Assembly: GCA_963799845.1 (NCBI GenBank)
Contig: CAWCYI010000004.1
Coordinates: 480,001 to 544,000, forward strand
Reading direction: 5' to 3'
DNA from: an uncultured Nitrososphaerota archaeon
GTDB lineage: Archaea; Thermoproteota; Nitrososphaeria; Nitrososphaerales; CADDZS01
DNA length: 64,000 nucleotides
The first letter of the stretch is position 1; each line of letters opens with the position of its first letter. This document shows, one piece after another, positions 1 to 64,000 of the stretch. The notes under the pieces were generated by a model. The model did not search any database, was not told where the DNA came from, and saw nothing but the letters and a program-made list of their open reading frames with translations. The translations under genes were made by a program, and so were the position numbers.

Positions 1-332
1 GGGAAGATCTCGACAAGGTGCTCACCTGCGTATCGAAGTACAAAAAGCCCAAGGACGAGTTCAAGGCTTCTCTTTACCACAATGTCAACATGGATGAGAA
101 CAAGAGCAAGGCGAAAGAAGAGTCTGCAGATTTCCTTCAAAAATACTATCGGGAAGATCCGTCGGGAATTCTGGATCTCTGGGTAGCGTTTGGAAACAGA
201 AACGACGTCTCCAAGAAACTGGAAGCTTACATAACGGCAGGAGTTCAGGACTTTAACATCAGGTTCGTCGCCTGGGACCAGATTACCCAGCTGAAGAAAT
301 TCAGTACTGAAGTACTGCCCTCTTTCAACTAG
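1..332 (+). CDS. LLM-class (luciferase-like/F420-dependent) oxidoreductase, C-terminal part, truncated by window edge
   Basis: C-terminal pattern 'AFGNRNDVSKKLEAYITAGVQDFNIRF...QLKKFSTEVLPSF' typical of LLM family. Confidence 0.7.
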   Translation, partial: EDLDKVLTCVSKYKKPKDEFKASLYHNVNMDENKSKAKEESADFLQKYYREDPSGILDLWVAFGNRNDVSKKLEAYITAGVQDFNIRFVAWDQITQLKKFSTEVLPSFN

Positions 333-405
333 AATCTAGGAAACGCGAAATGTCGGCCCAAAGACAGCAGAACGACACCGATCTACTTCAACTCGGAGCG
401 TCCGT

Positions 406-1635
406 CTACCAGTGGACTAGCTCGTAAGGTGTTAGGGACTCGACTCCGCGGCTCGTTACGAGAATAGTGTCTTCGATCACAGCAGTCCCAAAATCCAGGA
501 TGTGAGCCATCGGCTCGAATGCGAAAGACATGTTTTCCTTCAATACGACGTCCGGCAATCCGAGAGAGGGAAGTTCGAAAAATGAAGTTGCAATTGCGTG
601 GTGTACTATCAGACCGAGATACATCCGATCCTCGAATTTCGTTCGGAGTCCGGATTTTTCTTCAAGCTCGTGAGCCTTGGCGACAATCTCGGACATTTTC
701 CTTCCTGGTTTCATCATCGAAGTCAAAACGCTGTAAGCGCTCAGTATCACGTCGAGAACCTGTCTTTGCTCATTATTTGCCCCGCCTAGGACGACCGACC
801 TTGACATGTCGATTTGATAACCAAATTTCATCGCCCCCATATCCAGATAGATCATATCGCCGGTCTGTATTTTTCTCGCGGTCGGATAGCTGTGCTTCAA
901 TCCGCCTCTCGGCCCAGAGTTTACGATAGTCTGGAAACTACGGTCGTGTGCGCCTCTCTCAAACATCACCCTGTATGCAGTGGCCGCAATCTCGTTTTCC
1001 GTCATCCCGGATGAAATTGATTCGATGGCTACTTTCATAGCCAAGGCGGTGATCGCACCTATTTCCCGCTGCAGATTTATTTCGAGATCGCTGCGGATGC
1101 TTTTCATGGTAAGAAATTCTAGCCATAGATTTACCCATTCAATCTCATGTACATTTTTGAGGCGTTCCCAGATCATGATGGGAATATTGTCGAAACCGAC
1201 GACTCCGACTCTTTTGGATTTATTGTCCGATAGGATGTGATCCAAAACATCTGCGAATCGATTCAGATCGTTCGGAACGGGAATAAAGTCGTGGATCCAG
1301 GTCAACCACGCGTAGGAATTTATCGGCTCGCCGTGAAGGATTGCATCGGTAACAAGCGTTGGATCTCCCTCTTTTGAAACAACTATTGCAGCCCTTCCCA
1401 ACGGGATAAAGTTCGAAGCGTATACCAGATCGCCGTAATCTGAAGAGTTGCCGAAGATGAGCACCGAGTCCAATTTATTTCGTGACATTATCTCTCGAAG
1501 AAGTTTCACCCGCCTATCATATTCTGACATGGGGAACGGGAGGTCGAGATATTTTTTCCTCGTCTCCCAATCATAAGGAACCTGAGAACTGTATGTGGTT
1601 TGATACTCTCCAGTCATCCTGGAACAGACCTTCAA
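406..1635 (-). CDS. M24B Xaa-Pro peptidase/creatinase-family protein
   Basis: Creatinase_N-like start (EYDRRVKLLREIM); metal ligands LDMG, IDMSR, HH, FEP, IEDT; true start may be MTGEY at 1614. Confidence 0.85.
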   Translation of the reverse strand: MKVCSRMTGEYQTTYSSQVPYDWETRKKYLDLPFPMSEYDRRVKLLREIMSRNKLDSVLIFGNSSDYGDLVYASNFIPLGRAAIVVSKEGDPTLVTDAILHGEPINSYAWLTWIHDFIPVPNDLNRFADVLDHILSDNKSKRVGVVGFDNIPIMIWERLKNVHEIEWVNLWLEFLTMKSIRSDLEINLQREIGAITALAMKVAIESISSGMTENEIAATAYRVMFERGAHDRSFQTIVNSGPRGGLKHSYPTARKIQTGDMIYLDMGAMKFGYQIDMSRSVVLGGANNEQRQVLDVILSAYSVLTSMMKPGRKMSEIVAKAHELEEKSGLRTKFEDRMYLGLIVHHAIATSFFELPSLGLPDVVLKENMSFAFEPMAHILDFGTAVIEDTILVTSRGVESLTPYELVHW

Positions 1636-1676
1636 TAGGATGCTTAAATCAATGCGTCATAACGTTTTGAATTCAG

Positions 1677-2537
1677 GTGTTTGTCGCAACGAAGATTGAT
1701 CACGTGTCAATAGCGTGGAGCAACTTAACTTTTTTGCAGGATGCCTTTGAAAGTGTTGGCCTGAAAACTGACTACGGTGGCGTTCATTCCAGTGGCGCTA
1801 CCCACATGTCTCTTCTTGCGTTCAACGACGGGTCTTACATCGAACTAATCTCAGTCGTAAAACCGGGCAGCCCTTCGCCGTCATGGGGCAGGCAGATCGC
1901 CGAGAATGGAGGGCCGTGCGCCTGGGCTGTTCGGGTCGATGATCTTGCTTCCGAAGTTCAGCGAATAAAGAGTCTCGGAATTCCAACGATTGGACCCGAT
2001 GATTACTATCGAGAGCGTCCCGATGGAGTCTTGGTGGAATGGGAGCTTGCATTCATCGGAGACGCGGGACCCGGTGCGACGCTGCCCTTCCTGATAAAGG
2101 ACAAGACGCCGAGAGAATACCGGGTAAAGCCCTCACCTAGCGTCTCATCCTCCGAGCTCACCGGAGTAACGAAAGTGATCCTCGGAGTAAGAGATCTCGA
2201 AAGAGAAGTGAAATTATTTCACAAGGTGTATGGCTGGAAAGAGCCGGTCAGGAACAATAATCTCACGGGGGACTTTCGAGGATTAATTGTTGCCGATTTT
2301 GAAGACTCTCCCGTGGTAATCGCCTCCCCCCAGAAGGAAGATTCGTGGCTTTCGAAAAGGTTAGGGCAGTTTGGAGATTCCCCGTGCGCTTTTCTGATAG
2401 GTACATCTTCCCTGCCCCAGACGCGCATGCGCTACAATCTGAAGGAGGAGCAACCTTGGATTCGGGAGAGCTCAAGGGTCGCCTGGATGCCTAGCTCAAA
2501 GCTTGGCGGAATAAGACTCGGGTTCACAGACGGCTGA
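1677..2537 (+). CDS. VOC family (Glyoxalase_3-like) protein
   Basis: IDHVSIA, GGVH..ATH, SYIELI, LPFLI motifs. Confidence 0.85.
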   Translation: MFVATKIDHVSIAWSNLTFLQDAFESVGLKTDYGGVHSSGATHMSLLAFNDGSYIELISVVKPGSPSPSWGRQIAENGGPCAWAVRVDDLASEVQRIKSLGIPTIGPDDYYRERPDGVLVEWELAFIGDAGPGATLPFLIKDKTPREYRVKPSPSVSSSELTGVTKVILGVRDLEREVKLFHKVYGWKEPVRNNNLTGDFRGLIVADFEDSPVVIASPQKEDSWLSKRLGQFGDSPCAFLIGTSSLPQTRMRYNLKEEQPWIRESSRVAWMPSSKLGGIRLGFTDG

Positions 2538-2550
2538 TTTTTCGGCGTCT

Positions 2551-4179
2551 TTACTCCGGCGGGATTTCTCTCTGGAGTAGGCTCAAGTCGATCCCCTGAC
2601 TCTTCCTGACGAAGTAAGATATAGAATAGATTACCGCGCCGAGGACGAAAGTCGCAATGACGCCAGCGAAAAGTGTCTCCACGAACGTGGCGCCCCCGAT
2701 CAGCGGCTTGATGATAGCATAGATCGTTACGATGCAAACTAGTACACTTATCGCTCCCAAGATCGTGATCAACGGGATTCCACCAATCTTGCGCTTCGCG
2801 GTTGGATCAGATGCGTCGAAAACATCCTTTCTTCTGTACGGATAGACAACCGCAATCACAGCAACCACGAGAAAGACGAGAAACTGACCTGCTGTCCCAT
2901 AGTTAAACAGTGAAGACAGGAGACTGAACTGGAAAATGGAAAAGTAGGTGTATATTATTCCGACCACCGTCATCACAATTACTGCGTAGATGGGAGTCCT
3001 AGTTCTCGAGTTTATGCTGGCAAATGTTGCCGGAACTACTCTGTCAAATGACCATGCAAAGAGGTTTCTGCTCAGAGTAAAAAAAATCGAAATATTCATG
3101 ACTTCTGCTGTGAGGCCAAAACCTATGTTAAACATGGAAACAAGGACAGGATTTCTAGTCCAGAAAATTGACAGCCCCGAGGCAAGAGGCGGCGTTCCTG
3201 CTAGGAAAGGATAATTGCCGTAACCGTTGATCCACATCCCCGCCATTGAATTGACGAATTTTGGTCCTTCTCCGAAATACTCGACTGCGATCATGATGGT
3301 TATGAAAGTTGCGAAGATTATTGTGCCACCGAATTGAGCCAGAATCTGCGATTTGCGGTTTTGCTTCACCTCGCCTGCAAAATATGCAGAAGAGTTGAAT
3401 CCCAGGAAAGCGAGAAGACCAAGAGCGGCCGCGTAAAGTGTTGAACTGCTAAACAGAGGAGGCACTCCGTTATACGCGCCGAACTGCTGCTGACCGACTG
3501 ATATCACCTGATTATACGTCATATTCGAACCTGAGTAGGCGTTGAAGTTGTTTGCAAAAGTAGTACTTCCTGCCGACAGGACTGTAGCGATGAAAATCAC
3601 CCCGATTATTATCGAAATAAACGCCCAATATTTCACGACATTCGCAGCCAGTTTCGTGCTTGCGATCACGATCAGTCCCGCTATTACGATGAAAACAGCC
3701 GCGATCCAGAATGCATCTCCTGTAGATTGGAGACTATTTGCAATGCTGATGTAATTGGAGTTGTTCCCGAGTATGCCCAGGTCGTAGAACATTTCGCCAA
3801 ACGACCACTGCCCGATCCAGGGTGCAACAGACCCTACCACGGACAGAACGATCAGGGTAAGAGCGAAATTGGACACGAAGCCTATGCCGGGATTTGCGAC
3901 TCTGCTTACCCAGACATAATCTCCACCTGTTCTGGGGATTCCAATGGAAAATAGAATGTAGACTCCAGCAACGGGTAAGACTAACAAGAACCCGATGAGC
4001 GGACCGATGAGCGGATTGGCATCCGGATAGAATGCCGGAGTAAACGCGACGACGTTGAAGACGTACAACAAACCCATCTGGGTGACACACATACCGAGCG
4101 CTTCCAACCCGGAAATCTGCCGGACAAGGCCCGTCGCCTGCCTGACAAAAATCGTCTTATCTGATCCGCTAGTAGACAA
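2551..4179 (-). CDS. APC-family amino acid permease
   Basis: FVRQATGLVR, PRTGGDYVWVSR, AGEVK, SRNLFAWSFDR; ~12 TM segments. Confidence 0.9.
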   Translation of the reverse strand: MSTSGSDKTIFVRQATGLVRQISGLEALGMCVTQMGLLYVFNVVAFTPAFYPDANPLIGPLIGFLLVLPVAGVYILFSIGIPRTGGDYVWVSRVANPGIGFVSNFALTLIVLSVVGSVAPWIGQWSFGEMFYDLGILGNNSNYISIANSLQSTGDAFWIAAVFIVIAGLIVIASTKLAANVVKYWAFISIIIGVIFIATVLSAGSTTFANNFNAYSGSNMTYNQVISVGQQQFGAYNGVPPLFSSSTLYAAALGLLAFLGFNSSAYFAGEVKQNRKSQILAQFGGTIIFATFITIMIAVEYFGEGPKFVNSMAGMWINGYGNYPFLAGTPPLASGLSIFWTRNPVLVSMFNIGFGLTAEVMNISIFFTLSRNLFAWSFDRVVPATFASINSRTRTPIYAVIVMTVVGIIYTYFSIFQFSLLSSLFNYGTAGQFLVFLVVAVIAVVYPYRRKDVFDASDPTAKRKIGGIPLITILGAISVLVCIVTIYAIIKPLIGGATFVETLFAGVIATFVLGAVIYSISYFVRKSQGIDLSLLQREIPPE

Positions 4180-4319
4180 ATTTGACGAATCCGACCGGGA
4201 CGGCGGATATATTAGAGTTATTTTGCTGCACGTAGAACAGACATTACCCGCAGGAACGGCGTGGAGTTCTCGCGGACCGGGGCATTCTTAAATCTCCAAG
4301 GCCAACCCGCGAACTCACT

Positions 4320-6008
4320 TTGGCACAATCTCCTGATCAAGCCGAGTACGAGGTTCATCTTGAATTCGGCGTAAAGCAAGAAATGCGCGACGGAGTGAGA
4401 CTTTCCTCCGATATCTTCAGGCCAGCTGGTACTAAAGAAAGGTTTCCTGTCATCGTAACACGTTCCCCTTACCAGACTGTTGCAGGATTTCAGAAGAGGA
4501 TGTCTGACGAAGCAAAATTCTACGCCAGCCGCGGCTACGTTTACGTCATCCAGGATTGTCGCGGCAAAAACGATTCCGAAGGAGAATACCATCCGTTCTT
4601 CGATGATCCCACCGACGGATTTGACACGTTGAATTGGTGTGCGAAACAGGAGTGGTCAAACGGATCGATTGGCACCACGGGTGCTTCCTACCTTGCGTGG
4701 AACCAGTGGGGTACTGCGGCACTAAACCCGCCGGGCCTAAAGGCGATGATCTGCACGGTGGCGTTGCCCGATCCAGTACTTAACGTTCCATTTCAGAATG
4801 GCACGCTCGTCCTATGGATGTCAGAGTGGCTTGCGATGGTGGAAGGAAAGAGAAACACGGATACGTCGATTTTCGATTCTCTGAAGATATACGATCACCT
4901 GCCGCTTGCGACGATCGACGAGAAGTTCGGCAGAAAATCTAAGACATGGAAGAATTGGATTGGACACCCGTCGGCAGATGCTTACTGGAAAAAATCATTT
5001 TATCAGGACAAGTTCGATCGGATCGATGTTCCCGTTCTTCACATATCGGGATGGTACGACGATGACGTAATTGGAACGCACATCAATTATGTGAGGATGA
5101 CTGAGCTGTCTCCCTCAGAACGATCGAGAGAAAATCAGAAACTAATCATCGGTCCTTGGCCGCATCATGTAAATTTCTCAAGACAGCTAGGGCCGATTGA
5201 CTTCGGGGACAGCGCGATGGTAGATCTTCAAAGAATCAAACTTGAATGGTTTGATCACTGGCTCAAGGGCGTCGACAACGGGATTACTAGCGAACCCAAG
5301 GTTGACATTTTTACTATGGGAAAGAACCAGTGGCAGAAGGCTGAAGAATGGCCGTTCAAAGACATCGCCTATACGAAGTACTTTCTCCATTCTGGCGGTA
5401 AGGCGAACACTTCTTTCGGCGACGGTACGTTATCAGTGGAGCAACCTTCAGTGGACGAAAACATTGATGCTTTCACATACGATCCCATGAACCCGTGCCC
5501 AAACATATTTGATTCATCGATTACCCCTGCCGAGGGCCCGTATGACCAGAGGCCGATCGAATTGCGCGATGATGTGCTCGTGTACTCCACATCTCCCCTT
5601 GAATCAGACACCGAAGTCTCAGGGCCGGTTCATGCGGTTCTGTATGCGGCGACCTCCGCGCGTGATACGGACTTTTGGGCACAGCTCACCGATGTATTTC
5701 CAAACGGATTCTCAATGCACCTAACCGAAGGTATCATTCGCGGAAGGTACCACGGATCGCTAGAGACTCCTGAATTGTTAGTGCCAGAGAAAATCTATGA
5801 ATTCAAGATTGATCTATGGGTTACAAGCAACCTCTTTCTGAAGGGTCACAAGATCAGGCTTGATGTTTCGAGCAGCTCTTTCCCAAAGTACGATCGAAAT
5901 CCGAATACGGGGCACGAATTTGGAATGGATGCCGAGACCATCCCTGCAAATCAGCGGATCTATCACAATTCTAAATTTCCCTCGCATCTTGTCTTGTCAA
6001 TTGTCTAA
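4320..6008 (+). CDS. CocE/NonD family serine hydrolase
   Basis: MRDGVRL, QDCRGK..SEG, nucleophile GASY, GWYD, GPWPH, SSSSFPKYDRN. Confidence 0.95.
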   Translation: MAQSPDQAEYEVHLEFGVKQEMRDGVRLSSDIFRPAGTKERFPVIVTRSPYQTVAGFQKRMSDEAKFYASRGYVYVIQDCRGKNDSEGEYHPFFDDPTDGFDTLNWCAKQEWSNGSIGTTGASYLAWNQWGTAALNPPGLKAMICTVALPDPVLNVPFQNGTLVLWMSEWLAMVEGKRNTDTSIFDSLKIYDHLPLATIDEKFGRKSKTWKNWIGHPSADAYWKKSFYQDKFDRIDVPVLHISGWYDDDVIGTHINYVRMTELSPSERSRENQKLIIGPWPHHVNFSRQLGPIDFGDSAMVDLQRIKLEWFDHWLKGVDNGITSEPKVDIFTMGKNQWQKAEEWPFKDIAYTKYFLHSGGKANTSFGDGTLSVEQPSVDENIDAFTYDPMNPCPNIFDSSITPAEGPYDQRPIELRDDVLVYSTSPLESDTEVSGPVHAVLYAATSARDTDFWAQLTDVFPNGFSMHLTEGIIRGRYHGSLETPELLVPEKIYEFKIDLWVTSNLFLKGHKIRLDVSSSSFPKYDRNPNTGHEFGMDAETIPANQRIYHNSKFPSHLVLSIV

Positions 6009-6037
6009 GTATAGAAGCGACGCAAGAAAGCGTTTTT

Positions 6038-7983
6038 TCAGGATTTTCTTTCGTACCTACGGAATATTTCTTGCAATCGAGGATCTGTCCTAGCTTTTGT
6101 TGCCATTGGCGAATACTTCAGGACTGAAATGGAAATCGTGTGATTCTCACCCGCCCTCCTCATTGCTTCAAAGAAATTATCGAGGTCTCCGAGAGCGCAG
6201 TAAATCAACCCAATGCCATTGATTGCCACGAAACCCTCCTCAGAAGATTTCTGAAGAACCTTGATCATTTGGATTGCTTTTTCTCGCTGGCCTTCGACGG
6301 CAGCCAGATACCCCTCCCAAAAATCATTTTCCTGATTAGCTGGATTTAGCTTTCGCAGAGTCTGTATTATGCTCCGGGCTTTCTCGTAATCTTCTTTGTA
6401 GATGTAGTAATCCATCATGCTGTCATAGGTCATGTATGGAGCAAACTTCAGTGCAGTTTCCCAAATTTCCAGTGCCTCAGATTCCCTGCCCGACCAAAAA
6501 TACTCGTCCCCGAGGCTTGTCATATTCCATGGCTCGAGTGGATCGAGCTGGTAGGCTTTCTCCCTCAGCCTCACAGATTCGTCGAGATCCCCTCCAACCA
6601 TCATGACACCCGCGAGGTTGGAGTAGGCGTCCGCTAGGTTTGGGTTGATTTCGATTGCCCGTCGGGCCTCCTTCTCGGAAGCGTTCATGTTGTCCTCCAT
6701 CTGCTCAACTGTCGAGAGCGCCGAATGTGCCTCGGCTAGCATATCGTTGATTGCAAGCGCCTTTCGAAGTAATGCTCTGGAGTTATCGATCGCCTGTTGG
6801 AAAGGAATATGGGCGTACATTGCGAGAGAATAATAGCATCCCGCCTGCCCCACATACGCTCTGGCAAACTTTGGATCTCTCTGGATCGCCTTCTCAAACA
6901 GATTGAGAGCATCCCTCAAGGCACTTTCAGCCGTTTCGTGCGATAATTGCTTCGCTTGGAGAAAATACGTGTAAGCTACAATATCTTCAGTGTCCTTTTC
7001 TTCATGCGAAACAGGTCGCACATTCAGACCGAGGCTGGTTGCGATCGATCCAGTCACGTTCTGGGCTATGTCGTCCTGAATCGCGAATATGTCGTCCAGA
7101 TCTTTATCATATCTCGAAGACCACAGGCGACTTTCAGATTTTACATCGATGAGAAAGACAGTGGCTCGGATCTTGTTTCCGACCTTTCTGACGCTTCCTT
7201 CGATGACGGTTCCGACCTGGAGCTCCCTCCCTATTTCCGAAATCTTCTTGTCTTTGTTTTTGTAGCTCATCGAAGACGTTCGCGCGATCACTTCGAGCGG
7301 TTTCACCTGCGACAGCCGATCAATCAGCTCCTCAGTAAGACCGTCCGCGAGGTACCCGTCGTTTGCGTCCGGGCTCATGTTTGTGAACGGTAAAACTGCG
7401 ATTCGTCTTCCTGTGTCGTGATCTAAGGACTGTGAACCATCCCGGTTCCAGGGCATCACCACTTTGTAGACTTCAATCGACTGGCTGATATTCTTCAATG
7501 ATACATTCCCCATGCTCTCGATTGGTACCCGGATCTTGTTTAGAATGAGATCGTAGACCTGGCGAGTCAGACAGATGCCATCGACCTCCGCAAGTTGTTG
7601 AATCCTCGACGCTATGTTAACGGCGTCTCCAAAGACATCGCCCCCCTTGTGAACGATATCTCCAACATGAATGCCGATTCGAAGTCGGATCTTCCATTCA
7701 TCCGCCGATGAGAGATTGTAGTCATGAAGAAACTCTTGAATCTCCATTGCACACTGCGTCGTGTCGAGAGCGCTTTCAAATTCGACGAGAAAAGAGTCTC
7801 CAATCGTTTTGATTTCCCTACCTCTTTGCTTCTGGAAAAACGGCCTCATGAGTTTGTTGTGTCTTTCAAGCACCCTGAGTGCCTGATCTTCGTCTGACTG
7901 GGCGAGAGCGGTATATCCCACAATATCCGTAAACATTATGCAAGCAAGAGATCTTCGGCTCGCACCGAGATCGGATCACTCAT
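6038..7983 (-). CDS. Class III adenylate cyclase - TolB_N-like - TPR protein (possible 5' frameshift)
   Basis: [26 protein letters not shown] (metal Asps, ATP-specifying K/D, catalytic N/R); RIAVLPF domain; TPRs. ORF track starts at 7936, but in-frame RRSLACI continues upstream and the ATG at 7983 is one base out of frame. Confidence 0.9.
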
Positions 7984-8361
7984 TGGCTTCCTAATATCAA
8001 AGAGACTAATCTTTATGATTAATCTCCGCACCGATTCATTGTTGTAACAATGGTAGAGGACGTTAGAGAGTTGGGAACAATAGTTCTATGCTTTTTACGC
8101 AATCTTGTAGAGAATGACTAATGAAGAAAGGTGCCACAGATCTCGCGGGAAAAGGGTTGGCAAACTTATAGAATTTGTCCTGGTCACGTCTGGGCGACGA
8201 GCACATGTTGAATCGTGTTTTTTTGGCTTCGGCGAAAGATCTCCTTTCATTTTGCCAAATCTTTACAAATAGGCTCCGGATTCTTCTCGAAAAATAAGCC
8301 TCTACAGATTCTATCTGGATTATAATTGGACGCAGGAATGGAACTTAACGATTGGGTGAAG

Positions 8362-8476
8362 CGCCCAGGCCGGGATTTGAACCCGGGTCGCGAGAGTGAC
8401 ACTTGAGGCTACCGATATAGCAGTCTCACATACTAACCTATTTTTACGACCGCGAACGTCTCTATACTACCTGGGC
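8362..8476 (-). tRNA. tRNA-Asp(GTC) with two non-canonical introns (~15/16: 8442-8461; 32/33: 8402-8422)
   Basis: Acceptor GCCCAGG/CCTGGGC, T-arm CCGGG-TTCAAAT-CCCGG, anticodon arm TGAGA-CT-GTC-AC-TCTCG after intron removal; BHB-like junctions. Confidence 0.9.
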
Positions 8477-8511
8477 AAGAGAGGACGGTTGGGGAGACAC
8501 GCTTCCAACTC

Positions 8512-8530
8512 TGAATTTAACCCTTTTCGC
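8512..8530 (-). promoter_or_regulatory. BRE/TATA promoter of tRNA-Asp
   Basis: Minus strand GCGAAAAGGG-TTAAATT ~40 nt upstream of mature 5' end. Confidence 0.55.
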
Positions 8531-8601
8531 TCATGGGACAAAACTTTTGATACTGCCAAAGAACGCAGGATGATTTCCGTTAACGTCCGGCAGTTGAGAT
8601 C

Positions 8602-9324
8602 ATGAGCTATGATTTTGCACCGCTTTCGCTGAACGCGGACTCTACTTCTATCCTACTCGTTCTCGCGATAGCTCCCTCGATATACCTGCTGTGGTTTTTC
8701 TACAACTCGGACCGCTACAAGCACGAGTCCAAGAAACTGCTCGCCGTGACGTTCGCACTCGGTGCCCTCATGATCCTCCCGGCAATATTCCTAGAACTTT
8801 TTGCCAAAATACTCTTTCCAGAAGGCACGACTCTTCTGGGAGTTTTCGTTTACTTTCTTCTTGAAGTCGCGCTGTTCGAGGAGGGTCTGAAATTCTTTGC
8901 CGTCAGAATCTACGCTTACAATTCGAAGATGTTCAACGAGCCGATGGACGGTCTCATTCTGGGTGTCGCCGCCGCGTTGGGGTTTGCAACCGTCGAGAAT
9001 ATTTTTTACGTCCTCAGCTCCGGAATTCTAACCGCGCTTGTTAGGGCGATTATCAGCGTCCCATCGCACGCCCTTTTTGGAGCGGTGATCGGCTTTTATC
9101 TCGGGGAGGCGAAATTTCATAAGAAACCTCTTCTTGCTCTGAAGGGACTCGCTGCTGCGATCTTTCTCCACGCAATGTTTGACACCATTGCAACCGTTGT
9201 CCCTTCCATCATCGGGATCGTGGCGCTGGTTGCATTTGTCCTCGTGCTGTACTACAGGGTCGTAAAGGGCGAGGAGAGGACGGCAGAGGCGGAATCTCCG
9301 TTCAGGCGGAGCGGACCCCTGTGA
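8602..9324 (+). CDS. prsW: PrsW-family intramembrane protease
   Basis: FEEGLK, GFATVENIFY, SHALF, LHAMFD motifs; multi-TM. Confidence 0.9.
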   Translation: MSYDFAPLSLNADSTSILLVLAIAPSIYLLWFFYNSDRYKHESKKLLAVTFALGALMILPAIFLELFAKILFPEGTTLLGVFVYFLLEVALFEEGLKFFAVRIYAYNSKMFNEPMDGLILGVAAALGFATVENIFYVLSSGILTALVRAIISVPSHALFGAVIGFYLGEAKFHKKPLLALKGLAAAIFLHAMFDTIATVVPSIIGIVALVAFVLVLYYRVVKGEERTAEAESPFRRSGPL

Positions 9325-9470
9325 TTTTATTCTGGTAACATTTTTCATATTATTCCGTCTCTATTATCTTGCTTCAGCTGCCATTAATCGTCGCCAAAGA
9401 TTTTGTTTGAATCTGCCGATTGCTTAATATTGCATCTGGCTCAAGTTCGGCTGTACGAACTAGAGTAAAT

Positions 9471-9580
9471 GGGCCTCTAGCTCAGCCAGGTAGAGCACTG
9501 GTGTTTATCGCGACCCAAAGTTGCGTAGACTGGTGAGACTTTTAATCCAGGGGTCTGGGGTCCGAATCCCCAGAGGCCCG
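9471..9580 (+). tRNA. tRNA-Lys(TTT) with 36-nt intron at 30/31 (9502-9537)
   Basis: GGGCCTC/GAGGCCC acceptor, GCTC/GAGC D-stem, CTGGA-CT-TTT-AA-TCCAG after splicing; intron hairpin and CACT/GGTG central helix; T-loop TCCGAAT. Confidence 0.92.
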
Positions 9581-9581
9581 C

Positions 9582-10148
9582 TCAAGTCTTCATATCGCTT
9601 GAAATCCTCTGAATCCCTTTTTCAATATCGGCTACCTTGCTGATTCTTGAAATAGGTTCGTAAAATTCTCGTTCCAGATATCTTGCTACTTGTCCTTTGG
9701 GAAGTCCCTCAATTACTAAAGCATCTTGAATTGAATTTTCAATATTGCGCTTAGTTAATTTTGGTGGCTCATATCCATCCGAAAGGTCTAGTTCGAGAGA
9801 ACTTAACGGGGCGCCTAATTTTCGAACTCGTCCTAATTCCTTGATGAACGCTTTTCCGTGGCCGTTCTTAGTTAGCCACCAAAGTTTCGCGTGAACCATT
9901 TCATGAGTCATAGTCTGGAGTGTTCCATTCTTAGAAACACCGGAACGAAGAAAGATCTTCCTATCTCTGACAGAACAATATCCGGCACTCAAATGAGCAA
10001 AATTCTTACATTTCGAACCAATGAGAATCTTGTACTGAGGCAACGTTCCTTGAAAATATTTCTCGTTAAACGACTGGAATATTTTCTCAAGGGAGAAGTC
10101 TCGACGACAGGTATTCAAGAAAAAAGGATTCTCAAGAGATTCTCTCAT
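9582..10148 (-). CDS. SprT-like zinc metalloprotease
   Basis: FNEKYFQG.LP, AGYC, THEMVH, GHGKAF motifs. Confidence 0.85.
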   Translation of the reverse strand: MRESLENPFFLNTCRRDFSLEKIFQSFNEKYFQGTLPQYKILIGSKCKNFAHLSAGYCSVRDRKIFLRSGVSKNGTLQTMTHEMVHAKLWWLTKNGHGKAFIKELGRVRKLGAPLSSLELDLSDGYEPPKLTKRNIENSIQDALVIEGLPKGQVARYLEREFYEPISRISKVADIEKGIQRISSDMKT

Positions 10149-10198
10149 TTCATTCTCCTTATTTCGTTTCTCAACCAGGTATCGGACGGCTTCCTCGA

Positions 10199-10399
10199 TT
10201 ACTTGTCGCTACAACAAACAGTCATAGTGCAACAAGTGTGTTGGGCCGGACACTGATAACAGATGCATCCACATTCTTTGCAACGGCGATTCCTGGAGTT
10301 TTGTTTCGTAGATGTAACGGGCCTTCCGTCGACGATGATCAGTTCTGCATAAGCTTCTGATTCTCCGTTCTTTTGTGAACTTTCAAGCATTGCGGTCAT
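10199..10399 (-). CDS. Small Cys-rich putative zinc-binding protein
   Basis: CKECGCICYQCPAQHTCC...CC. Confidence 0.5.
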   Translation of the reverse strand: MTAMLESSQKNGESEAYAELIIVDGRPVTSTKQNSRNRRCKECGCICYQCPAQHTCCTMTVCCSDK

Positions 10400-10667
10400 T
10401 TCTTATTCAGGTGAGTCCTTCGTGTATCCGATTTAGCGTCTTCTAAGGATTCCTAGCCTTTCAACTTGCCATATCCTTCTGGGGACTTTTACCAATGGCC
10501 AGGCACTAGTTCGGAACGGGAATTCCAGTTGCGCAAAAGACCGGTTTAATTTCATGCTTGAATTTGATCGCAAAAGATCGAACAAGTCGGCAAGATATTA
10601 AATATGAAAATGAGGTTCAATACGATGTCACGGGAATGCCCCAAACATATAGCCCGAGATTCACAAA

Positions 10668-11169
10668 CTATACTTCCGAGAAATTCTTTGACCGTTCCGT
10701 TGGCACAACATCAACAATTTGTTGGGTAATCACTGCGAAAAGTGGCAAATTTGTTTGATCAAAGTGTCCCGTAATTCTTCGAATTTGAGTGACTACGCTC
10801 CGGGCGCGCAACGTATGTCCATCCTTCAAATAATACTCGTTCCACGGTTCGGAATTCGTCAAAGTCTCTTCCAGCGTTGATTGCAATTTAGACCAATCAA
10901 CTGGAGTGTTTGTCATAGTAGAATTACCTGTCTCTTTCTCACTCGCAACCACACGTGTCTGATTATTCCATGTAATACAGTAGACTGGCATCCCATTTGG
11001 ATTGAGTTTGTTTGTTGTAAATATCTGCGGCATCCCGAGAAAGCAAACCGTCACTCCACTCCTTCAGCTCGTATTTGTTCCATTCAACTTTATGGATGTC
11101 ATAGTCAAGCAATCCAGTTATTGAGGCACCTTCTGGTAAACCCTGCATTTGTGGAAAAGGCATAGTCAA
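10668..11169 (-). pseudogene. Hypothetical protein with internal duplication (E.WN.Y.L.DG repeat), frameshifted
   Basis: ORFs 10963-11169 and 10668-11054 join by removing one base near 11060; VEWNKYEL vs EPWNEYYLKDG. Confidence 0.6.
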
Positions 11170-11385
11170 ATCAAAAGAATAATTTCAGTAAAAAGTAGTT
11201 TGGTTCAGTAGAGATCCCAAAAGAAATAATAGATTCCGCAAGCCTTCAGCTGGGTTGTCCAAATCTGATGTTTTTGGATGAAATTGTGATGTATCTCATA
11301 GCTTTCTCCTAAAGATGAAGATCAAAATGACATATCAATAAAAAGTAGTCTGGGAGTTTTCCCAAATCATAAGGACATCTTCTAA

Positions 11386-12331
11386 TTGAAAATTGTAGTT
11401 ATGGGCAGCGGGGGTCTTGGTGGATACTTCGGCTTCCGTCTCGCGCGTGCTGGCAATGAGGTTCATTTCATAGCACGTGGAGAGCGCCTCGACGCGATGC
11501 GCAAAAACGGGTTGCGTTTGATCACCAGCGATGAAGATTCCACTATTCAGGTTAAGGCATCCGAGAACCCCAAAGATGCTGGAGCTGCCGAACTCGTCTT
11601 ATTCTGCGTCAAAACCTATGACACAATCAGCGCAACAAAATCGATTTTGCCCATTTTGGAACGCAGCAGCACCGTTCTTACTCTTCAAAACGGCATCGAA
11701 AATTTCGATCAGATTCTCGGATGTAGTTGGGACGGATCGAGTTGTTCCCGGGACTGCTCTTATAGGAAGTGAGGTTCAGGCTCCCGGCGTAATACATGTA
11801 ATGACTCAGATAAGAAAAGTCGTATTCGGAGAAATTACCGGACAAAAGACTGCAAGGGCTGAAAGAATTAATGATGTGTTCAGATCAGCCGGTATTGACT
11901 CGGAAATCACGAGCGAAATTTCCAAACTTCTCTGGCAAAAGATGGTATGGTTTTGTGGTTTCGCCGGAATGTGTTCTATCATTCGGTTGCCTGTGGGAAA
12001 ACTCATGTCTTACCCCGAAACCCGGGAAATGTTCAAACAGATCATGGAAGAAGTCGATGAAGTGGCAAAAGCCAAAGGGGTTGATGTCGGACGCGATTAT
12101 ATTCAGAATCGAATAGATTTCGCAGATCATTTGGAAAAGAATGGAACACCTTCGATGATGCGTGATCTCTTGGCAGGACGAAAGCTCGAACTCGACGCTC
12201 TAAACGGGACTGTGATTAGAATGGGAAAGGAACAAGGGATTGCGACGCCGATGAACTGGGCAGTTTACAGTGCACTGAAACCGTACGTGACGCCCCGCGT
12301 AGCTTCTGTTGGCGGAATAGGAGAGGACTGA
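11386..12331 (+). pseudogene. panE: 2-dehydropantoate 2-reductase, frameshifted near 11714
   Basis: GSGGLGGYFG, CVKTYD, LQNG in one frame; LWQK, PSMMRD, ELDALNG in the next; extra base at GATTC 11712-11716. Confidence 0.88.
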
Positions 12332-12441
12332 ACTTACTGGTGGATTTCTAGTCAAAATCAAGTTCAATTTCCAACCTTTCAAACGATGTAAAATCATAAT
12401 AGCGCGCGCGCGCGTTTCGCCGTCAAGCCGCGCTCTTTGAT

Positions 12442-14787
12442 TTGGACGACCCTCAATCCTCCGCATCTCCCACTGGCGAGCAAGCAGCTGTTAGTCTAGT
12501 TCGCGAATTACACAAGATCGAACTTTCAAATTATCGAGTCGTCGGCGGAATTGTAAGATACGACGAGTCCGCGAGAAATATTCTCAAGGATACAAAGCAG
12601 CGGATAGTCACAAGTCTAACTTCACAGACTCGAGGCCGAGACAACTACCTCATCTGGGCACCACCGGGCAGCGGCAAAAGTTTCTTTGTTCAGGAGATAG
12701 CAAAATCTCTCGGCGATAAAATAGACTACACTGAACTGAACCTAGCGCAGCTGGATGAGCAGAAGTTCAGAAGCGAACTTTCTAAGATCGAGAAATCCAA
12801 TAAGCCCCGCTTGTGCTTCATGGACGAAGTAGACTCCAAATCGTCTGAAGCGTGGCCGTACGAAGCTCTCCTCCCATATCTTGAACCGCCTGATAGGAAC
12901 ACCATCAGGACATGCTTCATCCTTGCTGGCAGTAGTGGTAATTCCCTTTCGGAGATGAAGGAGAGGATTGCCAAACGTCCAAAGGGAGTTGATCTCTTGA
13001 GTCGAATACCGGCTCGCAATGAATCAGCTATTCCGGGATTAGCTTTGGGCGACAGGATCCTTGTCGCATCAACCCAATTCTTGCGAGCTTCAAGCGAAAA
13101 GGGACGGCAGACCGATGAAGTCGAAAAGCTGGTGCTCTACTATATCGCTCTTAATCCAAAATTGAACAGCGCACGTCAAATCCGAGACCTTGCAATTCAT
13201 TGTATCGAACGCATGCCCAGAGGCGAAGAAAGGATCAAGTTCGATTATCTTTTCGATGCCGGAGACTCTGAGAACAAGGAATTTTGGAACACTGCGGGGA
13301 CGCTGAGAAACGAATTTGTCAACACGTTTGTAAGATTAGAAGACGATCAAGCTGTTTTCAAAGGCTCAAGCCCACAGCAAGGGATTTCGAGATTTGATGA
13401 GAAACGTGTGTTCGAAACGCCCCTAGAGAAAAACCGTATCGCAGTTCTGCCGTTTGCCAACATCAGTCCAGATCCCAAAGACGAGTATTTTGCGGACGGG
13501 ATGACTGAGGAAATAATCTCAACGCTCTCAAAAATACGTGGACTGAAAGTCATCTCCCGTACTTCAGTCTTGAGGTACAAACAAACTAACAAGAGTCTCT
13601 CAGAAATCGCAAGAGAACTGAATGTTGGCGCTATACTGGAAGGGAGTGTCAGGAAGGCGGCAGATGAGTTGCGAATTACAGCGCAGTTGATCGACGTGGA
13701 TAATGACGAGCATCTGTGGTCTCAAGATTATGACAGAAAATTCGAGAATGTGTTTTCACTGCAGAAAGAGATCGCGCAAAAAGTCGCTGATTCTCTCCAG
13801 ATTACAATTCTATCCAAAGAGAGCAAGGAGTTAGGAAAGAAACCAACCCAGAATATGGAAGCATACAGTCTTTACTTGAAAGGTCGCTCTCACCGGCACC
13901 GATGGAATCTTGATTCTTTCAAAAGAACAATAGATTATTGTGAGCAGGCTATTCAAAAAGACCCAAATTACGCCCAAGCCTACGCTGAGATTGCCAATTG
14001 TTACTCCATCATTGGTGTCAGAGAACTGCTCCCATCGAATGAGGCTTTCGCAGGCCGAGAAGTTTGCTGAAAAGGCAATCCAATTGGATCCTTCCCTTCC
14101 GGAATCTTATCTCGCACGCGGTCTGGTTCTGCTTTTACACAAATGGGATTTCCGACGTGCGGAAATAGAAATCAGAGGATCTCTTGAATTTAATCCTAGC
14201 CTGGTTGATGGTCATTTATATCTCGCGCAGCTGCTGGTGTGGAGCAGAAGATTTGGCGAAGCCGTTTTGGAAAGCAAACGCGCTTTGGAACTGGATCCGA
14301 TGTCAGCATGGACATGCTCATGGGCAGGCGAGATGCTTCTGTTTTCTCACCAAATTGACGAAGCTATAGAATTGTCGAGAAATGCCATCGAACTAGATCC
14401 GAAGTCGGCTTTGGCGCGACACAATTTGGGCCTTGCTTATGTTATGAAAGGAATGATCGAGAAAGGAATTTCTGAACTCAAAAAGCTAGAAGCCACGCCT
14501 TTCTCGCCTACGCCTATGGCAAAGCTGGAAAGATCAATGAAGTGAAGAACATTCTCGCAGACCTGTTCAGGATGAGGGAAAAAGGCTACAGGTCAGAAGT
14601 AGCAATTGCTGCAGCCTACTTGGGTTTAGGTGAAAAGGACAAGTCCATAGAGTGGTTAGAGAGGGCTTACGAGCAGCACGTGGGTCATTTTCCTGATGTG
14701 AACGCTCAGCCCATTTTCGACGACCTTCGCTCTGATCCAAGGTTTCAGGCTCTGATGAAGAAGATTGGATTTCCAGACGCAGTCTGA
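12442..14787 (+). pseudogene. AAA+ ATPase - TolB_N-like - TPR protein, copy 1 (two frame breaks in TPR part)
   Basis: Walker A APPGSGKS, Walker B CFMDEVD, DLLSRI, SARQIR; RIAVLPF; TPRs over ORFs 12442-14070, 13940-14545, 14542-14787. Confidence 0.85.
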
Positions 14788-14901
14788 TACTAAATTGATT
14801 TTTCGAAAGGAATTTGCACAGAATTAGTTGGAATGCCAGATTATATCCTGGTCGTTCAATCCCAACATTGCCATCTTGCAATATATGAAATGGCTACTTT
14901 T

Positions 14902-15936
14902 TCAGCGAAAGTGTCGTGCGTGAACCCTCCGATCCTTCGTTCTTTCGCTGAATGTCTCGAAGCCGAGTTTGGCCGCCCCAAGCAGGCAAACGTCCGGATT
15001 CAGCACGAGGTAGACCGGGATGTCCGTCAGAAGTTCGCTCTGGCGCCCTTTCCTCGTTAGTGCCTCCACAAACTTCCCGTCCTCCAGCACGGGTCTGATT
15101 CGCGCGGGGATTCCCCCAGCAATGTAGACGCCGTTAGTCGCGAAGACTTTCAACGCGAGGTTGCTCGCTTCGGCTCCCATTATCGCCACAAACGTGTCGA
15201 GGGACTTTTCGCACAACTCGCAGCGCACTCCACCGAGCGCGGCCTTGACGATGATCGGGACCGGGTCGTCAGCCCCGGTTATCATTCTTGAAAGTTCAGC
15301 GTGTCGCTCTCGCGCGTCCACGATTTTGTGGTAGAATGTGTGAATCTCTTTTAGCCCGGGTCCCGAGCACACCCGTTCGTAACTAACGTGGTCAAGCTTT
15401 TGTTGCATGTACTTCAAAAGCTCAATTTGGACCGTGTCCCTAGGTGCGAAGTCGCAGTGCCCTCCCTCGGAGGCGAACGCGCGATACTTTTTTCCATCCC
15501 AGGTTAGGAAGGCTTCCCCGAGTCCCGTTCCCGGGGCAATCACCGCAATAGTCCCGCGTTGAACCGGCTTGCCCTCGTTGAGGACTAGATAGTCCACCTT
15601 CGGATTCAGAAAAGGTATAAACGAAGCCGTGGCGACCAAATCGTTGACCAGCAGCACGGAAGAAATTCCAAGGACGCGTCTGATCTGCCTTTCGCTTATC
15701 ACCCAGGGCAAATTGGTTATCGAAGATTTTCCCCCGATGACGGGGCCTGCAACGGCGAAGCACGCCTGGTCGATCGAGTACTTGTTTTTGGACAGGAACT
15801 CGAAAAGGAGAGATTCGATGTCTTCGAACTTTGGGCTGGAGAATGTCTTTTGCGCCAGTGGTTTGCGCAAGTTTCGCTTCGATGAAAAAACGGCGATGGA
15901 AGTCTTCGTTCCGCCCACGTCTCCCGCCAAGATCAT
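14902..15936 (-). CDS. glk: Glucokinase, bacterial Glk family
   Basis: AGDVGGT, AVAGPV, TNLPW, VND, APGTGLGEA, SEGGH, ERVCSGPG, AGGI. Confidence 0.93.
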   Translation of the reverse strand: MILAGDVGGTKTSIAVFSSKRNLRKPLAQKTFSSPKFEDIESLLFEFLSKNKYSIDQACFAVAGPVIGGKSSITNLPWVISERQIRRVLGISSVLLVNDLVATASFIPFLNPKVDYLVLNEGKPVQRGTIAVIAPGTGLGEAFLTWDGKKYRAFASEGGHCDFAPRDTVQIELLKYMQQKLDHVSYERVCSGPGLKEIHTFYHKIVDARERHAELSRMITGADDPVPIIVKAALGGVRCELCEKSLDTFVAIMGAEASNLALKVFATNGVYIAGGIPARIRPVLEDGKFVEALTRKGRQSELLTDIPVYLVLNPDVCLLGAAKLGFETFSERTKDRRVHARHFR

Positions 15937-16045
15937 TTTCGAGTAACCATCCCTTCGACTTTTTACGTTGGGTAGTTCCCAGTTTGCGGAAATAATTTTT
16001 CGACGCCTCTTAGGACTGATTTGTTTTCAGTCCTCAATGTTGAGG

Positions 16046-16834
16046 TCATACATCTGCCTGGCCGACGACTTGCCGCATCGATTCCACGTACTTGTAATGG
16101 TCCTTTCTTTTGAGCTTCTCCGCCGCCGCTTCGTCGAGGAATGCAGTGACCCTTGGATGGAGTTGGAGCGCGCTCGCGGTTATTTCCGAAGTAATGGGCC
16201 CTTCCAAAGCCAGCCTTACCGCATCCGACTTTTCCACGCCGCTAGCGAGGAGAACGATGTGGCGTGACTCGAGGATCGTCCCGACCCCCATCGTGATCGC
16301 AAATCGCGGCACCTCGTCGAGACTCCTGAAGAACCTCGCGTTGTCGGAAATCGTTTCTTGGGCTAGCGTCTTGAGCCTCGTTCTTGATCCGAGCGATGAA
16401 CCGGGCTCGTTGAATGCGATGTGCCCGTCGCGCCCGATGCCAAGCAGCTGGATGTCTATCCCGCCGGCTTCTCTTATGGAGGCTTCGTACTCGGAGCAGG
16501 ACGCCTCGATGTCCTTTACGAGTCCCCCTGGGATGTGCACGTTTTTGGGATCGATGTTCACATGCCTGAGCAGATTTTCGTCCATGAAGTAACGGTAGCT
16601 CTGGGGATGGTCCGGCGCGAGGCCGTAGTACTCATCTAGGTTGAAAGTGCGCACTCCTGCAAAGTCGAGGCCTTCTTCCCTATGCATTCGCGCGAGCTCG
16701 CGGTATATCCCCAGCGGTGTGCTGCCGGTAGCGAGGCCGAGGACGGAGTCGGGCTTCCGTCTTAATTGGGCTGCGATGAGCTTAGCCGCAGCGTTACTCA
16801 TTTCAAAGTAGCTCGGCGCGATCCGGACTCTCAA
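16046..16834 (-). CDS. nagB: Glucosamine-6-phosphate deaminase
   Basis: LGLATGSTP, FNLDEY, QSYRYFM, GIGRDGHIAFNEP, TMGVGTI, ASALQLH. Confidence 0.96.
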   Translation of the reverse strand: MRVRIAPSYFEMSNAAAKLIAAQLRRKPDSVLGLATGSTPLGIYRELARMHREEGLDFAGVRTFNLDEYYGLAPDHPQSYRYFMDENLLRHVNIDPKNVHIPGGLVKDIEASCSEYEASIREAGGIDIQLLGIGRDGHIAFNEPGSSLGSRTRLKTLAQETISDNARFFRSLDEVPRFAITMGVGTILESRHIVLLASGVEKSDAVRLALEGPITSEITASALQLHPRVTAFLDEAAAEKLKRKDHYKYVESMRQVVGQADV

Positions 16835-17001
16835 ATTCGATCTCTTAATCCAGTGTGTCGTGCGGATTAAACTTTATCCGACTACATTGGAAATCTACCG
16901 ATTCTCTTCTCCTCTCTATCCGTGCGTACCAATAAATAGACACGCACGCAGAGAAAAAAAATCAAAAAAAGATAGAAGGAGAGAGTAAAAACTCCTCCTA
17001 C

Positions 17002-17270
17002 CTAGAGCGCGAAGATCTTTGCTTGAATTTCATTCATGTCTGGCGCACCTTCAGCAGTGAGCTCAAATCTCCCCTTCTTACCATTCAGCCACGAAAGTCT
17101 TGGGGAGGTTGTCATGAAGGTAATTTCGCCCTCACCCTTGTTCGTAGTCGGGCCAGTCATCCTTCCAGTTCCATGACCGATTCCCAGGATTATATCTCCT
17201 TCGTTTGTTGAGTCCACGAACTTCGTCTCCCAATCATACGCACCGCTCGTCTTGAAATTGAATAGGGAGA
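17002..17270 (-). pseudogene. 5'-truncated beta-rich hypothetical protein
   Basis: Coding-like C-terminus (GEITFMTTSPRLSWLNGK); the upstream part of the ORF runs into a (CG)n tract and AT-rich sequence. Confidence 0.45.
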
Positions 17271-17571
17271 TTGTACGCGCGCGCGCTTTTGCCAGTGACA
17301 AATATTTAACGCAAGTGATTTTCAAGGTTTCTTTTTTCCCGAAAAGTGCGGAATTCAACTTCTGCTCTCTGAAGGATCAATTGTTAGTTTTGGTGGAATG
17401 GGAACGATGACGTTGAGTCCATAAGGCGGGGTTTGGACTCTGGTAACATTATAGTGTGTTGTACAGAGATGTTTTACTTCGAGTGTTGAGTGCTAAAGTT
17501 TTGCCTGTTGGTTCTAAATTACCCAATGATTCATGGAATCAACAATAGAAAACACGGCAGCTAATTCGATA

Positions 17572-17865
17572 TTAGTACCCTTGATCTCTTGGTTCTTTTT
17601 CTCCTTGCTTTCTTCTCACTTCTTCTTCATCCATCTTGGCGCCGAGCCAAGCAGAGCTGACATAAGAGCCTGTTTGCTTGGATGGAGATAATGGTTCTAG
17701 CTTATTTTCATCATCTTTCCTTGAATGAGGGAGAAAACCCAAAACAGCTAGACAGATTACGCCGCCAATGATATAGAAGATGCCGAGCGGCGAATATAAC
17801 ACGAAGCAAGCTATGACTGCAATAACGCCTATCGCAAGCTTGAGTAAGAATTTCGTTTCGCCCAC
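17572..17865 (-). CDS. Small membrane protein
   Basis: Two TM helices plus charged tail. Confidence 0.6.
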   Translation of the reverse strand: MGETKFLLKLAIGVIAVIACFVLYSPLGIFYIIGGVICLAVLGFLPHSRKDDENKLEPLSPSKQTGSYVSSAWLGAKMDEEEVRRKQGEKEPRDQGY

Positions 17866-17931
17866 CCGAATGATAAGATTGTAAGTCCCTCGTTTTACGC
17901 TTTGTCCATTTGAAGATGGTTCTCTCGTCTC

Positions 17932-18669
17932 TTATGCTATGGACTCGTTGATGTATCCATAGCTGAATCCACTGATTCCTATCAATTCTCCGACAGCACC
18001 GTAAACGTAACCACAACTGGCTTCGTAGACATTGGAATACGCGGAGATGATAATGTGTTGCGTATCTTGATTTACGATCAGAGCGGCGAATTGACACAGT
18101 CCAGAAACACTCAGGACATCATAACTCCCCGAATTGGGAGAGACATTGAAACTGTACTTCACGAAGAACTTTTCATCGGAATTGTTACCAAAATGAAGCT
18201 GGCTCGGTTGAGCAGTGATTGTGATGTTTGGAGCGCAGCAATCCCAACCAGACGGCAGTGTCTGGGTCAAGATCTCCGCACTAACATTAACATTGGACAC
18301 ACCAAGCGCGTCTGGCGATGGATTTTTAGTGTATTGAACGCAGAGGCTCGCCGTTGAACTGGAACTTGAATTTATCGCAAGAACTAACAGCCGAATAGTA
18401 GAGCTATTGGGATTATTATTCACAGATGTCCAATTCAGATTGGTTCCAAGGTTAGAATTGGATGAGCAATTTTCACTCGTGGGCGAATTCGTCAGAGTTA
18501 GTGATGTAGTGCCGACAGAACCCGTGTAGGACAAAGTTACTGTTAAACTAGAAAGGGAAGTTGTGTGGTTTGCAGTTGCCAAGTACCCCACACCAAAGGC
18601 GGCGACGATAATCAGAAGGAGAAGAACCACTACCTTCGTGGTTCGCCCGATTGCGTACAATTTCGACAT
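17932..18669 (-). CDS. Membrane-anchored Ser/Thr-rich, Cys-containing surface protein (paralog family A)
   Basis: N-terminal TM, S/T linker, SLCVQY..ITITAQPS..VKYSFNV..SGLC domain. Confidence 0.7.
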   Translation of the reverse strand: MSKLYAIGRTTKVVVLLLLIIVAAFGVGYLATANHTTSLSSLTVTLSYTGSVGTTSLTLTNSPTSENCSSNSNLGTNLNWTSVNNNPNSSTIRLLVLAINSSSSSTASLCVQYTKNPSPDALGVSNVNVSAEILTQTLPSGWDCCAPNITITAQPSQLHFGNNSDEKFFVKYSFNVSPNSGSYDVLSVSGLCQFAALIVNQDTQHIIISAYSNVYEASCGYVYGAVGELIGISGFSYGYINESIA

Positions 18670-18860
18670 TGTTACTTGATTCTCGTTTGCACTGAATATA
18701 TTACCTGATTACAATTGTCAATTTTGAGAATCGGACACATGGGTTCAAGTTCAGGAAATACTACGACAAGAGTTAACCCAACTAACAATTTGACATTGAC
18801 ATCGAGCCTGCTGAATCCTTAAGGATGGAATGAAGAATTGAATTTCAAGACCTTCCTGCC

Positions 18861-19874
18861 ATGAGTTCTATTGACCCATCTCCCTACATTTCTCTGGCAT
18901 TTCTCTTCGGCATCGCGGCACAATTTCGTGCAATGGACGGATATTCGTTCTTGCGGAGAGTGATTGCGATATTTGAAAGGAAGATTGGAATACTCTACAC
19001 TGTAGTGATTGTTACTTCGCTTTTCTCACCCTTCATCCTCAACGATGTAGTTGTCATTATCCTTACTCCCGTGATTATTAGATATGCCAAGCAATTCAAG
19101 GTCGATATTGCCCCGCTCTTGATTGCGGAAATTACATTCACAAACATTGCGAGTTCCCTGACTCCTCTTGGCAATCCACAAAACATTTTGCTGTGGAGCA
19201 CATCCAAGATAACTTTTCAACAATTTGTAATTGGGACGTGGTTGCCGCTTGCAATTTCAGGAATCTTAGCCACAATAATTCTTTTACCGTTCAGGAAACA
19301 GTTTGGTGATGCAAAGGAATTTCCGACAACCGCAGGCTCAAAAATTCCTGCAATCTATTTAGGAATCGTGATACTGTCAATTGTTCTGTCTGACCTTTTT
19401 GGACTAGCACCCTACATTTCCCTTGGAATCGGTTTCCTATTGGGATTCTTGTTTACGTCTCGCTCACTGAAACAAGTCGTCAGAGAATACGACCTAAAGA
19501 GCCTCCTTATCCTGTATGGGTTCGTTGGTTCAGTTACTCTCGTCTCGATTGTGATCGGGCCTGCCTTGAGTGGCTATGCATCACCTGTTGGTCAGGGCAC
19601 CCAACCATATTCTGCCCTGTTTATGGGAATCCTGTCGAATTTAGTTAGTAATGTTCCTGCAACACAACTAGTTCTGAGTGTTACTTCGATTTCACCACAC
19701 ATTGTACCTAAGATTGCGGTCGAGGCAGGACTCGCAGGCAACATAGACCCAATTGCATCTTTTGCAAATTTGCTAGTTCTGTTAATGGTAAGTCGAGCGG
19801 GTTTCTCGGTAAGAAAAACAATCATGTTACAATTTTTGATTGGCACTATTTCCTTTCTGCCTGCGTTTCTTTGA
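18861..19874 (+). CDS. ArsB/NhaD/SLC13-type ion transporter
   Basis: LNDVVV, NIASSLTPLGNPQNI, SNLVSNVPA, ASFANL. Confidence 0.85.
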   Translation: MSSIDPSPYISLAFLFGIAAQFRAMDGYSFLRRVIAIFERKIGILYTVVIVTSLFSPFILNDVVVIILTPVIIRYAKQFKVDIAPLLIAEITFTNIASSLTPLGNPQNILLWSTSKITFQQFVIGTWLPLAISGILATIILLPFRKQFGDAKEFPTTAGSKIPAIYLGIVILSIVLSDLFGLAPYISLGIGFLLGFLFTSRSLKQVVREYDLKSLLILYGFVGSVTLVSIVIGPALSGYASPVGQGTQPYSALFMGILSNLVSNVPATQLVLSVTSISPHIVPKIAVEAGLAGNIDPIASFANLLVLLMVSRAGFSVRKTIMLQFLIGTISFLPAFL

Positions 19875-20069
19875 GACTTTCATCGGATTTTCATTGAAGA
19901 GACAAGGACTATCGAAGAGGCATTTGATCGGCCAGAGACCCCTCGCATCTTCCAGATGCTCGGTGGTGCGCGCTGGCAAGACTAGGTGATTCGGCCTTGC
20001 AAGTTCGTCTACCGAGAGTGGTTTATTTAGAAGTTCATAAGTGAAGGCCTAGGTCTTCTCAAGTTCCTA

Positions 20070-20633
20070 ATGACGGATCCCCGAAAAATAATTCTGAGGA
20101 TGCTGTGTAAGACTTCGGATAATTTCACAGAAACAGAACTGGGACAGGTGCATTTTTGCGGGAGCTTTGCGAGTTGTATGAAAGCAGAAATCGAGTTTGC
20201 TTGTGTGCATGACATTGACATCCTTGTTGATGGGCCGAATATGGCAGCTAGATTTTGGGACTTCTTGGATAGTTTACTCGAACAAGGGTTGCGGTCTTTC
20301 AATAACAGCGAGCACCCAAAAAGCGTTAGAAATTGGAAAACTTGCAATGAGGGAAATTTTTTACACCCAACGTTGCTTACATTGAATTGTAGCCTAATTG
20401 GTCACAAAGAACAGCAACTTGACATCTTCATTGCGGATGCAGCGTTGGGTATTCCTTACTTGGAAAAATGGATGTGGGACGGAGGCAGAAAGGTGGAACC
20501 GTTTGCAACGAGTGAGCACAGAAGGAGCTTTTTGAAAAACCTTCCACTCAATCAAATTAGTTTCTCGACGGCGCTACGAAAGGTCAAAGACTTCTTAGAT
20601 TCGCAGAGAGAAGAATCATTGTGGATAAGGTAA
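20070..20633 (+). CDS. Pol-beta-fold nucleotidyltransferase (PolX palm-like)
   Basis: CGSF...HDIDILV and third acidic strand QLDIF. Confidence 0.6.
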   Translation: MTDPRKIILRMLCKTSDNFTETELGQVHFCGSFASCMKAEIEFACVHDIDILVDGPNMAARFWDFLDSLLEQGLRSFNNSEHPKSVRNWKTCNEGNFLHPTLLTLNCSLIGHKEQQLDIFIADAALGIPYLEKWMWDGGRKVEPFATSEHRRSFLKNLPLNQISFSTALRKVKDFLDSQREESLWIR

Positions 20634-20784
20634 CTAAGCAATTGTTCGATGAGATGTGGAGAGCTGGGTTTATTCCAGGCGGCTGATGAGACTTTAGCTG
20701 ATCTGTATCTGGACTTGCGCGTACCCGTAAAGCCCAGTTGCATTTGTGACGCCGATTTGCATTGTGTATTTTCCTTCGACTCAT

Positions 20785-21196
20785 TCAGCGGAAATTTTGA
20801 ACTTCGGTAGTTATCCATTCTTTCAAAGCTAAGGTCAGATTAATTTTGAAAGGCCGTTTACTGGTATCAAGTTGTATCGCTACCAGACCTGGCAAGATGG
20901 CTTTGAACGCAGAATCGTACAAGCTTGTGTCGTTATCCATTGGAATCATAAGAAGCCCAAAGTTTCTCGCAGCTCTGTTGATCCAATTTTGAGTTCTCCT
21001 ATCAACAAAAACTACCGATTTTCGACAGATGATTTGAAATGTCAAGCACGACAGTTTTGATTTCCGACCTGTCTTTCCCAGGCCGATCCAACAATTTGAT
21101 CAATTGTTTCGCCGAATCAGTTAGTAGGTTTTTTTCTTTCAAAACTATCTCTATTTGTCTCAGACGCATCTGATCCTGATCTGGCAGTTTGGACAT
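20785..21196 (-). pseudogene. Hypothetical protein, frameshifted near 21015
   Basis: ORFs 21002-21196 and 20785-21045 join by removing one base in an A or T run. Confidence 0.5.
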
Positions 21197-21253
21197 TCAC
21201 GTCATTCCTCTATCGCAAAGTCCATCTCGTCTCATTATGTAGTAGGAGTACTT

Positions 21254-21286
21254 ACTGTAACTACAGTTTTGTACTTCTGGTTACAG
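21254..21286. promoter_or_regulatory. Inverted repeats between divergent genes, candidate operator
   Basis: ACTGTA-AC-TACAGT (21254-21267) and CTGTAAC...GTTACAG (21255-21286). Confidence 0.4.
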
Positions 21287-21321
21287 CATCCATAATATGT
21301 CTCGATATATCCAATCTCGCA

Positions 21322-21555
21322 ATGCCCAGAATTCTCGTGAATAGAGAAACTTTCGAGAACAGCGCAGTTTTTCAAAGATTTTGCTGGTCTATTCGCGACT
21401 CGACGACACAAAGCATGTTGGAAGAATTAGCCATTGAGTTCATTAGACGAGAATCAGATAATCTGACAGGAGGTCAGTGCAAGGCCTTGGAAACTTGCTT
21501 TGTTCAAAGAACGCTTTTACCTGTGTCGAATGAAGCAGCACCTGCCCCTGTCTAG
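21322..21555 (+). CDS. Small hypothetical protein, possibly ribbon-helix-helix-like
   Basis: N-terminal beta strand (PRILVN) then two helices; TATA-like sequence upstream. Confidence 0.45.
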   Translation: MPRILVNRETFENSAVFQRFCWSIRDSTTQSMLEELAIEFIRRESDNLTGGQCKALETCFVQRTLLPVSNEAAPAPV

Positions 21556-21572
21556 TCGTAACTATCCGTAGC

Positions 21573-21866
21573 TTATTTCAGCTCTACGATGAGGGCTCTT
21601 CCAGTCGTTCCCATGCTTTCAACAGAATGAGATTCCGCATCGTACCAAGCTATCTCTCCCTTCTTCATACTCCGACTCTGAGCCTTACCGCCTGGCGGTG
21701 TAGACTTGTATTTTAGCGGGGTAATAGCATACGCGAAATATTTTGGATGGGAGTGCATATCGATTTTCAAGCCCTTCTTCCAGTTGAGTTCGATCACCCG
21801 AACGTTATCATTCTCTAGGAGTACTTTCGAATATTTGGACGCTGCTTTGTGAACATCTTGTGACAT
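21573..21866 (-). CDS. Cupin domain protein
   Basis: VLLENDNVRV, MHSHP, HSVE...LIVELK. Confidence 0.85.
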   Translation of the reverse strand: MSQDVHKAASKYSKVLLENDNVRVIELNWKKGLKIDMHSHPKYFAYAITPLKYKSTPPGGKAQSRSMKKGEIAWYDAESHSVESMGTTGRALIVELK

Positions 21867-21930
21867 GTGTTTGGGAATCAGGCTGGGGCGATATAAGCCC
21901 TATCATTGTTTCAAAACGCGTAGTTATGGC

Positions 21931-24306
21931 CTATTGGCCCGTCACATACTGAGAAATCTCGGAAATGAATTGAGACTTTGCTCGACTAGATGTAAAGAGG
22001 TAGAGTTCCTTCTTGCACCTGGTTAGGGCAACGTAAAACAGCCGCCTTTCCTCTTCAAGTTTGTCCACCTTCTCATCCTGACTCTTTCTGGCAATTTCGA
22101 GTAACTTTTCTCCTTTGATCTCCGATGGAAATCCAAACTCTCCCTTGATGCAACCTAGAAGCAACACATACTCCGCTTCTCGTCCCTTTGACCGATGAGT
22201 CGTCAGGAACTCCAAGTCAATCTCCTCACTATTTGGAAACTCGACAGCAAGCCGATTCAGCTGATCACGATACCTAGAAAGAACTAGGATTCTCTCGCCA
22301 GAAGCTCTCTTGAGGAGTAATCGGTTTAGCAGATCCTTCACAGCATTTAATTCCCAATTTTGGTACTCCTTTGAAGTAAGATTTTCTGGCATCTTCACCA
22401 AAACAATCTGACAAGATAGATTGGACTTCGCTGTAACATCCTTTCGCATTTGGAATCTGTTGAGTGAAATCAGATGGTTAGAAGCCTCCACTACGTTCTT
22501 TGGGCACCTATAATTCGTTCCGATGAAGCTTTTCTCGGGAAAGGCGAAGTGACTATCAAAATTCAAAATGTTCTGAATATTTGATCCAGCAAACGAGAAG
22601 ATGTTCTGCCAATCATCACCAACGCAGAATAGATGAGAGTCCTTACCTCCAACGATGCACTTGATCAACTCAAGCTGATTGTCTGTAATATCTTGAAACT
22701 CATCTATCAGGACATATGGGTACTTGTGTGCTAGGTCTTCCCTGTTCTTTCTTGCGACCTCAAGTGCGAGAATAATCATGTCGTTGAAGTCGATCGCATC
22801 TTTTAATTTCAGTTGCGATTCGTATTCTTCCCACACAGGAATGACGAAAGAGAGAAATGCTTTCTGTCGTCTGTTCAATTTCATTGTTTCTTCCCTTCGG
22901 GAAATATCTTCGATTCTGAAGCCGTTTGACTTTGCCGTACTGATGAACGAGAATGTCAATATTTCAAGCGGATCATTTTTTGGAAGAAGGCTGTACACTT
23001 TACTCACCACTTCATTCGTGTTGAGCTCGCTTAACACAACTCCATGTTCTTCGAGTAACTTTTTCAAATCTCGAAGGAGCGTTCCCTCAATCCATTGATA
23101 ATGGAACGTCTCAATCAGTGAATGTTTATGCTTCGCAAACTGCCCCCGTGACCACTCCATGCGCCTCTGGTATCGTTCCGATGGATCTTCAGAATTATCC
23201 TTGTCACCATATGCAAACCATTCAGGTACTTTTCCCTCTCTGTCAACCCCTCGATGCTCAATCCAGACATCATAGTCTAAAAGGTGAAAATCAGGAGCAT
23301 AAGTTCGATAATTTTTATTCATGTCTGCCCAAGTGACAGGATCGGCATGCTTGAATTGAACTTGATTGATAAAGAGAAAATTTGCGATGTCACGCTCCGC
23401 GACGGAATCGACACGTTCTGAACTGAGAGTCGTATATCTTTGGTTCCTCACGTACTCGTAGTACTTTTGTGGATCTGGAAAGCTCTCTGCTTCTAGCTCG
23501 TCGTTTTGGTACTCTATTGCAAACTGGAGCATTGACAGAACGAAATCGCGGTTGCTGGATAGTTGTTTGAGAGAAGTACGAATGATTTCATGTTGATCAC
23601 CCTCTTTAGCCACACCATTTCTGAATTTGTGAGAATCTTTTGCGAGCTCTCGCCCAAAAGAATGGAGTGTCCTGATGTTAAAGCCAGAAATTCCATACTT
23701 ATTCGAGAGACGTTCCTGCATTTCACTTGCAGCCACTGTAGTGTATGCTAGAGCTAGAATGTTGTTCGGTGGAATTCCTCTTTCGACTAGGAATGCAAGT
23801 CGTGCAGTCAAAACTCTTGTCTTTCCAGAGCCCGCCGCACCAACAACTAGGCTGTGGGCGTCGTCTTTCACCACTGGTTCAATCTGCTGCGGATCCAGAG
23901 AAGCTTTTGAAAAGAAATCGGCGTGCGTTGCTGTCATCATCTTGACGTAATTCTTCATGTAAGATTGTAAAAAAGAAATGAGCGACTCGATCCTTTTCGT
24001 AGATGAGAGGGCCAATTGTTTTTCCTTTTTTGAAAGGAGTAGACGAAAAATTAGAGCATGACTGGCGTGGTCTGCCATCTCTTTCAAGGATTTCCGAACA
24101 TCTAATCGCATCTTTCCATTCAGATATTGATTGAACGAGAGATAATCGGTTAGCTCTAAGTTAAGCTGGTCAAGTTCTCCAGCGATGTTCTTTACCGATT
24201 TTGCAAGTCTTAATCTGAATACGACGATCCCGACAAGAACGAATACGGCGATTAGGAATGAAACGATAAGAATTATTCCTGTTGAGCTCGAAAATGGAGG
24301 GTCCAA
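21931..24306 (-). CDS. UvrD/helicase IV-like SF1 helicase with N-terminal TM and inserted PD-(D/E)xK-like domain
   Basis: GAAGSGKT, IDEFQD, VGDDWQNIF, NYRC, THRSKGRE, EERRLFYVALTR; insert S.AE..IANFL...PDF...IEH.G. Confidence 0.9.
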   Translation of the reverse strand: MDPPFSSSTGIILIVSFLIAVFVLVGIVVFRLRLAKSVKNIAGELDQLNLELTDYLSFNQYLNGKMRLDVRKSLKEMADHASHALIFRLLLSKKEKQLALSSTKRIESLISFLQSYMKNYVKMMTATHADFFSKASLDPQQIEPVVKDDAHSLVVGAAGSGKTRVLTARLAFLVERGIPPNNILALAYTTVAASEMQERLSNKYGISGFNIRTLHSFGRELAKDSHKFRNGVAKEGDQHEIIRTSLKQLSSNRDFVLSMLQFAIEYQNDELEAESFPDPQKYYEYVRNQRYTTLSSERVDSVAERDIANFLFINQVQFKHADPVTWADMNKNYRTYAPDFHLLDYDVWIEHRGVDREGKVPEWFAYGDKDNSEDPSERYQRRMEWSRGQFAKHKHSLIETFHYQWIEGTLLRDLKKLLEEHGVVLSELNTNEVVSKVYSLLPKNDPLEILTFSFISTAKSNGFRIEDISRREETMKLNRRQKAFLSFVIPVWEEYESQLKLKDAIDFNDMIILALEVARKNREDLAHKYPYVLIDEFQDITDNQLELIKCIVGGKDSHLFCVGDDWQNIFSFAGSNIQNILNFDSHFAFPEKSFIGTNYRCPKNVVEASNHLISLNRFQMRKDVTAKSNLSCQIVLVKMPENLTSKEYQNWELNAVKDLLNRLLLKRASGERILVLSRYRDQLNRLAVEFPNSEEIDLEFLTTHRSKGREAEYVLLLGCIKGEFGFPSEIKGEKLLEIARKSQDEKVDKLEEERRLFYVALTRCKKELYLFTSSRAKSQFISEISQYVTGQ

Positions 24307-24486
24307 AGACGAATTTTATGCAATTTCCTGTAGATACTTTAAGGTGCTCAGTGCGAGGATAATACAAACATAGTCAGTCAGAAAGACCCCCAGAGTGAAA
24401 AGAAGAATTTCCGCTCAGTGCTTTACTTTCATGACACATTCTACAGTCTAAAAGCTTTTGAATTGAACCCATATGGTCAACAATGA

Positions 24487-24912
24487 ATGACCAGGGCTGA
24501 AGATGTAATCAATAGGGTTGTGGAGTTTGCAAACAAGCATGACCTCGATTCCTCGGTTGCATTATTTGACCCTGACGTCATCTGTTGGAATCCCATCAGT
24601 CAAGAGATCAAGGGGAGAGAAGCTCGTCGAAAAGTTATCGAAATAGCACTCAAGGCAATTCCCGATCTACAATGGCAAATTAAAACTGTATTAGTTCAAG
24701 GCGACTCGGCAGTTTTCGAAGCTTTGGAGTCAGGTACATTCACTGGCCTTCTTGAATTGCCAAATGGAAATATTCAGCCTACGAAAAAGTCGTATAGACT
24801 ACCATTCATCGCATTCTTGCGAATAAACAATGTTGGCCTAATCGTAGAGTATCGTAATTATTGGGATAATCTTTCCTTTATCCGTCAGCTTGGTATTGAG
24901 CTTAGAGCATAA
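24487..24912 (+). CDS. SnoaL-like/NTF2 ester cyclase
   Basis: FANKHDLD, GREA, AIPDL, GTFTG, YWDNLS. Confidence 0.85.
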   Translation: MTRAEDVINRVVEFANKHDLDSSVALFDPDVICWNPISQEIKGREARRKVIEIALKAIPDLQWQIKTVLVQGDSAVFEALESGTFTGLLELPNGNIQPTKKSYRLPFIAFLRINNVGLIVEYRNYWDNLSFIRQLGIELRA

Positions 24913-25095
24913 CGAACTTGAGGAAGCGGTCAGAGACCAAAAAAAAGTTAGATTCTAGAACGCTGGTCATCCATTGGGTCAGGAAAAATCCTGAGAAGAA
25001 AACTCTAGAGCAAAAACTCGATTCTGCGAGTATCCAAGCAAATACAACAATGAGAAGGACCAACCTGCTTTATCCTTTTTTCGAGAATTTGCTAA

Positions 25096-25861
25096 TTGCC
25101 TGGAAATAAGATCAAAACTGGTTGCACTGGTTGGAGTTACGAAGATTGGGTCGGTCCCTTCTATCCTCTCGGATCAAAACCAACTGAATACTTGCCCTTC
25201 TATTCTAGTGTCTTCGACATTGTCGAGATTGACACTACTTTCTACTCGAGTCCCAATGAGTGGCTGGTCAATCGCTGGATGGAGGTGACTCCCCCGAATT
25301 TTTCATTCACGGCCAAGATCCCGCAGACAATAACGCACGAAAGAAGATTCAGAGCCTACGACACGGAACTGTCAAACTTTCTCTCCGCTTTGCAACCACT
25401 GCGCCCCAAGTTGAAATGTATACTCGCTCAGATGCCTCCGTCTTTCAACTACAGAGATGATTTCGAAGCGCTAGCCGAATTTGTCAATGACGACAAGAAA
25501 ACGCGCGGAGATGTCAGGCTCGCAGTCGAGCTGAAGAAATACTTCGTTTTTCAGAGACGAGACGTTCGACCTTCTCTGGGAAAACGGGGTGTGCTTTGTG
25601 TGGTCTGCCAATCAGTACACGCGTGACTTTCTCGCCAGGGTCACGGCGGACTTTCTCTATGTGAGGTTCATTGGCGACAGACAGCTCACGAAATTCGATA
25701 GAATCCAGTTGAACAGAACAGTGTTACTCGAGGAATGCTGGAGGAGATTGAGCTCAGCACTTGACTCTGTGAATGAGGCTTTCGTATTTTCAAACAATCA
25801 TTTCGCGGGCTTTGCCCCTGACACCATAAGGGAGTTTAGGAAGATCGCGAATCTTGAGTAA
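25096..25861 (+). pseudogene. DUF72 family protein, frameshifted at 25533
   Basis: GCTGWSY.DW.G.FY, VEIDTTFY, KIPQTITH, QMPPSF, VEL|RN, YVRFIG, NNHFAG. Confidence 0.88.
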
Positions 25862-26015
25862 GTTAACCAGGCGGCTCGGTAATTTGAAACGGATATTCTT
25901 GCTCAGTTCTGTGGCGAGATGACAGCTGAAACTGATCCTTATGACGAGAATGATGAATCCTTTTTCTGTGCTGCCTTAGGAGATTCTAAAAAACCAAGAA
26001 GCTGGTTTTCTATTC

Positions 26016-28403
26016 TTAGCTATTTTTGAGCCCTATTCGCTTTAGTAACTTTTCGAATCGCTCGTCAGAGCGAATATTATCAAGCGGGAGACCTCCCCTA
26101 ACAATTATGTACATATACGTAGATCTTTCCGTGTATGCTCTTTCTAACCATTCGAACGCTTTGTCTTTATCACCGAGCCCAGAAAAAGCACATGCCCAGG
26201 TGAACGCGCTAACATGTGGATAGTTGTTGCTGTCCTGCAGTTCCTCGACAATCTTCCTTGCTTCGGTAACTCGGCCTGCTTTTGTTAGTGCATACGCAAG
26301 ATCTAATTGGTTATACGCGTCCTTCCCCTGGCTGAGTTCGATAGCCTTCTGAATTTCTACAATTCCTTCACTAAGCATTCCTTTTTGCACATACGTTAAT
26401 CCAAGATTATCATGTGCATTTGCGACAGCAGGATCTAGACTTATTGCTTTCTTGAATTGTTCTATTGCCTCGTCGTAATGGCCAGCATACATTAGCGCGC
26501 TCGCTGCCACAGTCAGAGTTACTGTTGACAAGGGATCCAATTCTAGAGACCTCTTGATCTCTGTAAATGCTTCGGGAAATTTACTTTCATCGCCGTGGTA
26601 GATCGTCCAGATTGCATGATAGACATATGCCCTAGCAAAACTCGGGTTCAGCTCAATAGACCGACGGAATTCATATTCAGCGCCGTCGAAATCCCAGTCA
26701 TAATTCAGATGTATCTGAGCCATCGACAGATGAGCGTCAGCCAGCATATTGTCGATTTCTAATGCTCTGGCAGCGAATTGCTTTGCTTTCAGTCCTGCTT
26801 CATCTCTCGTTATATAACTCCAGGCACCTAAGTACCAATAAGAGTCAGCGAGCCCGACAAAGGCCAAAGAGAAGAACGAATCTTGTTCTATAGCTAGTTG
26901 GAAGTATTCTATTGCAGTTTCAAATTCCTTTCCAGCAAGTTTGTTGAAATGGAACCTTCCTTTGAGATATAGAGTGTATGCTTCCTGGCTTTTTGTCGGG
27001 ATCTTTTCGAGGCTTTCTTCCTCTTTCGGCAAAAGTTTGACTTTCAGGGCTTTTGCAACGCTTGTTGAAATTTCGCTTTGGATTGCGAATACGTCCTGAA
27101 GCTCTCTGTCATAGGTTTCTGACCAAAGGTGTTCATCTGCCTTCGAATCTATCAATTGAACAGTGATTCTCAACCTGTTCCCAACTTTTCGAACACTTCC
27201 TTCAAGCAAATTCTCAGCCTGTAATTCCTGTCCAATCTCTGTAGTATTCTTGCTCGTTGCCTTATACCGCATAATCGAAGTTCTTGAAATTACTCTCAGT
27301 CCATGTATCTTCGATATTGAAGAGATCAGCTCCTCCGTCATTCCGTCTGCGAAGTACTCATCTTTAGGATCAGGGCTGATGTTTGCGAACGGTAGAACTG
27401 CGATGCGGTTTTTTCCATAGGTGGTTTCTTTGCTCGTGCGGTTTTCTTCGATTCTAGATGTTTCCCGTTTCGCACTTGAGCCACTGAGCACGACTTGATC
27501 GTCTTCCAACCTTACAAACGAGTTCACAAATTCGTTTCTTAGCGATCCCGCTCTAACCCAAAATTCCTTGTTCTCAGGATTACCAGCATCAAAGAGATAA
27601 TCGAATTTGATTCGCTCTTCGCCTGCGGGCATCCTTTCAATACAACGGACAGCGAGCTGACGAATCTGACGTGCGCTCTTTAGTTTGGGATTTAGTGCCA
27701 CGTAATATAGCACAAGTTTTTCGACTTCATCGATCTGACGGCCATACTCCCTTGCTGCGCTCAAGAATTGAGTTGAAACGACTAGAAGTCTATCACCCAG
27801 ACCAAGACCTTCTATCACGAATTCGTTGTCTGGTGGGATCCTACTCAGGAGGTCTATTCCCTTAGGGCGCTTCGCAATATTGTCTTTCATGCCATCAAGA
27901 GAATTTCCAGAGCTACCTGCGAGAATGAAGCAAGTGCGTACTGTTCTTCGGTTGATGGGTGGCTCAAGCGAAGGAAGGAGAGCTTCGTACGGCCATGATT
28001 CCGTTGGTTTCGAATCCACTTCGTCGATGAAGCACAGACGAGGTTTATCCAGTCTGTCTATTTCGAGTACCTCTCTTCGGAAATCTTGTTCGCTCATTTG
28101 AGCCAAGTTAAGCTCCCGATAGAGAATATGATCGCCCATCGACCTCGCAATTTCTTGGATGAAAAATGACTTCCCGCTTCCAGGTGGTGCCCAAATCAGG
28201 TAATTATCACATCCAAAAGGTTGCGAGCTGAGGCTCGAAACGATTCTTTGTTTCGTATCTTTCATCGAATTTCTCGCGGGCTCGTCGTACCTTACAATTC
28301 CACCGACAACTCGGAATCTAGAAAGATCTAAAGTATCGAGTCCTCTGATTAAGGAAATGGCGTTTTGTTCCTCAGAATCGTAATGAGAACCTGAGGAGTT
28401 CAT
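26016..28403 (-). CDS. AAA+ ATPase - TolB_N-like - TPR protein, copy 2 (intact, 795 aa)
   Basis: APPGSGKS, CFIDEVD, DLLSRI, SARQIRQL; RIAVLPFANISPDPKDEYFADG; multiple TPRs. Confidence 0.9.
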   Translation of the reverse strand: MNSSGSHYDSEEQNAISLIRGLDTLDLSRFRVVGGIVRYDEPARNSMKDTKQRIVSSLSSQPFGCDNYLIWAPPGSGKSFFIQEIARSMGDHILYRELNLAQMSEQDFRREVLEIDRLDKPRLCFIDEVDSKPTESWPYEALLPSLEPPINRRTVRTCFILAGSSGNSLDGMKDNIAKRPKGIDLLSRIPPDNEFVIEGLGLGDRLLVVSTQFLSAAREYGRQIDEVEKLVLYYVALNPKLKSARQIRQLAVRCIERMPAGEERIKFDYLFDAGNPENKEFWVRAGSLRNEFVNSFVRLEDDQVVLSGSSAKRETSRIEENRTSKETTYGKNRIAVLPFANISPDPKDEYFADGMTEELISSISKIHGLRVISRTSIMRYKATSKNTTEIGQELQAENLLEGSVRKVGNRLRITVQLIDSKADEHLWSETYDRELQDVFAIQSEISTSVAKALKVKLLPKEEESLEKIPTKSQEAYTLYLKGRFHFNKLAGKEFETAIEYFQLAIEQDSFFSLAFVGLADSYWYLGAWSYITRDEAGLKAKQFAARALEIDNMLADAHLSMAQIHLNYDWDFDGAEYEFRRSIELNPSFARAYVYHAIWTIYHGDESKFPEAFTEIKRSLELDPLSTVTLTVAASALMYAGHYDEAIEQFKKAISLDPAVANAHDNLGLTYVQKGMLSEGIVEIQKAIELSQGKDAYNQLDLAYALTKAGRVTEARKIVEELQDSNNYPHVSAFTWACAFSGLGDKDKAFEWLERAYTERSTYMYIIVRGGLPLDNIRSDERFEKLLKRIGLKNS

Positions 28404-28476
28404 TTCGACAATAGTCCTGAAATAATTTGATTAATATGGCTTAATTTGCATCATTACCCAGCCTTTTCCGATCTTA

Positions 28477-29712
28477 TCATGAATGCTGAGTTTTCGAGTC
28501 TTCTGATTTAGTAGGGAGACCTAGTTTCACCGCTCGATTCGGTGCTAAGAAGAAGAGTATTGGAAGCAGAACAATCGCGGTCACGCCAGTCAATGTAAAT
28601 GCAAAAGTGTATCCTTGCGTCACCGAAACAATTCCAAATAATATTGTAAAGCCGCTGGTAAAGACCAGTTGAACCGAATTTATGACCCCGATTCCTAGTG
28701 TTACTGATTCACTCTTGCTTTCTTCGAGATACGCGGGTATCATGAACATAACTGAACTTGCGACTCCGTAAAGGAATCCAGCTATTGCGTATAATCCCCA
28801 CAAGAATAATACCTCCAGATGCGGTAGAAGGAGGTAGCACAATCCGATGAGAAACGTGAACAACGCCAGGATCGTCCTTCTATCGTAGCCTCTCTCACCG
28901 ACCCAACCTCCAATTATGCCGCCAGGTATGGTGAAGAAGAGGCCTAATCCTAGGATTTCAGCTGCCGTGTCGATGCCCCAGAGTGGATGGACTTGACTAA
29001 AGTATTGGGCGAGGAAATCGGAGCCGATGTATCCACCCGCTGCGAAACCAGCAAGACCAAGAGAGATAGCCCATATCGATTTCGAGCCAAGGACCCGACG
29101 AGCCTGCGACCAAACAACTGATGACAAATCGTGTTGTTCGTTAACTTTGTTGGCGGGAAGAATTACTAGACTCAGGATGGTTGTCACAAGAATTATTCCC
29201 CCGCTAAGTTGAAACGGCGCACCCCAACCATATGCCAGACCTAGAACTGCGCCAGCTAAAAGGCCTACGATTCCGCCAGCGCCGTTTGTGATCCCGAAAA
29301 AAATTCCGATCAGTTTCCCCTTTTGTCCCTCGGAGTAGTACGAGGAGAGCAGACTGTAAGCCGAGCCACTGGACAAGGCTGCGCCCGCTCCCGTTACAAA
29401 CCGCAGAAGAGCGAGTTCTAGAATGTTGATAGAGTATCCAGATAGGAGAGTGGTTGCTCCCATTAAACCGAGTCCAACTAGATAGATCTCTTTGGTTCCC
29501 CACTTTATAGCTCCGAATCCAGATGGAATCTGGAATATCCCAAATCCCCCTAGAAAAGCTCCCAACATGAGCCCAAGCTGAGAAGTATTCACTTTGTACG
29601 CCTCACCGATCAACGGAACTATAGGGGCGATCTCGACGGAAACAAACGTGACTAAAGCTCCGCCGAGTATGAGGACTGCCGCGGACAATGCGCGACGATT
29701 GGAGAGAGTCAA
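28477..29712 (-). CDS. MFS transporter
   Basis: 12 TM, LRFVTGAG, GGWVGERG motifs. Confidence 0.88.
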   Translation of the reverse strand: MTLSNRRALSAAVLILGGALVTFVSVEIAPIVPLIGEAYKVNTSQLGLMLGAFLGGFGIFQIPSGFGAIKWGTKEIYLVGLGLMGATTLLSGYSINILELALLRFVTGAGAALSSGSAYSLLSSYYSEGQKGKLIGIFFGITNGAGGIVGLLAGAVLGLAYGWGAPFQLSGGIILVTTILSLVILPANKVNEQHDLSSVVWSQARRVLGSKSIWAISLGLAGFAAGGYIGSDFLAQYFSQVHPLWGIDTAAEILGLGLFFTIPGGIIGGWVGERGYDRRTILALFTFLIGLCYLLLPHLEVLFLWGLYAIAGFLYGVASSVMFMIPAYLEESKSESVTLGIGVINSVQLVFTSGFTILFGIVSVTQGYTFAFTLTGVTAIVLLPILFFLAPNRAVKLGLPTKSEDSKTQHS

Positions 29713-29763
29713 TACAACCCATCAAGAGCTAAAATATTCAATGACGGCCTTTTTCACAACTAA

Positions 29764-32146
29764 TCATTCTGCATCGGGAAAACCAATTTTCTTCAGCAAT
29801 GCCTGAAACCTTGGATCTGACCGAAAGTCCTCGAAAGCAGGATCGCTATTGATACTCGGAAGAGAGCTAAGATGATACTCATAAGCTCTCTCCAGCCACT
29901 CCATTGCCTTGTCCTTTTCACCTAAGCTCACGTAAACTCCAGCAATAGCTGCTTCTGACCTGTAGCCTTGTTCCTTCATTCTCAGCAAATCGGCAAGAAT
30001 GTTCTTCGCTTCATCGATTTTTCCAGCTTTTGCGTACGCCCAAGCAAGATTGCTTATTTTTGTCACATCTTCCCACCAGACATTTCTATGCCTATTTTGA
30101 TTTCAGAAATTCCTTCCTCAATCATTCCCTTCATGATGTATGCACAGCCCAGAACGTCATGCGCTAAAGCAGAATTCGGGTCTAGCTCGATAGCATTTCT
30201 GAACAAAACTATTGCTTCGTCAATTCGGCGAGATTGCAAAAGATAGCCACCTGCCATTGTGCACGTCCAAGCTGACAGCGGATCTCAGCTCCAAAGCGCG
30301 GTGGCATTCCAAAATGGCTTCGTCAAATCTCCTGCTAAACACGAGAACCTCTGCGAGATCGATGTGACCATCCACCGAGCTGGGATTAAGTTCGAGCGCT
30401 CGTCTCAATTCGATTTCAGCAGCTCGAAGATCCCATTTTTCTGCAAGTAAGAGCCATCCTAGCGCAAGGTGAGATTCAGGAAGGGACGGATCCAATTGGG
30501 TTGCTTTATCAGCAAACATCTTCGCTTGTGGCAGGGCTTCATTCGATGGCAGAAATTCAAACCAACTAAAGGCAGTGTAACATTTGGCCATCACCGAATA
30601 GGCTTGAGCGTAGTTCGGATCTTTCTGAATTGCTTGTTCGCAGTAAAATATCGTTCTTTTGAGGGAATCAAAAGTCAGTCGATGCATGTAAGATCGGCCC
30701 TTCAAGTATAGAGTATAAGCTTCCAGGTTCAGCGTTGGTCTCTTTCCTAATTCTTTGCTCTGCTTCGCGAGAATTGTAATCTGAAGAGAATCAGCGACCT
30801 TTTGGGCGATCTCCGCTTGCAGTGAAAACACGTTCTCGCATTTTCTATTATAATCTTGAGACCACAAATGCTCGTCGTTTTCCACATCAATTAGTTGCGC
30901 CGTAATTCGCAGATCGTCGCCTGCTTTCCTGACACTTCCTTCCAATACCGCCCCAACATTCAGTTCCTTGGCGATTTCGGAGAGATGCTTGTTCGTTTGC
31001 TTATAGCCCAAAACAGAAGTACGGGAGATGACTCTTAGCCCTCGAATTTTAGATAACGTAGAAATTAGTTCCTCGGTCATGCCATCCGCAAAGTACTCGT
31101 CCTTAGGATCAGGGCTGATATTTGCGAAGGGCAGCACGGCGATACGATTTTTTCCGTAGGTTGTTTCTTTGGTTGCAAGCTTTTCGTCAATTCTAGAATT
31201 CTCCAGATTCATAGTTGAGGGTCTGAAAACGATTTGATCATCCTCTAATCTTACAAACGTGTTGACAAACTCGTTTCTCAATTGACCTGTTCTGGTCCAA
31301 AACTCCTTGTTTTCGAGATCGCCCGCATCGAAAAGATAATCGAACTTTATTCTCTCTTCTCCCTTGGGCATGCGCTCGATACATCGAACAGCTCAGCTGT
31401 CGAATTTGACGGGCACTTTTCAGTCGGGGATTCGAAGCTACGTAGTAAAGCACCAATTTTTCGACTTCATCGATACGCCGTTCATGCTCAACTGCTGCAT
31501 TGAGAAATTGGGTGGAGACTACGAGAAGTCGATCCCCCAGTCCTAAACCCTCAATCACGAACTCGTTCCCTGGTGGAATCCTACTCAGAAGATCAGTACC
31601 TTTAGGGCGTTTTGTAATATTTTCATTCATACCTGCTAGAGAATTTCCAGAACTTCCTGCCAGAACGAAGCATGTTCGGACAGTTTTTCTATTTGCAGGT
31701 GGCTCAAGTGAAGGTAGAAGGGCCTCATACGGCCATGATTCACCTGGTTTGGAGTCCACTTCATCAATGAAGCACAGACGAGGTTTATCCAATTTTTCTA
31801 TTTCAAATAAAGCTCTGCGGAAATCTTGCTCACTCATCTGAGCCAAATTAAGCTCCCTGTAGAGAATATGGTCGCCCATAGACCTCGCAATTTCTTGGAT
31901 GAAAAATGACTTCCCGCTTCCAGGTGGTGCCCAAATCAGATAATTGTCGCATCCGAAGGGCTGCGAACTTAGACTGGAAACAATCCTTTGTTTTGTATCT
32001 TTCATAGAATTTCTGGCGGGCTCGTCGTACCGTACGATTCCTCCGACAACTCGAAACTTTGGAAGTTCAATGCTGTGGAGCTCGCGTACGAGACGAATAG
32101 CGTCTTGTTCGGAAGAAAGAGATGCAGAGGATTTCGATTCTTCCAA
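29764..32146 (-). pseudogene. AAA+ ATPase - TolB_N-like - TPR protein, copy 3 (three 1-nt frameshifts)
   Basis: Four consecutive ORFs colinear with copy 2; breaks near 31394, 30286 and 30070. Confidence 0.87.
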
Positions 32147-32280
32147 TCCAATGAACGCGACTTGATCCCGAAAACTAAGCTGGGAACTATTATGATTTTG
32201 CTTACACTAGATAGGGCAATCTAGATCGTCTGAAATTTTCAGCGCTTGAGTTGTGAACTCTAGCAGGTCTTCGGACTCGA

Positions 32281-32745
32281 CTATGAATTGACTACTTCGG
32301 AAGCATTCTTGGCAAATTGATAACCTGTTGTATCGTCCTTTTCTCGCCACAGAACGTTGATGATCTTCCACTTGCCGTTGAACTTAGCCAGCCCTATGTA
32401 ATCAATACCCCAATTCGCTTCAGTCCTCACCATCGCCATGTCCTTGTATCGATCAAGAATGATCATATCTTCCTGGCGTTGAGCCACAGGGGTTCGCTTG
32501 ACATGGGCTTTCCTATCACCCCAACCGCCCTGAGTGTCGCGAATCAGCTTCGAAGCGGATAACTCGTACATTTTTGTACGGCCTGTTTTGGGATCCGTCC
32601 AAACCATACGCTTCACAAGTCTGGGGTGCAACGCACGCTTCATGCGGGAACCTTCCCAAGTGTAACATGAGTCGACGTAGTCGAGAACCGTCTTTCGGAT
32701 TGCCTCGGCTTCTGGATCGGAAGCAGAAGGAGTGAGGGCCATCAA
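32281..32745 (-). CDS. NTF2-like (Lumazine_bd_2-type) protein
   Basis: AIRKTVLDY, ALHPRLVKR, DYIGLAKFNGKWKIINVLW. Confidence 0.85.
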   Translation of the reverse strand: MMALTPSASDPEAEAIRKTVLDYVDSCYTWEGSRMKRALHPRLVKRMVWTDPKTGRTKMYELSASKLIRDTQGGWGDRKAHVKRTPVAQRQEDMIILDRYKDMAMVRTEANWGIDYIGLAKFNGKWKIINVLWREKDDTTGYQFAKNASEVVNS

Positions 32746-32907
32746 GACCGCGATTCAATGCGGCTATAAAAAAGATTGTAGAGATTGGACTCTTAGGAAG
32801 CTACTGATTGATATTATCCGAGAAATTTAACCATGTTCGAGTTTATGTGAACTGCTAGGCGCTCTAAATTTGGCTATTTTTAATCAAGAATCTCAATTGA
32901 AAATACG

Positions 32908-33783
32908 TCATTGCGTTGAATTGGCTACACCGACAACGCGGAAGTAAAGATTGCCGTTAAGCAGTGGGTATGATACCCCAGGGATTGAATGAACTTGAGA
33001 AGTGCTGGTGGTGGTTACTTCAGCTGAAGAACTGGATAAGTATGTCGTGTCGTATGTAATGCAGCCAGAACCGCTAACATAGCTTGGTTGTCCATTTCCA
33101 GCCACAACCTGGCCATAGTCTCCGCACTCCTCGGGTTCATAGGCAATGAGCCAGTGATCTAACCCTGGTGAGGAGGAGAAAAAGCCCAGCTCGTAGGTGC
33201 CGCTCGCTCCATGATTGGCAGTTAGGTCATACTCGACGATCAATCCTTCATTTTCGTTCGTAGCTCCTCCTATGGTAATCTGATTTTGGCTAATCATTAT
33301 GGAAAAGTTTGATGATCCGTCAAACGATCTTGGTGTGCCGACGCTGCCGTTGTAAATATACTGCACCGCCTGAATCGATAATGCAGTCGAAAGATTCAGT
33401 GTTAATGGCGCTCCATAGTAGTAGAGTTGCAAGCAGATGACGGCGGGAGAACTAGTATCTGTAACCACATTGCCGAATCCAAAGCTTGGTATTTGGAGAT
33501 CGGAGCATGCTAGCGCGATATTTGTCGTCGAAGAGCTGGTAGTCACATTCGATACAGACGATTGTTGAGTGGTAATGATCAATGAGGTGGAGTTGGCCGT
33601 TGCGGAGCCGTTCCCAGTTAATGCTAAAGTACTGTTGGCACTACTCACAGAGACCGCAGGATTCGTATTATTTTGATTTGAAATCTGCAACACGTTTGTA
33701 GCCATATATGCCCCAAAAGTTGCAATTATCACTAGGATTGCGACTATGGAAACGGTGGCAAGTTGCGACACTGCATGTTGCAT
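32908..33783 (-). CDS. Membrane-anchored S/T-rich surface protein (paralog family A)
   Basis: N-terminal TM, S/T linker, AVICLQLY..VEYDLTA..GASGTYEL. Confidence 0.7.
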   Translation of the reverse strand: MQHAVSQLATVSIVAILVIIATFGAYMATNVLQISNQNNTNPAVSVSSANSTLALTGNGSATANSTSLIITTQQSSVSNVTTSSSTTNIALACSDLQIPSFGFGNVVTDTSSPAVICLQLYYYGAPLTLNLSTALSIQAVQYIYNGSVGTPRSFDGSSNFSIMISQNQITIGGATNENEGLIVEYDLTANHGASGTYELGFFSSSPGLDHWLIAYEPEECGDYGQVVAGNGQPSYVSGSGCITYDTTYLSSSSAEVTTTSTSQVHSIPGVSYPLLNGNLYFRVVGVANSTQ

Positions 33784-33915
33784 TTTTTAGAACGCCCACC
33801 AATGATAGAATCGTTGAGTCTTTTCATCTGCTGCGATTTTCTTACACGAAGGCATGCTATAAGATTCTAGCCATCAGAACACCTTGACCCGTCTACCAGG
33901 GCCTAGAGTTTCTTT

Positions 33916-34116
33916 TCACTCGATAACCGTATGATTAGCTCCCCAACAGCAGCACTCGCTTAACGTGCAATTCGGACATTCCTTCGGGCTTGAACTGTTA
34001 AGGCAATCCAATGGGAAACAACCACAATCGGCACACTTCACTTGAAACGGTAAATCCATATTTGAGTACCCAGAACTTTGCACAATGTAGCGATGTATGA
34101 TGTTTTCTTTTTTCAC
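33916..34116 (-). CDS. Small Cys-rich metal-binding protein
   Basis: CADCGC..DC..CPNC..CCCW; likely start MDLPF. Confidence 0.6.
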   Translation of the reverse strand: MKKENIIHRYIVQSSGYSNMDLPFQVKCADCGCFPLDCLNSSSPKECPNCTLSECCCWGANHTVIE

Positions 34117-34153
34117 TCGTTTATTAGCAACGGGGGGTGGCTAAAAAACACAC

Positions 34154-34618
34154 TTGCATATCATTGGTCCTTGTTCGGATAGAGAAACGAAGAGATTGAT
34201 AGAACATCTCATCACAACTCCTGTAGCAAGAAATTTCTTTCCTAGCTTTGAAAAGCGCTTCTTCATCTCGAATGTACAAATATCCTCCTTGAAAGAACTT
34301 GGACGACTCAGAACGATTTTTGGGGATCTTGGCGGAATAAAGAGTTCATCCAAGGGCGCGGCTCAGAAATTCACTGTTTGACGTGTTTTGCCAGCTTTGA
34401 AAAAACCCGCTTGCACTGATAAGGAAGAACTAGAAACTATTCGGAAATTCATGAATAACTTGGACGAATTTCCATTTCTTGTGACCATTGTCAAGGACCA
34501 GGTAAACTACATGATTGTCGATGGTGACAAGCACGCCGTGGCATTCTATGAACATTCTCGGAAAAAACCAGTCGAGGACGAAATCGATTTCAGGGCATAT
34601 CTCATTTTGCCAAAGTAA
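34154..34618 (+). pseudogene. ParB/Srx-like fragment with in-frame TGA
   Basis: ORFs 34154-34381 and 34388-34618 share a frame; YMIVDGDKHAVA resembles the ParB YxIxDGxHR motif. Confidence 0.4.
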
Positions 34619-34641
34619 GAGTCACAATGATTTCTAATTTC

Positions 34642-34983
34642 TTACTGGCGAAGGTGATCCGTTTTTGGCTGCCATGATGAAATCGTTGCGATGCAATCCC
34701 TTGATTTTGTGAGTCCACCAAGTAACTGTCACTCCTCCCCATTCAGTTAGTATCGAAGGGTGATGTCCTTCCTCTTCTGCAATCTGACCTACCTTGTTCG
34801 TGAATGCAAGAGCTTCTGCGAAGTCCTTGAATTTGAAACACGTTCGAGTCACTTGATGCCGTCTCTTTCGACTATCGACCAACTCGTTACCTGCGGTTGA
34901 AGCCGAGCGATTTCTTCGGAGTTGACGGTCGGTTCGTCCGCACGACACGCTGTGCACTTTATCTGGGAAAGCTCTTGTTCCAT
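34642..34983 (-). pseudogene. phhB: Pterin-4-alpha-carbinolamine dehydratase
   Basis: KCTACR..., in-frame TGA, then [33 protein letters not shown]; two homopolymer frameshifts. Confidence 0.9.
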
Positions 34984-35275
34984 GAAGATGACCCTGCATA
35001 GTAATCATTCGTTCACAATTATTTAGTTATCCTACGAGGAGCCATATATAGAAATTCGGTACGAGGGAACGAGTTGAAGACTCAAAAACTAGTTTTCAGA
35101 GAGGATTATCGCGTGAAGGAAAATATAATGCTAAGATCAAGTGCAATCTTGCCTTCAACTAGCGAGATTTTCATCCAAATATTCTGATAATACCAGACGT
35201 AGCCCAACGTCCGAGTGCGAATCAACTATAGTCGTAAATACTCGATGTCTTCACAAACATGACGAGATAAAAAAA

Positions 35276-35461
35276 TTGGCTTTTGATGATCCTATTGTAT
35301 TCATAATATTGATTGCGTTTCTCTTGATTGTCGTCTATGGAATATTCTATGTTGCAAGACTATTGTACAAAGCAAACAAACTCGCCGATCTCAAATTGAA
35401 AGAAATGCAACAGGATAGAGCAGAGTCTAATCAGCCGAAAAAACAGGAAGAAACTCCTTAG
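35276..35461 (+). CDS. Small single-TM protein
   Basis: TTG start MAFDDPIVF..., hydrophobic helix, charged tail. Confidence 0.55.
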   Translation: MAFDDPIVFIILIAFLLIVVYGIFYVARLLYKANKLADLKLKEMQQDRAESNQPKKQEETP

Positions 35462-35517
35462 CGGCTGAAGAGAAAAAAGTGAAATCGAATACCAAAGACA
35501 GAAAATGAGAGCACTTT

Positions 35518-35892
35518 GTGAATCTTGTCATGTATGAAGATCCGTCGGCCTCACGAAGTGTTTCCCATCAGAGACGAGGGATACAAGATTGCGTCGTCTA
35601 CTCAGCTCTGCATGCACTCTTGGTTTGCTTGGCTGTTGCAGTGGTCTTTTTGCAAAGATATTTTGAACTTCGATTTCTCGCCGTTCACGGTTATGGCGTT
35701 ACGACCAGCGTCTACACTCTTGGGCTCTATTCGGCCTTCATCGTGCTCCTCGATGCTTGGATTGTCAAAGGTACTCTGAATTCAAAACGAACTGAAAAGA
35801 TACTTGCGCTAGTAGTTCCCGCTTTGTTTCTCTTCATGGGCGTCTTTATGATTCTAGGCAGTCTAGACGTTGAATTGCTGCCGTTCCATTGA
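35518..35892 (+). CDS. Three-TM membrane protein
   Basis: Hydrophobic segments; 5' end uncertain. Confidence 0.5.
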   Translation: MNLVMYEDPSASRSVSHQRRGIQDCVVYSALHALLVCLAVAVVFLQRYFELRFLAVHGYGVTTSVYTLGLYSAFIVLLDAWIVKGTLNSKRTEKILALVVPALFLFMGVFMILGSLDVELLPFH

Positions 35893-36024
35893 TACAGGTA
35901 ACAGGAACACCGAATGTAAAACATCTCAAAGTAGATTATTCCATTCTGCCCGAAGCCAAATACAGGAAAGACCGACACTCAAATCGAGTTTATAGTCTAT
36001 AACTGCCAAATTTCTGAACTCCGA

Positions 36025-36451
36025 TTAATCATTGGTAGCGGGTTGCTTCAAGTCAAACTCGTTGCCGTCAGGGTCCACAAATTGACAAAGCCATTCTCCC
36101 CATTCCATCTTCTGGGGGCGACCGAGAAATCGAACGCCATTTTTTCTAAAACGTTCATAGTCAGATTCTATGCCATCAGTCAGAAAGGTGATCCCCGTCG
36201 GGCCCCGTTCTGTTCTATGATCGGATAATTCACAAAGATGGATTCTGGTCATAGGTCTCCCCTGACCTAACTCGATCCAGTGTCCTGGATTTTCAACTGT
36301 TCCCTGCACGCTCGGGTCTGAGTTAGGCATAGGCGACCCGATGTAACTTATGTTGAGACCGAGTTTCTCGGAGTACCACTTTAGCGCTCGCACTTTATCG
36401 GAGACGACGACCGCGACAGAGTCAATTCCTGTGATTGGGATTTCTCAGCAC
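36025..36451 (-). CDS. VOC/glyoxalase family protein
   Basis: IDSVAVVVSD..RALKWY.EKLG, EWGEW...FVDPDGN; start uncertain (possible 5' frameshift). Confidence 0.85.
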
Positions 36452-36558
36452 CCTAAATGGGATAACAGAGTGGGCATGTAATTCTTGTTTTCTAATTCCC
36501 CGTAAGATTAATTCTCGCCAAAGACCGAATGACACCAGGGTTTGTACTACCATTTAAC

Positions 36559-37013
36559 GTGGTTGATATGTTAATGGTCGAACACGCGTCGCTGAGGCTG
36601 CACTCTCAGTTTGCCAAGAAGACAGTTATTGGGGTTCTATCTATGACGTAGAAGAGTTTGTGCGAAAGTCCCATGCCAAGGTTGAAGACGAGTGGTCTTT
36701 CCCCGTCTCAGAAACTTGGCGAGCGATGATGAAGTTCTCAAAGCGATCTCAAGACTTGAAGCAGACCACAAGCTCATCGACAAGATAGATGAACAGATAA
36801 GGGAGCGTACGGTTTCGGGCCACGATCCTGACATATTGCGAAAGAGGATCCTGCTTTATGTCCCACAACTCAAGCGAAGAGTCGCTTATTTTTCCGCACT
36901 GGAAACTGGATGAAGTGAATAAAACTGCTATAGATCAGACGAGAGACATAGTTCGAGAATTTGGTCTCAACCGTTATTATCAGATCACAGGAATCTCGGA
37001 GAAACTGTTCTAA
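36559..37013 (+). pseudogene. Hemerythrin/HHE cation-binding domain protein, degraded
   Basis: LMVEHASLR, SHAKVEDE|VFP, EADHKLI, HNSSEESLIFP spread over several frames. Confidence 0.7.
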
Positions 37014-37117
37014 GAGTCGAGCTCGGATAGAGTGCGATTTCCATTCAGGAGCAAAAGTGGCTGAAAAAATCGGAAGAAAGCAATGACTATGAAGAGTACT
37101 CTTTATCTGGTCGTCGA

Positions 37118-37531
37118 TTGCGTACAAAATCGAAGCCGAACGGCGGGGTTGAACGATCTAGTTCAATAGTTCGACGTGGTTTTACGAGCTCTGATTTTGC
37201 GAAAATGCTAGAAGAAAAAGAATCCAAAGACCTTGTAGAGCGAACATTGGATAATAGCACAGATCAGATTCTTGGAAAATACACCATCTCAACTATTTTC
37301 GAATCTGTTGGTACAGTCCGTGGTCGCTTTTTCGTCGTAAAACTTGATTGTATCAATTATTCTCAAGATCAACCTTCTATGTATGCCATTTGGACCAACA
37401 TCTTTCAAGATGATACTCTGGCCAATCGTCTTGCTACGGGGCGTGATACTTTTACTACCCTTACAGATGCTCTTTCAGCTTTCGAGAAACTGGTTGACAA
37501 GTATCATCTTCAGCTTCAACGCAAGAAGTGA
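37118..37531 (+). CDS. Hypothetical protein
   Basis: 137-aa ORF, start uncertain. Confidence 0.45.
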   Translation: MRTKSKPNGGVERSSSIVRRGFTSSDFAKMLEEKESKDLVERTLDNSTDQILGKYTISTIFESVGTVRGRFFVVKLDCINYSQDQPSMYAIWTNIFQDDTLANRLATGRDTFTTLTDALSAFEKLVDKYHLQLQRKK

Positions 37532-37742
37532 AAATAAATTTGACCGAAGATACAAAAAGAAAACGGCTCGATTATTTCCGTCTAGATGCTTTTTGGTTTT
37601 CAGTTAGTTGGCTGAACAACTAAGAGGATAATCCAATAAGCCACAAAACCGAAGGCTGTAAAAGGCTGTTCTAAAGACTAGAACCTCATAGGATTCGATC
37701 TGACCGTAGTTATAACTCGTTTTACTTCAGTTGAACGGCCAT

Positions 37743-38598
37743 TCATCCAACCGCACCTAAATTACCATTTACACCTGCCATGAAAGTTCCTTCGGTACAG
37801 TTTACTATCCAGAGGAACGACTGATTTGGCAAAACAGGCGATCCCAAATAGAACTCATAGAGACCTGAATCATAAAATCTCTCTGTATAACTTCGCACGA
37901 TAAAGCTGGACGAATCGAAGTTGACAGCTGAAGCAGTGCGACTGATCACGACATTGATAGATTTGCAACCTTGGATAGCTGGAGGATACTGTTGAGATAT
38001 TTCCAAAGAGACTGTTGGAATCATTTTTTGGAACTGGTCCAAACAACGAAATCGAAAATCCAGTATCCGAACTGTGATAGTTGGCAATGTCGATCCCAAA
38101 GCTCGCGGTTCCTCTAGACGTTTTTGTGCTTGCTGTTCCAGGACTAAGAATAGGGTTTCCAATAATCTCTAGATTGGTAACTCCGCCGTAGGTGGGGTAG
38201 GTTAGGGAAGCTCCCTGATAAACGGCTAGAACTCCTGACGATATTGTGAGAAGTGAAAAAAGTACCAGTGCCCCACGCAGCGGCCATTTGCTCGATCCGA
38301 ATCGAGTAAGAAAAAGAACCAGATAGAATGCAGGGAAGAAGAGAATAGCAAAATCTAGGACAACCATCGGAGAGCTATTGATTATTGGCGAGGAGATAGA
38401 GCAACCATTCTCGCCAACTATTTGTGTACAGGACTGACCCGAACTATACGAGAGGTCTTGATAGGAAAAAGGTACTCCAAGAAGGGGAGGCGGGGGAAGG
38501 CTGTAAAGGCCTAAAGCTGGGGTAAGAGTAACAAAGCCCAACAAGCCAAACACTGCAGCTAATGTCGCGCTCCAAAGTAAGCGCTTCTTAATTTGCAA
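37743..38598 (-). pseudogene. Membrane protein with extracellular beta domain, frameshifted at 37930
   Basis: ORFs 37870-38598 and 37743-38162 join by removing one base at AGCTGA 37926-37931. Confidence 0.6.
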
Positions 38599-38878
38599 AA
38601 TGGTTCACTAATCTTATGATCAGAATTATAGACCTTGAACTCGAAGGACTGACTTAATCCTTGAAAGATCTTAGATCTGGTTTCTAAATCGTGGGCGGTC
38701 TGAAAATGAAAGCAAGCATCTTGGGTGTCGCTGAAGCACCCAGGCGCGCAGCTGGGGATAATCATGAATCTTCCGTTGAGACCGATGGCTACAATGAAAG
38801 CCGCTATGTCCATCGTAAAAATGTGAGCGGTTCGAACCTAACTTTCCTTACAATGATAGATGTTTTCAGGTTCTTCAT

Positions 38879-39547
38879 TCAAATTCTCTCCCGATTTGTT
38901 GGTTCCCTATTTCGTTGAGATCCAAGTGGAACGTAAGAGTACGCCGCTCCAACATTACTGAAGGATACAGTACTACCCGCGTAATCAGTTTGTGTACATT
39001 GATACTGGTGGTGCCATCCATACGCAAAGTCACTGTAGTTGATTTGATCGTAACCAACCGAGAGCAACATCAGTGGACAGATACCCGAGATAGAGAGTAC
39101 GTAAAATCCACTAGCGTTGCTTCCAACATTTAGAGCGAAGACTGCGTATGCTTCGGGAGCAGGACCGCTTTGACTTGGGAGAGGTGGCGCAGCAAGGGTG
39201 GCAGGTTGGACGAGTACTTGGATGACGTTAGCTGGAACATTGGACATATTGTTCTGATCAAACACAGATGCGTTCAATGCTGCGTTTACAGATGTAGAGG
39301 AAGAGGAATTGAATTCAACACAGAACTTCGCAACGGTACCTGGGTTGACAGTAAAGGCTGCCAGAGTTTCTAGCTGACTAGTATTCGGGCCTGGTTGAGG
39401 AAGCGATTTCGTTGGACATTGCTGCAAATACTGTGTTCCAGTATCTATGGGAAAGTTGGGGAGTATGACAACAATTAGAAAGTAAAGAATCAGGATCCCA
39501 CCTATAATAGATACGACAATCCATCTTTTTGAGCGCATCAGAACCAC
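38879..39547 (-). CDS. Membrane-anchored surface protein (paralog family A)
   Basis: TM; AKFCVEF..IQVLVQPATL..NASGFYVLSISGICP. Confidence 0.7.
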   Translation of the reverse strand: MVLMRSKRWIVVSIIGGILILYFLIVVILPNFPIDTGTQYLQQCPTKSLPQPGPNTSQLETLAAFTVNPGTVAKFCVEFNSSSSTSVNAALNASVFDQNNMSNVPANVIQVLVQPATLAAPPLPSQSGPAPEAYAVFALNVGSNASGFYVLSISGICPLMLLSVGYDQINYSDFAYGWHHQYQCTQTDYAGSTVSFSNVGAAYSYVPLGSQRNREPTNRERI

Positions 39548-39613
39548 GTTGTCAGGCGTGAGTGAAGCTTGTGAATAAAACTAATTTTCAATCTGCGTTT
39601 CGGAACTGGTACC

Positions 39614-40498
39614 CTACCATAAGAATTCCATTGATAATGTTACGGAATCTTCCTGAGTGGAATTGTTCAAGAAAGCCAGATTGAACCCTCCCAAAGTGTC
39701 CATGGGAAAGTACAACTTATATCCGTGCAGTTGTCCGTTGTACCCCCAATTAGCTCCATCTAGGGTAGAGTTCAAACTCGGCGGAGTTTCTAGGATTATT
39801 TTGTCAAGAAAGATCTTGATCGATGTGTCTTGAGTTGCGTTATAGTCTATTACGAGATATGCCGCCCCAAAACCGTACACACCAAAATTGTAGACAGATT
39901 GTCCTGCAGAGGAGTTGTATGTCGCGGGATTTCCAGCATATTGGCACGGCGGGTACCCATAGCAATTACAAGGGCTCTGTCCGAAACAGAATGGATATCC
40001 TGCCCCTGGCGCAATTTTGAAACTACTCACGTTCAGACTTTCGTTGTAGCCCAAGGAGAGAAAACTCGAAGCACACTGTGCATACTCGCTGACATTCCTG
40101 GCATAGTAATCGCCTTGCGAATTGTAACATGGAGAAGCGTCGGCGCCCAAGTAGGCAGGACTCGATGAATTCGTACTGGTTGTCGTATTTTCTGGAGAAA
40201 CTGTCACTAGTGAAACGATAGTTTGTGTTTTCGTAATCGTAGTTTCACTTTGAGAGCTATTTTGAGAAGTGCTCGTTGTCGTCTGAAAATGAGAATTCGC
40301 GAGAACGACCGTCGTTCCCGCAAGCAAAACAATAACGACTACAAGCGCGGAAGTCACCACGCGTCCAGTTCCAGGAGAAACCATCGTCCAAAAGACCATT
40401 GCAGTTGGCGAAATGTCATCATATAACCCCTTGTCCCATTCTACCTTGGTATGGTAGTTCGCCTTGCAGCATTCTTGAAAATTTGAACCAGTGTTCAC
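39614..40498 (-). CDS. Membrane-anchored Cys/Ser/Thr-rich surface protein
   Basis: TM, T/S linker, several Cys and N-x-S/T sequons; true start likely MVSPG. Confidence 0.65.
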   Translation of the reverse strand: MNTGSNFQECCKANYHTKVEWDKGLYDDISPTAMVFWTMVSPGTGRVVTSALVVVIVLLAGTTVVLANSHFQTTTSTSQNSSQSETTITKTQTIVSLVTVSPENTTTSTNSSSPAYLGADASPCYNSQGDYYARNVSEYAQCASSFLSLGYNESLNVSSFKIAPGAGYPFCFGQSPCNCYGYPPCQYAGNPATYNSSAGQSVYNFGVYGFGAAYLVIDYNATQDTSIKIFLDKIILETPPSLNSTLDGANWGYNGQLHGYKLYFPMDTLGGFNLAFLNNSTQEDSVTLSMEFLW

Positions 40499-40558
40499 CT
40501 GAAAAAATCACGTCACAATGTCGACTGAGCGAAAAGAACGTGGAAAGGAAGCTAATCG

Positions 40559-40840
40559 TTAGGATTTCTCTGAGTTGTCCTCAAAGTCAGGATCTGGAAT
40601 CATGTCAAATGCCCGTTTAGCCAAAATGAAACCGTACGCTAGAAACGGAGCAGATATTATCGCAATTGGAATGCTATACCACCATGGAAGGAAGGCACCT
40701 GGCGGTTCAAACAAAACAGACGCGAAAGTGAAGATAGCCAAAAGAATCAAACCAAAGCCTAGCACGAAATATGGAACCGATTTCTTTCTGGCGTTCCTCC
40801 ACTTGATCCGCCAATCATCTGCATTGTCTGAATCTGACAT
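40559..40840 (-). CDS. Small two-TM protein
   Basis: Hydrophobic hairpin; degenerate paralog at 43799-44432. Confidence 0.7.
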   Translation of the reverse strand: MSDSDNADDWRIKWRNARKKSVPYFVLGFGLILLAIFTFASVLFEPPGAFLPWWYSIPIAIISAPFLAYGFILAKRAFDMIPDPDFEDNSEKS

Positions 40841-40971
40841 ATCGAATCAGTCCTTGATGACTCAATGACAAAACTGGACAAGACTGATATCAAACTTTAG
40901 ATTTTCAGAGTCTCAAGGTCGACACGCTTTCCTCGAAAGTGAACTTTGAAAGCAAACCACATAGTTTGAAA

Positions 40972-41520
40972 TTAGCTGATGAATGTAGCACCCCAGTCAC
41001 CGAGCTGGGCGAGAGTGTCATTAGAGTAATCTCGAAATGATAAAGTGTATAATCTATTTTCCGACTGATAGAACTTTTGAGCTACTGTTTCGTATTCTAA
41101 AATTCCATCGTTCACTAAATGAAATGTGATATAATTCCAGTTTTCTCCAATAATCGTTGTATTTCCGCTTTCAATCAGAGTGGCATTAGGACCTGACATG
41201 AATGGTTGCAAGTCGATCGTATTCGAAGATGTATTGAACCACTGAATTTGGAGTGTGGTTCGATAACCATTCCACCTCCATGTTATCGATCCAAAAGAAG
41301 AGTTAGCGGGCTTGTTCAAAAATCCAATAGTTTGCTTCACGGCTCCAACAGGATATTGTATTGTTATTCCATAACCTTGGAATGTTTCTCTGTCGGAAGG
41401 ATTCACAGTGGGAACGTATTGAGAATCGTAATATTGATAGAAGAGGCAAAGTGGTCCCAAAGAGAGGAGAGCGGCGATCACCACTACAATTATCAAAATT
41501 CTTCGCAGAGTCTTGTCCAA
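40972..41520 (-). CDS. Membrane-anchored PsbP-like fold protein
   Basis: TM, YGITIQYP, RLYTLSF pattern. Confidence 0.55.
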   Translation of the reverse strand: MDKTLRRILIIVVVIAALLSLGPLCLFYQYYDSQYVPTVNPSDRETFQGYGITIQYPVGAVKQTIGFLNKPANSSFGSITWRWNGYRTTLQIQWFNTSSNTIDLQPFMSGPNATLIESGNTTIIGENWNYITFHLVNDGILEYETVAQKFYQSENRLYTLSFRDYSNDTLAQLGDWGATFIS

Positions 41521-41571
41521 ATACTTGGCACCCAGAATTTGTACCGCATCAGACCAAGCCTATTTTCGTAC

Positions 41572-42060
41572 TCAGGAGGAAGTTTCTGACTTTTTCTCTA
41601 ACATTCGGTACAGGTCCTCGCTGTTTGACTTGATAATTCCATCGTTCACATCCCAAGAAAGTTTCTTTCCTTCATCGACAAAAGAGATCTTGAAGTGATT
41701 CGAAAATCGTTTCATTTCAACGCGAACCTTCTCTTTGCCAAGCTGAATCTCGGAATATGGAAAATCCCGCTTTCTCCCAATCAACGATGTAAATACTGTG
41801 ACATGATCTTCGTAAAACTCTACTCTTTTTGATCGCAAGAAGACGCTGAGACAAAGTATTCCTACGATACAAAAGGGAATGACGATAAATAACAAGGTTT
41901 GCTCAAAATTCTCCAAATCTAAATTCGCATTTACATGCGGGCCATTATTTGTCAGAAACAAAGTAGGAAAAATAAGGCCGAATGCAATCCAAAAAATTCC
42001 GAGTACAAGCCAAGTACGTCTTCTATAGCTCACGAAAATTGGATCGGATTTAGCAGACAA
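41572..42060 (-). CDS. Two-TM protein with PH-like C-terminal domain
   Basis: Two TM then RVEFYEDHV...FPYSEI. Confidence 0.6.
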   Translation of the reverse strand: MSAKSDPIFVSYRRRTWLVLGIFWIAFGLIFPTLFLTNNGPHVNANLDLENFEQTLLFIVIPFCIVGILCLSVFLRSKRVEFYEDHVTVFTSLIGRKRDFPYSEIQLGKEKVRVEMKRFSNHFKISFVDEGKKLSWDVNDGIIKSNSEDLYRMLEKKSETSS

Positions 42061-42282
42061 CGTCGAGGAATTAAAGCCTCGATATCATAATAATTTGTTC
42101 ATTGATTCCATCATTGAAAAGTCCAGAAGCAAAAGCCATTCACCTAAGTCGCAAACGAGAAATTCTGATTCAATATTCTCCAATTCAAGAGAAACAACGC
42201 ATGAGAAACTCCCAATTCGACCAAATCGATAAATCGATGTAACCAGCAAATTTCCATACCGAAAGTTCAAGCCAAGTAGATT

Positions 42283-42765
42283 TTGTCTAAGAAAGAATTA
42301 AGAAACTGCCAGAATTGCGGTCATCCGATTCTACAGCCAGTAATCAGTGATTTTTGCACCAACTGTGGCAAACTTACGGAAGTAGGCACTTATGATTCAT
42401 CATACGTTCCAAAACAAAATGAAATCCTTTTCGAAGTCAACACGCTTTTGGGAAAATCATACAAGTTTTTTCCAGACAGATTTGTAATTTCAAAGGGTTC
42501 TAACCAGTTAGAAGAAATCCCTTATTCAATGCTAAAAGATTGCGATGCTCAATTCTTTTCTAATGATGAGGCTTGGGGTGGCGGTGGCTATGGCGGCCCG
42601 AATTACTTCATGCGAATAACGCTAACACTAAAAGAAAATCCTTTGCGTTACGTCGAATTTAGGGGTAATCCAATAAACGGAAAACTTGGATCAGATCTAG
42701 CAACCTGGCTCAATGTCAAGCTTGCCGAGAACGAAGTCAATCAACCGAAAGTTGTCAAGACCTAG
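42283..42765 (+). CDS. Zinc-ribbon + PH-like domain protein
   Basis: CQNCG...FCTNCG; FFPDRFVI...IPYS. Confidence 0.65.
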   Translation: MSKKELRNCQNCGHPILQPVISDFCTNCGKLTEVGTYDSSYVPKQNEILFEVNTLLGKSYKFFPDRFVISKGSNQLEEIPYSMLKDCDAQFFSNDEAWGGGGYGGPNYFMRITLTLKENPLRYVEFRGNPINGKLGSDLATWLNVKLAENEVNQPKVVKT

Positions 42766-42864
42766 AGGGCTGACGATTTTCAAAAGTAAAGAAATTCCAT
42801 TTCAAATTTCCGAAGGATTGAATCTTCGAAAAATTATCATCATTCAATAATATACTCAGCTCAG

Positions 42865-43698
42865 CTACACGGCTCTTCCGCAACTGGGACAGAATTTCGA
42901 ATCCATTTCGAGGGGCGAACCACAAGACGCGCAGAAACGACTTGGAGAACTGCTGGATTGCATTCCTGGTTGCAACGTTGGATATGGAGGTGGAGGAATC
43001 CACTGGTTCGAGTCTCCCGAGGGAGGCGTGACAGACGAAGGTCCGCAGGTGATATACGTGTAAGATATGATTACTGCCACCCAGGCGGCTAAGAATATGT
43101 TTAGGAGTTCGTCTATCACCTGCCCTAGCAAGTACGACACAGCAACTGAAATCAGCAGGTCAAAGACAACGAAAGTGACTGCGTATACGACTCCCACTGC
43201 CAAGAACATCAGAAACGTGCTACCTTTCTTGTCGCGGCCAAAAGCTTTGCTTGCACTCATCCCTTCCGTGGCTCCCCTGTTCTCCAACATTATGGCGGGA
43301 ACAGTATACGCATACCAAGTCGCGAGGATGATTCCTGGGACAATTAGAGCGATAGTGCCCAGAGCCACAAGCAGTCCCACGAGGATGCCTGCACCGAGCA
43401 ATGTCCAGAATCTCTTGAGCGCCCTTCCCATCGCATCAGTAATGGAAAACTGGCCACCATCGACTACGGCTTTGACAATGAAGGGGTAGGTTCCGCTGAC
43501 TATTATTCCAAGCACGAAAGAGACTATGTCTAGGAGTATTGTCAGAGGAGAGAAAAGAGACCCTCTCAGAACCAGAGCGATGAGGAAAGTAGGAATCACT
43601 GCTATCACCTGAGGCACAAGTAGTATAGGATTCTGAATGAGTAGGTGTACTGACCTGTCGAGCACTTCTCCTACCTTGATCGGTTTCCCGACTGTCAT
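42865..43698 (-). CDS. Polytopic membrane protein with C-terminal zinc ribbon
   Basis: IVPGIILA..PAIMLE; FCASCG..FCPSCG. Confidence 0.8.
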   Translation of the reverse strand: MTVGKPIKVGEVLDRSVHLLIQNPILLVPQVIAVIPTFLIALVLRGSLFSPLTILLDIVSFVLGIIVSGTYPFIVKAVVDGGQFSITDAMGRALKRFWTLLGAGILVGLLVALGTIALIVPGIILATWYAYTVPAIMLENRGATEGMSASKAFGRDKKGSTFLMFLAVGVVYAVTFVVFDLLISVAVSYLLGQVIDELLNIFLAAWVAVIISYTYITCGPSSVTPPSGDSNQWIPPPPYPTLQPGMQSSSSPSRFCASCGSPLEMDSKFCPSCGRAV

Positions 43699-43798
43699 AT
43701 TCTGGAATGTGTCGAGGTCATGATTGTATTGTATTTATTCCTGATGCGAATGAAGAATCAAATTCTTCGCGTCCCTGACATTGAGATAATTCTAATCG

Positions 43799-44432
43799 TT
43801 AGGATTCATCTGAGATCTCCTCGAAAGTTGGATCTGGAATTAAGTCAAATGCTCGTTTAGCCAAGATCAACCATACGCAACGAATGGACCTCCTATGATC
43901 GCAATTGGAAGTGAGTACCGCCATGGAAGAAAGGCACATGGCGGCTCAAACAAAATAGATGCAAATGTGAAGATCGATAAGAACATGAGCCCAAAGCGAT
44001 TTTGTTGCATCTTTTGTGATAGAATGAAAAGTGAATTTGGTTATGATTTTTTTCTTAAATCTAGCACGGGCCGATAATGCCACCGAAGACGGGATTAGAG
44101 CCGTAACAAGATTGTAGTCCCGAATTAAGATCGTAAGTTACACCTAAACCAAAAGCATAGCATGTTAGGGAATTGTACCAGCTAATTGCGATGTCAGCTT
44201 GACCGTTAGGACAGGGAATGTGGATTGTTTGAACATCCACAGGAGCAAGGAAAAAGAAACCAAGAATGAGCACAAGTATAAGAACAATGAACAGAGATTT
44301 TCTCCGCAAATTGTTCTGTTTTTTGAGATTTCCCTACTTATGAGCTAAGCTGTGTATATCCCAAATATGTCTCTCCTCTCGAAAACGAACGTTCCAATCA
44401 TCTTGATCGCCATTGGCTAAATCATCTGTCAA
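43799..44432 (-). pseudogene. Interrupted paralog of 40559-40840
   Basis: 3' part 43799-43995 (FTFASILFEPP...AKRAFDLIPDP), 5' part 44360-44432 (DDW); shared upstream GAATCAGTCCTyGATGACT. Confidence 0.7.
44061..44309 (-). CDS. Small secreted/anchored Cys-containing protein
   Basis: Signal-like N-terminus, four Cys. Confidence 0.6.
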   Translation of the reverse strand: MRRKSLFIVLILVLILGFFFLAPVDVQTIHIPCPNGQADIAISWYNSLTCYAFGLGVTYDLNSGLQSCYGSNPVFGGIIGPC

Positions 44433-44488
44433 ATCAAGAATCAGTCCTCGATGACTTGGTAACTAATTAGGAACTTGCAAGTTTCCAT

Positions 44489-45137
44489 CTATTTCCGAAC
44501 CAAAGTCAAACAGAAATGTTCGTCCTTCTTCGCCAGTTGCTTAACCGTACATTTCTTGAATAATCCGACCAACTCGGCTTTGAAGAAATGGTGATGCGGA
44601 ATGTTTGCCTCTATTCCCTTGGACCATATCAGAGTGCCAGGCTCAACTTCAATAGCGTACGGGTTTTGGATTTTCTCGGATTTCGACCAGCTGAGGTACC
44701 TCAACGTAAATGTATCCACCCTTTCTCGTCACCCTCTCGATTTCGGCAGCGATTTTTCTGATCTTGTCAATGAAAGCGTGGTGGAAGACCCTCATTACTA
44801 AGACACCGTCAAAAAATGAATTGGTGTATGGAAGTGGGACATCATTCATGTCCCAAATTTTTAGTTTTGCACCAAGCCGTTCCTTATACAATTCTACTCT
44901 AGTACGGCTTACAGCCGTTCGTGACCAGTCAAAACCATAAACATGGAATCCCGACTTGGCAAAATAGACTGTATGTCTGCCCGTACCGCAACCAAAGTCG
45001 AGTACTCTCAGAGTTCTTCTTCTCCGCTTCTTCTTCATCAGACTTGTTGATAGGGAGACCACGGCTTCCTCTATCCGTCTGTCTGGATACCAGTCGAGCC
45101 AAGTGTACTTGATGACAGGTCGGGGTTTATGGGGCAT
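44489..45137 (-). pseudogene. Class I SAM methyltransferase, frameshifted at 44693
   Basis: VLDFGCGTGRH, GFDWS, FDGV; C-terminus in ORF 44489-44719. Confidence 0.85.
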
Positions 45138-45910
45138 CTTTAGCGATCTACGACCAAATGGACAATTTGAATCAGGATAGGTAACTCTCTAAGTGGTGAA
45201 CGATATGTCTTTTCCTTCTTATTGAACCGCTGAATGGGATAATGATCAAGGGCGGCGAGTACCTCGAAAGGACTCAGAAGATTGACACGATTGTCTTTGA
45301 CAAAGTTTGGGAGACTATCCCACTTACGTTTAGCTTCTTTCAATCAGCTGTAGTTTCTTCCCTGATACTCGCTCAGACATTCCATCGAGCAAAGCAAACC
45401 TTGTTCACGGATTTCTAGATTCGTACCTGAGATTCAGGTGTTCGAATTATAGAAGAAATTTATCCTTGTTCGTCGGAAAACGATGTCGTGCTTTTTCTTC
45501 TAACCACTGACGGCTCTATTCGTTCGTTTCATTGCATGATAACTTCTTTGGAAGCTCTGGATCCGTTCAATGTTGGAGTCTTGTTTGCCGAAGAGTTATC
45601 GTGATTAGGCAATTTCGCAAGTGCCTTAATACTGAGTAATCTAGTAGCGAAGTTCGCACTCTTAAAAGCCCGAAAATTTGTTGTGTTTTGGGAAGGGGTG
45701 TAGTCGCTGGCGAATGGGTTATACCATCTTCAGCGCTCACTCTTTCCCGCCTCATATTGCTCATGAACTGTCTGAAAGTTTCGAGGGAAGCTTTGCTTTG
45801 GTCTATCGGATTTGGGCAATAACTGGGGAAAAACGATTGTACATTTTGCGTTAGAACTCTCCAATAAACGTCAAAGGTTATGACATGAGCAGCAGTGTAC
45901 AACATGTGCA

Positions 45911-46218
45911 ATGAGTTCCGTTGAACATACCTACAGAGAAGTGGCCAAGTTTGTCTCTCTTGCTCTCTCTGTCACTCCCAATACCAAAACTGAAGGTTAT
46001 CTGGAAGAAGCTTGGAAACTGATTGAGACGCTTCCAGATAAGAATAAGCGTGGTTTTCGGTACACGTACCCTGAGATCTACGAAGCGATAACCGTCGGAA
46101 AAGGCCGACCTTAATAGAAGCGCTCAGGGATGAGCTTTCAGAGTTAAGTCTGACTACGAAGGAAGACGTTGAATCCATACAAAAAGATGTAGAGGAAATT
46201 GAAGATCAGAAGAAATGA
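45911..46218 (+). pseudogene. Helical hypothetical protein, frameshifted near 46090
   Basis: ORF 45911-46114 continues (LIEALRDELSEL...) in another frame to TGA 46218. Confidence 0.4.
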
Positions 46219-46365
46219 GTCAGTTCTTATGAATACTTTGCAGACAACTTTGAATTGTTCGTATCTTTCCTACCGATTATCTACGGAGCATCTTCTCAAA
46301 CAGAAGAATAACAGCCGTCAACAGAAGGAAGAATTTGTAATTTAGCAAGTCATACGAATCTGCCC

Positions 46366-47203
46366 TTGAAAATCCAAGAGTTAACTCCCGAGCTGGTGCT
46401 GAGCGTAAGACGGTATCTCGGTAAAGATCCGATTCCGAATGTTTACGTCCTCCAAAATCTTGGTCCTGTTAACCAGAAGCCGACATTCTTTGTCGCGACA
46501 GACGAAGAGAAAAGTCAAAACATCATCGGCATTCTACTCATCCGTAACGGGTTGCGGGGGTCATCCAGTTGCCTGGCTTGTCTCGGAATCAACTGAAGCC
46601 GCAGCAGAACTGGCTAGATTCATTCAATTTCCTGCTGGGTCGATTTGGACGACTAATGAACTCGGAAAAGTTCTCGATGAGGAATTTAATGATCGAATCA
46701 AATCAAAAATGCAATTTAACGTAATGAGATTGGATAAATTAAGAAAAGGACTTGAAATAAAACATGAGTGGAGGAGACTGTCTGCAATCGATTATTACCA
46801 ATGGCCAAGAATGAATGTAATGATGGATAGAGAGGAGTCGGACGAACGTCTGCCTGACAAAGAAAATACTGCACGAGAGCCGACGATCGAAGAACTGGAA
46901 TCAGCCAAAAGTTTTCTAGACAGATCTGTAGCATTCGGGATATTTGATGGAGACGAGCTGATTTCTATGGCCTCGGTCGAGGTGTTAAGTCAGTTGGATT
47001 CGGTTATTCGAAGGGTCTTTACACATCCAAAGTACCGAGGTCAGGGATTTGCAAAATCTGTGACCTTGGTTTCGGTGAAGGAAGGGCTCTAACACAGCGA
47101 GAGGGCATTGCTGTTTGTGAGGAAGGATGACTACGCAGCAATAAAGGTCTATGACGATATTGGATTTAGTACTGTAGCTGAAAGGGTACAATACGAGCTT
47201 TAG
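46366..47203 (+). pseudogene. GNAT acetyltransferase (frameshift in G5 run near 46558; in-frame TAA at 47090)
   Basis: VFTHPKYRGQGFA; after the stop, LFV..D..AIKVYDDIGF continues in frame. Confidence 0.85.
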
Positions 47204-47333
47204 AGTTGCGTTTGGCGATCAGGTAGAATAGCTCTCACGTCGTATTGATAACTTACTGCCTAACCCAAAATGGTTCTTTAATAGACTGTGATTCCGAAGG
47301 CTGAAATAGACTCATCGTTCTGCGCTAGACACA

Positions 47334-48164
47334 TTGAATCGGAAAATCGAGCCTCCGTACTCTGTCATGGCTCCCTACTACAACGCGATTTACCGTGGCA
47401 TAGTGGACTACAGAGGAGATTGTGGTTTTCTGGAGAGAGTTCTCCGAATACATCATGAGGGAAGCAAAGTCCAATCAATACTTGACGTGGGTTGCGGCAC
47501 TGGAAGCCACGCCTTCATCCTCGCGGAGAAGGGGTACGAAGTAACGGGGATAGATGTTTCCAGAGCAATGATCAAGATCGCGATGTTACAGAAAAACAAA
47601 ATGAAGAATCCACGATTCTTTGAGATGGACATGAGGCGTGTTGATCTGCCACAGAGCGTGAAAAAGCCATTCGACGTTATTGTTTCATTTTTTGGTGGCT
47701 TTGGATATCTTCTTCGAGACATCGATGTGGAGAGTTTTTTCTCATCTGTGAAGAGGAATATGTCTAAAGATGGGTTACTATTTTTCGAGTTCTGGCAGAG
47801 CTCTGGGGTCGGACCAGAGGCCAAAACGTCTTCGGGGTTCAGGAGCTGGGTTGAAGCAGATGATAGGCGGAGAGGTTGGCACGTAATCAGGTTGGGCACG
47901 AGCAAATTCGACTCCAAGACGAAGATGATGACGTTGAAATTTGAAGGGTACGTCTTTGATAGCAAGAAAAAGGCAGTTTTGGATAGTTTCTACGAGGTTC
48001 ACAAGCTTAGGACTTTTTCTCTCGCCGAGATTAAGAGACAGCTTACCGTGAATGGACTCGAACCGTTAGCGTTCTACGACGCTTCGGACAACAAGAAGAA
48101 GTCTCTGACACCAGCCTCGGCGTCAAATTTCAGGATCGCCGTTGTGTCGAAAGTCGCAAATTAG
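47334..48164 (+). CDS. Class I SAM-dependent methyltransferase
   Basis: ILDVGCGTGSHA, GIDVS..M, DMR, FDVI. Confidence 0.9.
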   Translation: MNRKIEPPYSVMAPYYNAIYRGIVDYRGDCGFLERVLRIHHEGSKVQSILDVGCGTGSHAFILAEKGYEVTGIDVSRAMIKIAMLQKNKMKNPRFFEMDMRRVDLPQSVKKPFDVIVSFFGGFGYLLRDIDVESFFSSVKRNMSKDGLLFFEFWQSSGVGPEAKTSSGFRSWVEADDRRRGWHVIRLGTSKFDSKTKMMTLKFEGYVFDSKKKAVLDSFYEVHKLRTFSLAEIKRQLTVNGLEPLAFYDASDNKKKSLTPASASNFRIAVVSKVAN

Positions 48165-48396
48165 ATTAGAGGATTGCGACGTGGTATTATCTTTGCAAGA
48201 GCCGTGACCAAGCCGACGCCTGTCGTCATGAAATCATGGGTCTTCTATTGTTACCTGCCCATCTAACCTTAGGTGGTTTGTACTCCCAATGAAGTAAGAC
48301 CGTGATATAGTAGCAGTAACTTGTTTTGAAATTATCTTACGCACGCTCGAATCGCTCATTAATCACAGGTTGTATCTTAATCAGCACACCGCGCGA

Positions 48397-49113
48397 TCAA
48401 GAGGCGGGCGCGACCAATGATCGCACCTTTGGGTTCTTAACCAGAAGCCACACCATCATTGATACCTCTCCAAGCGCTCCCAGTGCATCTGTAACGAGAG
48501 AAACAACATTCCCGTAAGGTAGCGACAGTAATGGGACAAGACTTTCTCCAAGGTAGGCAAAACATGCGATGACGAGAAAGACACCCAGAATGCGTGGAAA
48601 GAAACCTGATCTGTATACTAGAACCCCGAATGGGAAAAGCCAGAGGCCCCAAAATATATTGACAACATCAAGCCCATCGCCATGCAGATTGAGGAACACC
48701 ATGACCAGGGCGTCCAGCTGACTTTTTTGAAATACGGACAAGAAGTTAGCACTGCTCAATAGTTCCAGAGCAGCAAACTCGTTCAACACGTTCAGGAATG
48801 AGATGGGAACGGCGATCAGCACGAAGGCTACCATCAGTGAAGCATATCCCTTGTTGACCCCATTGAGTAAGCGATACAGAGCCTTGGCACATAAGAAAAG
48901 CACTATCGCGGAGATCAGTTCACCAATGATGCCGATGCGGAAAAGCGTCTCGGAAGCCAAGATGTTGCTGGCCGTCTCGGTTACGTTTCCAGGCACGACC
49001 AAAGTAGGGAGAATAAAGATGATGTTGAAGCCTCCTGCAAGGCTGGCTAACAAATACCAGATTCCTGCGATTCTTCCAGTGTTCTTGGTTGGGTAAATCT
49101 GCTTCTCTAGCAA
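48397..49113 (-). CDS. DUF4386-family membrane protein
   Basis: RIAGIWYL, TASNILA.E.LFR, FWGLWLFPFG.LVYRSGFFPRILG. Confidence 0.85.
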   Translation of the reverse strand: MLEKQIYPTKNTGRIAGIWYLLASLAGGFNIIFILPTLVVPGNVTETASNILASETLFRIGIIGELISAIVLFLCAKALYRLLNGVNKGYASLMVAFVLIAVPISFLNVLNEFAALELLSSANFLSVFQKSQLDALVMVFLNLHGDGLDVVNIFWGLWLFPFGVLVYRSGFFPRILGVFLVIACFAYLGESLVPLLSLPYGNVVSLVTDALGALGEVSMMVWLLVKNPKVRSLVAPAS

Positions 49114-49149
49114 TTTAGGTCATCGAAGAAGCGAAGAACCGAAGCTTGA

Positions 49150-49214
49150 GATAAAAGACTCACGTGTTAACGACAGGTGTTGATGACACGTTTCCCTTAT
49201 GTTGTAAATCACGA
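49150..49214. promoter_or_regulatory. Conserved divergent promoter/operator module, copy A
   Basis: GATAAAAGA-n-CACGTG-n-AGGTGTTG-n-ACGTTTCCCTT; aligns with 59652-59716 and 60262-60325. Confidence 0.7.
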
Positions 49215-49238
49215 TGATTTATTTCTAGGTCTTGAGAT

Positions 49239-49949
49239 GTGAATTCAACCTCTGAAGATCCCAGCCGACGGCAAGACATACAATCCAGCCTCAAGTCAAT
49301 TGTTGAAAGTTCCGACAAGTGGTTAGGGCGTCTCAGTAGACGAGAATCGCGGGTAAGACTCGCTAGTTCGTTCTTGACTGTGATCCTTGCCTGGGCGCTA
49401 ATTGGAGGGGTTTTCCTTGGGCTCATTGTAATTCAATTTGGGGCTTTTGGAGGTCTTTCCCACTTTTTTCAACAGCCCATTCTGGACGAATCAGTCGCGG
49501 CCACCGTATTTCTCGCGGGAGTGATCAGCGGCTTTGCAACCTTTTTCTTACTAAAGAGGAAGCACGAGGCACAATTGAAGGAGTTATCCTCCCTAATAGC
49601 AGAAATGAAAAAGGTCGAGGAAGATCAAAAGAGGGCTGCGAACGACGGGAACGGTGAAGTGGTCGCGGAAAACGCACTCTACTTGGCGGATAAGATGCTC
49701 ACGCTTCTTCCCGAAATGGTAAGGAAGAGAGGTCAGGATTCTCTATTATTCGGCGTAGTCGTGTTCATAGTCGCAGAAGTTGTCGGTAGGAATCTCGCAG
49801 TTGCAATCTTGGTTGGAGCGATTGTGTGGCTATACTTCAGATACGAGTTTAGCAGGACATATGAACAAGAGATGTCAAAGTTCGAAGAACAGAAGAGAGT
49901 CTTTGAGCAACGAAAGAAGGATTTCATGGAGACTATGGAGACTCTGTGA
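49239..49949 (+). CDS. Membrane protein, paralog of 60370-61056
   Basis: ~4 TM with coiled segments; clear similarity to 60370 ORF. Confidence 0.8.
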   Translation: MNSTSEDPSRRQDIQSSLKSIVESSDKWLGRLSRRESRVRLASSFLTVILAWALIGGVFLGLIVIQFGAFGGLSHFFQQPILDESVAATVFLAGVISGFATFFLLKRKHEAQLKELSSLIAEMKKVEEDQKRAANDGNGEVVAENALYLADKMLTLLPEMVRKRGQDSLLFGVVVFIVAEVVGRNLAVAILVGAIVWLYFRYEFSRTYEQEMSKFEEQKRVFEQRKKDFMETMETL

Positions 49950-49958
49950 TTCTAGGGA

Positions 49959-50231
49959 TTGGAAAAGCCAGACGTCTATGTGGTAGCTCGCTTTCTTGAG
50001 ATCATGTACAGGAACGGTTCGTCGATGAAAAAGACGAATATTCAGATGCTCGTGGGTATCCGCTACCCGCGCTTCATTGAGTACCTCGAATGGTTATTGA
50101 AACACGAGTTTGTTGCAGAGAGTCTTGATGAAGAAAAAGCGAAGATAATAATCTTGACGCCGAAGGGGATTGATTCATACCACAGGCTTGTAGCTTTGAT
50201 AAAAGAAACTTTCGACGTAGAAAAGATATGA
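49959..50231 (+). CDS. Archaeal winged-helix transcription regulator
   Basis: KKTNIQMLVGI.Y..F.EYL..L, LTPKG. Confidence 0.85.
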   Translation: MEKPDVYVVARFLEIMYRNGSSMKKTNIQMLVGIRYPRFIEYLEWLLKHEFVAESLDEEKAKIIILTPKGIDSYHRLVALIKETFDVEKI

Positions 50232-50532
50232 CGCTTATTTGATGATGTTCAATTATCCTAAGGTGTAGGACAAAATAAGTGCTAAAATAAGCGAGATGTG
50301 GATCTCTCGTAAGAGATTCCTTTGGTCTATAGTGGATCTGAGAAGAAACACGAAGGTTTGCAGATGGCACGCAGGTCTCACCTGCCGAGCGAATCATCTG
50401 ACTTGTGTCAGATTAAGAAAGAGATCACGAGATGATCGCCGAATGTCCGAGTGGACAGTCTAACGGAGAAAGCAAATAAGGAACCAGGCCAAAGACAAGC
50501 TTAGAATTACGAGCATATCCATTAAATTCTAG
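50232..50532 (+). ncRNA. Candidate structured non-coding RNA (unknown family) adjacent to attR
   Basis: About ten stems incl. long-range CTTTGGTCT/AGGCCAAAG and possible pseudoknot TAGTGG/CCATTA; no plausible + strand ORF. Confidence 0.55.
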
Positions 50533-50553
50533 AGTACCCGCACCCTATACGGA

Positions 50554-50573
50554 TCCGAATCCCCAGAGGCCCG
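50554..50573 (+). repeat. attR: exact copy of tRNA-Lys 3' 20 nt
   Basis: TCCGAATCCCCAGAGGCCCG identical to 9561-9580. Confidence 0.9.
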
Positions 50574-50607
50574 TTTTACAACGACAGAAGATTTTGATCT
50601 CTTGTCC

Positions 50608-50745
50608 ATGATGTCTAAGGAAGAATGCGAAGAGAAAGCAGAATCTGCAAACAAACAGAAGCTTTCAGAATCAGAAATAAGACGAATCGTAGAAGCTACT
50701 CTAACAGCTCCTGCTCAGGCCCTTCAACATGCCTCCAATTTTTAG
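50608..50745 (+). CDS. 45-aa hypothetical peptide
   Basis: ATG...TAG, MMSKEECEEKAESANKQKLSESEIRRIVE... Confidence 0.3.
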   Translation: MMSKEECEEKAESANKQKLSESEIRRIVEATLTAPAQALQHASNF

Positions 50746-50907
50746 TGGAATATTGGTAAAGATGTGGCACAAACGACCGAATTATTATTATCCACGATCG
50801 CGGACGAGAAAAAAGGACGTGGGCCTATTTGGTGACTGACATTAAATTGGTTATGCAAAACCGGTTCGCAGGGTTCTGCCTACGCGTCCGCGGAAGGTCA
50901 TCATCTA

Positions 50908-52884
50908 ATGTTTGAGCAAGGCGAGCGACAGCTTGTAGCCATTATGTTTACCGACATTGTGGGATATACTGCCCTAACCCAGCGCAATGAGTCGCTTGCA
51001 TTACAGCTCGTCGAACGACACTGGAAACTTGTCCGCCCTGTCTTGACGAGATATGGAGGAAGAGAAATCAAGACCATTGGAGACGCTTTTCTGATCGAAT
51101 TTGGAAGCGCTCTTCAAGCGACCGAGTGTGCATTTGAAATCCAAAAGGCCCTTCGCGACTACAACGAGATCGCCGGCAGCGCCTTAGAGCAAATTAGCGT
51201 GAGAATCGGGATTCACATCGGGGATGTGGTGCGTGCGAAAGGTGACGTATTTGGAGACGCGGTGAACATTGCTTCGAGAATTGAACCGCTCGCGAAGGGC
51301 GGCGGGATCTGTATTTCGGGGCAAGTTTTTGACCAAGTTAGAAACAAAATTCCCTATCGCGCAACCCTGCTGGAGAAAGCCCAGCTGAAGAACGTGGCTC
51401 TCCCCGTCGAGGTGTACAAATTGGATCTTCCGTGGGAAAAGGCGAGTGATCCTTCTCCTTCTGCACCGAGCCTTCTTCCAGCAGACCGCATTGCGGTCTT
51501 GCCATTTGTGAACATTAGTCCGGATCCCAACGACGAGTATTTCGCAGATGGGTTGACCGAAGAATTGATCGCAAACCTATCCCTGGTGCGCGGATTGAAG
51601 ATCATTGCGCGCACGTCGGTAATGAACTACAAGAAAGAAAAGAAGAGCGTCGCCGTGATCGGAAAAGAGCTTGGCGTAGGTACAGTGGTAGAAGGAAGCA
51701 TCAGGAAGGTTGCAAACCGGATCAGAGTAACGGTACAGGTAATCGATGTGAATACTGAGGAACACCTATGGGCTTCAAACTACGATCGCAGTCTCGATGA
51801 CATTTTCGCTGTGCAGAGTGACATTGCCGCGAGAGTGGCTGAATCTTTGCCGCAGGCTATGATACCGAAATCGAGACTCCCAGAAAATCGTGAGGAATTG
51901 CAGGACACCGATAATGTAAGCGCGTACATGTACTTTCTTCACGGTAGACAGTCGATGTACAGTGCAGATGCGATCTCTTTGAGGAAATCGTTGGAGCTTT
52001 TTGATAACGCGACTCGATTAGATCCCTACTTTGCACGCGCGTATGTTGGCAAGGCACGCGGTTTCATATCTTTGGGAACAGAGAACGTCCTTCCATGGAA
52101 GCAATCGATTGAGGCGGCCGAAGAGGCAGTAGATAGAGCGTTGGCGATTAACCCCAATCTTTCCTCGGCTCATGCTATCCTATCAGAACTCGCGTACATG
52201 AGCGATGATCTCGAGAGGTGCGCCGCCGAAGCCAGGAAAGCGATCGAATTGAATCCCAACCTTGCAGACGCTTATTTTCAGTTGGGCGAATACTTGGCAC
52301 TGAAGGGAGACCTTAGCGAATACGTCAGCCAGCTGAAGACAGCTCATGAACTCGACCCACTGTCTCCCATGATAGTGCGCAGATTCGGGTATGCGCTTCT
52401 ATATGCAGGGCGGGGGGACGAAGCGAGGGATCACTGGTACAAAACTCTGCATCTTGATCCTTTCAATGCGTATAGAGGCCTCACAGATTATTTCATGATA
52501 AAGGGTGAATATGATCAGGCTGCGAAGATGGTAGGAGAACTCGAAAAACTCCAACCGCTCAGCTCATTCACATTGCTCAACATGGGTTTTTTGGCGGCGC
52601 TGCGCGGAGATCGAGAAAGGGCAGAGAGCGTGATCCGGACAATGAAGCAAAATTACCCCTCGGGATCAGTTGCTTCAGCCTTTGCTGGTTTGATCTATTT
52701 TGCCTTGGGAGACCTTGACAAGTTCTTTGTTCAGATGCAAGAATCATCCGCCAACAATACTCTACCCGCTCTGATCCTAATGCGATCTCCGCTTTTTGCA
52801 GGGGCAAGAAAGGATCCTCGAATGCTTCCCCTTTTTTCCAAATTAGGCATAACGATACCGTATCGGATCGAAAAGCTCGCTTAA
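50908..52884 (+). CDS. Class III adenylate cyclase - TolB_N-like - TPR protein
   Basis: [29 protein letters not shown]; RIAVLPF; TPRs. Confidence 0.93.
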
Positions 52885-52965
52885 GAATTGTGATTGTTTG
52901 GGATTATCGCTTGCCCGTTCCCAGTTCTGATCAATTTGACTGGAGGTTAGTACTCGCACTTATCA

Positions 52966-52988
52966 GGTGCGAATATCCAGAGGCCCGC
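52966..52988 (+). repeat. Degenerate second att copy of tRNA-Lys 3' end
   Basis: GGTGCGAATATCCAGAGGCCCGC vs GGTCCGAATCCCCAGAGGCCCGC (9559-9581): 20/23 identical. Confidence 0.7.
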
Positions 52989-53079
52989 ATCTATTTGGTT
53001 ACGAAACCAAATGCGGTTCCAGACCTAATTATTTGCGAATCGATGTGCTTCCGACAATATTGAAAGAAGGGTGGATTTT

Positions 53080-53274
53080 TCATCTACCGCCGACTTTCTC
53101 AAGTTCATTTTCAGCCGATATGTACTGGGAATTAAGCTCCCCAATTGGATGGACCCGTGAAGTGGAAAGGTCGGATCCTTCTCGTTTCTTGCTTTCTTTT
53201 CCCTTTGCCCTCCGCTTTCGATCAGCCTTCTCTATCTTGCCGGCGAGTTTTGTGTGGGGGCGCTTGTTTTTCAT
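53080..53274 (-). CDS. Small basic hypothetical protein
   Basis: ATG start, K/R-rich. Confidence 0.45.
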   Translation of the reverse strand: MKNKRPHTKLAGKIEKADRKRRAKGKESKKREGSDLSTSRVHPIGELNSQYISAENELEKVGGR

Positions 53275-54236
53275 GGGTGGTTCAGAAATCTACAAATTAA
53301 ATTGTTTTGGATCTGTAAAATCTTTTTGGACAATTAGTGCTCTACGGATTGGGCATGCTCACAGATCAAAAGCTCGTCTGGCGACGTATTACTGCAACAA
53401 CTCAGGCAAATTAGTCGCCTTTGGTCATTCTGAGGCGAAATTCGAGCATCTTGCGCCAATTTTGTGTCATTATTTGATTAGCTTCCCTTCATAGTAGGTC
53501 ACATCTTCTCTCACCAGTGTTTATTGTGGAATCGAGGAAGATTGCGCGTCATTCATTAAAGCTTGAAGAGAGGACTCACGCTTTGACCCCGGATAAGATG
53601 AATAGAACTGCGAGGGGAAGGGATGTGGATAACGTTGAGATACCCTACCCCCTTTCTGAGGAAGAAGCCACCCCGACAACACCTGAATCAGAAAAAAATC
53701 TGCTCGTGTAAGTGAACAAACGTGACCCAAACCATTCAATCAGTAGTCTCAATGACACTCCAATATCGTTCTTGCTTCAAATGCCAGAGGCACCCTATGT
53801 ACTTGGAAATTCCTCCAATGACATTACACAGAGATCAGGAATGCCTAATCTGCGAAGGCAGGGATTCGTATTGAGTTTTGTCATTCCCGGAACGTTCCCG
53901 GTATCATCTGAATAGTCCTATCTTCCAGCTGAAAGAATCCATTGATGTCCGCAGGCTAACCTACTTCTTCATTAGAATCGTCTTTTTTCGCTTTTCCTAC
54001 CTCTTGAGGAACGTCAGGCCTATCCTTCGTTTTTTCTTCGAATTTATCCTCAGCTTTTTCTTTCTCGTTCTTAGTCATGCATTATTCCAATACTTATGAA
54101 TCCTACGAGATGTCTATATTGGCTCTGGTCATCCCTGATTGAAACTTGATCTGCTTGTTTCATTATCAGGCTCTAATTTGAACATCTTGTTTTCATATGA
54201 GCCAAGACCTCTTTTGAGATGGACGTTTGAAGCGAC

Positions 54237-54533
54237 ATGAACACCACTCAAAAAGTAAAAGACACAGTAACAGCGACAATCAAGAGTACTGAAGAGTTCA
54301 TTGAAAGCACGAAAGAATCCTTGCAAATGCAGCTCTCAAAAACAGTACCTAATATCCAGCATGATTTGGATAGTTCTCTCGAGGAAGCTGGGCGTGCCTT
54401 ATCTGATGCATTAAGCTCAATCGAGAATAAGACAAATAGTGAGCAGATGCATTTGCTCAACGCTTACAAATTGTTTCTCCAAAAGCAGATTGCTTTTGTT
54501 GATGACAGAGTAATGGCGATTAAGAAAATCTGA
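54237..54533 (+). CDS. Amphipathic helical protein
   Basis: All-helical composition; stress/storage role is speculative. Confidence 0.6.
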   Translation: MNTTQKVKDTVTATIKSTEEFIESTKESLQMQLSKTVPNIQHDLDSSLEEAGRALSDALSSIENKTNSEQMHLLNAYKLFLQKQIAFVDDRVMAIKKI

Positions 54534-54578
54534 ATTGGATAGTCTTGCTGAATCCAGATAAGACGAGAAGGTCAGAAA

Positions 54579-54740
54579 TTGGATCTTTTCTGGAGTTTGG
54601 TAGCGGTTCTAGTGATCCTGTGGCTTCTGGGACTACTCGTCGGATTTGGCGGATTCTTGATAAACGCACTCATAGTTATCGCTTTAATAATCGTTGTTTA
54701 CAGATTATTTGTAGGAAAGAATATACTTACAGGCAAGTAA
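54579..54740 (+). CDS. lmo0937-like small membrane protein (53 aa, not in ORF track)
   Basis: Hand translation MDLFWSLVAVLVILWLLGLLVGFGGFLINALIVIALIIVVYRLF... Confidence 0.75.
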   Translation: MDLFWSLVAVLVILWLLGLLVGFGGFLINALIVIALIIVVYRLFVGKNILTGK

Positions 54741-54904
54741 ACAAGATTCCGATTTGAGTTATCCTAGTTTGTTTATCTTTTGTTCGAGCAAAGAATCAAA
54801 CTCAAGGGCGGTCCAAGATGAATTCACGAATTTTATGCGAGCAATTTTACTCCAGTGTTAGTATTTTGAATCAGAGCGTACGGCTATAGCGCATCGTATC
54901 TATT

Positions 54905-55324
54905 CTAGTTTGGCGATTCCAGACATTCAGCGAGTTGTTCCACTGAAAATGGTTTCAGGAGGAAGGACAGTCCCGCCATTATTGCCTCATGTTTTACAAA
55001 ATTATTAGCCGTCGCGATGATTATCTTCACCTTGCTTCTGTATCTCTGGATGATTTTGGCTGCTTCGATTCCGCTCATCTCGGGAATTTGATAATCCATA
55101 ATGATAACATCAAAAGACTGGCGATCTCTCGTCAATGCTTTCACCATCGAAGTTCCATTATAGAACATGGAGGGCGCTGGATATCCCAATTTCTCAATAC
55201 CCCTAGAATAGACATCGGACAATTCCTCCTGGTCATCCACGATTGCAATTTTCAAATTACGATTTGCTTCTACTAACATTACATTTTTGGCAGCGTGAGG
55301 GGTGTATGAATTCAAATCGTTCAA
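54905..55324 (-). CDS. Stand-alone response regulator receiver
   Basis: IVDD, IIMDYQIPEMSG, ATA, LKPF. Confidence 0.9.
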   Translation of the reverse strand: MNDLNSYTPHAAKNVMLVEANRNLKIAIVDDQEELSDVYSRGIEKLGYPAPSMFYNGTSMVKALTRDRQSFDVIIMDYQIPEMSGIEAAKIIQRYRSKVKIIIATANNFVKHEAIMAGLSFLLKPFSVEQLAECLESPN

Positions 55325-55630
55325 CTATCCTTTCATAAGTGAGAAAAAATTCAATTTTTACTATCCCATGTGACCGTTTTTCTATTATTAGAACAGATGA
55401 CTAAAGTGTGTCGTGAAATACGGAAGCAGGACTGAATTTATTGATACAATATTCCGCTCAATAAGATTAGGAGCGACAAAGACTCGAATGAAGTATGGAG
55501 CTTCTCTGTCTTTCGGGCAATTGAAGGATTAGAGTCCTCGAAGAAAAGGAATTGATAAAATTAAGATCCCACATACATCTTTCGCCAAAGAAGAACGGGA
55601 ATTTTAACTTTTACGAATCGTGAGGCTCAC

Positions 55631-56092
55631 TTAGATTCCAATGTGATTCGGAGGATTCTTCCTTCCGATAGTCTCAATCACTTCGGTCCAGATTACGTCT
55701 CGAACTCCTTTCATGGCCTTGACACGCTCTAGGAGATCTAGCAAGACGCCGTTATCCTTCACGAATACTTCAATGCGCAAATCGATCGTATGTTCCCCGA
55801 TTGTTCTCGCCGCATAGGTTACCTCCTCACGCTTCAAAAGCTCCTTCCCGACGTTCATCGTCTCGCCGCCTTCGGTGTAAATCAGAAGGTCAATCCGTCT
55901 ATACCCGAATTTCATAGGATCTAACGAATAATGTTTGATGAGATATTCTTCCTCCAATCTCTTCCTTCTTCTCTGGACTGTGCTTATCGGTACATTGAGC
56001 TTTTGAGATATTTCGTGTGTCGGTATACTCCCCTCAGAATCAAGAAGCAACCTCAACATCTTCCTATCCATGTCGGACAGTTGAGAATACAA
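55631..56092 (-). CDS. Lrp/AsnC family regulator
   Basis: DRKMLRLL, HTH ISQKLNVPISTVQRRRKRLE, RAM domain. Confidence 0.9.
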   Translation of the reverse strand: MYSQLSDMDRKMLRLLLDSEGSIPTHEISQKLNVPISTVQRRRKRLEEEYLIKHYSLDPMKFGYRRIDLLIYTEGGETMNVGKELLKREEVTYAARTIGEHTIDLRIEVFVKDNGVLLDLLERVKAMKGVRDVIWTEVIETIGRKNPPNHIGI

Positions 56093-56578
56093 TGGCAGCG
56101 TCAGTAGAATAATTGATGAACTCTCAGAAAAATAGCTTTCTACAACAGTTTACTATGATATGTGAATGTCAATCATGTAATAGTAATAGCAAGACTATTT
56201 CATGCTTCGGCTATGGTATATTATTCGCCTTGAAGTAACCCTTCTAGCGGTCATCATAGCACGCCATTTTCCAAGCGAAAGATCAAAATATTTCGCGCAC
56301 TGGCTTGAATTAATCATTCACCGATCTCGACAAGTCAGAGCCTGATTCCTGAAATAAAATAAAGAAATCTTATCCATCCGGTTTAGTAAATTCGTCTGCG
56401 AATTTCCGAGCTGTTCAAAATGTGCTTGGTGCTTTTGGCTCAAATCTCTCGTCAATGTTTTTTGTATCATTTTTGAATGCGTTATGAACGATCCGTTCAT
56501 TGATTAATCGATATTTGAACGACCTGCTTTCATAAGGGGGGATAAAGCCAATGCCGGCCCACATTTCTTTCACTGAGT

Positions 56579-56905
56579 TTGAAAAATATGAACGACAGAT
56601 GGAACAGTCACAAAGCGGCTCGCAAAGAAGCCGGTCTGAAGTTTCACTATTACTGGCGTCGTATGTACTGGATACGAAGTCACATGTCGTACTTTCTCGT
56701 TTGCGTTGCGACTCTGTCATTTGTTTTGATCGGGATTCCGAATAATCCGAGTAGCTTAATCTATGCAGTACCGCTCGTCGTTCCATTCATTGTAATTAGC
56801 ATCCAGTTCTACTACTCGTACATGATGCGTCTGCATTATAGGCGATGGGGCGGCAATGATGAAGCGGGAGGACTAAAGTCGTCAACTCCACCAAGAGGGT
56901 ACTAA
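56579..56905 (+). CDS. Two-TM membrane protein
   Basis: Hydrophobic hairpin. Confidence 0.55.
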   Translation: MKNMNDRWNSHKAARKEAGLKFHYYWRRMYWIRSHMSYFLVCVATLSFVLIGIPNNPSSLIYAVPLVVPFIVISIQFYYSYMMRLHYRRWGGNDEAGGLKSSTPPRGY

Positions 56906-57204
56906 TCCGGTGATATGTACTGCAAGTGGTGTACTACTGCTCTCCGTGTGCGACGCCAGTGTCTATTAAGTGCATCACTGTATTTGAAAGTCAACAATGT
57001 TACTGATGTCGGTAAACGGAATCTGATGCTAATCGATCGCATCTATGATGGCTTGCGCATCTGTATTCTGTAACCGGGCCTTTTACCTCTGCCTAAGATA
57101 TTGCCCTAGTCTCAGCAAGATGGGCCAATCATGGAGTGAAGTAATTGTATATAGAATTCTGGGTTAAAACGAGTGCTTATTAACGACCGCTAGCAAATCC
57201 CGAA

Positions 57205-57948
57205 GTGGATCGTGCGGTAGTTCTGTCGTACAACAAAAGATTAGCTCTAATGTCTACGTGCGCTCTTTCAATCATGTTTCTGTCGCTTCTCTTTGTGACA
57301 CCTGTCAGCGCTTCTAGAACCTCGGCTTCAAGCTCTGCGACAGTGACCCTGACGGTGAATAAAACAACAGTGGGGACTTATCTGCGTGATTTAGCCACCA
57401 TCACAGGTGCACCCCAGCTGGTCACGTTGTCATACACATCCACAAATCCTGGGTTGACTATGACATTTGAAACAACAACGATTACTGACAGCTTGTCTGG
57501 TGTATTGGTCAAGACAGTCATCCACGAGAGTTCCACGCTAGCGACGGGGACATACTATCTGACTGTCACGGCAACCGGCGCTGATGGAGCAAAATCCTCT
57601 GTCACCATTACTGTGTCTGTGATAACAATGAGCCTGACGTTGAGTTCGAGTTCTGTAACAATTAGTCCCAGCAATCAAGGGGTCGATACGGCTGCGATCA
57701 CAGGTTCACCCCAAAGTGTCAGTTTAAGTCGGGGTACATGCAAAAAAGCGTGCGTTTGTGACGAAAGATGTATACTATACACATTCGCATCAAGCCCGAT
57801 TACTGACAGCCTAGCCGGCGTGACTGATGTCATGACTATCACGGTCGGTTCGTTGGCGTCAGCCGGGACATATCAAGAGACGGTTACAGCGACCGGTGTT
57901 GATGGACAAACGGCCTCTGTAGTTCTTAATGTGATTGTTACAGGTTAG
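57205..57948 (+). CDS. Secreted Thr/Ser-rich protein with two tandem Ig-like repeats
   Basis: Signal peptide; repeats ITG.PQ.V.LS...ITDSL.GV...GTY..TVTATG.DG. Confidence 0.75.
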   Translation: MDRAVVLSYNKRLALMSTCALSIMFLSLLFVTPVSASRTSASSSATVTLTVNKTTVGTYLRDLATITGAPQLVTLSYTSTNPGLTMTFETTTITDSLSGVLVKTVIHESSTLATGTYYLTVTATGADGAKSSVTITVSVITMSLTLSSSSVTISPSNQGVDTAAITGSPQSVSLSRGTCKKACVCDERCILYTFASSPITDSLAGVTDVMTITVGSLASAGTYQETVTATGVDGQTASVVLNVIVTG

Positions 57949-58016
57949 CGTCTCCGCATCGTATCACTAGATGGGCGATGGCCACTCGCTCACTTAGCCC
58001 AATCTTCCAATGTTTT

Positions 58017-58805
58017 CTAAGGCCCTGAATTGTCCCAAGTAACGGTGAAGCTGGAACCACCGGAAGCTAACGCGGATGGCGTTGCTTTGATGGTAGGTGC
58101 AACTTTCATCGTTATTTCCCGGACCGCGCTTCCAAAGCTTCCAATGTTGCCAGAGATCGTAGTTGTGATTGCGGAAGCGCTAGCAAAGGAAGCAATGCCA
58201 AAGTTTGGCATTGGCTCGTCTGGCGGCGCCTCAACTATCCACTCGGCAGTCAAGCGAGCAGCTATGAATGCTTGAGTATGCGAAAACGACACACCCGTTG
58301 TCACATCTCTTATCGTGGTTGTGAACTCCTTCGTCGTTGCAGAATAAGTTACGCTAGCGGTGAAGACATTTCCGGGCGAAGCGGTGATGCTAGTGATTAG
58401 GACAGTACCTTCTGGATAAAATTCGTACCAGGCATAGTATGCAGGAGTAGTGCCGGACCCTGTACACTCCGCATCTGTTCCCGTTTGTTCCACAGTTTTG
58501 GAACCAAAACCGTCAATCCCAACCCAGAACGCCGCTTCTTCTAATGTTGTAACCGAAGGGCAATCAATCGCCGGTTGCGTCCACGAACCACTTACCGAAG
58601 TCACCGCCTTCCTCAACTCCTTGATCGCGTAGCCAGCCCAGGTTTTGCTAGTTACGCTCTTACCAATGATGGACGAGTTAGTTCCCGGCACCATAGGCGC
58701 AGCGCTTGACTGGCTCGCGAAAACTGAAACAGATAGAAAAGGCGAACCTGCAAATAGGATGAAGAGAACCAAAAGGCCTAGTATCGAAAATATTTTTCTT
58801 AGCAT
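58017..58805 (-). CDS. G1 family glutamic endopeptidase (eqolisin-like)
   Basis: Signal peptide, TWAGY, WVGIDG, QTGT (catalytic Q), AWYEFYP, TAEWIVEAP (catalytic E). Confidence 0.93.
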   Translation of the reverse strand: MLRKIFSILGLLVLFILFAGSPFLSVSVFASQSSAAPMVPGTNSSIIGKSVTSKTWAGYAIKELRKAVTSVSGSWTQPAIDCPSVTTLEEAAFWVGIDGFGSKTVEQTGTDAECTGSGTTPAYYAWYEFYPEGTVLITSITASPGNVFTASVTYSATTKEFTTTIRDVTTGVSFSHTQAFIAARLTAEWIVEAPPDEPMPNFGIASFASASAITTTISGNIGSFGSAVREITMKVAPTIKATPSALASGGSSFTVTWDNSGP

Positions 58806-59004
58806 GATACTTGTTTCTGCGGGATGATACGCGTTTATTTATGCCTTGTACCGGTCGATTCTTTCGTTATATCGCGATGCGATATATTCAAGCCGATGTA
58901 CTGCAGAAATTAATGGGAAGAAGAGATCAGATCTGTCTCTCCCAATTGCCCACGGCAGCGTCGCGGAATGGTTTCGCATTGATGACAATTTTTCTCCTCA
59001 CTAT

Positions 59005-59613
59005 TCAGCCCGCGCCAGTAATGGTTTGCACTTGACTTGATTGGAATACTTTCGGTTGTTCGGGAATGGAGAAGAACGAAACCGCAAGTAGTATCTCCGC
59101 GACCAGGATCAAAAGGAATCCGATTCCGATTACTGCGGTCACGGATCCAATGAGATATAGCAAACCTGCTGTCTCAAACATCTTGACGTTCAATTTGGAT
59201 CCTATCGAGTTGTAGCTTCTTCGAACAAATATCGCCGAAGCAACCAAGAGCGCCTCCACAGCCAAAAGTCCCACGATGATCGTCGCAGCTAGTCCTATCC
59301 AATCTCCAGCTGTGATACTAGACGCCAGAACAAATTTCGAGCCGACAAACGATCCCATTCCCAGCACATGATAGACTGCCCCGATGACCGTGACGGTTCC
59401 CACGACTATCGCGCCGATAGCCAGGATAACTGCGGTTCGCATGTTGTTGTAGATCTTTTTTTCGTTGACTACTTGGGAAATGTCGTTGACTGCGATCAGT
59501 ATCATTATGAATCCGGCTATTCCAAGCACCCAACCGACGCTTGGTACAGCTGTTAAGAGAACCAAGATAGAGCCTATTCCGCCTATTACTTTTGCATCTG
59601 ATAAAGAAGCCAT
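59005..59613 (-). CDS. DUF996-family membrane protein
   Basis: AKVIGGIGSIL, FETAGLLYLIG..IGIGF..ILLAVSFFS. Confidence 0.85.
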   Translation of the reverse strand: MASLSDAKVIGGIGSILVLLTAVPSVGWVLGIAGFIMILIAVNDISQVVNEKKIYNNMRTAVILAIGAIVVGTVTVIGAVYHVLGMGSFVGSKFVLASSITAGDWIGLAATIIVGLLAVEALLVASAIFVRRSYNSIGSKLNVKMFETAGLLYLIGSVTAVIGIGFLLILVAEILLAVSFFSIPEQPKVFQSSQVQTITGAG

Positions 59614-59651
59614 TTCTCATTCTTCACATTCTCTCTAGTGCCTTACTGTCG

Positions 59652-59716
59652 GATAAAAGACCCGCGTGTGGGCGATACGTATTGGCAGGACGTTTCTCTT
59701 GAGTAGCAGATCACGA
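59652..59716. promoter_or_regulatory. Conserved promoter/operator module, copy B
   Basis: Ungapped alignment with 49150-49214. Confidence 0.7.
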
Positions 59717-59885
59717 TAAGAAAGGATTGCTGGTATTAAGTTAGAAATTTTCTTCGAAGATCTGAAATTTGCCTAGCAACATCCGAAGATAATCACAGTT
59801 CGCGGACGAAATATGAATTTCTCGGACTGTGCAGGCGACCGTCGGAAACTGTTAGGAAGAGCTTTGCGAAGAGCGTTGAAAGCCG

Positions 59886-60236
59886 TTAAGTGGTGACCGC
59901 ACTTTGCATCAATCGGCGATCATCTTCGGCGGCCTTCTGCTGCATCCAGCAATGGGGTTTATGCTCAAGCAACCCTCGTCCCTCTTTTCGATGATCTCTC
60001 ACGTCCATCGAAGTCACTATTATTGGCATTATCAAGGCGATCAACCCAGTTAAGGCGATCAAATAGTTAGATAACGAACCCACTATTTGCGCTATTCCGA
60101 AAATTAGTAGGAGAGTACCGATTATCCAAGAGTGAGAATATCTTCAGTGAAAAGAATGTGTCCTCGTTGAAATAATCCAAATAATTAGCGAGGAATAGTA
60201 GCCTACTGCTCCAATCACCCAAATCGAATAATTCAT
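59886..60236 (-). pseudogene. Membrane protein with in-frame TGA at 60144-60146
   Basis: ATG at 60236 is in frame with ORF 59886-60083; three hydrophobic segments. Confidence 0.5.
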
Positions 60237-60261
60237 TTCGGAAGAATGAACCGGAGATCAA

Positions 60262-60325
60262 GATAAAAGATCCGCGTGCCAGAGAGACGTATTGACAGCA
60301 CGTTTCCCTTAAGTGCAGATCAGGC
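60262..60325. promoter_or_regulatory. Conserved promoter/operator module, copy C
   Basis: GATAAAAGATCCGCGTG...ACGTATTG...CACGTTTCCCTTA. Confidence 0.7.
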
Positions 60326-60369
60326 AAATTATTTCCTGGATTAGACAACAGATCGGATGGTCTTGAGAT

Positions 60370-61056
60370 TTGGATTCAAATGAAGATCCTAAACGACGGC
60401 AAGAGATACAGTCCAGCCTGAAGTCAATTGTTGAAACTTCCGACAAATGGTTAGGGCGTCTCAAGAGGCGAGAATCACGGGCCAGGTTGGCAATTTCGTT
60501 CTTAACCATGGTCCTTGTATTTTTTGTTGCTGCAGCCTTTGTCCTGGGTTTTATCATAATCCGATATGGCTGGCCTTACCTCATCGCTCTTTTTCACAAT
60601 CCGAGTCAGGCTTACCCACTCGCGGGTTTCATATTTCTCGCGGGACTGATCAGCGGCGTTGGAACGTACTTTATACTAAAGAGGAAGCACGACCCGCAAT
60701 TGAGAGAGTTATCCTCACTAATAACCCAAATGAAAAAGATAGAGGAGGAGGAGACGAATGGTAAGAGTGCCGAAGGAATCACTGAAAGCGCTCTCTCCGT
60801 GGCAGATAAGATCCTGACGCTGCTTCCCGAACTAGTGAGGAAGAGAAATCAAGATTCTCTGCTTTTCGGAGCGGTCGCGATCGTAATCACTGCTACTCTC
60901 GGTGGAAATTTTGCAGTGGCCATCCTTGTCGGAATAATAGTGTGGCTATACTTCAGATACGAGACCCGGAAGACGTACGATCAGGAAATATCAAAGCTCG
61001 AAGAACAGAAGAGAGTCTTCGAGCAAAGAAAGAATGATTTCATAGAGACTCTGTGA
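60370..61056 (+). CDS. Membrane protein, paralog of 49239-49949
   Basis: Shared IQSSLKSIVE.SDKWLGRL and LLPE.VRKR.QDSLLFG. Confidence 0.8.
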   Translation: MDSNEDPKRRQEIQSSLKSIVETSDKWLGRLKRRESRARLAISFLTMVLVFFVAAAFVLGFIIIRYGWPYLIALFHNPSQAYPLAGFIFLAGLISGVGTYFILKRKHDPQLRELSSLITQMKKIEEEETNGKSAEGITESALSVADKILTLLPELVRKRNQDSLLFGAVAIVITATLGGNFAVAILVGIIVWLYFRYETRKTYDQEISKLEEQKRVFEQRKNDFIETL

Positions 61057-61337
61057 TTTTGGGATTGGAAAAGCCGGATCTTTACGTGGTAGCTCGTTTT
61101 CTTGACATCATGTACAGGAACGGTTCAGGGATGAAAAAAACAAATATTCAGATGCTTTTGGGCATCAACTACCCGCGCTTTATGGAGTACCTCGAGTGGT
61201 TATTGAAGCACGATCTTGTCGGTGAGAGTCTAGACGAAGAAAAAGTGGAGAGAATAATGTTGACGCCTAAGGGGATTGATTCGTACCATAGGTTGGTAGA
61301 TTGGATAAAGGAAACGTTAGATGGAGTAAAGATATGA
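61053..61337 (+). CDS. Archaeal winged-helix regulator, paralog of 49959-50231
   Basis: EKPDLYVVARFL, KKTNIQML, LTPKG. Confidence 0.85.
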   Translation: MILGLEKPDLYVVARFLDIMYRNGSGMKKTNIQMLLGINYPRFMEYLEWLLKHDLVGESLDEEKVERIMLTPKGIDSYHRLVDWIKETLDGVKI

Positions 61338-61427
61338 GACCAATCCACACCTCCGCGTACTCGTAAAGAATGGGAAGAAGCGCCTTCACTCAAAGAATTC
61401 GGCTTATGTCACGAAAGAAGGCAGATA

Positions 61428-62345
61428 GTGAATGCTTATAAAATTCAAACTGATCTTGATCTAACTATGATAATCGACGCACAGCATCACTATTACATTG
61501 AAGGTCCTCCTCCGGGCGATATCAATCGTCGCCTGAGCTGGATGGATGAGTACGGGATAGATGTCGCGATCCTCACCAACCCTATTCCATTTACATCCGT
61601 TGAAAAACTCTCCACCCTGCGGGAGTACAACGACAAAATTGCTGCAGTAGAAAGGGAATATCCAGACCGGTTTATCGCGTGCCCCTCAATTCCCATCTTT
61701 GATCACAAAGCGGCAATACACGAGTTGGAACGCGTCGTAGCCTCAAACGATTCGAAAGCTGTACTTGTTCAGCCATATAACTGGAGGATGGATTATGATT
61801 ATCTCTCGCCTGTTTTCGATAAGTTGTCAGATCTCGGGCTGCCCGTATTCATGCATCCCGTTTTCGACGATGTCCCAATCCAAAAGACATACGGGGACTA
61901 CGCCATGGCAGCCGCGATAGGATTCCCTTTCAACTCTACTGTAGCTATATCTCGGCTAATATTTTCGGGACTTCTCGATACGTACCCTCGATTGAAATTT
62001 GTCGTTACACATCTGGGCGGCGCGCTACCCTTCTTGCTAGGCCGAGTAGAAGCCGTTTACGATCCTGCGGAGTATAAGGCAGCTCGACCAGTGGCGGATT
62101 ATTTTGATTCCTTCTACTTCGATATAGTCTGCTACAGAAAGGAAGCGCTTGAATTTGCGCTGACGGTCTTCGGCCCAAAGAGGTTAGTATTTGGTACTGA
62201 TTTTGGATGCCCCGGGAAAAATTTCGTGCGTCCGCAGATGCTAAAGGATTTTGTCGGATCACTCGATATCAGCAGGGAAGAAAAGGAAGGAATCCTAGGA
62301 CGGAATTTGGCGGACCTTTTCAAAATCAAAGTACTCGCAAAATAG
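61428..62345 (+). CDS. Amidohydrolase_2 family (ACMSD-like) protein
   Basis: IDAQHH, FMHP, HLGGALP, FGTDF; start likely MIIDA. Confidence 0.88.
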   Translation: MNAYKIQTDLDLTMIIDAQHHYYIEGPPPGDINRRLSWMDEYGIDVAILTNPIPFTSVEKLSTLREYNDKIAAVEREYPDRFIACPSIPIFDHKAAIHELERVVASNDSKAVLVQPYNWRMDYDYLSPVFDKLSDLGLPVFMHPVFDDVPIQKTYGDYAMAAAIGFPFNSTVAISRLIFSGLLDTYPRLKFVVTHLGGALPFLLGRVEAVYDPAEYKAARPVADYFDSFYFDIVCYRKEALEFALTVFGPKRLVFGTDFGCPGKNFVRPQMLKDFVGSLDISREEKEGILGRNLADLFKIKVLAK

Positions 62346-62413
62346 ATCTCCACACTAAGATCTTGCGTAATGCTAAAACATATTACGAAATTCAATCCGT
62401 TGTTTGACACGAA

Positions 62414-62812
62414 ATGAAGCCGCTTCCAGAATCCGTCAAGAAGCTCATAGAGGCAAAGACATACGCGAATGTTGCCACGCTTATGCCGGACGGTTCCCCT
62501 CACGTCGTTCAGACATGGGTTGACCACGATGGAGACCTCGTGCTAATCAATACCTTCGAAGGGAGCCAGAAGTACAAGAACGCCGTAAGGAATCCGAAAA
62601 TTGCGCTGGATGTCTGTGACACCACCAATCCTTACAATGTGGCAGTGATCCGTGGGCGTGTCAAGGAAGTGACCTTCGATGGAGCAGATGAACAGATAGA
62701 CAGGATGGCGAAGAAGTACCTAGGGCAGGACAAATATCAAAGGCGCCAGCCTGGAGTTAGACGCGTCCTCATCAAGATCGAACCTACGCACGTGATCGCT
62801 CCATTTGCGTAG
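62414..62812 (+). CDS. PPOX-class F420-dependent oxidoreductase
   Basis: ATLMPDGSPH..W, KYKN..RNP, AKKYLG. Confidence 0.9.
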   Translation: MKPLPESVKKLIEAKTYANVATLMPDGSPHVVQTWVDHDGDLVLINTFEGSQKYKNAVRNPKIALDVCDTTNPYNVAVIRGRVKEVTFDGADEQIDRMAKKYLGQDKYQRRQPGVRRVLIKIEPTHVIAPFA

Positions 62813-63277
62813 AAATCACGTCTGAAAGTCCGTAATTGCGAGCGCTATCGTATCCGTTTCTCCCGGCTAGACGAGGAGATCTGTTCTTGCTCTAAAGATA
62901 ATCCGATCGGGGTCATTATCATTCCATGAAATGAATCGATGAACCTTGGTTTCGATGCATCGGGTACAAACTGGCAATCCAGAACGATCGCGGTTACGAA
63001 AAATAGTGTGTGAATCCAAGTGATGGCCACACAAGCAAAAGATAGAAGCGCGGCTGAGATCTAGTGTTGAACTTTCTGCATTAACCAAGTAATTACAAAA
63101 CAAGCACTCCGCTAAGAAATATTTGAAATTGCGGTATTTTGAAACTGGATTCGTGGTACTGAGGCGAAAACCTGAGGAACAAAGTTCGAGAGTGCAAGAA
63201 GAATTTTCGAAAATCGAATGAATTCTTTAACATTGACTACTTGGGCGAATTTTCTGAAATCAAATCAGCTTTTGCTC

Positions 63278-64000
63278 TTAAACATCAAAAGCATTCCACA
63301 GGTCATAAGATAGAACAAAGAGTGAGGTCGTCTCACCATTTACGTTTGAAATATTCTCGTTAACTTGAATCTGGCCATTCGAGCACTTGTAACCAGTCCA
63401 GACCCCTCCTGTCGAATTTTGGAGTAAAGACATTGTGGAGGATATTTTATTTGCAACAGGTTCGAATCCTTGGGCGAATTTCTGAGTGTTTGACGTATTC
63501 AACAGTTGATTCCACGCAATCAGATAATCCGCCAGCTTGTACGATGAATATACGCCTCCAGTCATCGCTTTGTCAACGAAACCGCATCCATTCCACATTA
63601 CGGTAAGCTTCGTAAAGTCAGTTTCTGCCAGAGAATAGTTTTGATGATGAATGTCGAGGAGAACGCGATAGGCTAGCGCATCAGAATATTGCGAGTAATT
63701 GAAATTGGGATTAGCGGAGAAATTTGTGTATTTTATTGTGTAACTACCATTCGTTCCATACGTGATGTCACTTCCGTTGGCTGGAGAGTTACCAAAGGGA
63801 CCGTAATTTCCCAGAATTTCAAAAACGGGGTTCCAGTATTGAAATAGCCCACCATATTGGGCCATTGTATTGTTGATCTTTTGGGCTAGATCTGTGGCAT
63901 CCGTGTTACTGGTGTCATGATAAATTTGGAGCAGTGAATAGTAATCCAGAGCCTGGTCATCGCTAAGATAAATTTCATGCGAGTTTGGAAATGTTGTTAC
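63278..64000 (-). CDS. Probable extracellular N/Y-rich protein, partial
   Basis: Frame stays open from 63865 to the window end; many sequons. Confidence 0.65.
   Translation of the reverse strand, partial: VTTFPNSHEIYLSDDQALDYYSLLQIYHDTSNTDATDLAQKINNTMAQYGGLFQYWNPVFEILGNYGPFGNSPANGSDITYGTNGSYTIKYTNFSANPNFNYSQYSDALAYRVLLDIHHQNYSLAETDFTKLTVMWNGCGFVDKAMTGGVYSSYKLADYLIAWNQLLNTSNTQKFAQGFEPVANKISSTMSLLQNSTGGVWTGYKCSNGQIQVNENISNVNGETTSLFVLSYDLWNAFDV

What the first reader, a model, noticed from the sequence alone, without database searches (positions are those of the whole stretch)
12442..32146. AAA+ ATPase - TolB_N - TPR proteins: cyclase chassis with the output domain replaced
Seen: three paralogs (12442-14787, 26016-28403, 29764-32146) have a ~300-aa N-terminal P-loop domain with Walker A APPGSGKS, Walker B hhhhDE, an arginine-finger-like DLLSRI and a sensor-II-like SARQIR. 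It is fused to the same RIAVLPF/TolB_N-TPR module found behind the two class III cyclases in this window. Established: cyclase- and kinase-TolB-TPR proteins are common, and these motifs fit AAA+ (Clp/enhancer-binding-like) rather than STAND NTPases. Inference: a ligand-gated AAA+ switch or remodeller, i.e. a one-component sensing or conflict system with a conserved engine and variable TPR sensors. I do not recognise this architecture as described.
Basis: partly seen in the sequence, partly recalled or inferred. Interest (0 to 1): 0.85.

Follow-up and report, generated by a model that had tools for sequence, protein, structure and literature searches.

The report
New AAA+ output module on sensors
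A soil archaeon carries several cytoplasmic sensor proteins in which the usual cAMP-making head is replaced by a previously undescribed ATP-burning AAA+ domain, and the same domain turns up on many other sensor and enzyme proteins in uncultured archaea and bacteria, with its target still unknown.

Summary
All three loci encode a ~300-aa AAA+ domain, then a TolB_N-like domain, then TPR repeats. The last two parts match the module behind the window's two class III cyclases.

Copy 2 (26016-28403, minus strand) is an intact 795-aa gene. Copies 1 and 3 are frame-broken in this assembly. Short-read contigs contradict three of the five breaks, so those are assembly errors. The other two (~14047, ~30075) are shared and probably real.

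The head is a genuine, catalytically complete AAA+ domain, not a STAND NTPase.

The main new result is that this ~290-aa head is itself a discrete mobile module:
- It has 463 representative clusters.
- Every named genome record seen is an uncultured MAG.
- It lies at a protein terminus in 113 of the 150 best representatives.
- Its partners include TolB_N-TPR, alpha/beta hydrolase, STAND NTPases with TPR/HEAT/FGE-sulfatase, cyclase-NB-ARC-TPR, KaiC, a methyltransferase and a MerB-like domain with two UGA codons.

No specific Pfam or NCBIfam model and no paper was found. My best reading is a sensor-controlled, oligomerisation-dependent ATPase output domain. Its target and biological role are unknown.

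The parts
26016..28403 (-). Copy 2: intact 795-aa gene with AAA+ module, TolB_N-like domain and TPR repeats.
   Evidence: Single ORF. Pfam finds AAA plus TPR families.
27489..28376 (-). AAA+ module of copy 2, residues ~10-305. Motifs: Walker A G77/K78, Walker B D127/E128, sensor-1 position S164, candidate arginine finger R188, sensor-2 position R245, and a family-specific C-terminal motif R264...D268...F271...W282.
   Evidence: Family alignment A2, invariant columns. AlphaFold2 pLDDT 93.2, pTM 0.88. Foldseek hits to AAA+ ATPases. The module boundaries recur in 265 relatives.
26994..27413 (-). TolB_N-like domain of copy 2, residues ~331-470, starting at the RIAVLPF motif.
   Evidence: AlphaFold2 pLDDT 91.1. 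Foldseek TolB TM 0.59-0.63 and CadC periplasmic domain TM 0.56-0.60.
26019..26993 (-). TPR region of copy 2, residues ~471-795, ending in a 'TPR end-of-group' domain.
   Evidence: Pfam TPR_11, TPR_2, TPR_8 and TPR_1. NCBIfam NF047558 scores 54.5 bits against a cut-off of 32 at residues 737-788.
12442..14787 (+). Copy 1, same architecture. A frame break at ~14047 is shared by short-read contigs. A second break is an assembly error: an A is missing behind 14479.
29764..32146 (-). Copy 3, same architecture. Breaks at ~31394 and ~30286 are assembly errors. A break at ~30075 is not contradicted, though the supporting contig has low depth.
6038..7936 (-). Class III cyclase - TolB_N-like - TPR paralogue, on the same chassis.
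   Evidence: PF00211 at 74 bits. 34% identity to copy 2 residues 333-789.
50908..52884 (+). Class III cyclase - TolB_N-like - TPR paralogue, on the same chassis.
   Evidence: PF00211 at 81.3 bits. 35% identity to copy 2 residues 332-792.

Best explanation
Copy 2, and the other copies where they are intact, encodes a cytoplasmic one-component protein.

The TolB_N-like plus TPR part is the input. It is homologous by fold to the sensor portion of CadC/HilA-type regulators, and it is shared with about twenty cyclase-headed paralogues in this genome.

The N-terminal ~300 residues are the output. They form a catalytically competent AAA+ ATPase of a distinct, so far undescribed family.

AAA+ active sites are completed by an arginine from the neighbouring subunit. 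Here that would be the invariant R188. ATP hydrolysis should therefore depend on self-assembly, and the sensor part would control that assembly. Class III cyclase heads and KaiC-like heads on the same chassis likewise have active sites at subunit interfaces.

The hydrolysis would then act on an unidentified target or partner.

Shown:
- The architecture.
- The AAA+ fold and conserved catalytic residues.
- Head swapping on the chassis.
- Modular reuse of the head at protein termini across phyla.

Inferred:
- That the AAA module is the output rather than the regulator.
- That its activity depends on assembly.
- That a ligand controls it.

Unknown: the ligand, the target, and whether the role is signalling or conflict.
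For: AAA+ identity and an intact catalytic set:
- Pfam AAA scores above its cut-off in all three copies.
- Invariant residues in 57 members: G77, K78, D127, E128, S164, R188, R245.
- The AlphaFold2 model has pLDDT 93.2.
- Foldseek finds 964 PDB matches at E<=0.001. The listed ones are all AAA+ ATPases: spastin, MgsA, Vps4, RuvB, Lon, NtrC1, Orc1/Cdc6 and p97.

No signal peptide or membrane segment is visible in the sequence (by eye).

Sensor nature of the body:
- TolB_N-like fold with a CadC periplasmic-sensor match.
- NCBIfam partial matches to HilA/EilA (E 4.7e-12), CadC (E 2.6e-06) and the cyclase family TIGR04510 (E 2.6e-16), all far below their cut-offs.

Interchangeable heads on one chassis:
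- The tree needs at least 2 head changes among 25 bodies.
- A third head type, KaiC-like, is confirmed (PF06745, 81 bits).
- Heads and bodies show mosaic nucleotide identity.

The module behaves as a terminal output or effector domain:
- Of the 150 best representatives, 80 have it at the C-terminus, 33 at the N-terminus, 16 nearly alone and 3 internal. Another 18 carry only a partial module.
- It sits N-terminal to NACHT/nSTAND with C-terminal FGE-sulfatase, TPR or HEAT in P0123, P0134, P0154 and P0027.
- It sits at the extreme C-terminus of a cyclase-NB-ARC-TPR protein, P0186.

Strong constraint on the module:
- 45-52% identity between archaeal and Chloroflexota, Actinomycetota or deltaproteobacterial members.
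- Within this genome its partners are far less conserved than it is.

Intact copies in a congener: G063 has open frames of 789-843 aa.
Against: No experiment and no conserved partner gene point to a target. Clustering of flanking ORFs in 61 loci found no neighbour shared across architecture classes.

Some partners are enzymes (alpha/beta hydrolase, MerB-like, methyltransferase). There the AAA module could equally be the regulator of the enzyme rather than the output.

Sequence similarity to solved AAA proteins stops at Walker B. The classical second region of homology is not matched.

The position of pore loop 1 carries N-L-A rather than an aromatic-hydrophobic-Gly motif. This argues against a processive protein unfoldase.

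One protein carries a cyclase and this module together, so the two are not simple equivalents.

Only 3 of the 7 loci in this genome are uninterrupted in the assembly.
Confidence: 0.5

Rival explanations
1. Conflict or immune reading. The module is an effector of NLR-like and TPR-based sensors of invaders. On sensing, assembly switches on the ATPase. The ATPase then disables the cell or the invader, for example by unfolding a target or draining ATP.
For: - Fusions at the effector position of NACHT/nSTAND/NB-ARC proteins with FGE-sulfatase, TPR or HEAT sensor ends.
- Patchy distribution: 5 of 121 genomes of the order, counting G000.
- Lineage-specific expansion: 7 loci here (10 match segments) and 9 matches in G063.
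- Hypervariable TPR against a conserved head.
- Recombination between paralogues.
- High identity across domains of life, which suggests horizontal transfer.
- Two frame breaks that are probably real, plus one internally deleted copy at C4:1242656.
Against: - PADLOC gives no meaningful hit for copy 2. The best is MkoA, E 0.0037, 13.6 bits.
- Window neighbours are metabolic or transport genes: glucokinase and an MFS transporter.
- The alpha/beta-hydrolase-AAA form in Dehalococcoidia is a highly conserved 581-583-aa protein. All 120 listed hits are 71-100% identical over the hydrolase part. That looks like housekeeping rather than an arms race.
- No full module was found in viral contigs.
- The cyclase-headed relatives are generally regarded as signalling proteins (general knowledge).
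Confidence: 0.25
2. Chaperone or remodeller with a built-in adaptor, analogous to EccA (TPR plus AAA) or to Vps4/spastin (MIT plus AAA). The TPR or other partner domain binds a client protein, and the constitutively assembling AAA ring remodels it. In this reading there is no ligand sensing.
For: - The nearest sequence relatives of the P-loop half are VAT/Cdc48/p97/Vps4, at E 1e-10 to 4e-06.
- Foldseek's top hits include spastin and Vps4.
- TPRs are peptide-binding modules (general knowledge).
- The loop after Walker B, at the pore-loop-2 position, carries a nearly invariant W137-P-Y-E.
Against: - There is no aromatic pore loop 1.
- Partners such as alpha/beta hydrolase, MerB-like, methyltransferase and KaiC are not client-binding adaptors.
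- The TolB_N-TPR body is shared with cyclases, where it must act as a regulator.
- NCBIfam EccA matches only the TPR part, at 16.7 bits against a cut-off of 466.
Confidence: 0.2
3. The window copies are decaying pseudogenes of a family with no present function in this organism.
For: - Frame breaks in copies 1 and 3, two of them shared by short-read contigs.
- A deleted fragment at C4:1242656 and a frame-split copy at C4:1993642.
Against: - Copy 2 and two further paralogues are uninterrupted, at 795, 835 and 774 aa.
- Three of the five breaks in the window are assembly errors.
- The same assembly also splits the leucyl-tRNA synthetase gene into three frames.
- Apart from single-base shifts, the broken copies keep conserved coding sequence in the right frame.
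- The catalytic residues are intact.
Confidence: 0.05

Closest known systems
Class III adenylate/guanylate cyclase - TolB_N-like - TPR proteins (NCBIfam TIGR04510-type 'peptide modification system cyclase'; rhizobial CyaD/CyaK-type by recall)
   Same: They share the TolB_N-like plus TPR body. Identity to copy 2 is 34-35% for the window's cyclases and up to 48% over the whole body for other paralogues. The bodies are phylogenetically interleaved.
   Different: The head is an AAA+ ATPase instead of a cyclase, so the output cannot be a cyclic nucleotide.
Classical AAA ATPases (VAT, Cdc48/p97, Vps4, spastin)
   Same: Walker A to Walker B is alignable (profile E 8.7e-11 to 4e-06). The fold includes an alpha-helical lid. 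Pfam PF00004 scores above its cut-off.
   Different: The second region of homology does not match. There is one candidate arginine finger in a D-L-L-S-R-I-P context. Pore loop 1 has no aromatic residue. The family has its own ~60-residue N-terminal element and ~45-residue C-terminal element (R-x-K-Y-D-x-L-F-x-x-G-D-P-E-N-K-x-F-W). There is a single AAA domain.
CadC / HilA-type ToxR-like regulators
   Same: The sensor portion is similar: a TolB_N-like alpha/beta domain followed by helical repeats. Foldseek matches the CadC periplasmic domain at TM 0.56-0.60. NCBIfam gives partial hits to HilA/EilA and CadC.
   Different: Those proteins have an OmpR-type DNA-binding head, and CadC has a membrane anchor. 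Here the head is an ATPase and the protein appears to be cytoplasmic.
NtrC-type enhancer-binding proteins
   Same: The logic is the same: a sensor domain controls assembly of an AAA+ ring, which is the output. NtrC1 and NtrX are among the Foldseek hits.
   Different: I saw no GAFTGA-type loop and no DNA-binding domain. The hosts include archaea, which lack sigma-54 (general knowledge).
EccA (type VII secretion TPR-AAA ATPase)
   Same: TPR repeats and one AAA domain sit in a single cytoplasmic protein.
   Different: The domain order is opposite and the AAA lineage differs (CbbX-like). The NCBIfam EccA model matches only the TPR part, at 16.7 bits.
STAND / NLR-like NTPases with terminal effector or output domains (Avs, bNACHT, MalT/LAL)
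   Same: In several family members the module occupies the terminal position where such proteins carry their effector or HTH output.
   Different: The module itself is not a STAND NTPase. The window's proteins contain no STAND domain.

Membership tests
AAA+ superfamily / Pfam PF00004 | Walker A GxxxxGK[ST] and Walker B hhhhDE | tested here: met
   GSGKS and IDE/MDE are present in all three copies. G77, K78, D127 and E128 are invariant in 57 sequences.
AAA+ superfamily / Pfam PF00004 | Score above the curated Pfam cut-off | tested here: met
   24.0, 37.1 and 29.4 bits against a cut-off of 21.2.
AAA+ superfamily / Pfam PF00004 | Alpha/beta P-loop core followed by an alpha-helical lid, with a sensor-2 arginine | tested here: met
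   The AlphaFold2 model has five core strands and lid helices 202-257. R245 is invariant. All listed Foldseek matches are AAA+ proteins.
AAA+ superfamily / Pfam PF00004 | Trans-acting arginine finger and ring assembly | tested here: inconclusive
   R188 is invariant and lies after helix 182-187 and before strand 194-196. Its geometry in an oligomer could not be examined.
Classical AAA clade (Cdc48/Vps4/FtsH type) | Second region of homology with two arginines; aromatic-hydrophobic-Gly pore loop 1 | tested here: not met
   Profile alignments to VAT/Cdc48/p97/Vps4 end at Walker B. The pore-loop-1 position reads E-L-N-L-A.
STAND NTPases (NB-ARC, NACHT, nSTAND) | Match to STAND NTPase models; winged-helix domain after the helical lid | tested here: not met
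   Pfam gives no STAND family hit on copies 1-3. No STAND protein is among the Foldseek matches listed, which cover ranks 1-50. The model shows short helices and one strand after the lid, not a winged helix (by eye).
Class III cyclase - TolB_N - TPR proteins | Cyclase catalytic domain PF00211 | tested here: not met
   Pfam finds no PF00211 hit on copies 1-3, while both window cyclases hit at 74-81 bits.
Class III cyclase - TolB_N - TPR proteins | TolB_N-like plus TPR body | tested here: met
NtrC-type enhancer-binding proteins | Sigma-54 interaction domain PF00158 with a GAFTGA loop; C-terminal HTH | tested here: not met
   PF00158 is not among the Pfam hits for copies 1-3. I saw no GAFTGA in the sequence (by eye).
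Known anti-phage defence proteins (PADLOC-DB v2) | Significant match to a defence-protein model | tested here: not met
   The best hit is MkoA, E 0.0037, 13.6 bits, over 45 residues around the P-loop.

The most novel reading that the evidence does not exclude
The ~290-aa domain is a new class of assembly-activated ATPase output or effector domain. Archaea and bacteria plug it interchangeably with cyclase, KaiC-like and DNA-binding heads onto TPR sensors, NLR-like STAND sensors and small-molecule-binding enzyme folds. On this reading, ATP hydrolysis itself, through target remodelling or ATP drain, is a general read-out of cytoplasmic one-component and NLR-like sensing, alongside second messengers and transcription.
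Probability: 0.25. Interest if true: 0.8.

Novelty: new variant of a known kind. Interest (0 to 1): 0.6.

Why it matters
If the reading is right, a whole family of sensor proteins uses an ATPase ring as its output. The family has 463 clusters at 50% identity. Every named genome record I saw is an uncultured MAG, from soil, sediment, peat or groundwater wherever the title states a habitat.

That would add an output type to one-component and NLR-like signalling. It would also give an experimentally tractable handle on what the very common but poorly understood TolB_N-TPR sensor bodies respond to. The same body is available here with three different heads in one genome.

The family is unnamed in Pfam and NCBIfam. 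Public records annotate it only as 'TPR repeat protein', 'TolB-like protein' or 'alpha/beta hydrolase'.

Tried and rejected
Oligomer prediction. Complex prediction with three copies of residues 8-303 plus three ATP gave 'no answer', score 0.00 against a mark of 0.42, and the controls were not run. This is neither support nor evidence against assembly.

RNA evidence. The look-up of sequencing runs listed no RNA holder, so nothing can be said about expression.

Alpha/beta-hydrolase partner. I asked whether the hydrolase partner of the module is the one also fused to cyclases (LipJ-like, a recalled lead). Of 4041 hits, only the best 120 are listed, and all 120 are the same hydrolase-AAA protein. 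The question stays open.

Profile search with A1. TPR columns swamped the profile. I repeated it with the module-only alignment A2.

Conserved neighbours. All-against-all BLAST of ORFs in 61 of the 76 fetched loci found nothing shared between architecture classes. The apparent 'upstream ORF' of the 358-aa class turned out to be part of the same gene. I dropped L062-L076 because their matches cover only ~60-100 residues around the P-loop.

Viral contigs.

Literature. Four searches returned listings and abstract openings only, and none concerns this domain. I read passages of PMC7159879 and PMC13581612. Neither mentions such an AAA module. The supplementary tables of PMC13581612 list STAND effector domains.

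Rejected idea. My first impression was that a stretch of copy 3 (30066-30320) was 'mangled'. It is simply in another frame.

Full report
WHAT IS IN THE WINDOW

The window is G000:C4:480001-544000 of a 4.6-Mb, 9-contig genome, 86.7% complete. Its nearest named relatives are Thaumarchaeota/Nitrososphaerales MAGs.

Copy 2 (26016-28403, minus strand) is a single 795-aa ORF.

Copy 1 (12442-14787, plus strand) and copy 3 (29764-32146, minus strand) have the same architecture, but the window interrupts them with single-base frame shifts. Copy 1 has two, near 14047 and 14490. Copy 3 has three, near 31390, 30286 and 30075. In the correct frames, the sequence between the shifts stays well conserved and free of stops.

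ARE THE BREAKS REAL?

Four soil-metagenome runs of one study hold this DNA. The best, X1, holds 0.77 of the sampled words. Their contigs were laid on 12400-32200. They differ from the window by:
- one extra A behind 14479 (X1, X2),
- one base fewer at 30286 (X1),
- one base fewer at 31394 (X1),
- one base fewer at 25533, in an unrelated ORF (X2, X3).

They agree with the window across ~14047 (X1 record 1, X2 record 10) and across ~30075 (X4 record 31, depth 2.9).

So three of the five breaks are errors of the window's assembly and two are probably real. With the three indels applied, copy 3 gives a 711-aa frame plus a shifted 112-aa tail, and copy 1 gives 555 + 284 aa.

The same assembly also splits the leucyl-tRNA synthetase gene into three frames. 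Frame breaks in this genome should therefore not be read as pseudogenes without read support. X1 may be the sample the genome came from, so agreement with it is not fully independent.

THE THREE DOMAINS

AAA+ head:
- Pfam PF00004 scores above its cut-off in all three copies.
- phmmer against PDB sequences finds Cdc48, VAT and p97, but only over residues 67-132.
- A module-only family profile (A2, 57 sequences) does the same, with E 8.7e-11 to 4e-06.
- AlphaFold2 on a 60-sequence alignment gives pLDDT 93.2 and pTM 0.88. It shows a five-stranded P-loop core, a helical lid, an N-terminal helix plus hairpin, and a C-terminal mini-domain.
- Foldseek against the PDB returns 964 matches at E<=0.001. 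Those listed are spastin, MgsA, Vps4, RuvB, Lon, NtrC1, Orc1/Cdc6, clamp loader, p97 and ClpX, at TM 0.38-0.53. No one clade stands out and no STAND protein is among the 50 ranks shown.
- Residues invariant in 57 members: N67, W71, P74, G77, K78, D127, E128, D130, G163, S164, G182, D184, R188, P190, E228, R245, Q246, F271.
- Nearly invariant: W137-P-Y-E just after Walker B, and R264/Y267/D268/L270/G274/D275/K279/W282 in the C-terminal motif.

The ATPase site is therefore complete. The domain is a separate lineage whose N-terminal half looks like classical AAA and whose remainder is its own.

Middle domain. An AlphaFold2 model of residues 321-480 (pLDDT 91.1) matches TolB N-terminal domains at TM 0.59-0.63. 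It also matches GNA1162, PelC, LpoB, FlgT and the CadC periplasmic sensor.

C-terminus. This part consists of TPR repeats and ends in NCBIfam's 'TPR end-of-group' domain.

THE CHASSIS IN THIS GENOME

tblastn finds TolB_N and/or TPR matches to copy 2 at 29 places in G000; 25 of them cover at least 330 residues of the body and went into the tree. The genome gives 24 class III cyclase domain matches. Seven loci carry the AAA module:
- Three are uninterrupted: copy 2, C4:1996102-1998609 (835-aa ORF) and C4:1246423-1248747 (774-aa ORF).
- One is an internally deleted fragment, at C4:1242656.

One body is preceded by a KaiC-like ATPase (PF06745, 81 bits) in an adjacent frame.

In a maximum-likelihood tree of 25 bodies, the seven AAA-headed ones fall into two groups nested among cyclase-headed ones. 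The quick search used LG+G4. Rows with under 330 aligned residues were dropped. At least two head changes are required, and 0 of 500 label shuffles gave as few.

Nucleotide identity along the genes is mosaic:
- Copy 2 against copy 3: 69-89% in the head and 51-58% in the body (from about nt 1200 on).
- Copy 2 against the C4:1996228 paralogue: 65-90% in the head and 88-96% in the body.

Protein identity to copy 2 among five of the six other AAA-headed loci is 74-85% for AAA, 54-66% for TolB_N and 37-42% for TPR; copy 3's TPR was pooled under copy 2's row. The sixth, nearest paralogue is 84/93/93%.

THE MODULE ELSEWHERE

An exhaustive phmmer search of 1.84 billion representative proteins finds 463 with E<=0.001, 355 with E<=1e-10 and 213 with E<=1e-30. 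The match always covers query residues ~10-301, ending at a hydrophobic-V-x-hydrophobic-E-D motif.

Position of the module in the 150 best representatives:

| Position | Count |
|---|---|
| C-terminus | 80 |
| N-terminus | 33 |
| Nearly alone | 16 |
| Internal | 3 |
| Partial module | 18 |

The 126 partner regions of at least 80 aa cluster as follows:

| Partner class | Count |
|---|---|
| ~900-aa region with an nSTAND-like P-loop | 28 |
| TolB_N-TPR, in either order | 23 |
| STAND plus TPR/HEAT-type regions | 11 |
| Alpha/beta hydrolases | 5 |
| Three further classes | 4 each |
| KaiC | 3 |
| Pairs and singletons | the rest |

Pfam on 15 chosen representatives and the precomputed Pfam list for P0027 show:
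- AAA-NACHT-FGE-sulfatase (P0123)
- AAA-STAND-TPR (P0134, P0154)
- AAA-STAND-HEAT (P0027)
- cyclase-NB-ARC-TPR-AAA (P0186)
- KaiC-AAA (P0153)
- methyltransferase-AAA (P0236)
- hydrolase-AAA (P0053)

The word-indexed search of 5.8 billion proteins gave 391 hits. Their source names are only 'TolB-like protein', 'tetratricopeptide repeat protein', 'alpha/beta fold hydrolase', 'pimeloyl-ACP methyl ester carboxylesterase', and once each 'adenylate cyclase' and 'ABC-type ... ATPase component'.

The 61 with real module matches are all MAGs:

| Group | Loci |
|---|---|
| Chloroflexota | 23 |
| Thermoplasmata/Thermoplasmatota | 13 |
| Actinomycetota | 9 |
| Thaumarchaeota/Nitrososphaerales | 3 |
| 'Delta proteobacterium' | 3 |
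| Other Euryarchaeota | 2 |
| Acidobacteriota | 2 |
| Bathyarchaeota, Dormiibacterota, Gemmatimonadetes, Atribacteria, Planctomycetota, unclassified | 1 each |

Identity to the window's module is 36-52% for the full-length matches.

Within the window's own order the module was found in 5 of 121 genomes searched, G000 included. One congener, G063, has 9 matches, with open frames of 789-843, 1292 and 1371 aa among them.

There is no specific Pfam or NCBIfam family. PADLOC gives nothing meaningful. The ESM Atlas returns only 'hypothetical protein' clusters.

HOW IT MOST LIKELY WORKS

The shown facts are:
- a complete AAA+ catalytic set with an invariant candidate trans-arginine;
- a strictly terminal, self-contained, strongly conserved module;
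- partners that are either recognised sensor bodies or small-molecule-binding enzyme folds;
- direct interchange, on one chassis in one genome, with class III cyclase and KaiC-like heads.

It is established knowledge for all three families that their active sites lie at subunit interfaces. From this I infer that the body controls self-association and that the head is active only when assembled. ATP hydrolysis by the assembled module would then be the output.

The missing aromatic pore loop 1 and the unmatched second region of homology argue against a standard protein-threading unfoldase. The conserved W-P-Y-E loop after Walker B and the conserved C-terminal motif are candidates for the contact with the target.

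Whether the role is ordinary signalling or conflict cannot be decided here.
- For conflict: the STAND fusions, patchy distribution, expansions, variable TPRs and recombination.
- For a physiological role: the metabolic neighbourhood, the absence of defence-model hits, and the very conserved hydrolase-AAA protein of Dehalococcoidia.

COMPARISON AND NOVELTY

The protein works like a sensor-gated AAA+ output, with the logic of NtrC, built on the body of the cyclase-TolB_N-TPR and CadC/HilA sensor families. It is a member of the AAA+ superfamily. It meets neither the tested criteria of the classical clade nor those of STAND, EBP or EccA families (see the membership table).

I found no description in four literature searches or in passages of two relevant papers. 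Supplementary tables were not available. I rate it a new variant of a known kind: a new AAA+ family used as a modular terminal domain.

SIDE FINDING

In the 358-aa class of the module (8 loci from Chloroflexota and Actinomycetota MAGs), the 'upstream ORF' is in frame with the AAA gene through two TGA codons 66 codons apart. This holds in 7 of 8 loci. The eighth, L025, has the first TGA and then a frame shift.

Read with TGA as selenocysteine, L017 matches Pfam MerB (alkylmercury lyase) at 65.4 bits, E 6.2e-18, across both TGA positions.

Conserved hairpins follow each TGA. The second has a 7-bp stem, six of whose pairs are identical in all 7 sequences, with a 4-base loop.

From recall, not tested, these positions correspond to the catalytic cysteines of MerB. 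This looks like a two-selenocysteine MerB-like domain fused to the module.

Noticed in passing
L010, L017, L024, L025, L027, L031, L038, L040 (e.g. L017:7278-8852): A MerB-like (alkylmercury lyase) domain is fused in frame to the AAA module through two conserved in-frame TGA codons 66 codons apart. This holds in 7 of 8 loci. Each TGA is followed by a conserved hairpin. With TGA read as selenocysteine, Pfam MerB scores 65.4 bits. It is a candidate two-selenocysteine protein that gene callers truncate to a 358-aa 'hypothetical'.
   Followed up: partly
window 14479, 25533, 30286, 31394; G000:C6:270773-273698: The window's assembly carries single-base indel errors relative to short-read contigs from runs that hold this DNA. 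The leucyl-tRNA synthetase gene of the same genome is split into three frames. Frame breaks in this genome need read support before being called pseudogenes.
   Followed up: partly
window ~14051: One X2 contig matches the window up to 14051 and then continues for 255 letters with different sequence (table 7). This is exactly at copy 1's remaining frame break. It may be an alternative junction between paralogues in the population.
   Followed up: no
G000 whole genome; G000:C6:968172-970297 (L079): The genome gives 24 class III cyclase domain matches, most of them beside TolB_N-TPR bodies. One body is preceded by a KaiC-like ATPase (PF06745, 81 bits). The KaiC part and the body lie in different frames in the assembly.
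   Followed up: partly
window 21931-24306 (-): A 791-aa UvrD/REP-type helicase whose helicase N-domain is interrupted by a large insert. AAA_19 spans residues 150-572 and UvrD-helicase matches at 393-587. A hydrophobic N-terminal stretch is visible by eye. PADLOC's best hits are a DRT helicase model and GajB models, E 1e-53 to 1e-55. No GajA-like or reverse-transcriptase partner was looked for.
   Followed up: no
window 17932-18669 (-) and 32908-33783 (-): Two Ser/Thr/Asn-rich proteins with an N-terminal hydrophobic segment and no Pfam hit. They are possibly secreted or surface proteins.
   Followed up: no
window 11531-12331 (+): Only the C-terminal domain of ketopantoate reductase (PF08546) matches, at residues 130-251 of a 266-aa ORF. 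The N-terminal ~100 residues look unrelated. This may be another frame problem.
   Followed up: no

Follow-up and report, generated by a model that had tools for sequence, protein, structure and literature searches.

A palindrome-rich spacer beside a relic tRNA-Lys 3' end in a soil-type Nitrososphaerales genome

The attP arm regions of lambda-type elements comprise a few hundred non-coding bases beside the core, with short motifs in both orientations. Clustered, hairpin-forming inverted repeats downstream of a gene are a feature of small archaeal plasmid origins and of rolling-circle single-strand origins. To our knowledge, next to nothing has been described of such cis elements in the mobile DNA of thaumarchaea. 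On target sites, one published account (Krupovic et al. 2019, PMC6563490) reports that 39 of 68 thaumarchaeal integrated elements use a tRNA gene as target, in nearly every case at its 3' end, that the att sites are short (median of 17 bp) and that intron-bearing tRNAs are among the targets.

A 64-kb stretch of DNA (i.e. C4:480001-544000; hereafter the window, to whose numbering all coordinates without a contig name refer) was analysed from a genome of 4.6 Mb in 9 contigs with 87% completeness. The closest named relatives of one protein of this genome were found in metagenome-assembled genomes (MAGs) from soil and groundwater (best amino-acid identity of 76%), the titles of which name Nitrososphaerales, Nitrososphaeraceae or Thaumarchaeota, and the genome is treated as thaumarchaeal on that basis. 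The studied stretch (50232-50532) separates a winged-helix gene, from its stop codon onwards, from a tRNA-like fragment, and lies within a gene-free spacer of ~320 nt (50232-50550) that was non-coding in every test run. The explanation we favour, with about an even chance of being correct, is that this spacer is leftover lineage-specific DNA just within one border of an old, degraded insertion into tRNA-Lys, with palindromes that have no demonstrable function. The stretch is probably not a conserved structured RNA. The features on which the argument turns are as follows.

9471-9581, + strand: intact, intron-bearing tRNA-Lys(UUU) gene at the attL-side end of the interval (ARAGORN with introns allowed)
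9558-9580, + strand: first copy of the direct repeat, from the T-loop to the discriminator of tRNA-Lys, i.e. the att core (repeat search and genome-wide motif search)
49239-49949, + strand: gene for a 236-aa membrane protein, first in a two-gene cassette and a paralogue of 60381-61053 (DNA comparison)
49959-50231, + strand: gene for a 90-aa winged-helix protein, HTH_45-like (Pfam score of 25.1 bits, just below the cut-off of 25.5 bits)
50232-50294, no strand assigned: outer 9-bp stem CGCTTATTT/AAATAAGCG around TCCTA/TAGGA (pairing check; local z of -2.67)
50293-50440, no strand assigned: cluster of nine [CG]AGAT/ATCT[CG] 5-mers (motif occurrences)
50320-50495, + strand: predicted multiloop domain with closing stem CTTTGGTCT/AGGCCAAAG (minimum free energy of -55.2 kcal/mol, z of -3.21; RNALfold z of -3.42)
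50320-50495, + strand: hairpins within the multiloop, i.e. GCAGGT/ACCTGC, ATCTGAC/GTCAGAT, GATCA/TGATC and TGTCC/GGACA
50501-50532, no strand assigned: hairpin TTAGAATT/AATTCTAG of 8 bp with one G-U pair and a loop of 16 nt (pairing check)
50533-50550, + strand: arm starting AGTACCCGCACCCTATAC on the inner side of the core, common to four other att-like sites (five-site alignment)
50551-50573, + strand: second copy of the direct repeat, an attR-like relic of the tRNA-Lys 3' end that matches 9558-9580 at 22 of 23 positions
52946-52987, + strand: second, more decayed copy of arm plus core, 2.4 kb further on, 83% (repeat search and alignment)

A default run of ARAGORN detected no tRNA, while an intron-allowing run returned the tRNA-Lys(UUU) and, on the - strand (8361-8476), a tRNA-Asp(GUC) that is interrupted at position 29 by an intron of 47 nt. 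The last 23 nt of tRNA-Lys recur with a single mismatch 41 kb downstream of the intact gene, and the studied stretch ends ~20 nt before this copy, in agreement with the first-pass annotation, which had placed it just inside an attR. The term attR holds in so far as there is a real direct repeat of the tRNA-Lys 3' end; the site is, however, a relic and not that of a live element. Alignment identified an inner arm of ~20 nt that is common to five att-like sites in three genomes of the genus, i.e. 50533-50573, 52946-52987, a site on contig C6 of the same genome (C6:1746389-1746408, - strand), one in G003 (C203:8366-8393) and one in G001 (the G001 genome is unpublished and the other four sites stand without it). 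Similarity among these sites extends for only ~20 nt beyond the core, after which no relationship is left between the sequences. Copies of the tRNA-Lys 3' end in a decayed state were also present at 52946-52987, at C6:1746389-1746408 (- strand) and at C4:1453169-1453188, the first two of which have the arm (AGTAC...) as well. Together with 50533-50573, these copies suggest that there may have been repeated or tandem insertions at the tRNA-Lys target.

The tRNA-Lys contigs of G004, G006, G007, G009 and G010 were either short or had no downstream synteny with either flank, and so provide no empty site that confirms the boundaries. A split or giant-intron tRNA was rejected, with no tRNA-model hit at E ≤ 10 and no 5' half discernible by eye. 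An SSV-type split integrase across the core was likewise rejected: on the attL side a SprT-like ORF stops just before the core, and at attR only a 41-aa ORF crosses it. Several properties are common to this locus and the thaumarchaeal tRNA att sites of PMC6563490, i.e. a direct repeat that is the 3'-distal part of a tRNA, an intron-bearing target, a short core (23 nt versus a median of 17 bp) and repeated or tandem relics at one target. Judged from sequence, the att relic appears to be a further instance of the known pattern of tRNA-targeted integration in thaumarchaea.

The bounded 41-kb interval (C4:489581-530550) contained none of the genome's five matches to PF00589. No mobile-element hallmarks were detected by Pfam searches of 48 ORFs and PHROGs searches of 18 ORFs of the interval, and no Rep, primase or relaxase was recognisable among the 48 ORFs scanned, all of at least 90 aa. 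The genes of the interval include those for a glucokinase, a 6-phosphogluconolactonase-type protein, a split ketopantoate reductase and a UvrD helicase, as well as transporters, AAA/TPR proteins and methyltransferases. Unlike thaumarchaeal elements, the 41 kb thus combine a lack of integrase or hallmark genes with housekeeping-type content, and no empty site was found in a relative, indicating a relic rather than a definable element. Our reading of the site is that an old insertion left it behind in a tRNA-linked region that is variable.

Other irregularities were observed in the interval. The ketopantoate reductase gene and two AAA/TPR genes are each split into two overlapping ORFs (11386-12331; 12442-14545; 30220-32146), a sign either that genes of the interval are decaying or that the assembly has indel errors. 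A segment of ~1.9 kb (44392-46220) encoding a methyltransferase and small ORFs is duplicated elsewhere in the same genome (C4:1445504-1447408) with 88-92% identity, and ~0.9 kb of it (45409-46248) is ~94% identical to a region of the same-genus genome G003 (C203 6387-7340). Within this segment, a 67-aa ORF (45911-46114) matches the first part of a 116-aa ORF of G003 (C203 6960-7310), after which the frame is lost, either because the ORF is a pseudogene with a frameshift or because of an assembly indel.

The two-gene cassette that precedes the stretch was compared with its paralogue and with related loci. Positions 49228-50231 have 75% DNA identity to 60359-61337, and the similarity ends exactly at the stop codon at 50231. 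No Pfam family passed its cut-off for the 236-aa membrane protein. Homologues of the winged-helix gene were present in 7 of 13 family genomes and at 17 loci in named genomes. A different sequence was found downstream of this gene in each of the nine family loci read, and neither these nine nor the 17 named-genome loci had a downstream sequence similar to the stretch. The possibility that the stretch derives from the promoter or 5' end of the operon, as a third copy now decayed, was rejected (p = 0.08-0.99).

A counterpart of the region was identified in G003, contig C203 of which is collinear with the window at three anchors.

G003 6387-7340: equivalent to window 45409-46248, with 94% identity
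G003 7870-7916: equivalent to window 48315-48361
G003 8366-8393: equivalent to window 50539-50566

The second and third anchors are 2.2 kb apart in the window, as compared to 450 nt with a 114-aa ORF in G003; the region is, by this comparison, replaceable. The 114-aa ORF is a small zinc-ribbon gene with a conserved C-terminal cysteine/histidine module. This module recurs in G002 (65% identity, E of 4e-16) and in one further protein (E of 8.5e-9) among 1.84 billion representatives, indicating that the ORF is a real but rare gene. The loci for this rare small protein are G003:C203 8016-8360 and G002:C90 1432-1656 (- strand), its C-terminal module reads LKRxGIT.S...C..HGK..C.IC.RP in the three members among the 1.84 billion representatives, and in G003 only ~5 nt separate the end of the gene from the arm that flanks the att-like core.

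A global DNA alignment of 50232-50538 with G003 8040-8365 gave z values of 2.1-3.3 (p = 0.003-0.033) across four scoring schemes and p ≤ 0.013 when compared to real-sequence controls. Local DNA alignment of the stretch with the G003 gene gave p = 0.25-0.30. At the protein level, the best single frame gave p = 0.10-0.14 and the three-frame sum p = 0.02-0.045. A three-member HMM of the zinc-ribbon family produced no hit in the stretch at E ≤ 100 in a search of 46054 six-frame genome chunks. There is, on these comparisons, a weak hint that the stretch may be the eroded remains of the zinc-ribbon gene found at the same position in G003.

Our favoured explanation of the spacer as leftover DNA would proceed as follows. 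A tyrosine-recombinase-type element would once have recombined with tRNA-Lys from the T-loop to the 3' end, leaving behind the 23-nt direct repeat (9558-9580, 50551-50573) and the ~20-nt element-side arm that are now seen. The element would later have lost its integrase and been overwritten, one such change presumably being a segmental copy of the chromosomal membrane-protein and winged-helix cassette that now ends exactly at 50231. The remainder between the cassette and the arm would then be orphan sequence, which may include the eroded zinc-ribbon gene of the sister species (the link is weak). Its hairpins are strand-symmetric DNA palindromes, with several produced by one 5-mer, [CG]AGAT, in alternating orientation. 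If this ordinary reading is true, then the locus adds to the decayed insertions at tRNA genes of soil thaumarchaea; it is useful as the marker of a variable region and as an example of short palindromes that look like an RNA fold. Greater importance would attach to it only if the array of palindromes and [CG]AGAT copies were an RNA or a site with a working role in recombination, replication or regulation.

Some of the observations run counter to this leftover-DNA explanation. Neutral DNA does not predict either the hairpin enrichment (p = 0.0003) or the [CG]AGAT cluster, the densest of the 64 kb. Additionally, the + strand domain with exact boundaries beats 200 of 200 shuffles. The absence of homologues, for its part, rests on incomplete genomes. 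None of the relatives yielded an empty tRNA-Lys site that would prove the insertion.

All 11 stems that had been named in the first-pass annotation were located and found to be fully paired where it had placed them, seven by Watson-Crick pairs only and four with a single G-U pair. Perfect hairpins were then counted, for which stems had to be 5 bp or longer and loops 3-8 nt. Eight were present in 50232-50532, six of them non-overlapping, as compared to an expectation of 1.39 ± 1.08 non-overlapping hairpins in 3000 dinucleotide shuffles (p = 0.0003 for the observed six). A count of six was reached in 4 of 1274 real 301-nt windows of the 64 kb, which represent two loci, the studied one and 31951-32301; this second locus is part of an AAA-ATPase ORF, at its 5' end. 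When 464 kb of the contig were scanned, the maximum count was seven, which occurred in 5 of 15461 180-nt windows (three loci, including the studied one). A shared architecture among the other hairpin-dense loci of the contig was rejected, these being a mix of coding and intergenic sequence.

Several of these pairings derive from repeated short motifs. Nine copies of [CG]AGAT occur between 50293 and 50433, of which the first seven alternate in orientation, and these 5-mers generate four of the stems (i.e. GAGAT/ATCTC, ATCTCT/AGAGAT, ATCTG/CAGAT and ATCTGAC/GTCAGAT). The peak of 8 copies per 140 nt was the highest of 6386 such windows in the 64 kb (mean of 0.81; 5 at the next locus), a result that counts as a lead only because the motif was picked post hoc in a region already seen. 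The outer stem (50232/50285) is composed of copies of an AAATAAG motif, and AATAAG/CTTATT occurs 4 times versus 0.12 expected. The 9-bp long-range stem and the 6-bp pseudoknot are, by our own estimate made without a tool, at about chance expectation for 300 nt (i.e. approximately one 9-mer pairing with at most one G-U among ~45,000 position pairs). The real signal is an excess of short, perfect, strand-symmetric palindromes and not an RNA-specific fold.

A signal of this type could belong to a cis-acting DNA element, a possibility that we consider rather unlikely. The stretch would then be an extended arm bound by a recombination or winged-helix protein, or an origin of replication or transfer, and the palindromes and [CG]AGAT copies would function as double-stranded binding sites or as ssDNA hairpins. 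In line with such a role, the perfect Watson-Crick palindromes are equally strong on both strands (z of -3.50 and -3.15 with DNA parameters), a single 5-mer occurs nine times, alternating in the first seven copies and at the highest density in the window, and the whole adjoins the conserved arm and core on one side and a DNA-binding-type gene, which it directly follows, on the other. However, no integrase, Rep or relaxase was recognisable in the 41 kb, and conservation among the related att-like sites ends ~20 nt from the core. The palindromes are neither alike nor evenly spaced, which is not what an array for one dimeric protein looks like; relatives of the winged-helix gene had unrelated downstream sequences in the nine loci read, and the motif was chosen post hoc.

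Comparison with the described cis elements follows the same lines. Like lambda-type attP arms, the locus has a non-coding stretch beside a core with repeated motifs in both orientations, but there is no recombinase and only ~20 nt by the core are conserved among the related sites. Like plasmid and rolling-circle origins, it has a cluster of hairpin-forming inverted repeats 3' of a gene on a mobile element, but the interval is without a recognisable replication protein and the stretch has no sequence relative. The first-pass annotation had offered an ssDNA origin or recombination-associated structure as one of its options. This idea fits the DNA-level symmetry better than an RNA does; it lacks a partner gene because no integrase or Rep was found in the bounded 41 kb.

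The folding energy of the stretch was assessed against shuffled sequences. With RNA parameters, the 329-nt stretch had a z of -1.74 on the + strand, where 4 of 100 shuffles were as good, and of -2.52 on the - strand, where 2 of 100 were as good. DNA parameters gave z values of -3.50 (+) and -3.15 (-), with 0 of 100 shuffles as good on each strand. Among 1419 fixed 180-nt windows, the best rank was 63 on the + strand and 38 on the - strand. The narrower domain 50318-50496, the boundaries of which were chosen so that the long-range stem closes, had a z of -3.21 on the + strand (0 of 200 shuffles as good) and of -1.95 on the - strand (8 of 200).

RNALfold was used to place these values against the local background. 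Loci with z ≤ -3 numbered 66 (non-overlapping) on the + strand of the window and 62 on the - strand, a background of approximately one locus per kilobase per strand. The multiloop domain (z of -3.42) ranked 37 of 66 on the + strand, where most of the other loci were within coding sequence. On the - strand, two loci overlapped the stretch (50220-50308, z of -3.90; 50385-50573, z of -3.60). On either strand, no local fold of the window was stronger than that at 16833-17031 (RNALfold z of -4.89 on the + strand and -5.41 on the - strand), between two - strand ORFs (16046-16834 and 17002-17358) and without an Rfam match at gathering thresholds.

The description of the stretch as a highly structured RNA is not supported by these data. 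The dinucleotide-shuffle check that had been proposed for it gave a non-significant z for the full 329 nt, and the z of the domain was at the background of the window. The proposed preference for the + strand does not extend to the whole stretch, since the - strand folds equally well or better and DNA parameters give like scores; G-U pairs in two of the stems are possible on the + strand only. The centroid structure retained the closing stem and four hairpins.

Rfam searches of the whole window at gathering thresholds yielded 0 matches, in line with the first-pass annotation, in which no RNA family was recognised. At E ≤ 10, a search of 49900-50950 returned only three chance-level hits (E of 3.2-6.8), i.e. 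snoU61, a C/D box family (15.9 bits versus a gathering score of 55), Clostridiales-2 (13.2 bits versus 58.6) and isrF (8.9 bits versus 40). The likeness to these families consists of a TGATGA box-like hexamer and chance matches, and the stretch is not a member of any of them.

Homologues were sought by several methods. BLAST searches with 50232-50575 returned only the query itself and the tRNA-derived 23-mer from the same genome and, from 60 relatives (including 12 family genomes of 58-96% completeness), only the att core with or without the arm, or short matches with weak E-values. A covariance model of the 179-nt domain, which was built from a single sequence and hence has low power, matched 1 of 101 genomes, i.e. 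its own and none of 100 relatives. Metagenome pattern scans with a two-hairpin anchor and with arm plus core each gave 0 hits. None of 59 loci examined resembled the stretch, apart from a 38-nt BLAST match in G011 that falls within a 391-aa coding gene and is attributed to chance. The genome itself, the 60 and 100 relatives, the 59 loci and the two metagenome scans thus supplied no homologue for the covariation test suggested in the first-pass annotation. Six public runs contained the locus, none of them on record as RNA. Contigs from four public runs were identical to the region over 50178-50363 and 50458-50608, with no variants listed in 50232-50550.

An RNA encoded by the element, as put forward in the first-pass annotation, fares poorly with z-scores at the window background and a signal that consists of strand-symmetric perfect palindromes. 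In its most specific form, this would be an orphan, element-borne ncRNA from the + strand, in which 50320-50328 would pair with 50486-50494 and close a multiloop of five hairpins; we regard it as unlikely. The exact domain 50318-50496 does fold better on the + strand than on the - strand (z of -3.21 versus -1.95), its closing stem and four hairpins persist in the centroid, and the G-U pairs of two stems exist on the + strand only. A putative promoter, the A/T-rich TAAAATAA, lies ~27-37 nt upstream of 50320, and a T4 run after the tRNA fragment could act as a terminator. Set against these points are the rank of the domain (37 of 66 on the + strand of the window), the folding of the whole stretch at least equally well on the - strand, and the three chance-level hits as the sole yield from Rfam at E ≤ 10. 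The searches returned no sequence or structural homologue and hence no covariation evidence of any kind. Should the G003 interval be homologous, then by our reading of the alignment only 4 bp (TCCT/AGGA) of the first small hairpin survive there, which argues against a conserved fold.

A broader proposal is that a thaumarchaeal tRNA-Lys island carries at its end, in this spacer, a cis element or small RNA that is functional and restricted to the lineage, which we consider quite improbable even when its two versions are taken jointly. In one version, the [CG]AGAT inverted repeats would be bound by the adjacent winged-helix protein, or extruded during recombination or replication; in the other, the product would be an RNA of ~175 nt with paired ends. 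Neither version has a described relative. It is highly improbable that the stretch is a 3' untranslated tail or termination zone of the membrane-protein and winged-helix operon with hairpins that stabilise or end the transcript: it does follow immediately on the last gene of the operon, which is on the same strand, and the base next to the stop codon already opens the first stem, but a tail of this kind is missing from the paralogous operon (60381-61337) and from the relatives in the nine loci read, 320 nt would be a long sequence for such a role, and archaeal termination is generally attributed to T-tracts, not hairpins.

The regions upstream of the two paralogous operons (49100-49245 and 60230-60385) were found to have blocks in common, i.e. 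AGATAAAAGA..CGTG, CACGTTTCCCTTA and TTGAGAT.TG.ATT. The second of these regions is also AGAT-rich, with 7 copies in 140 nt. The common blocks may form a candidate operator for the winged-helix protein.
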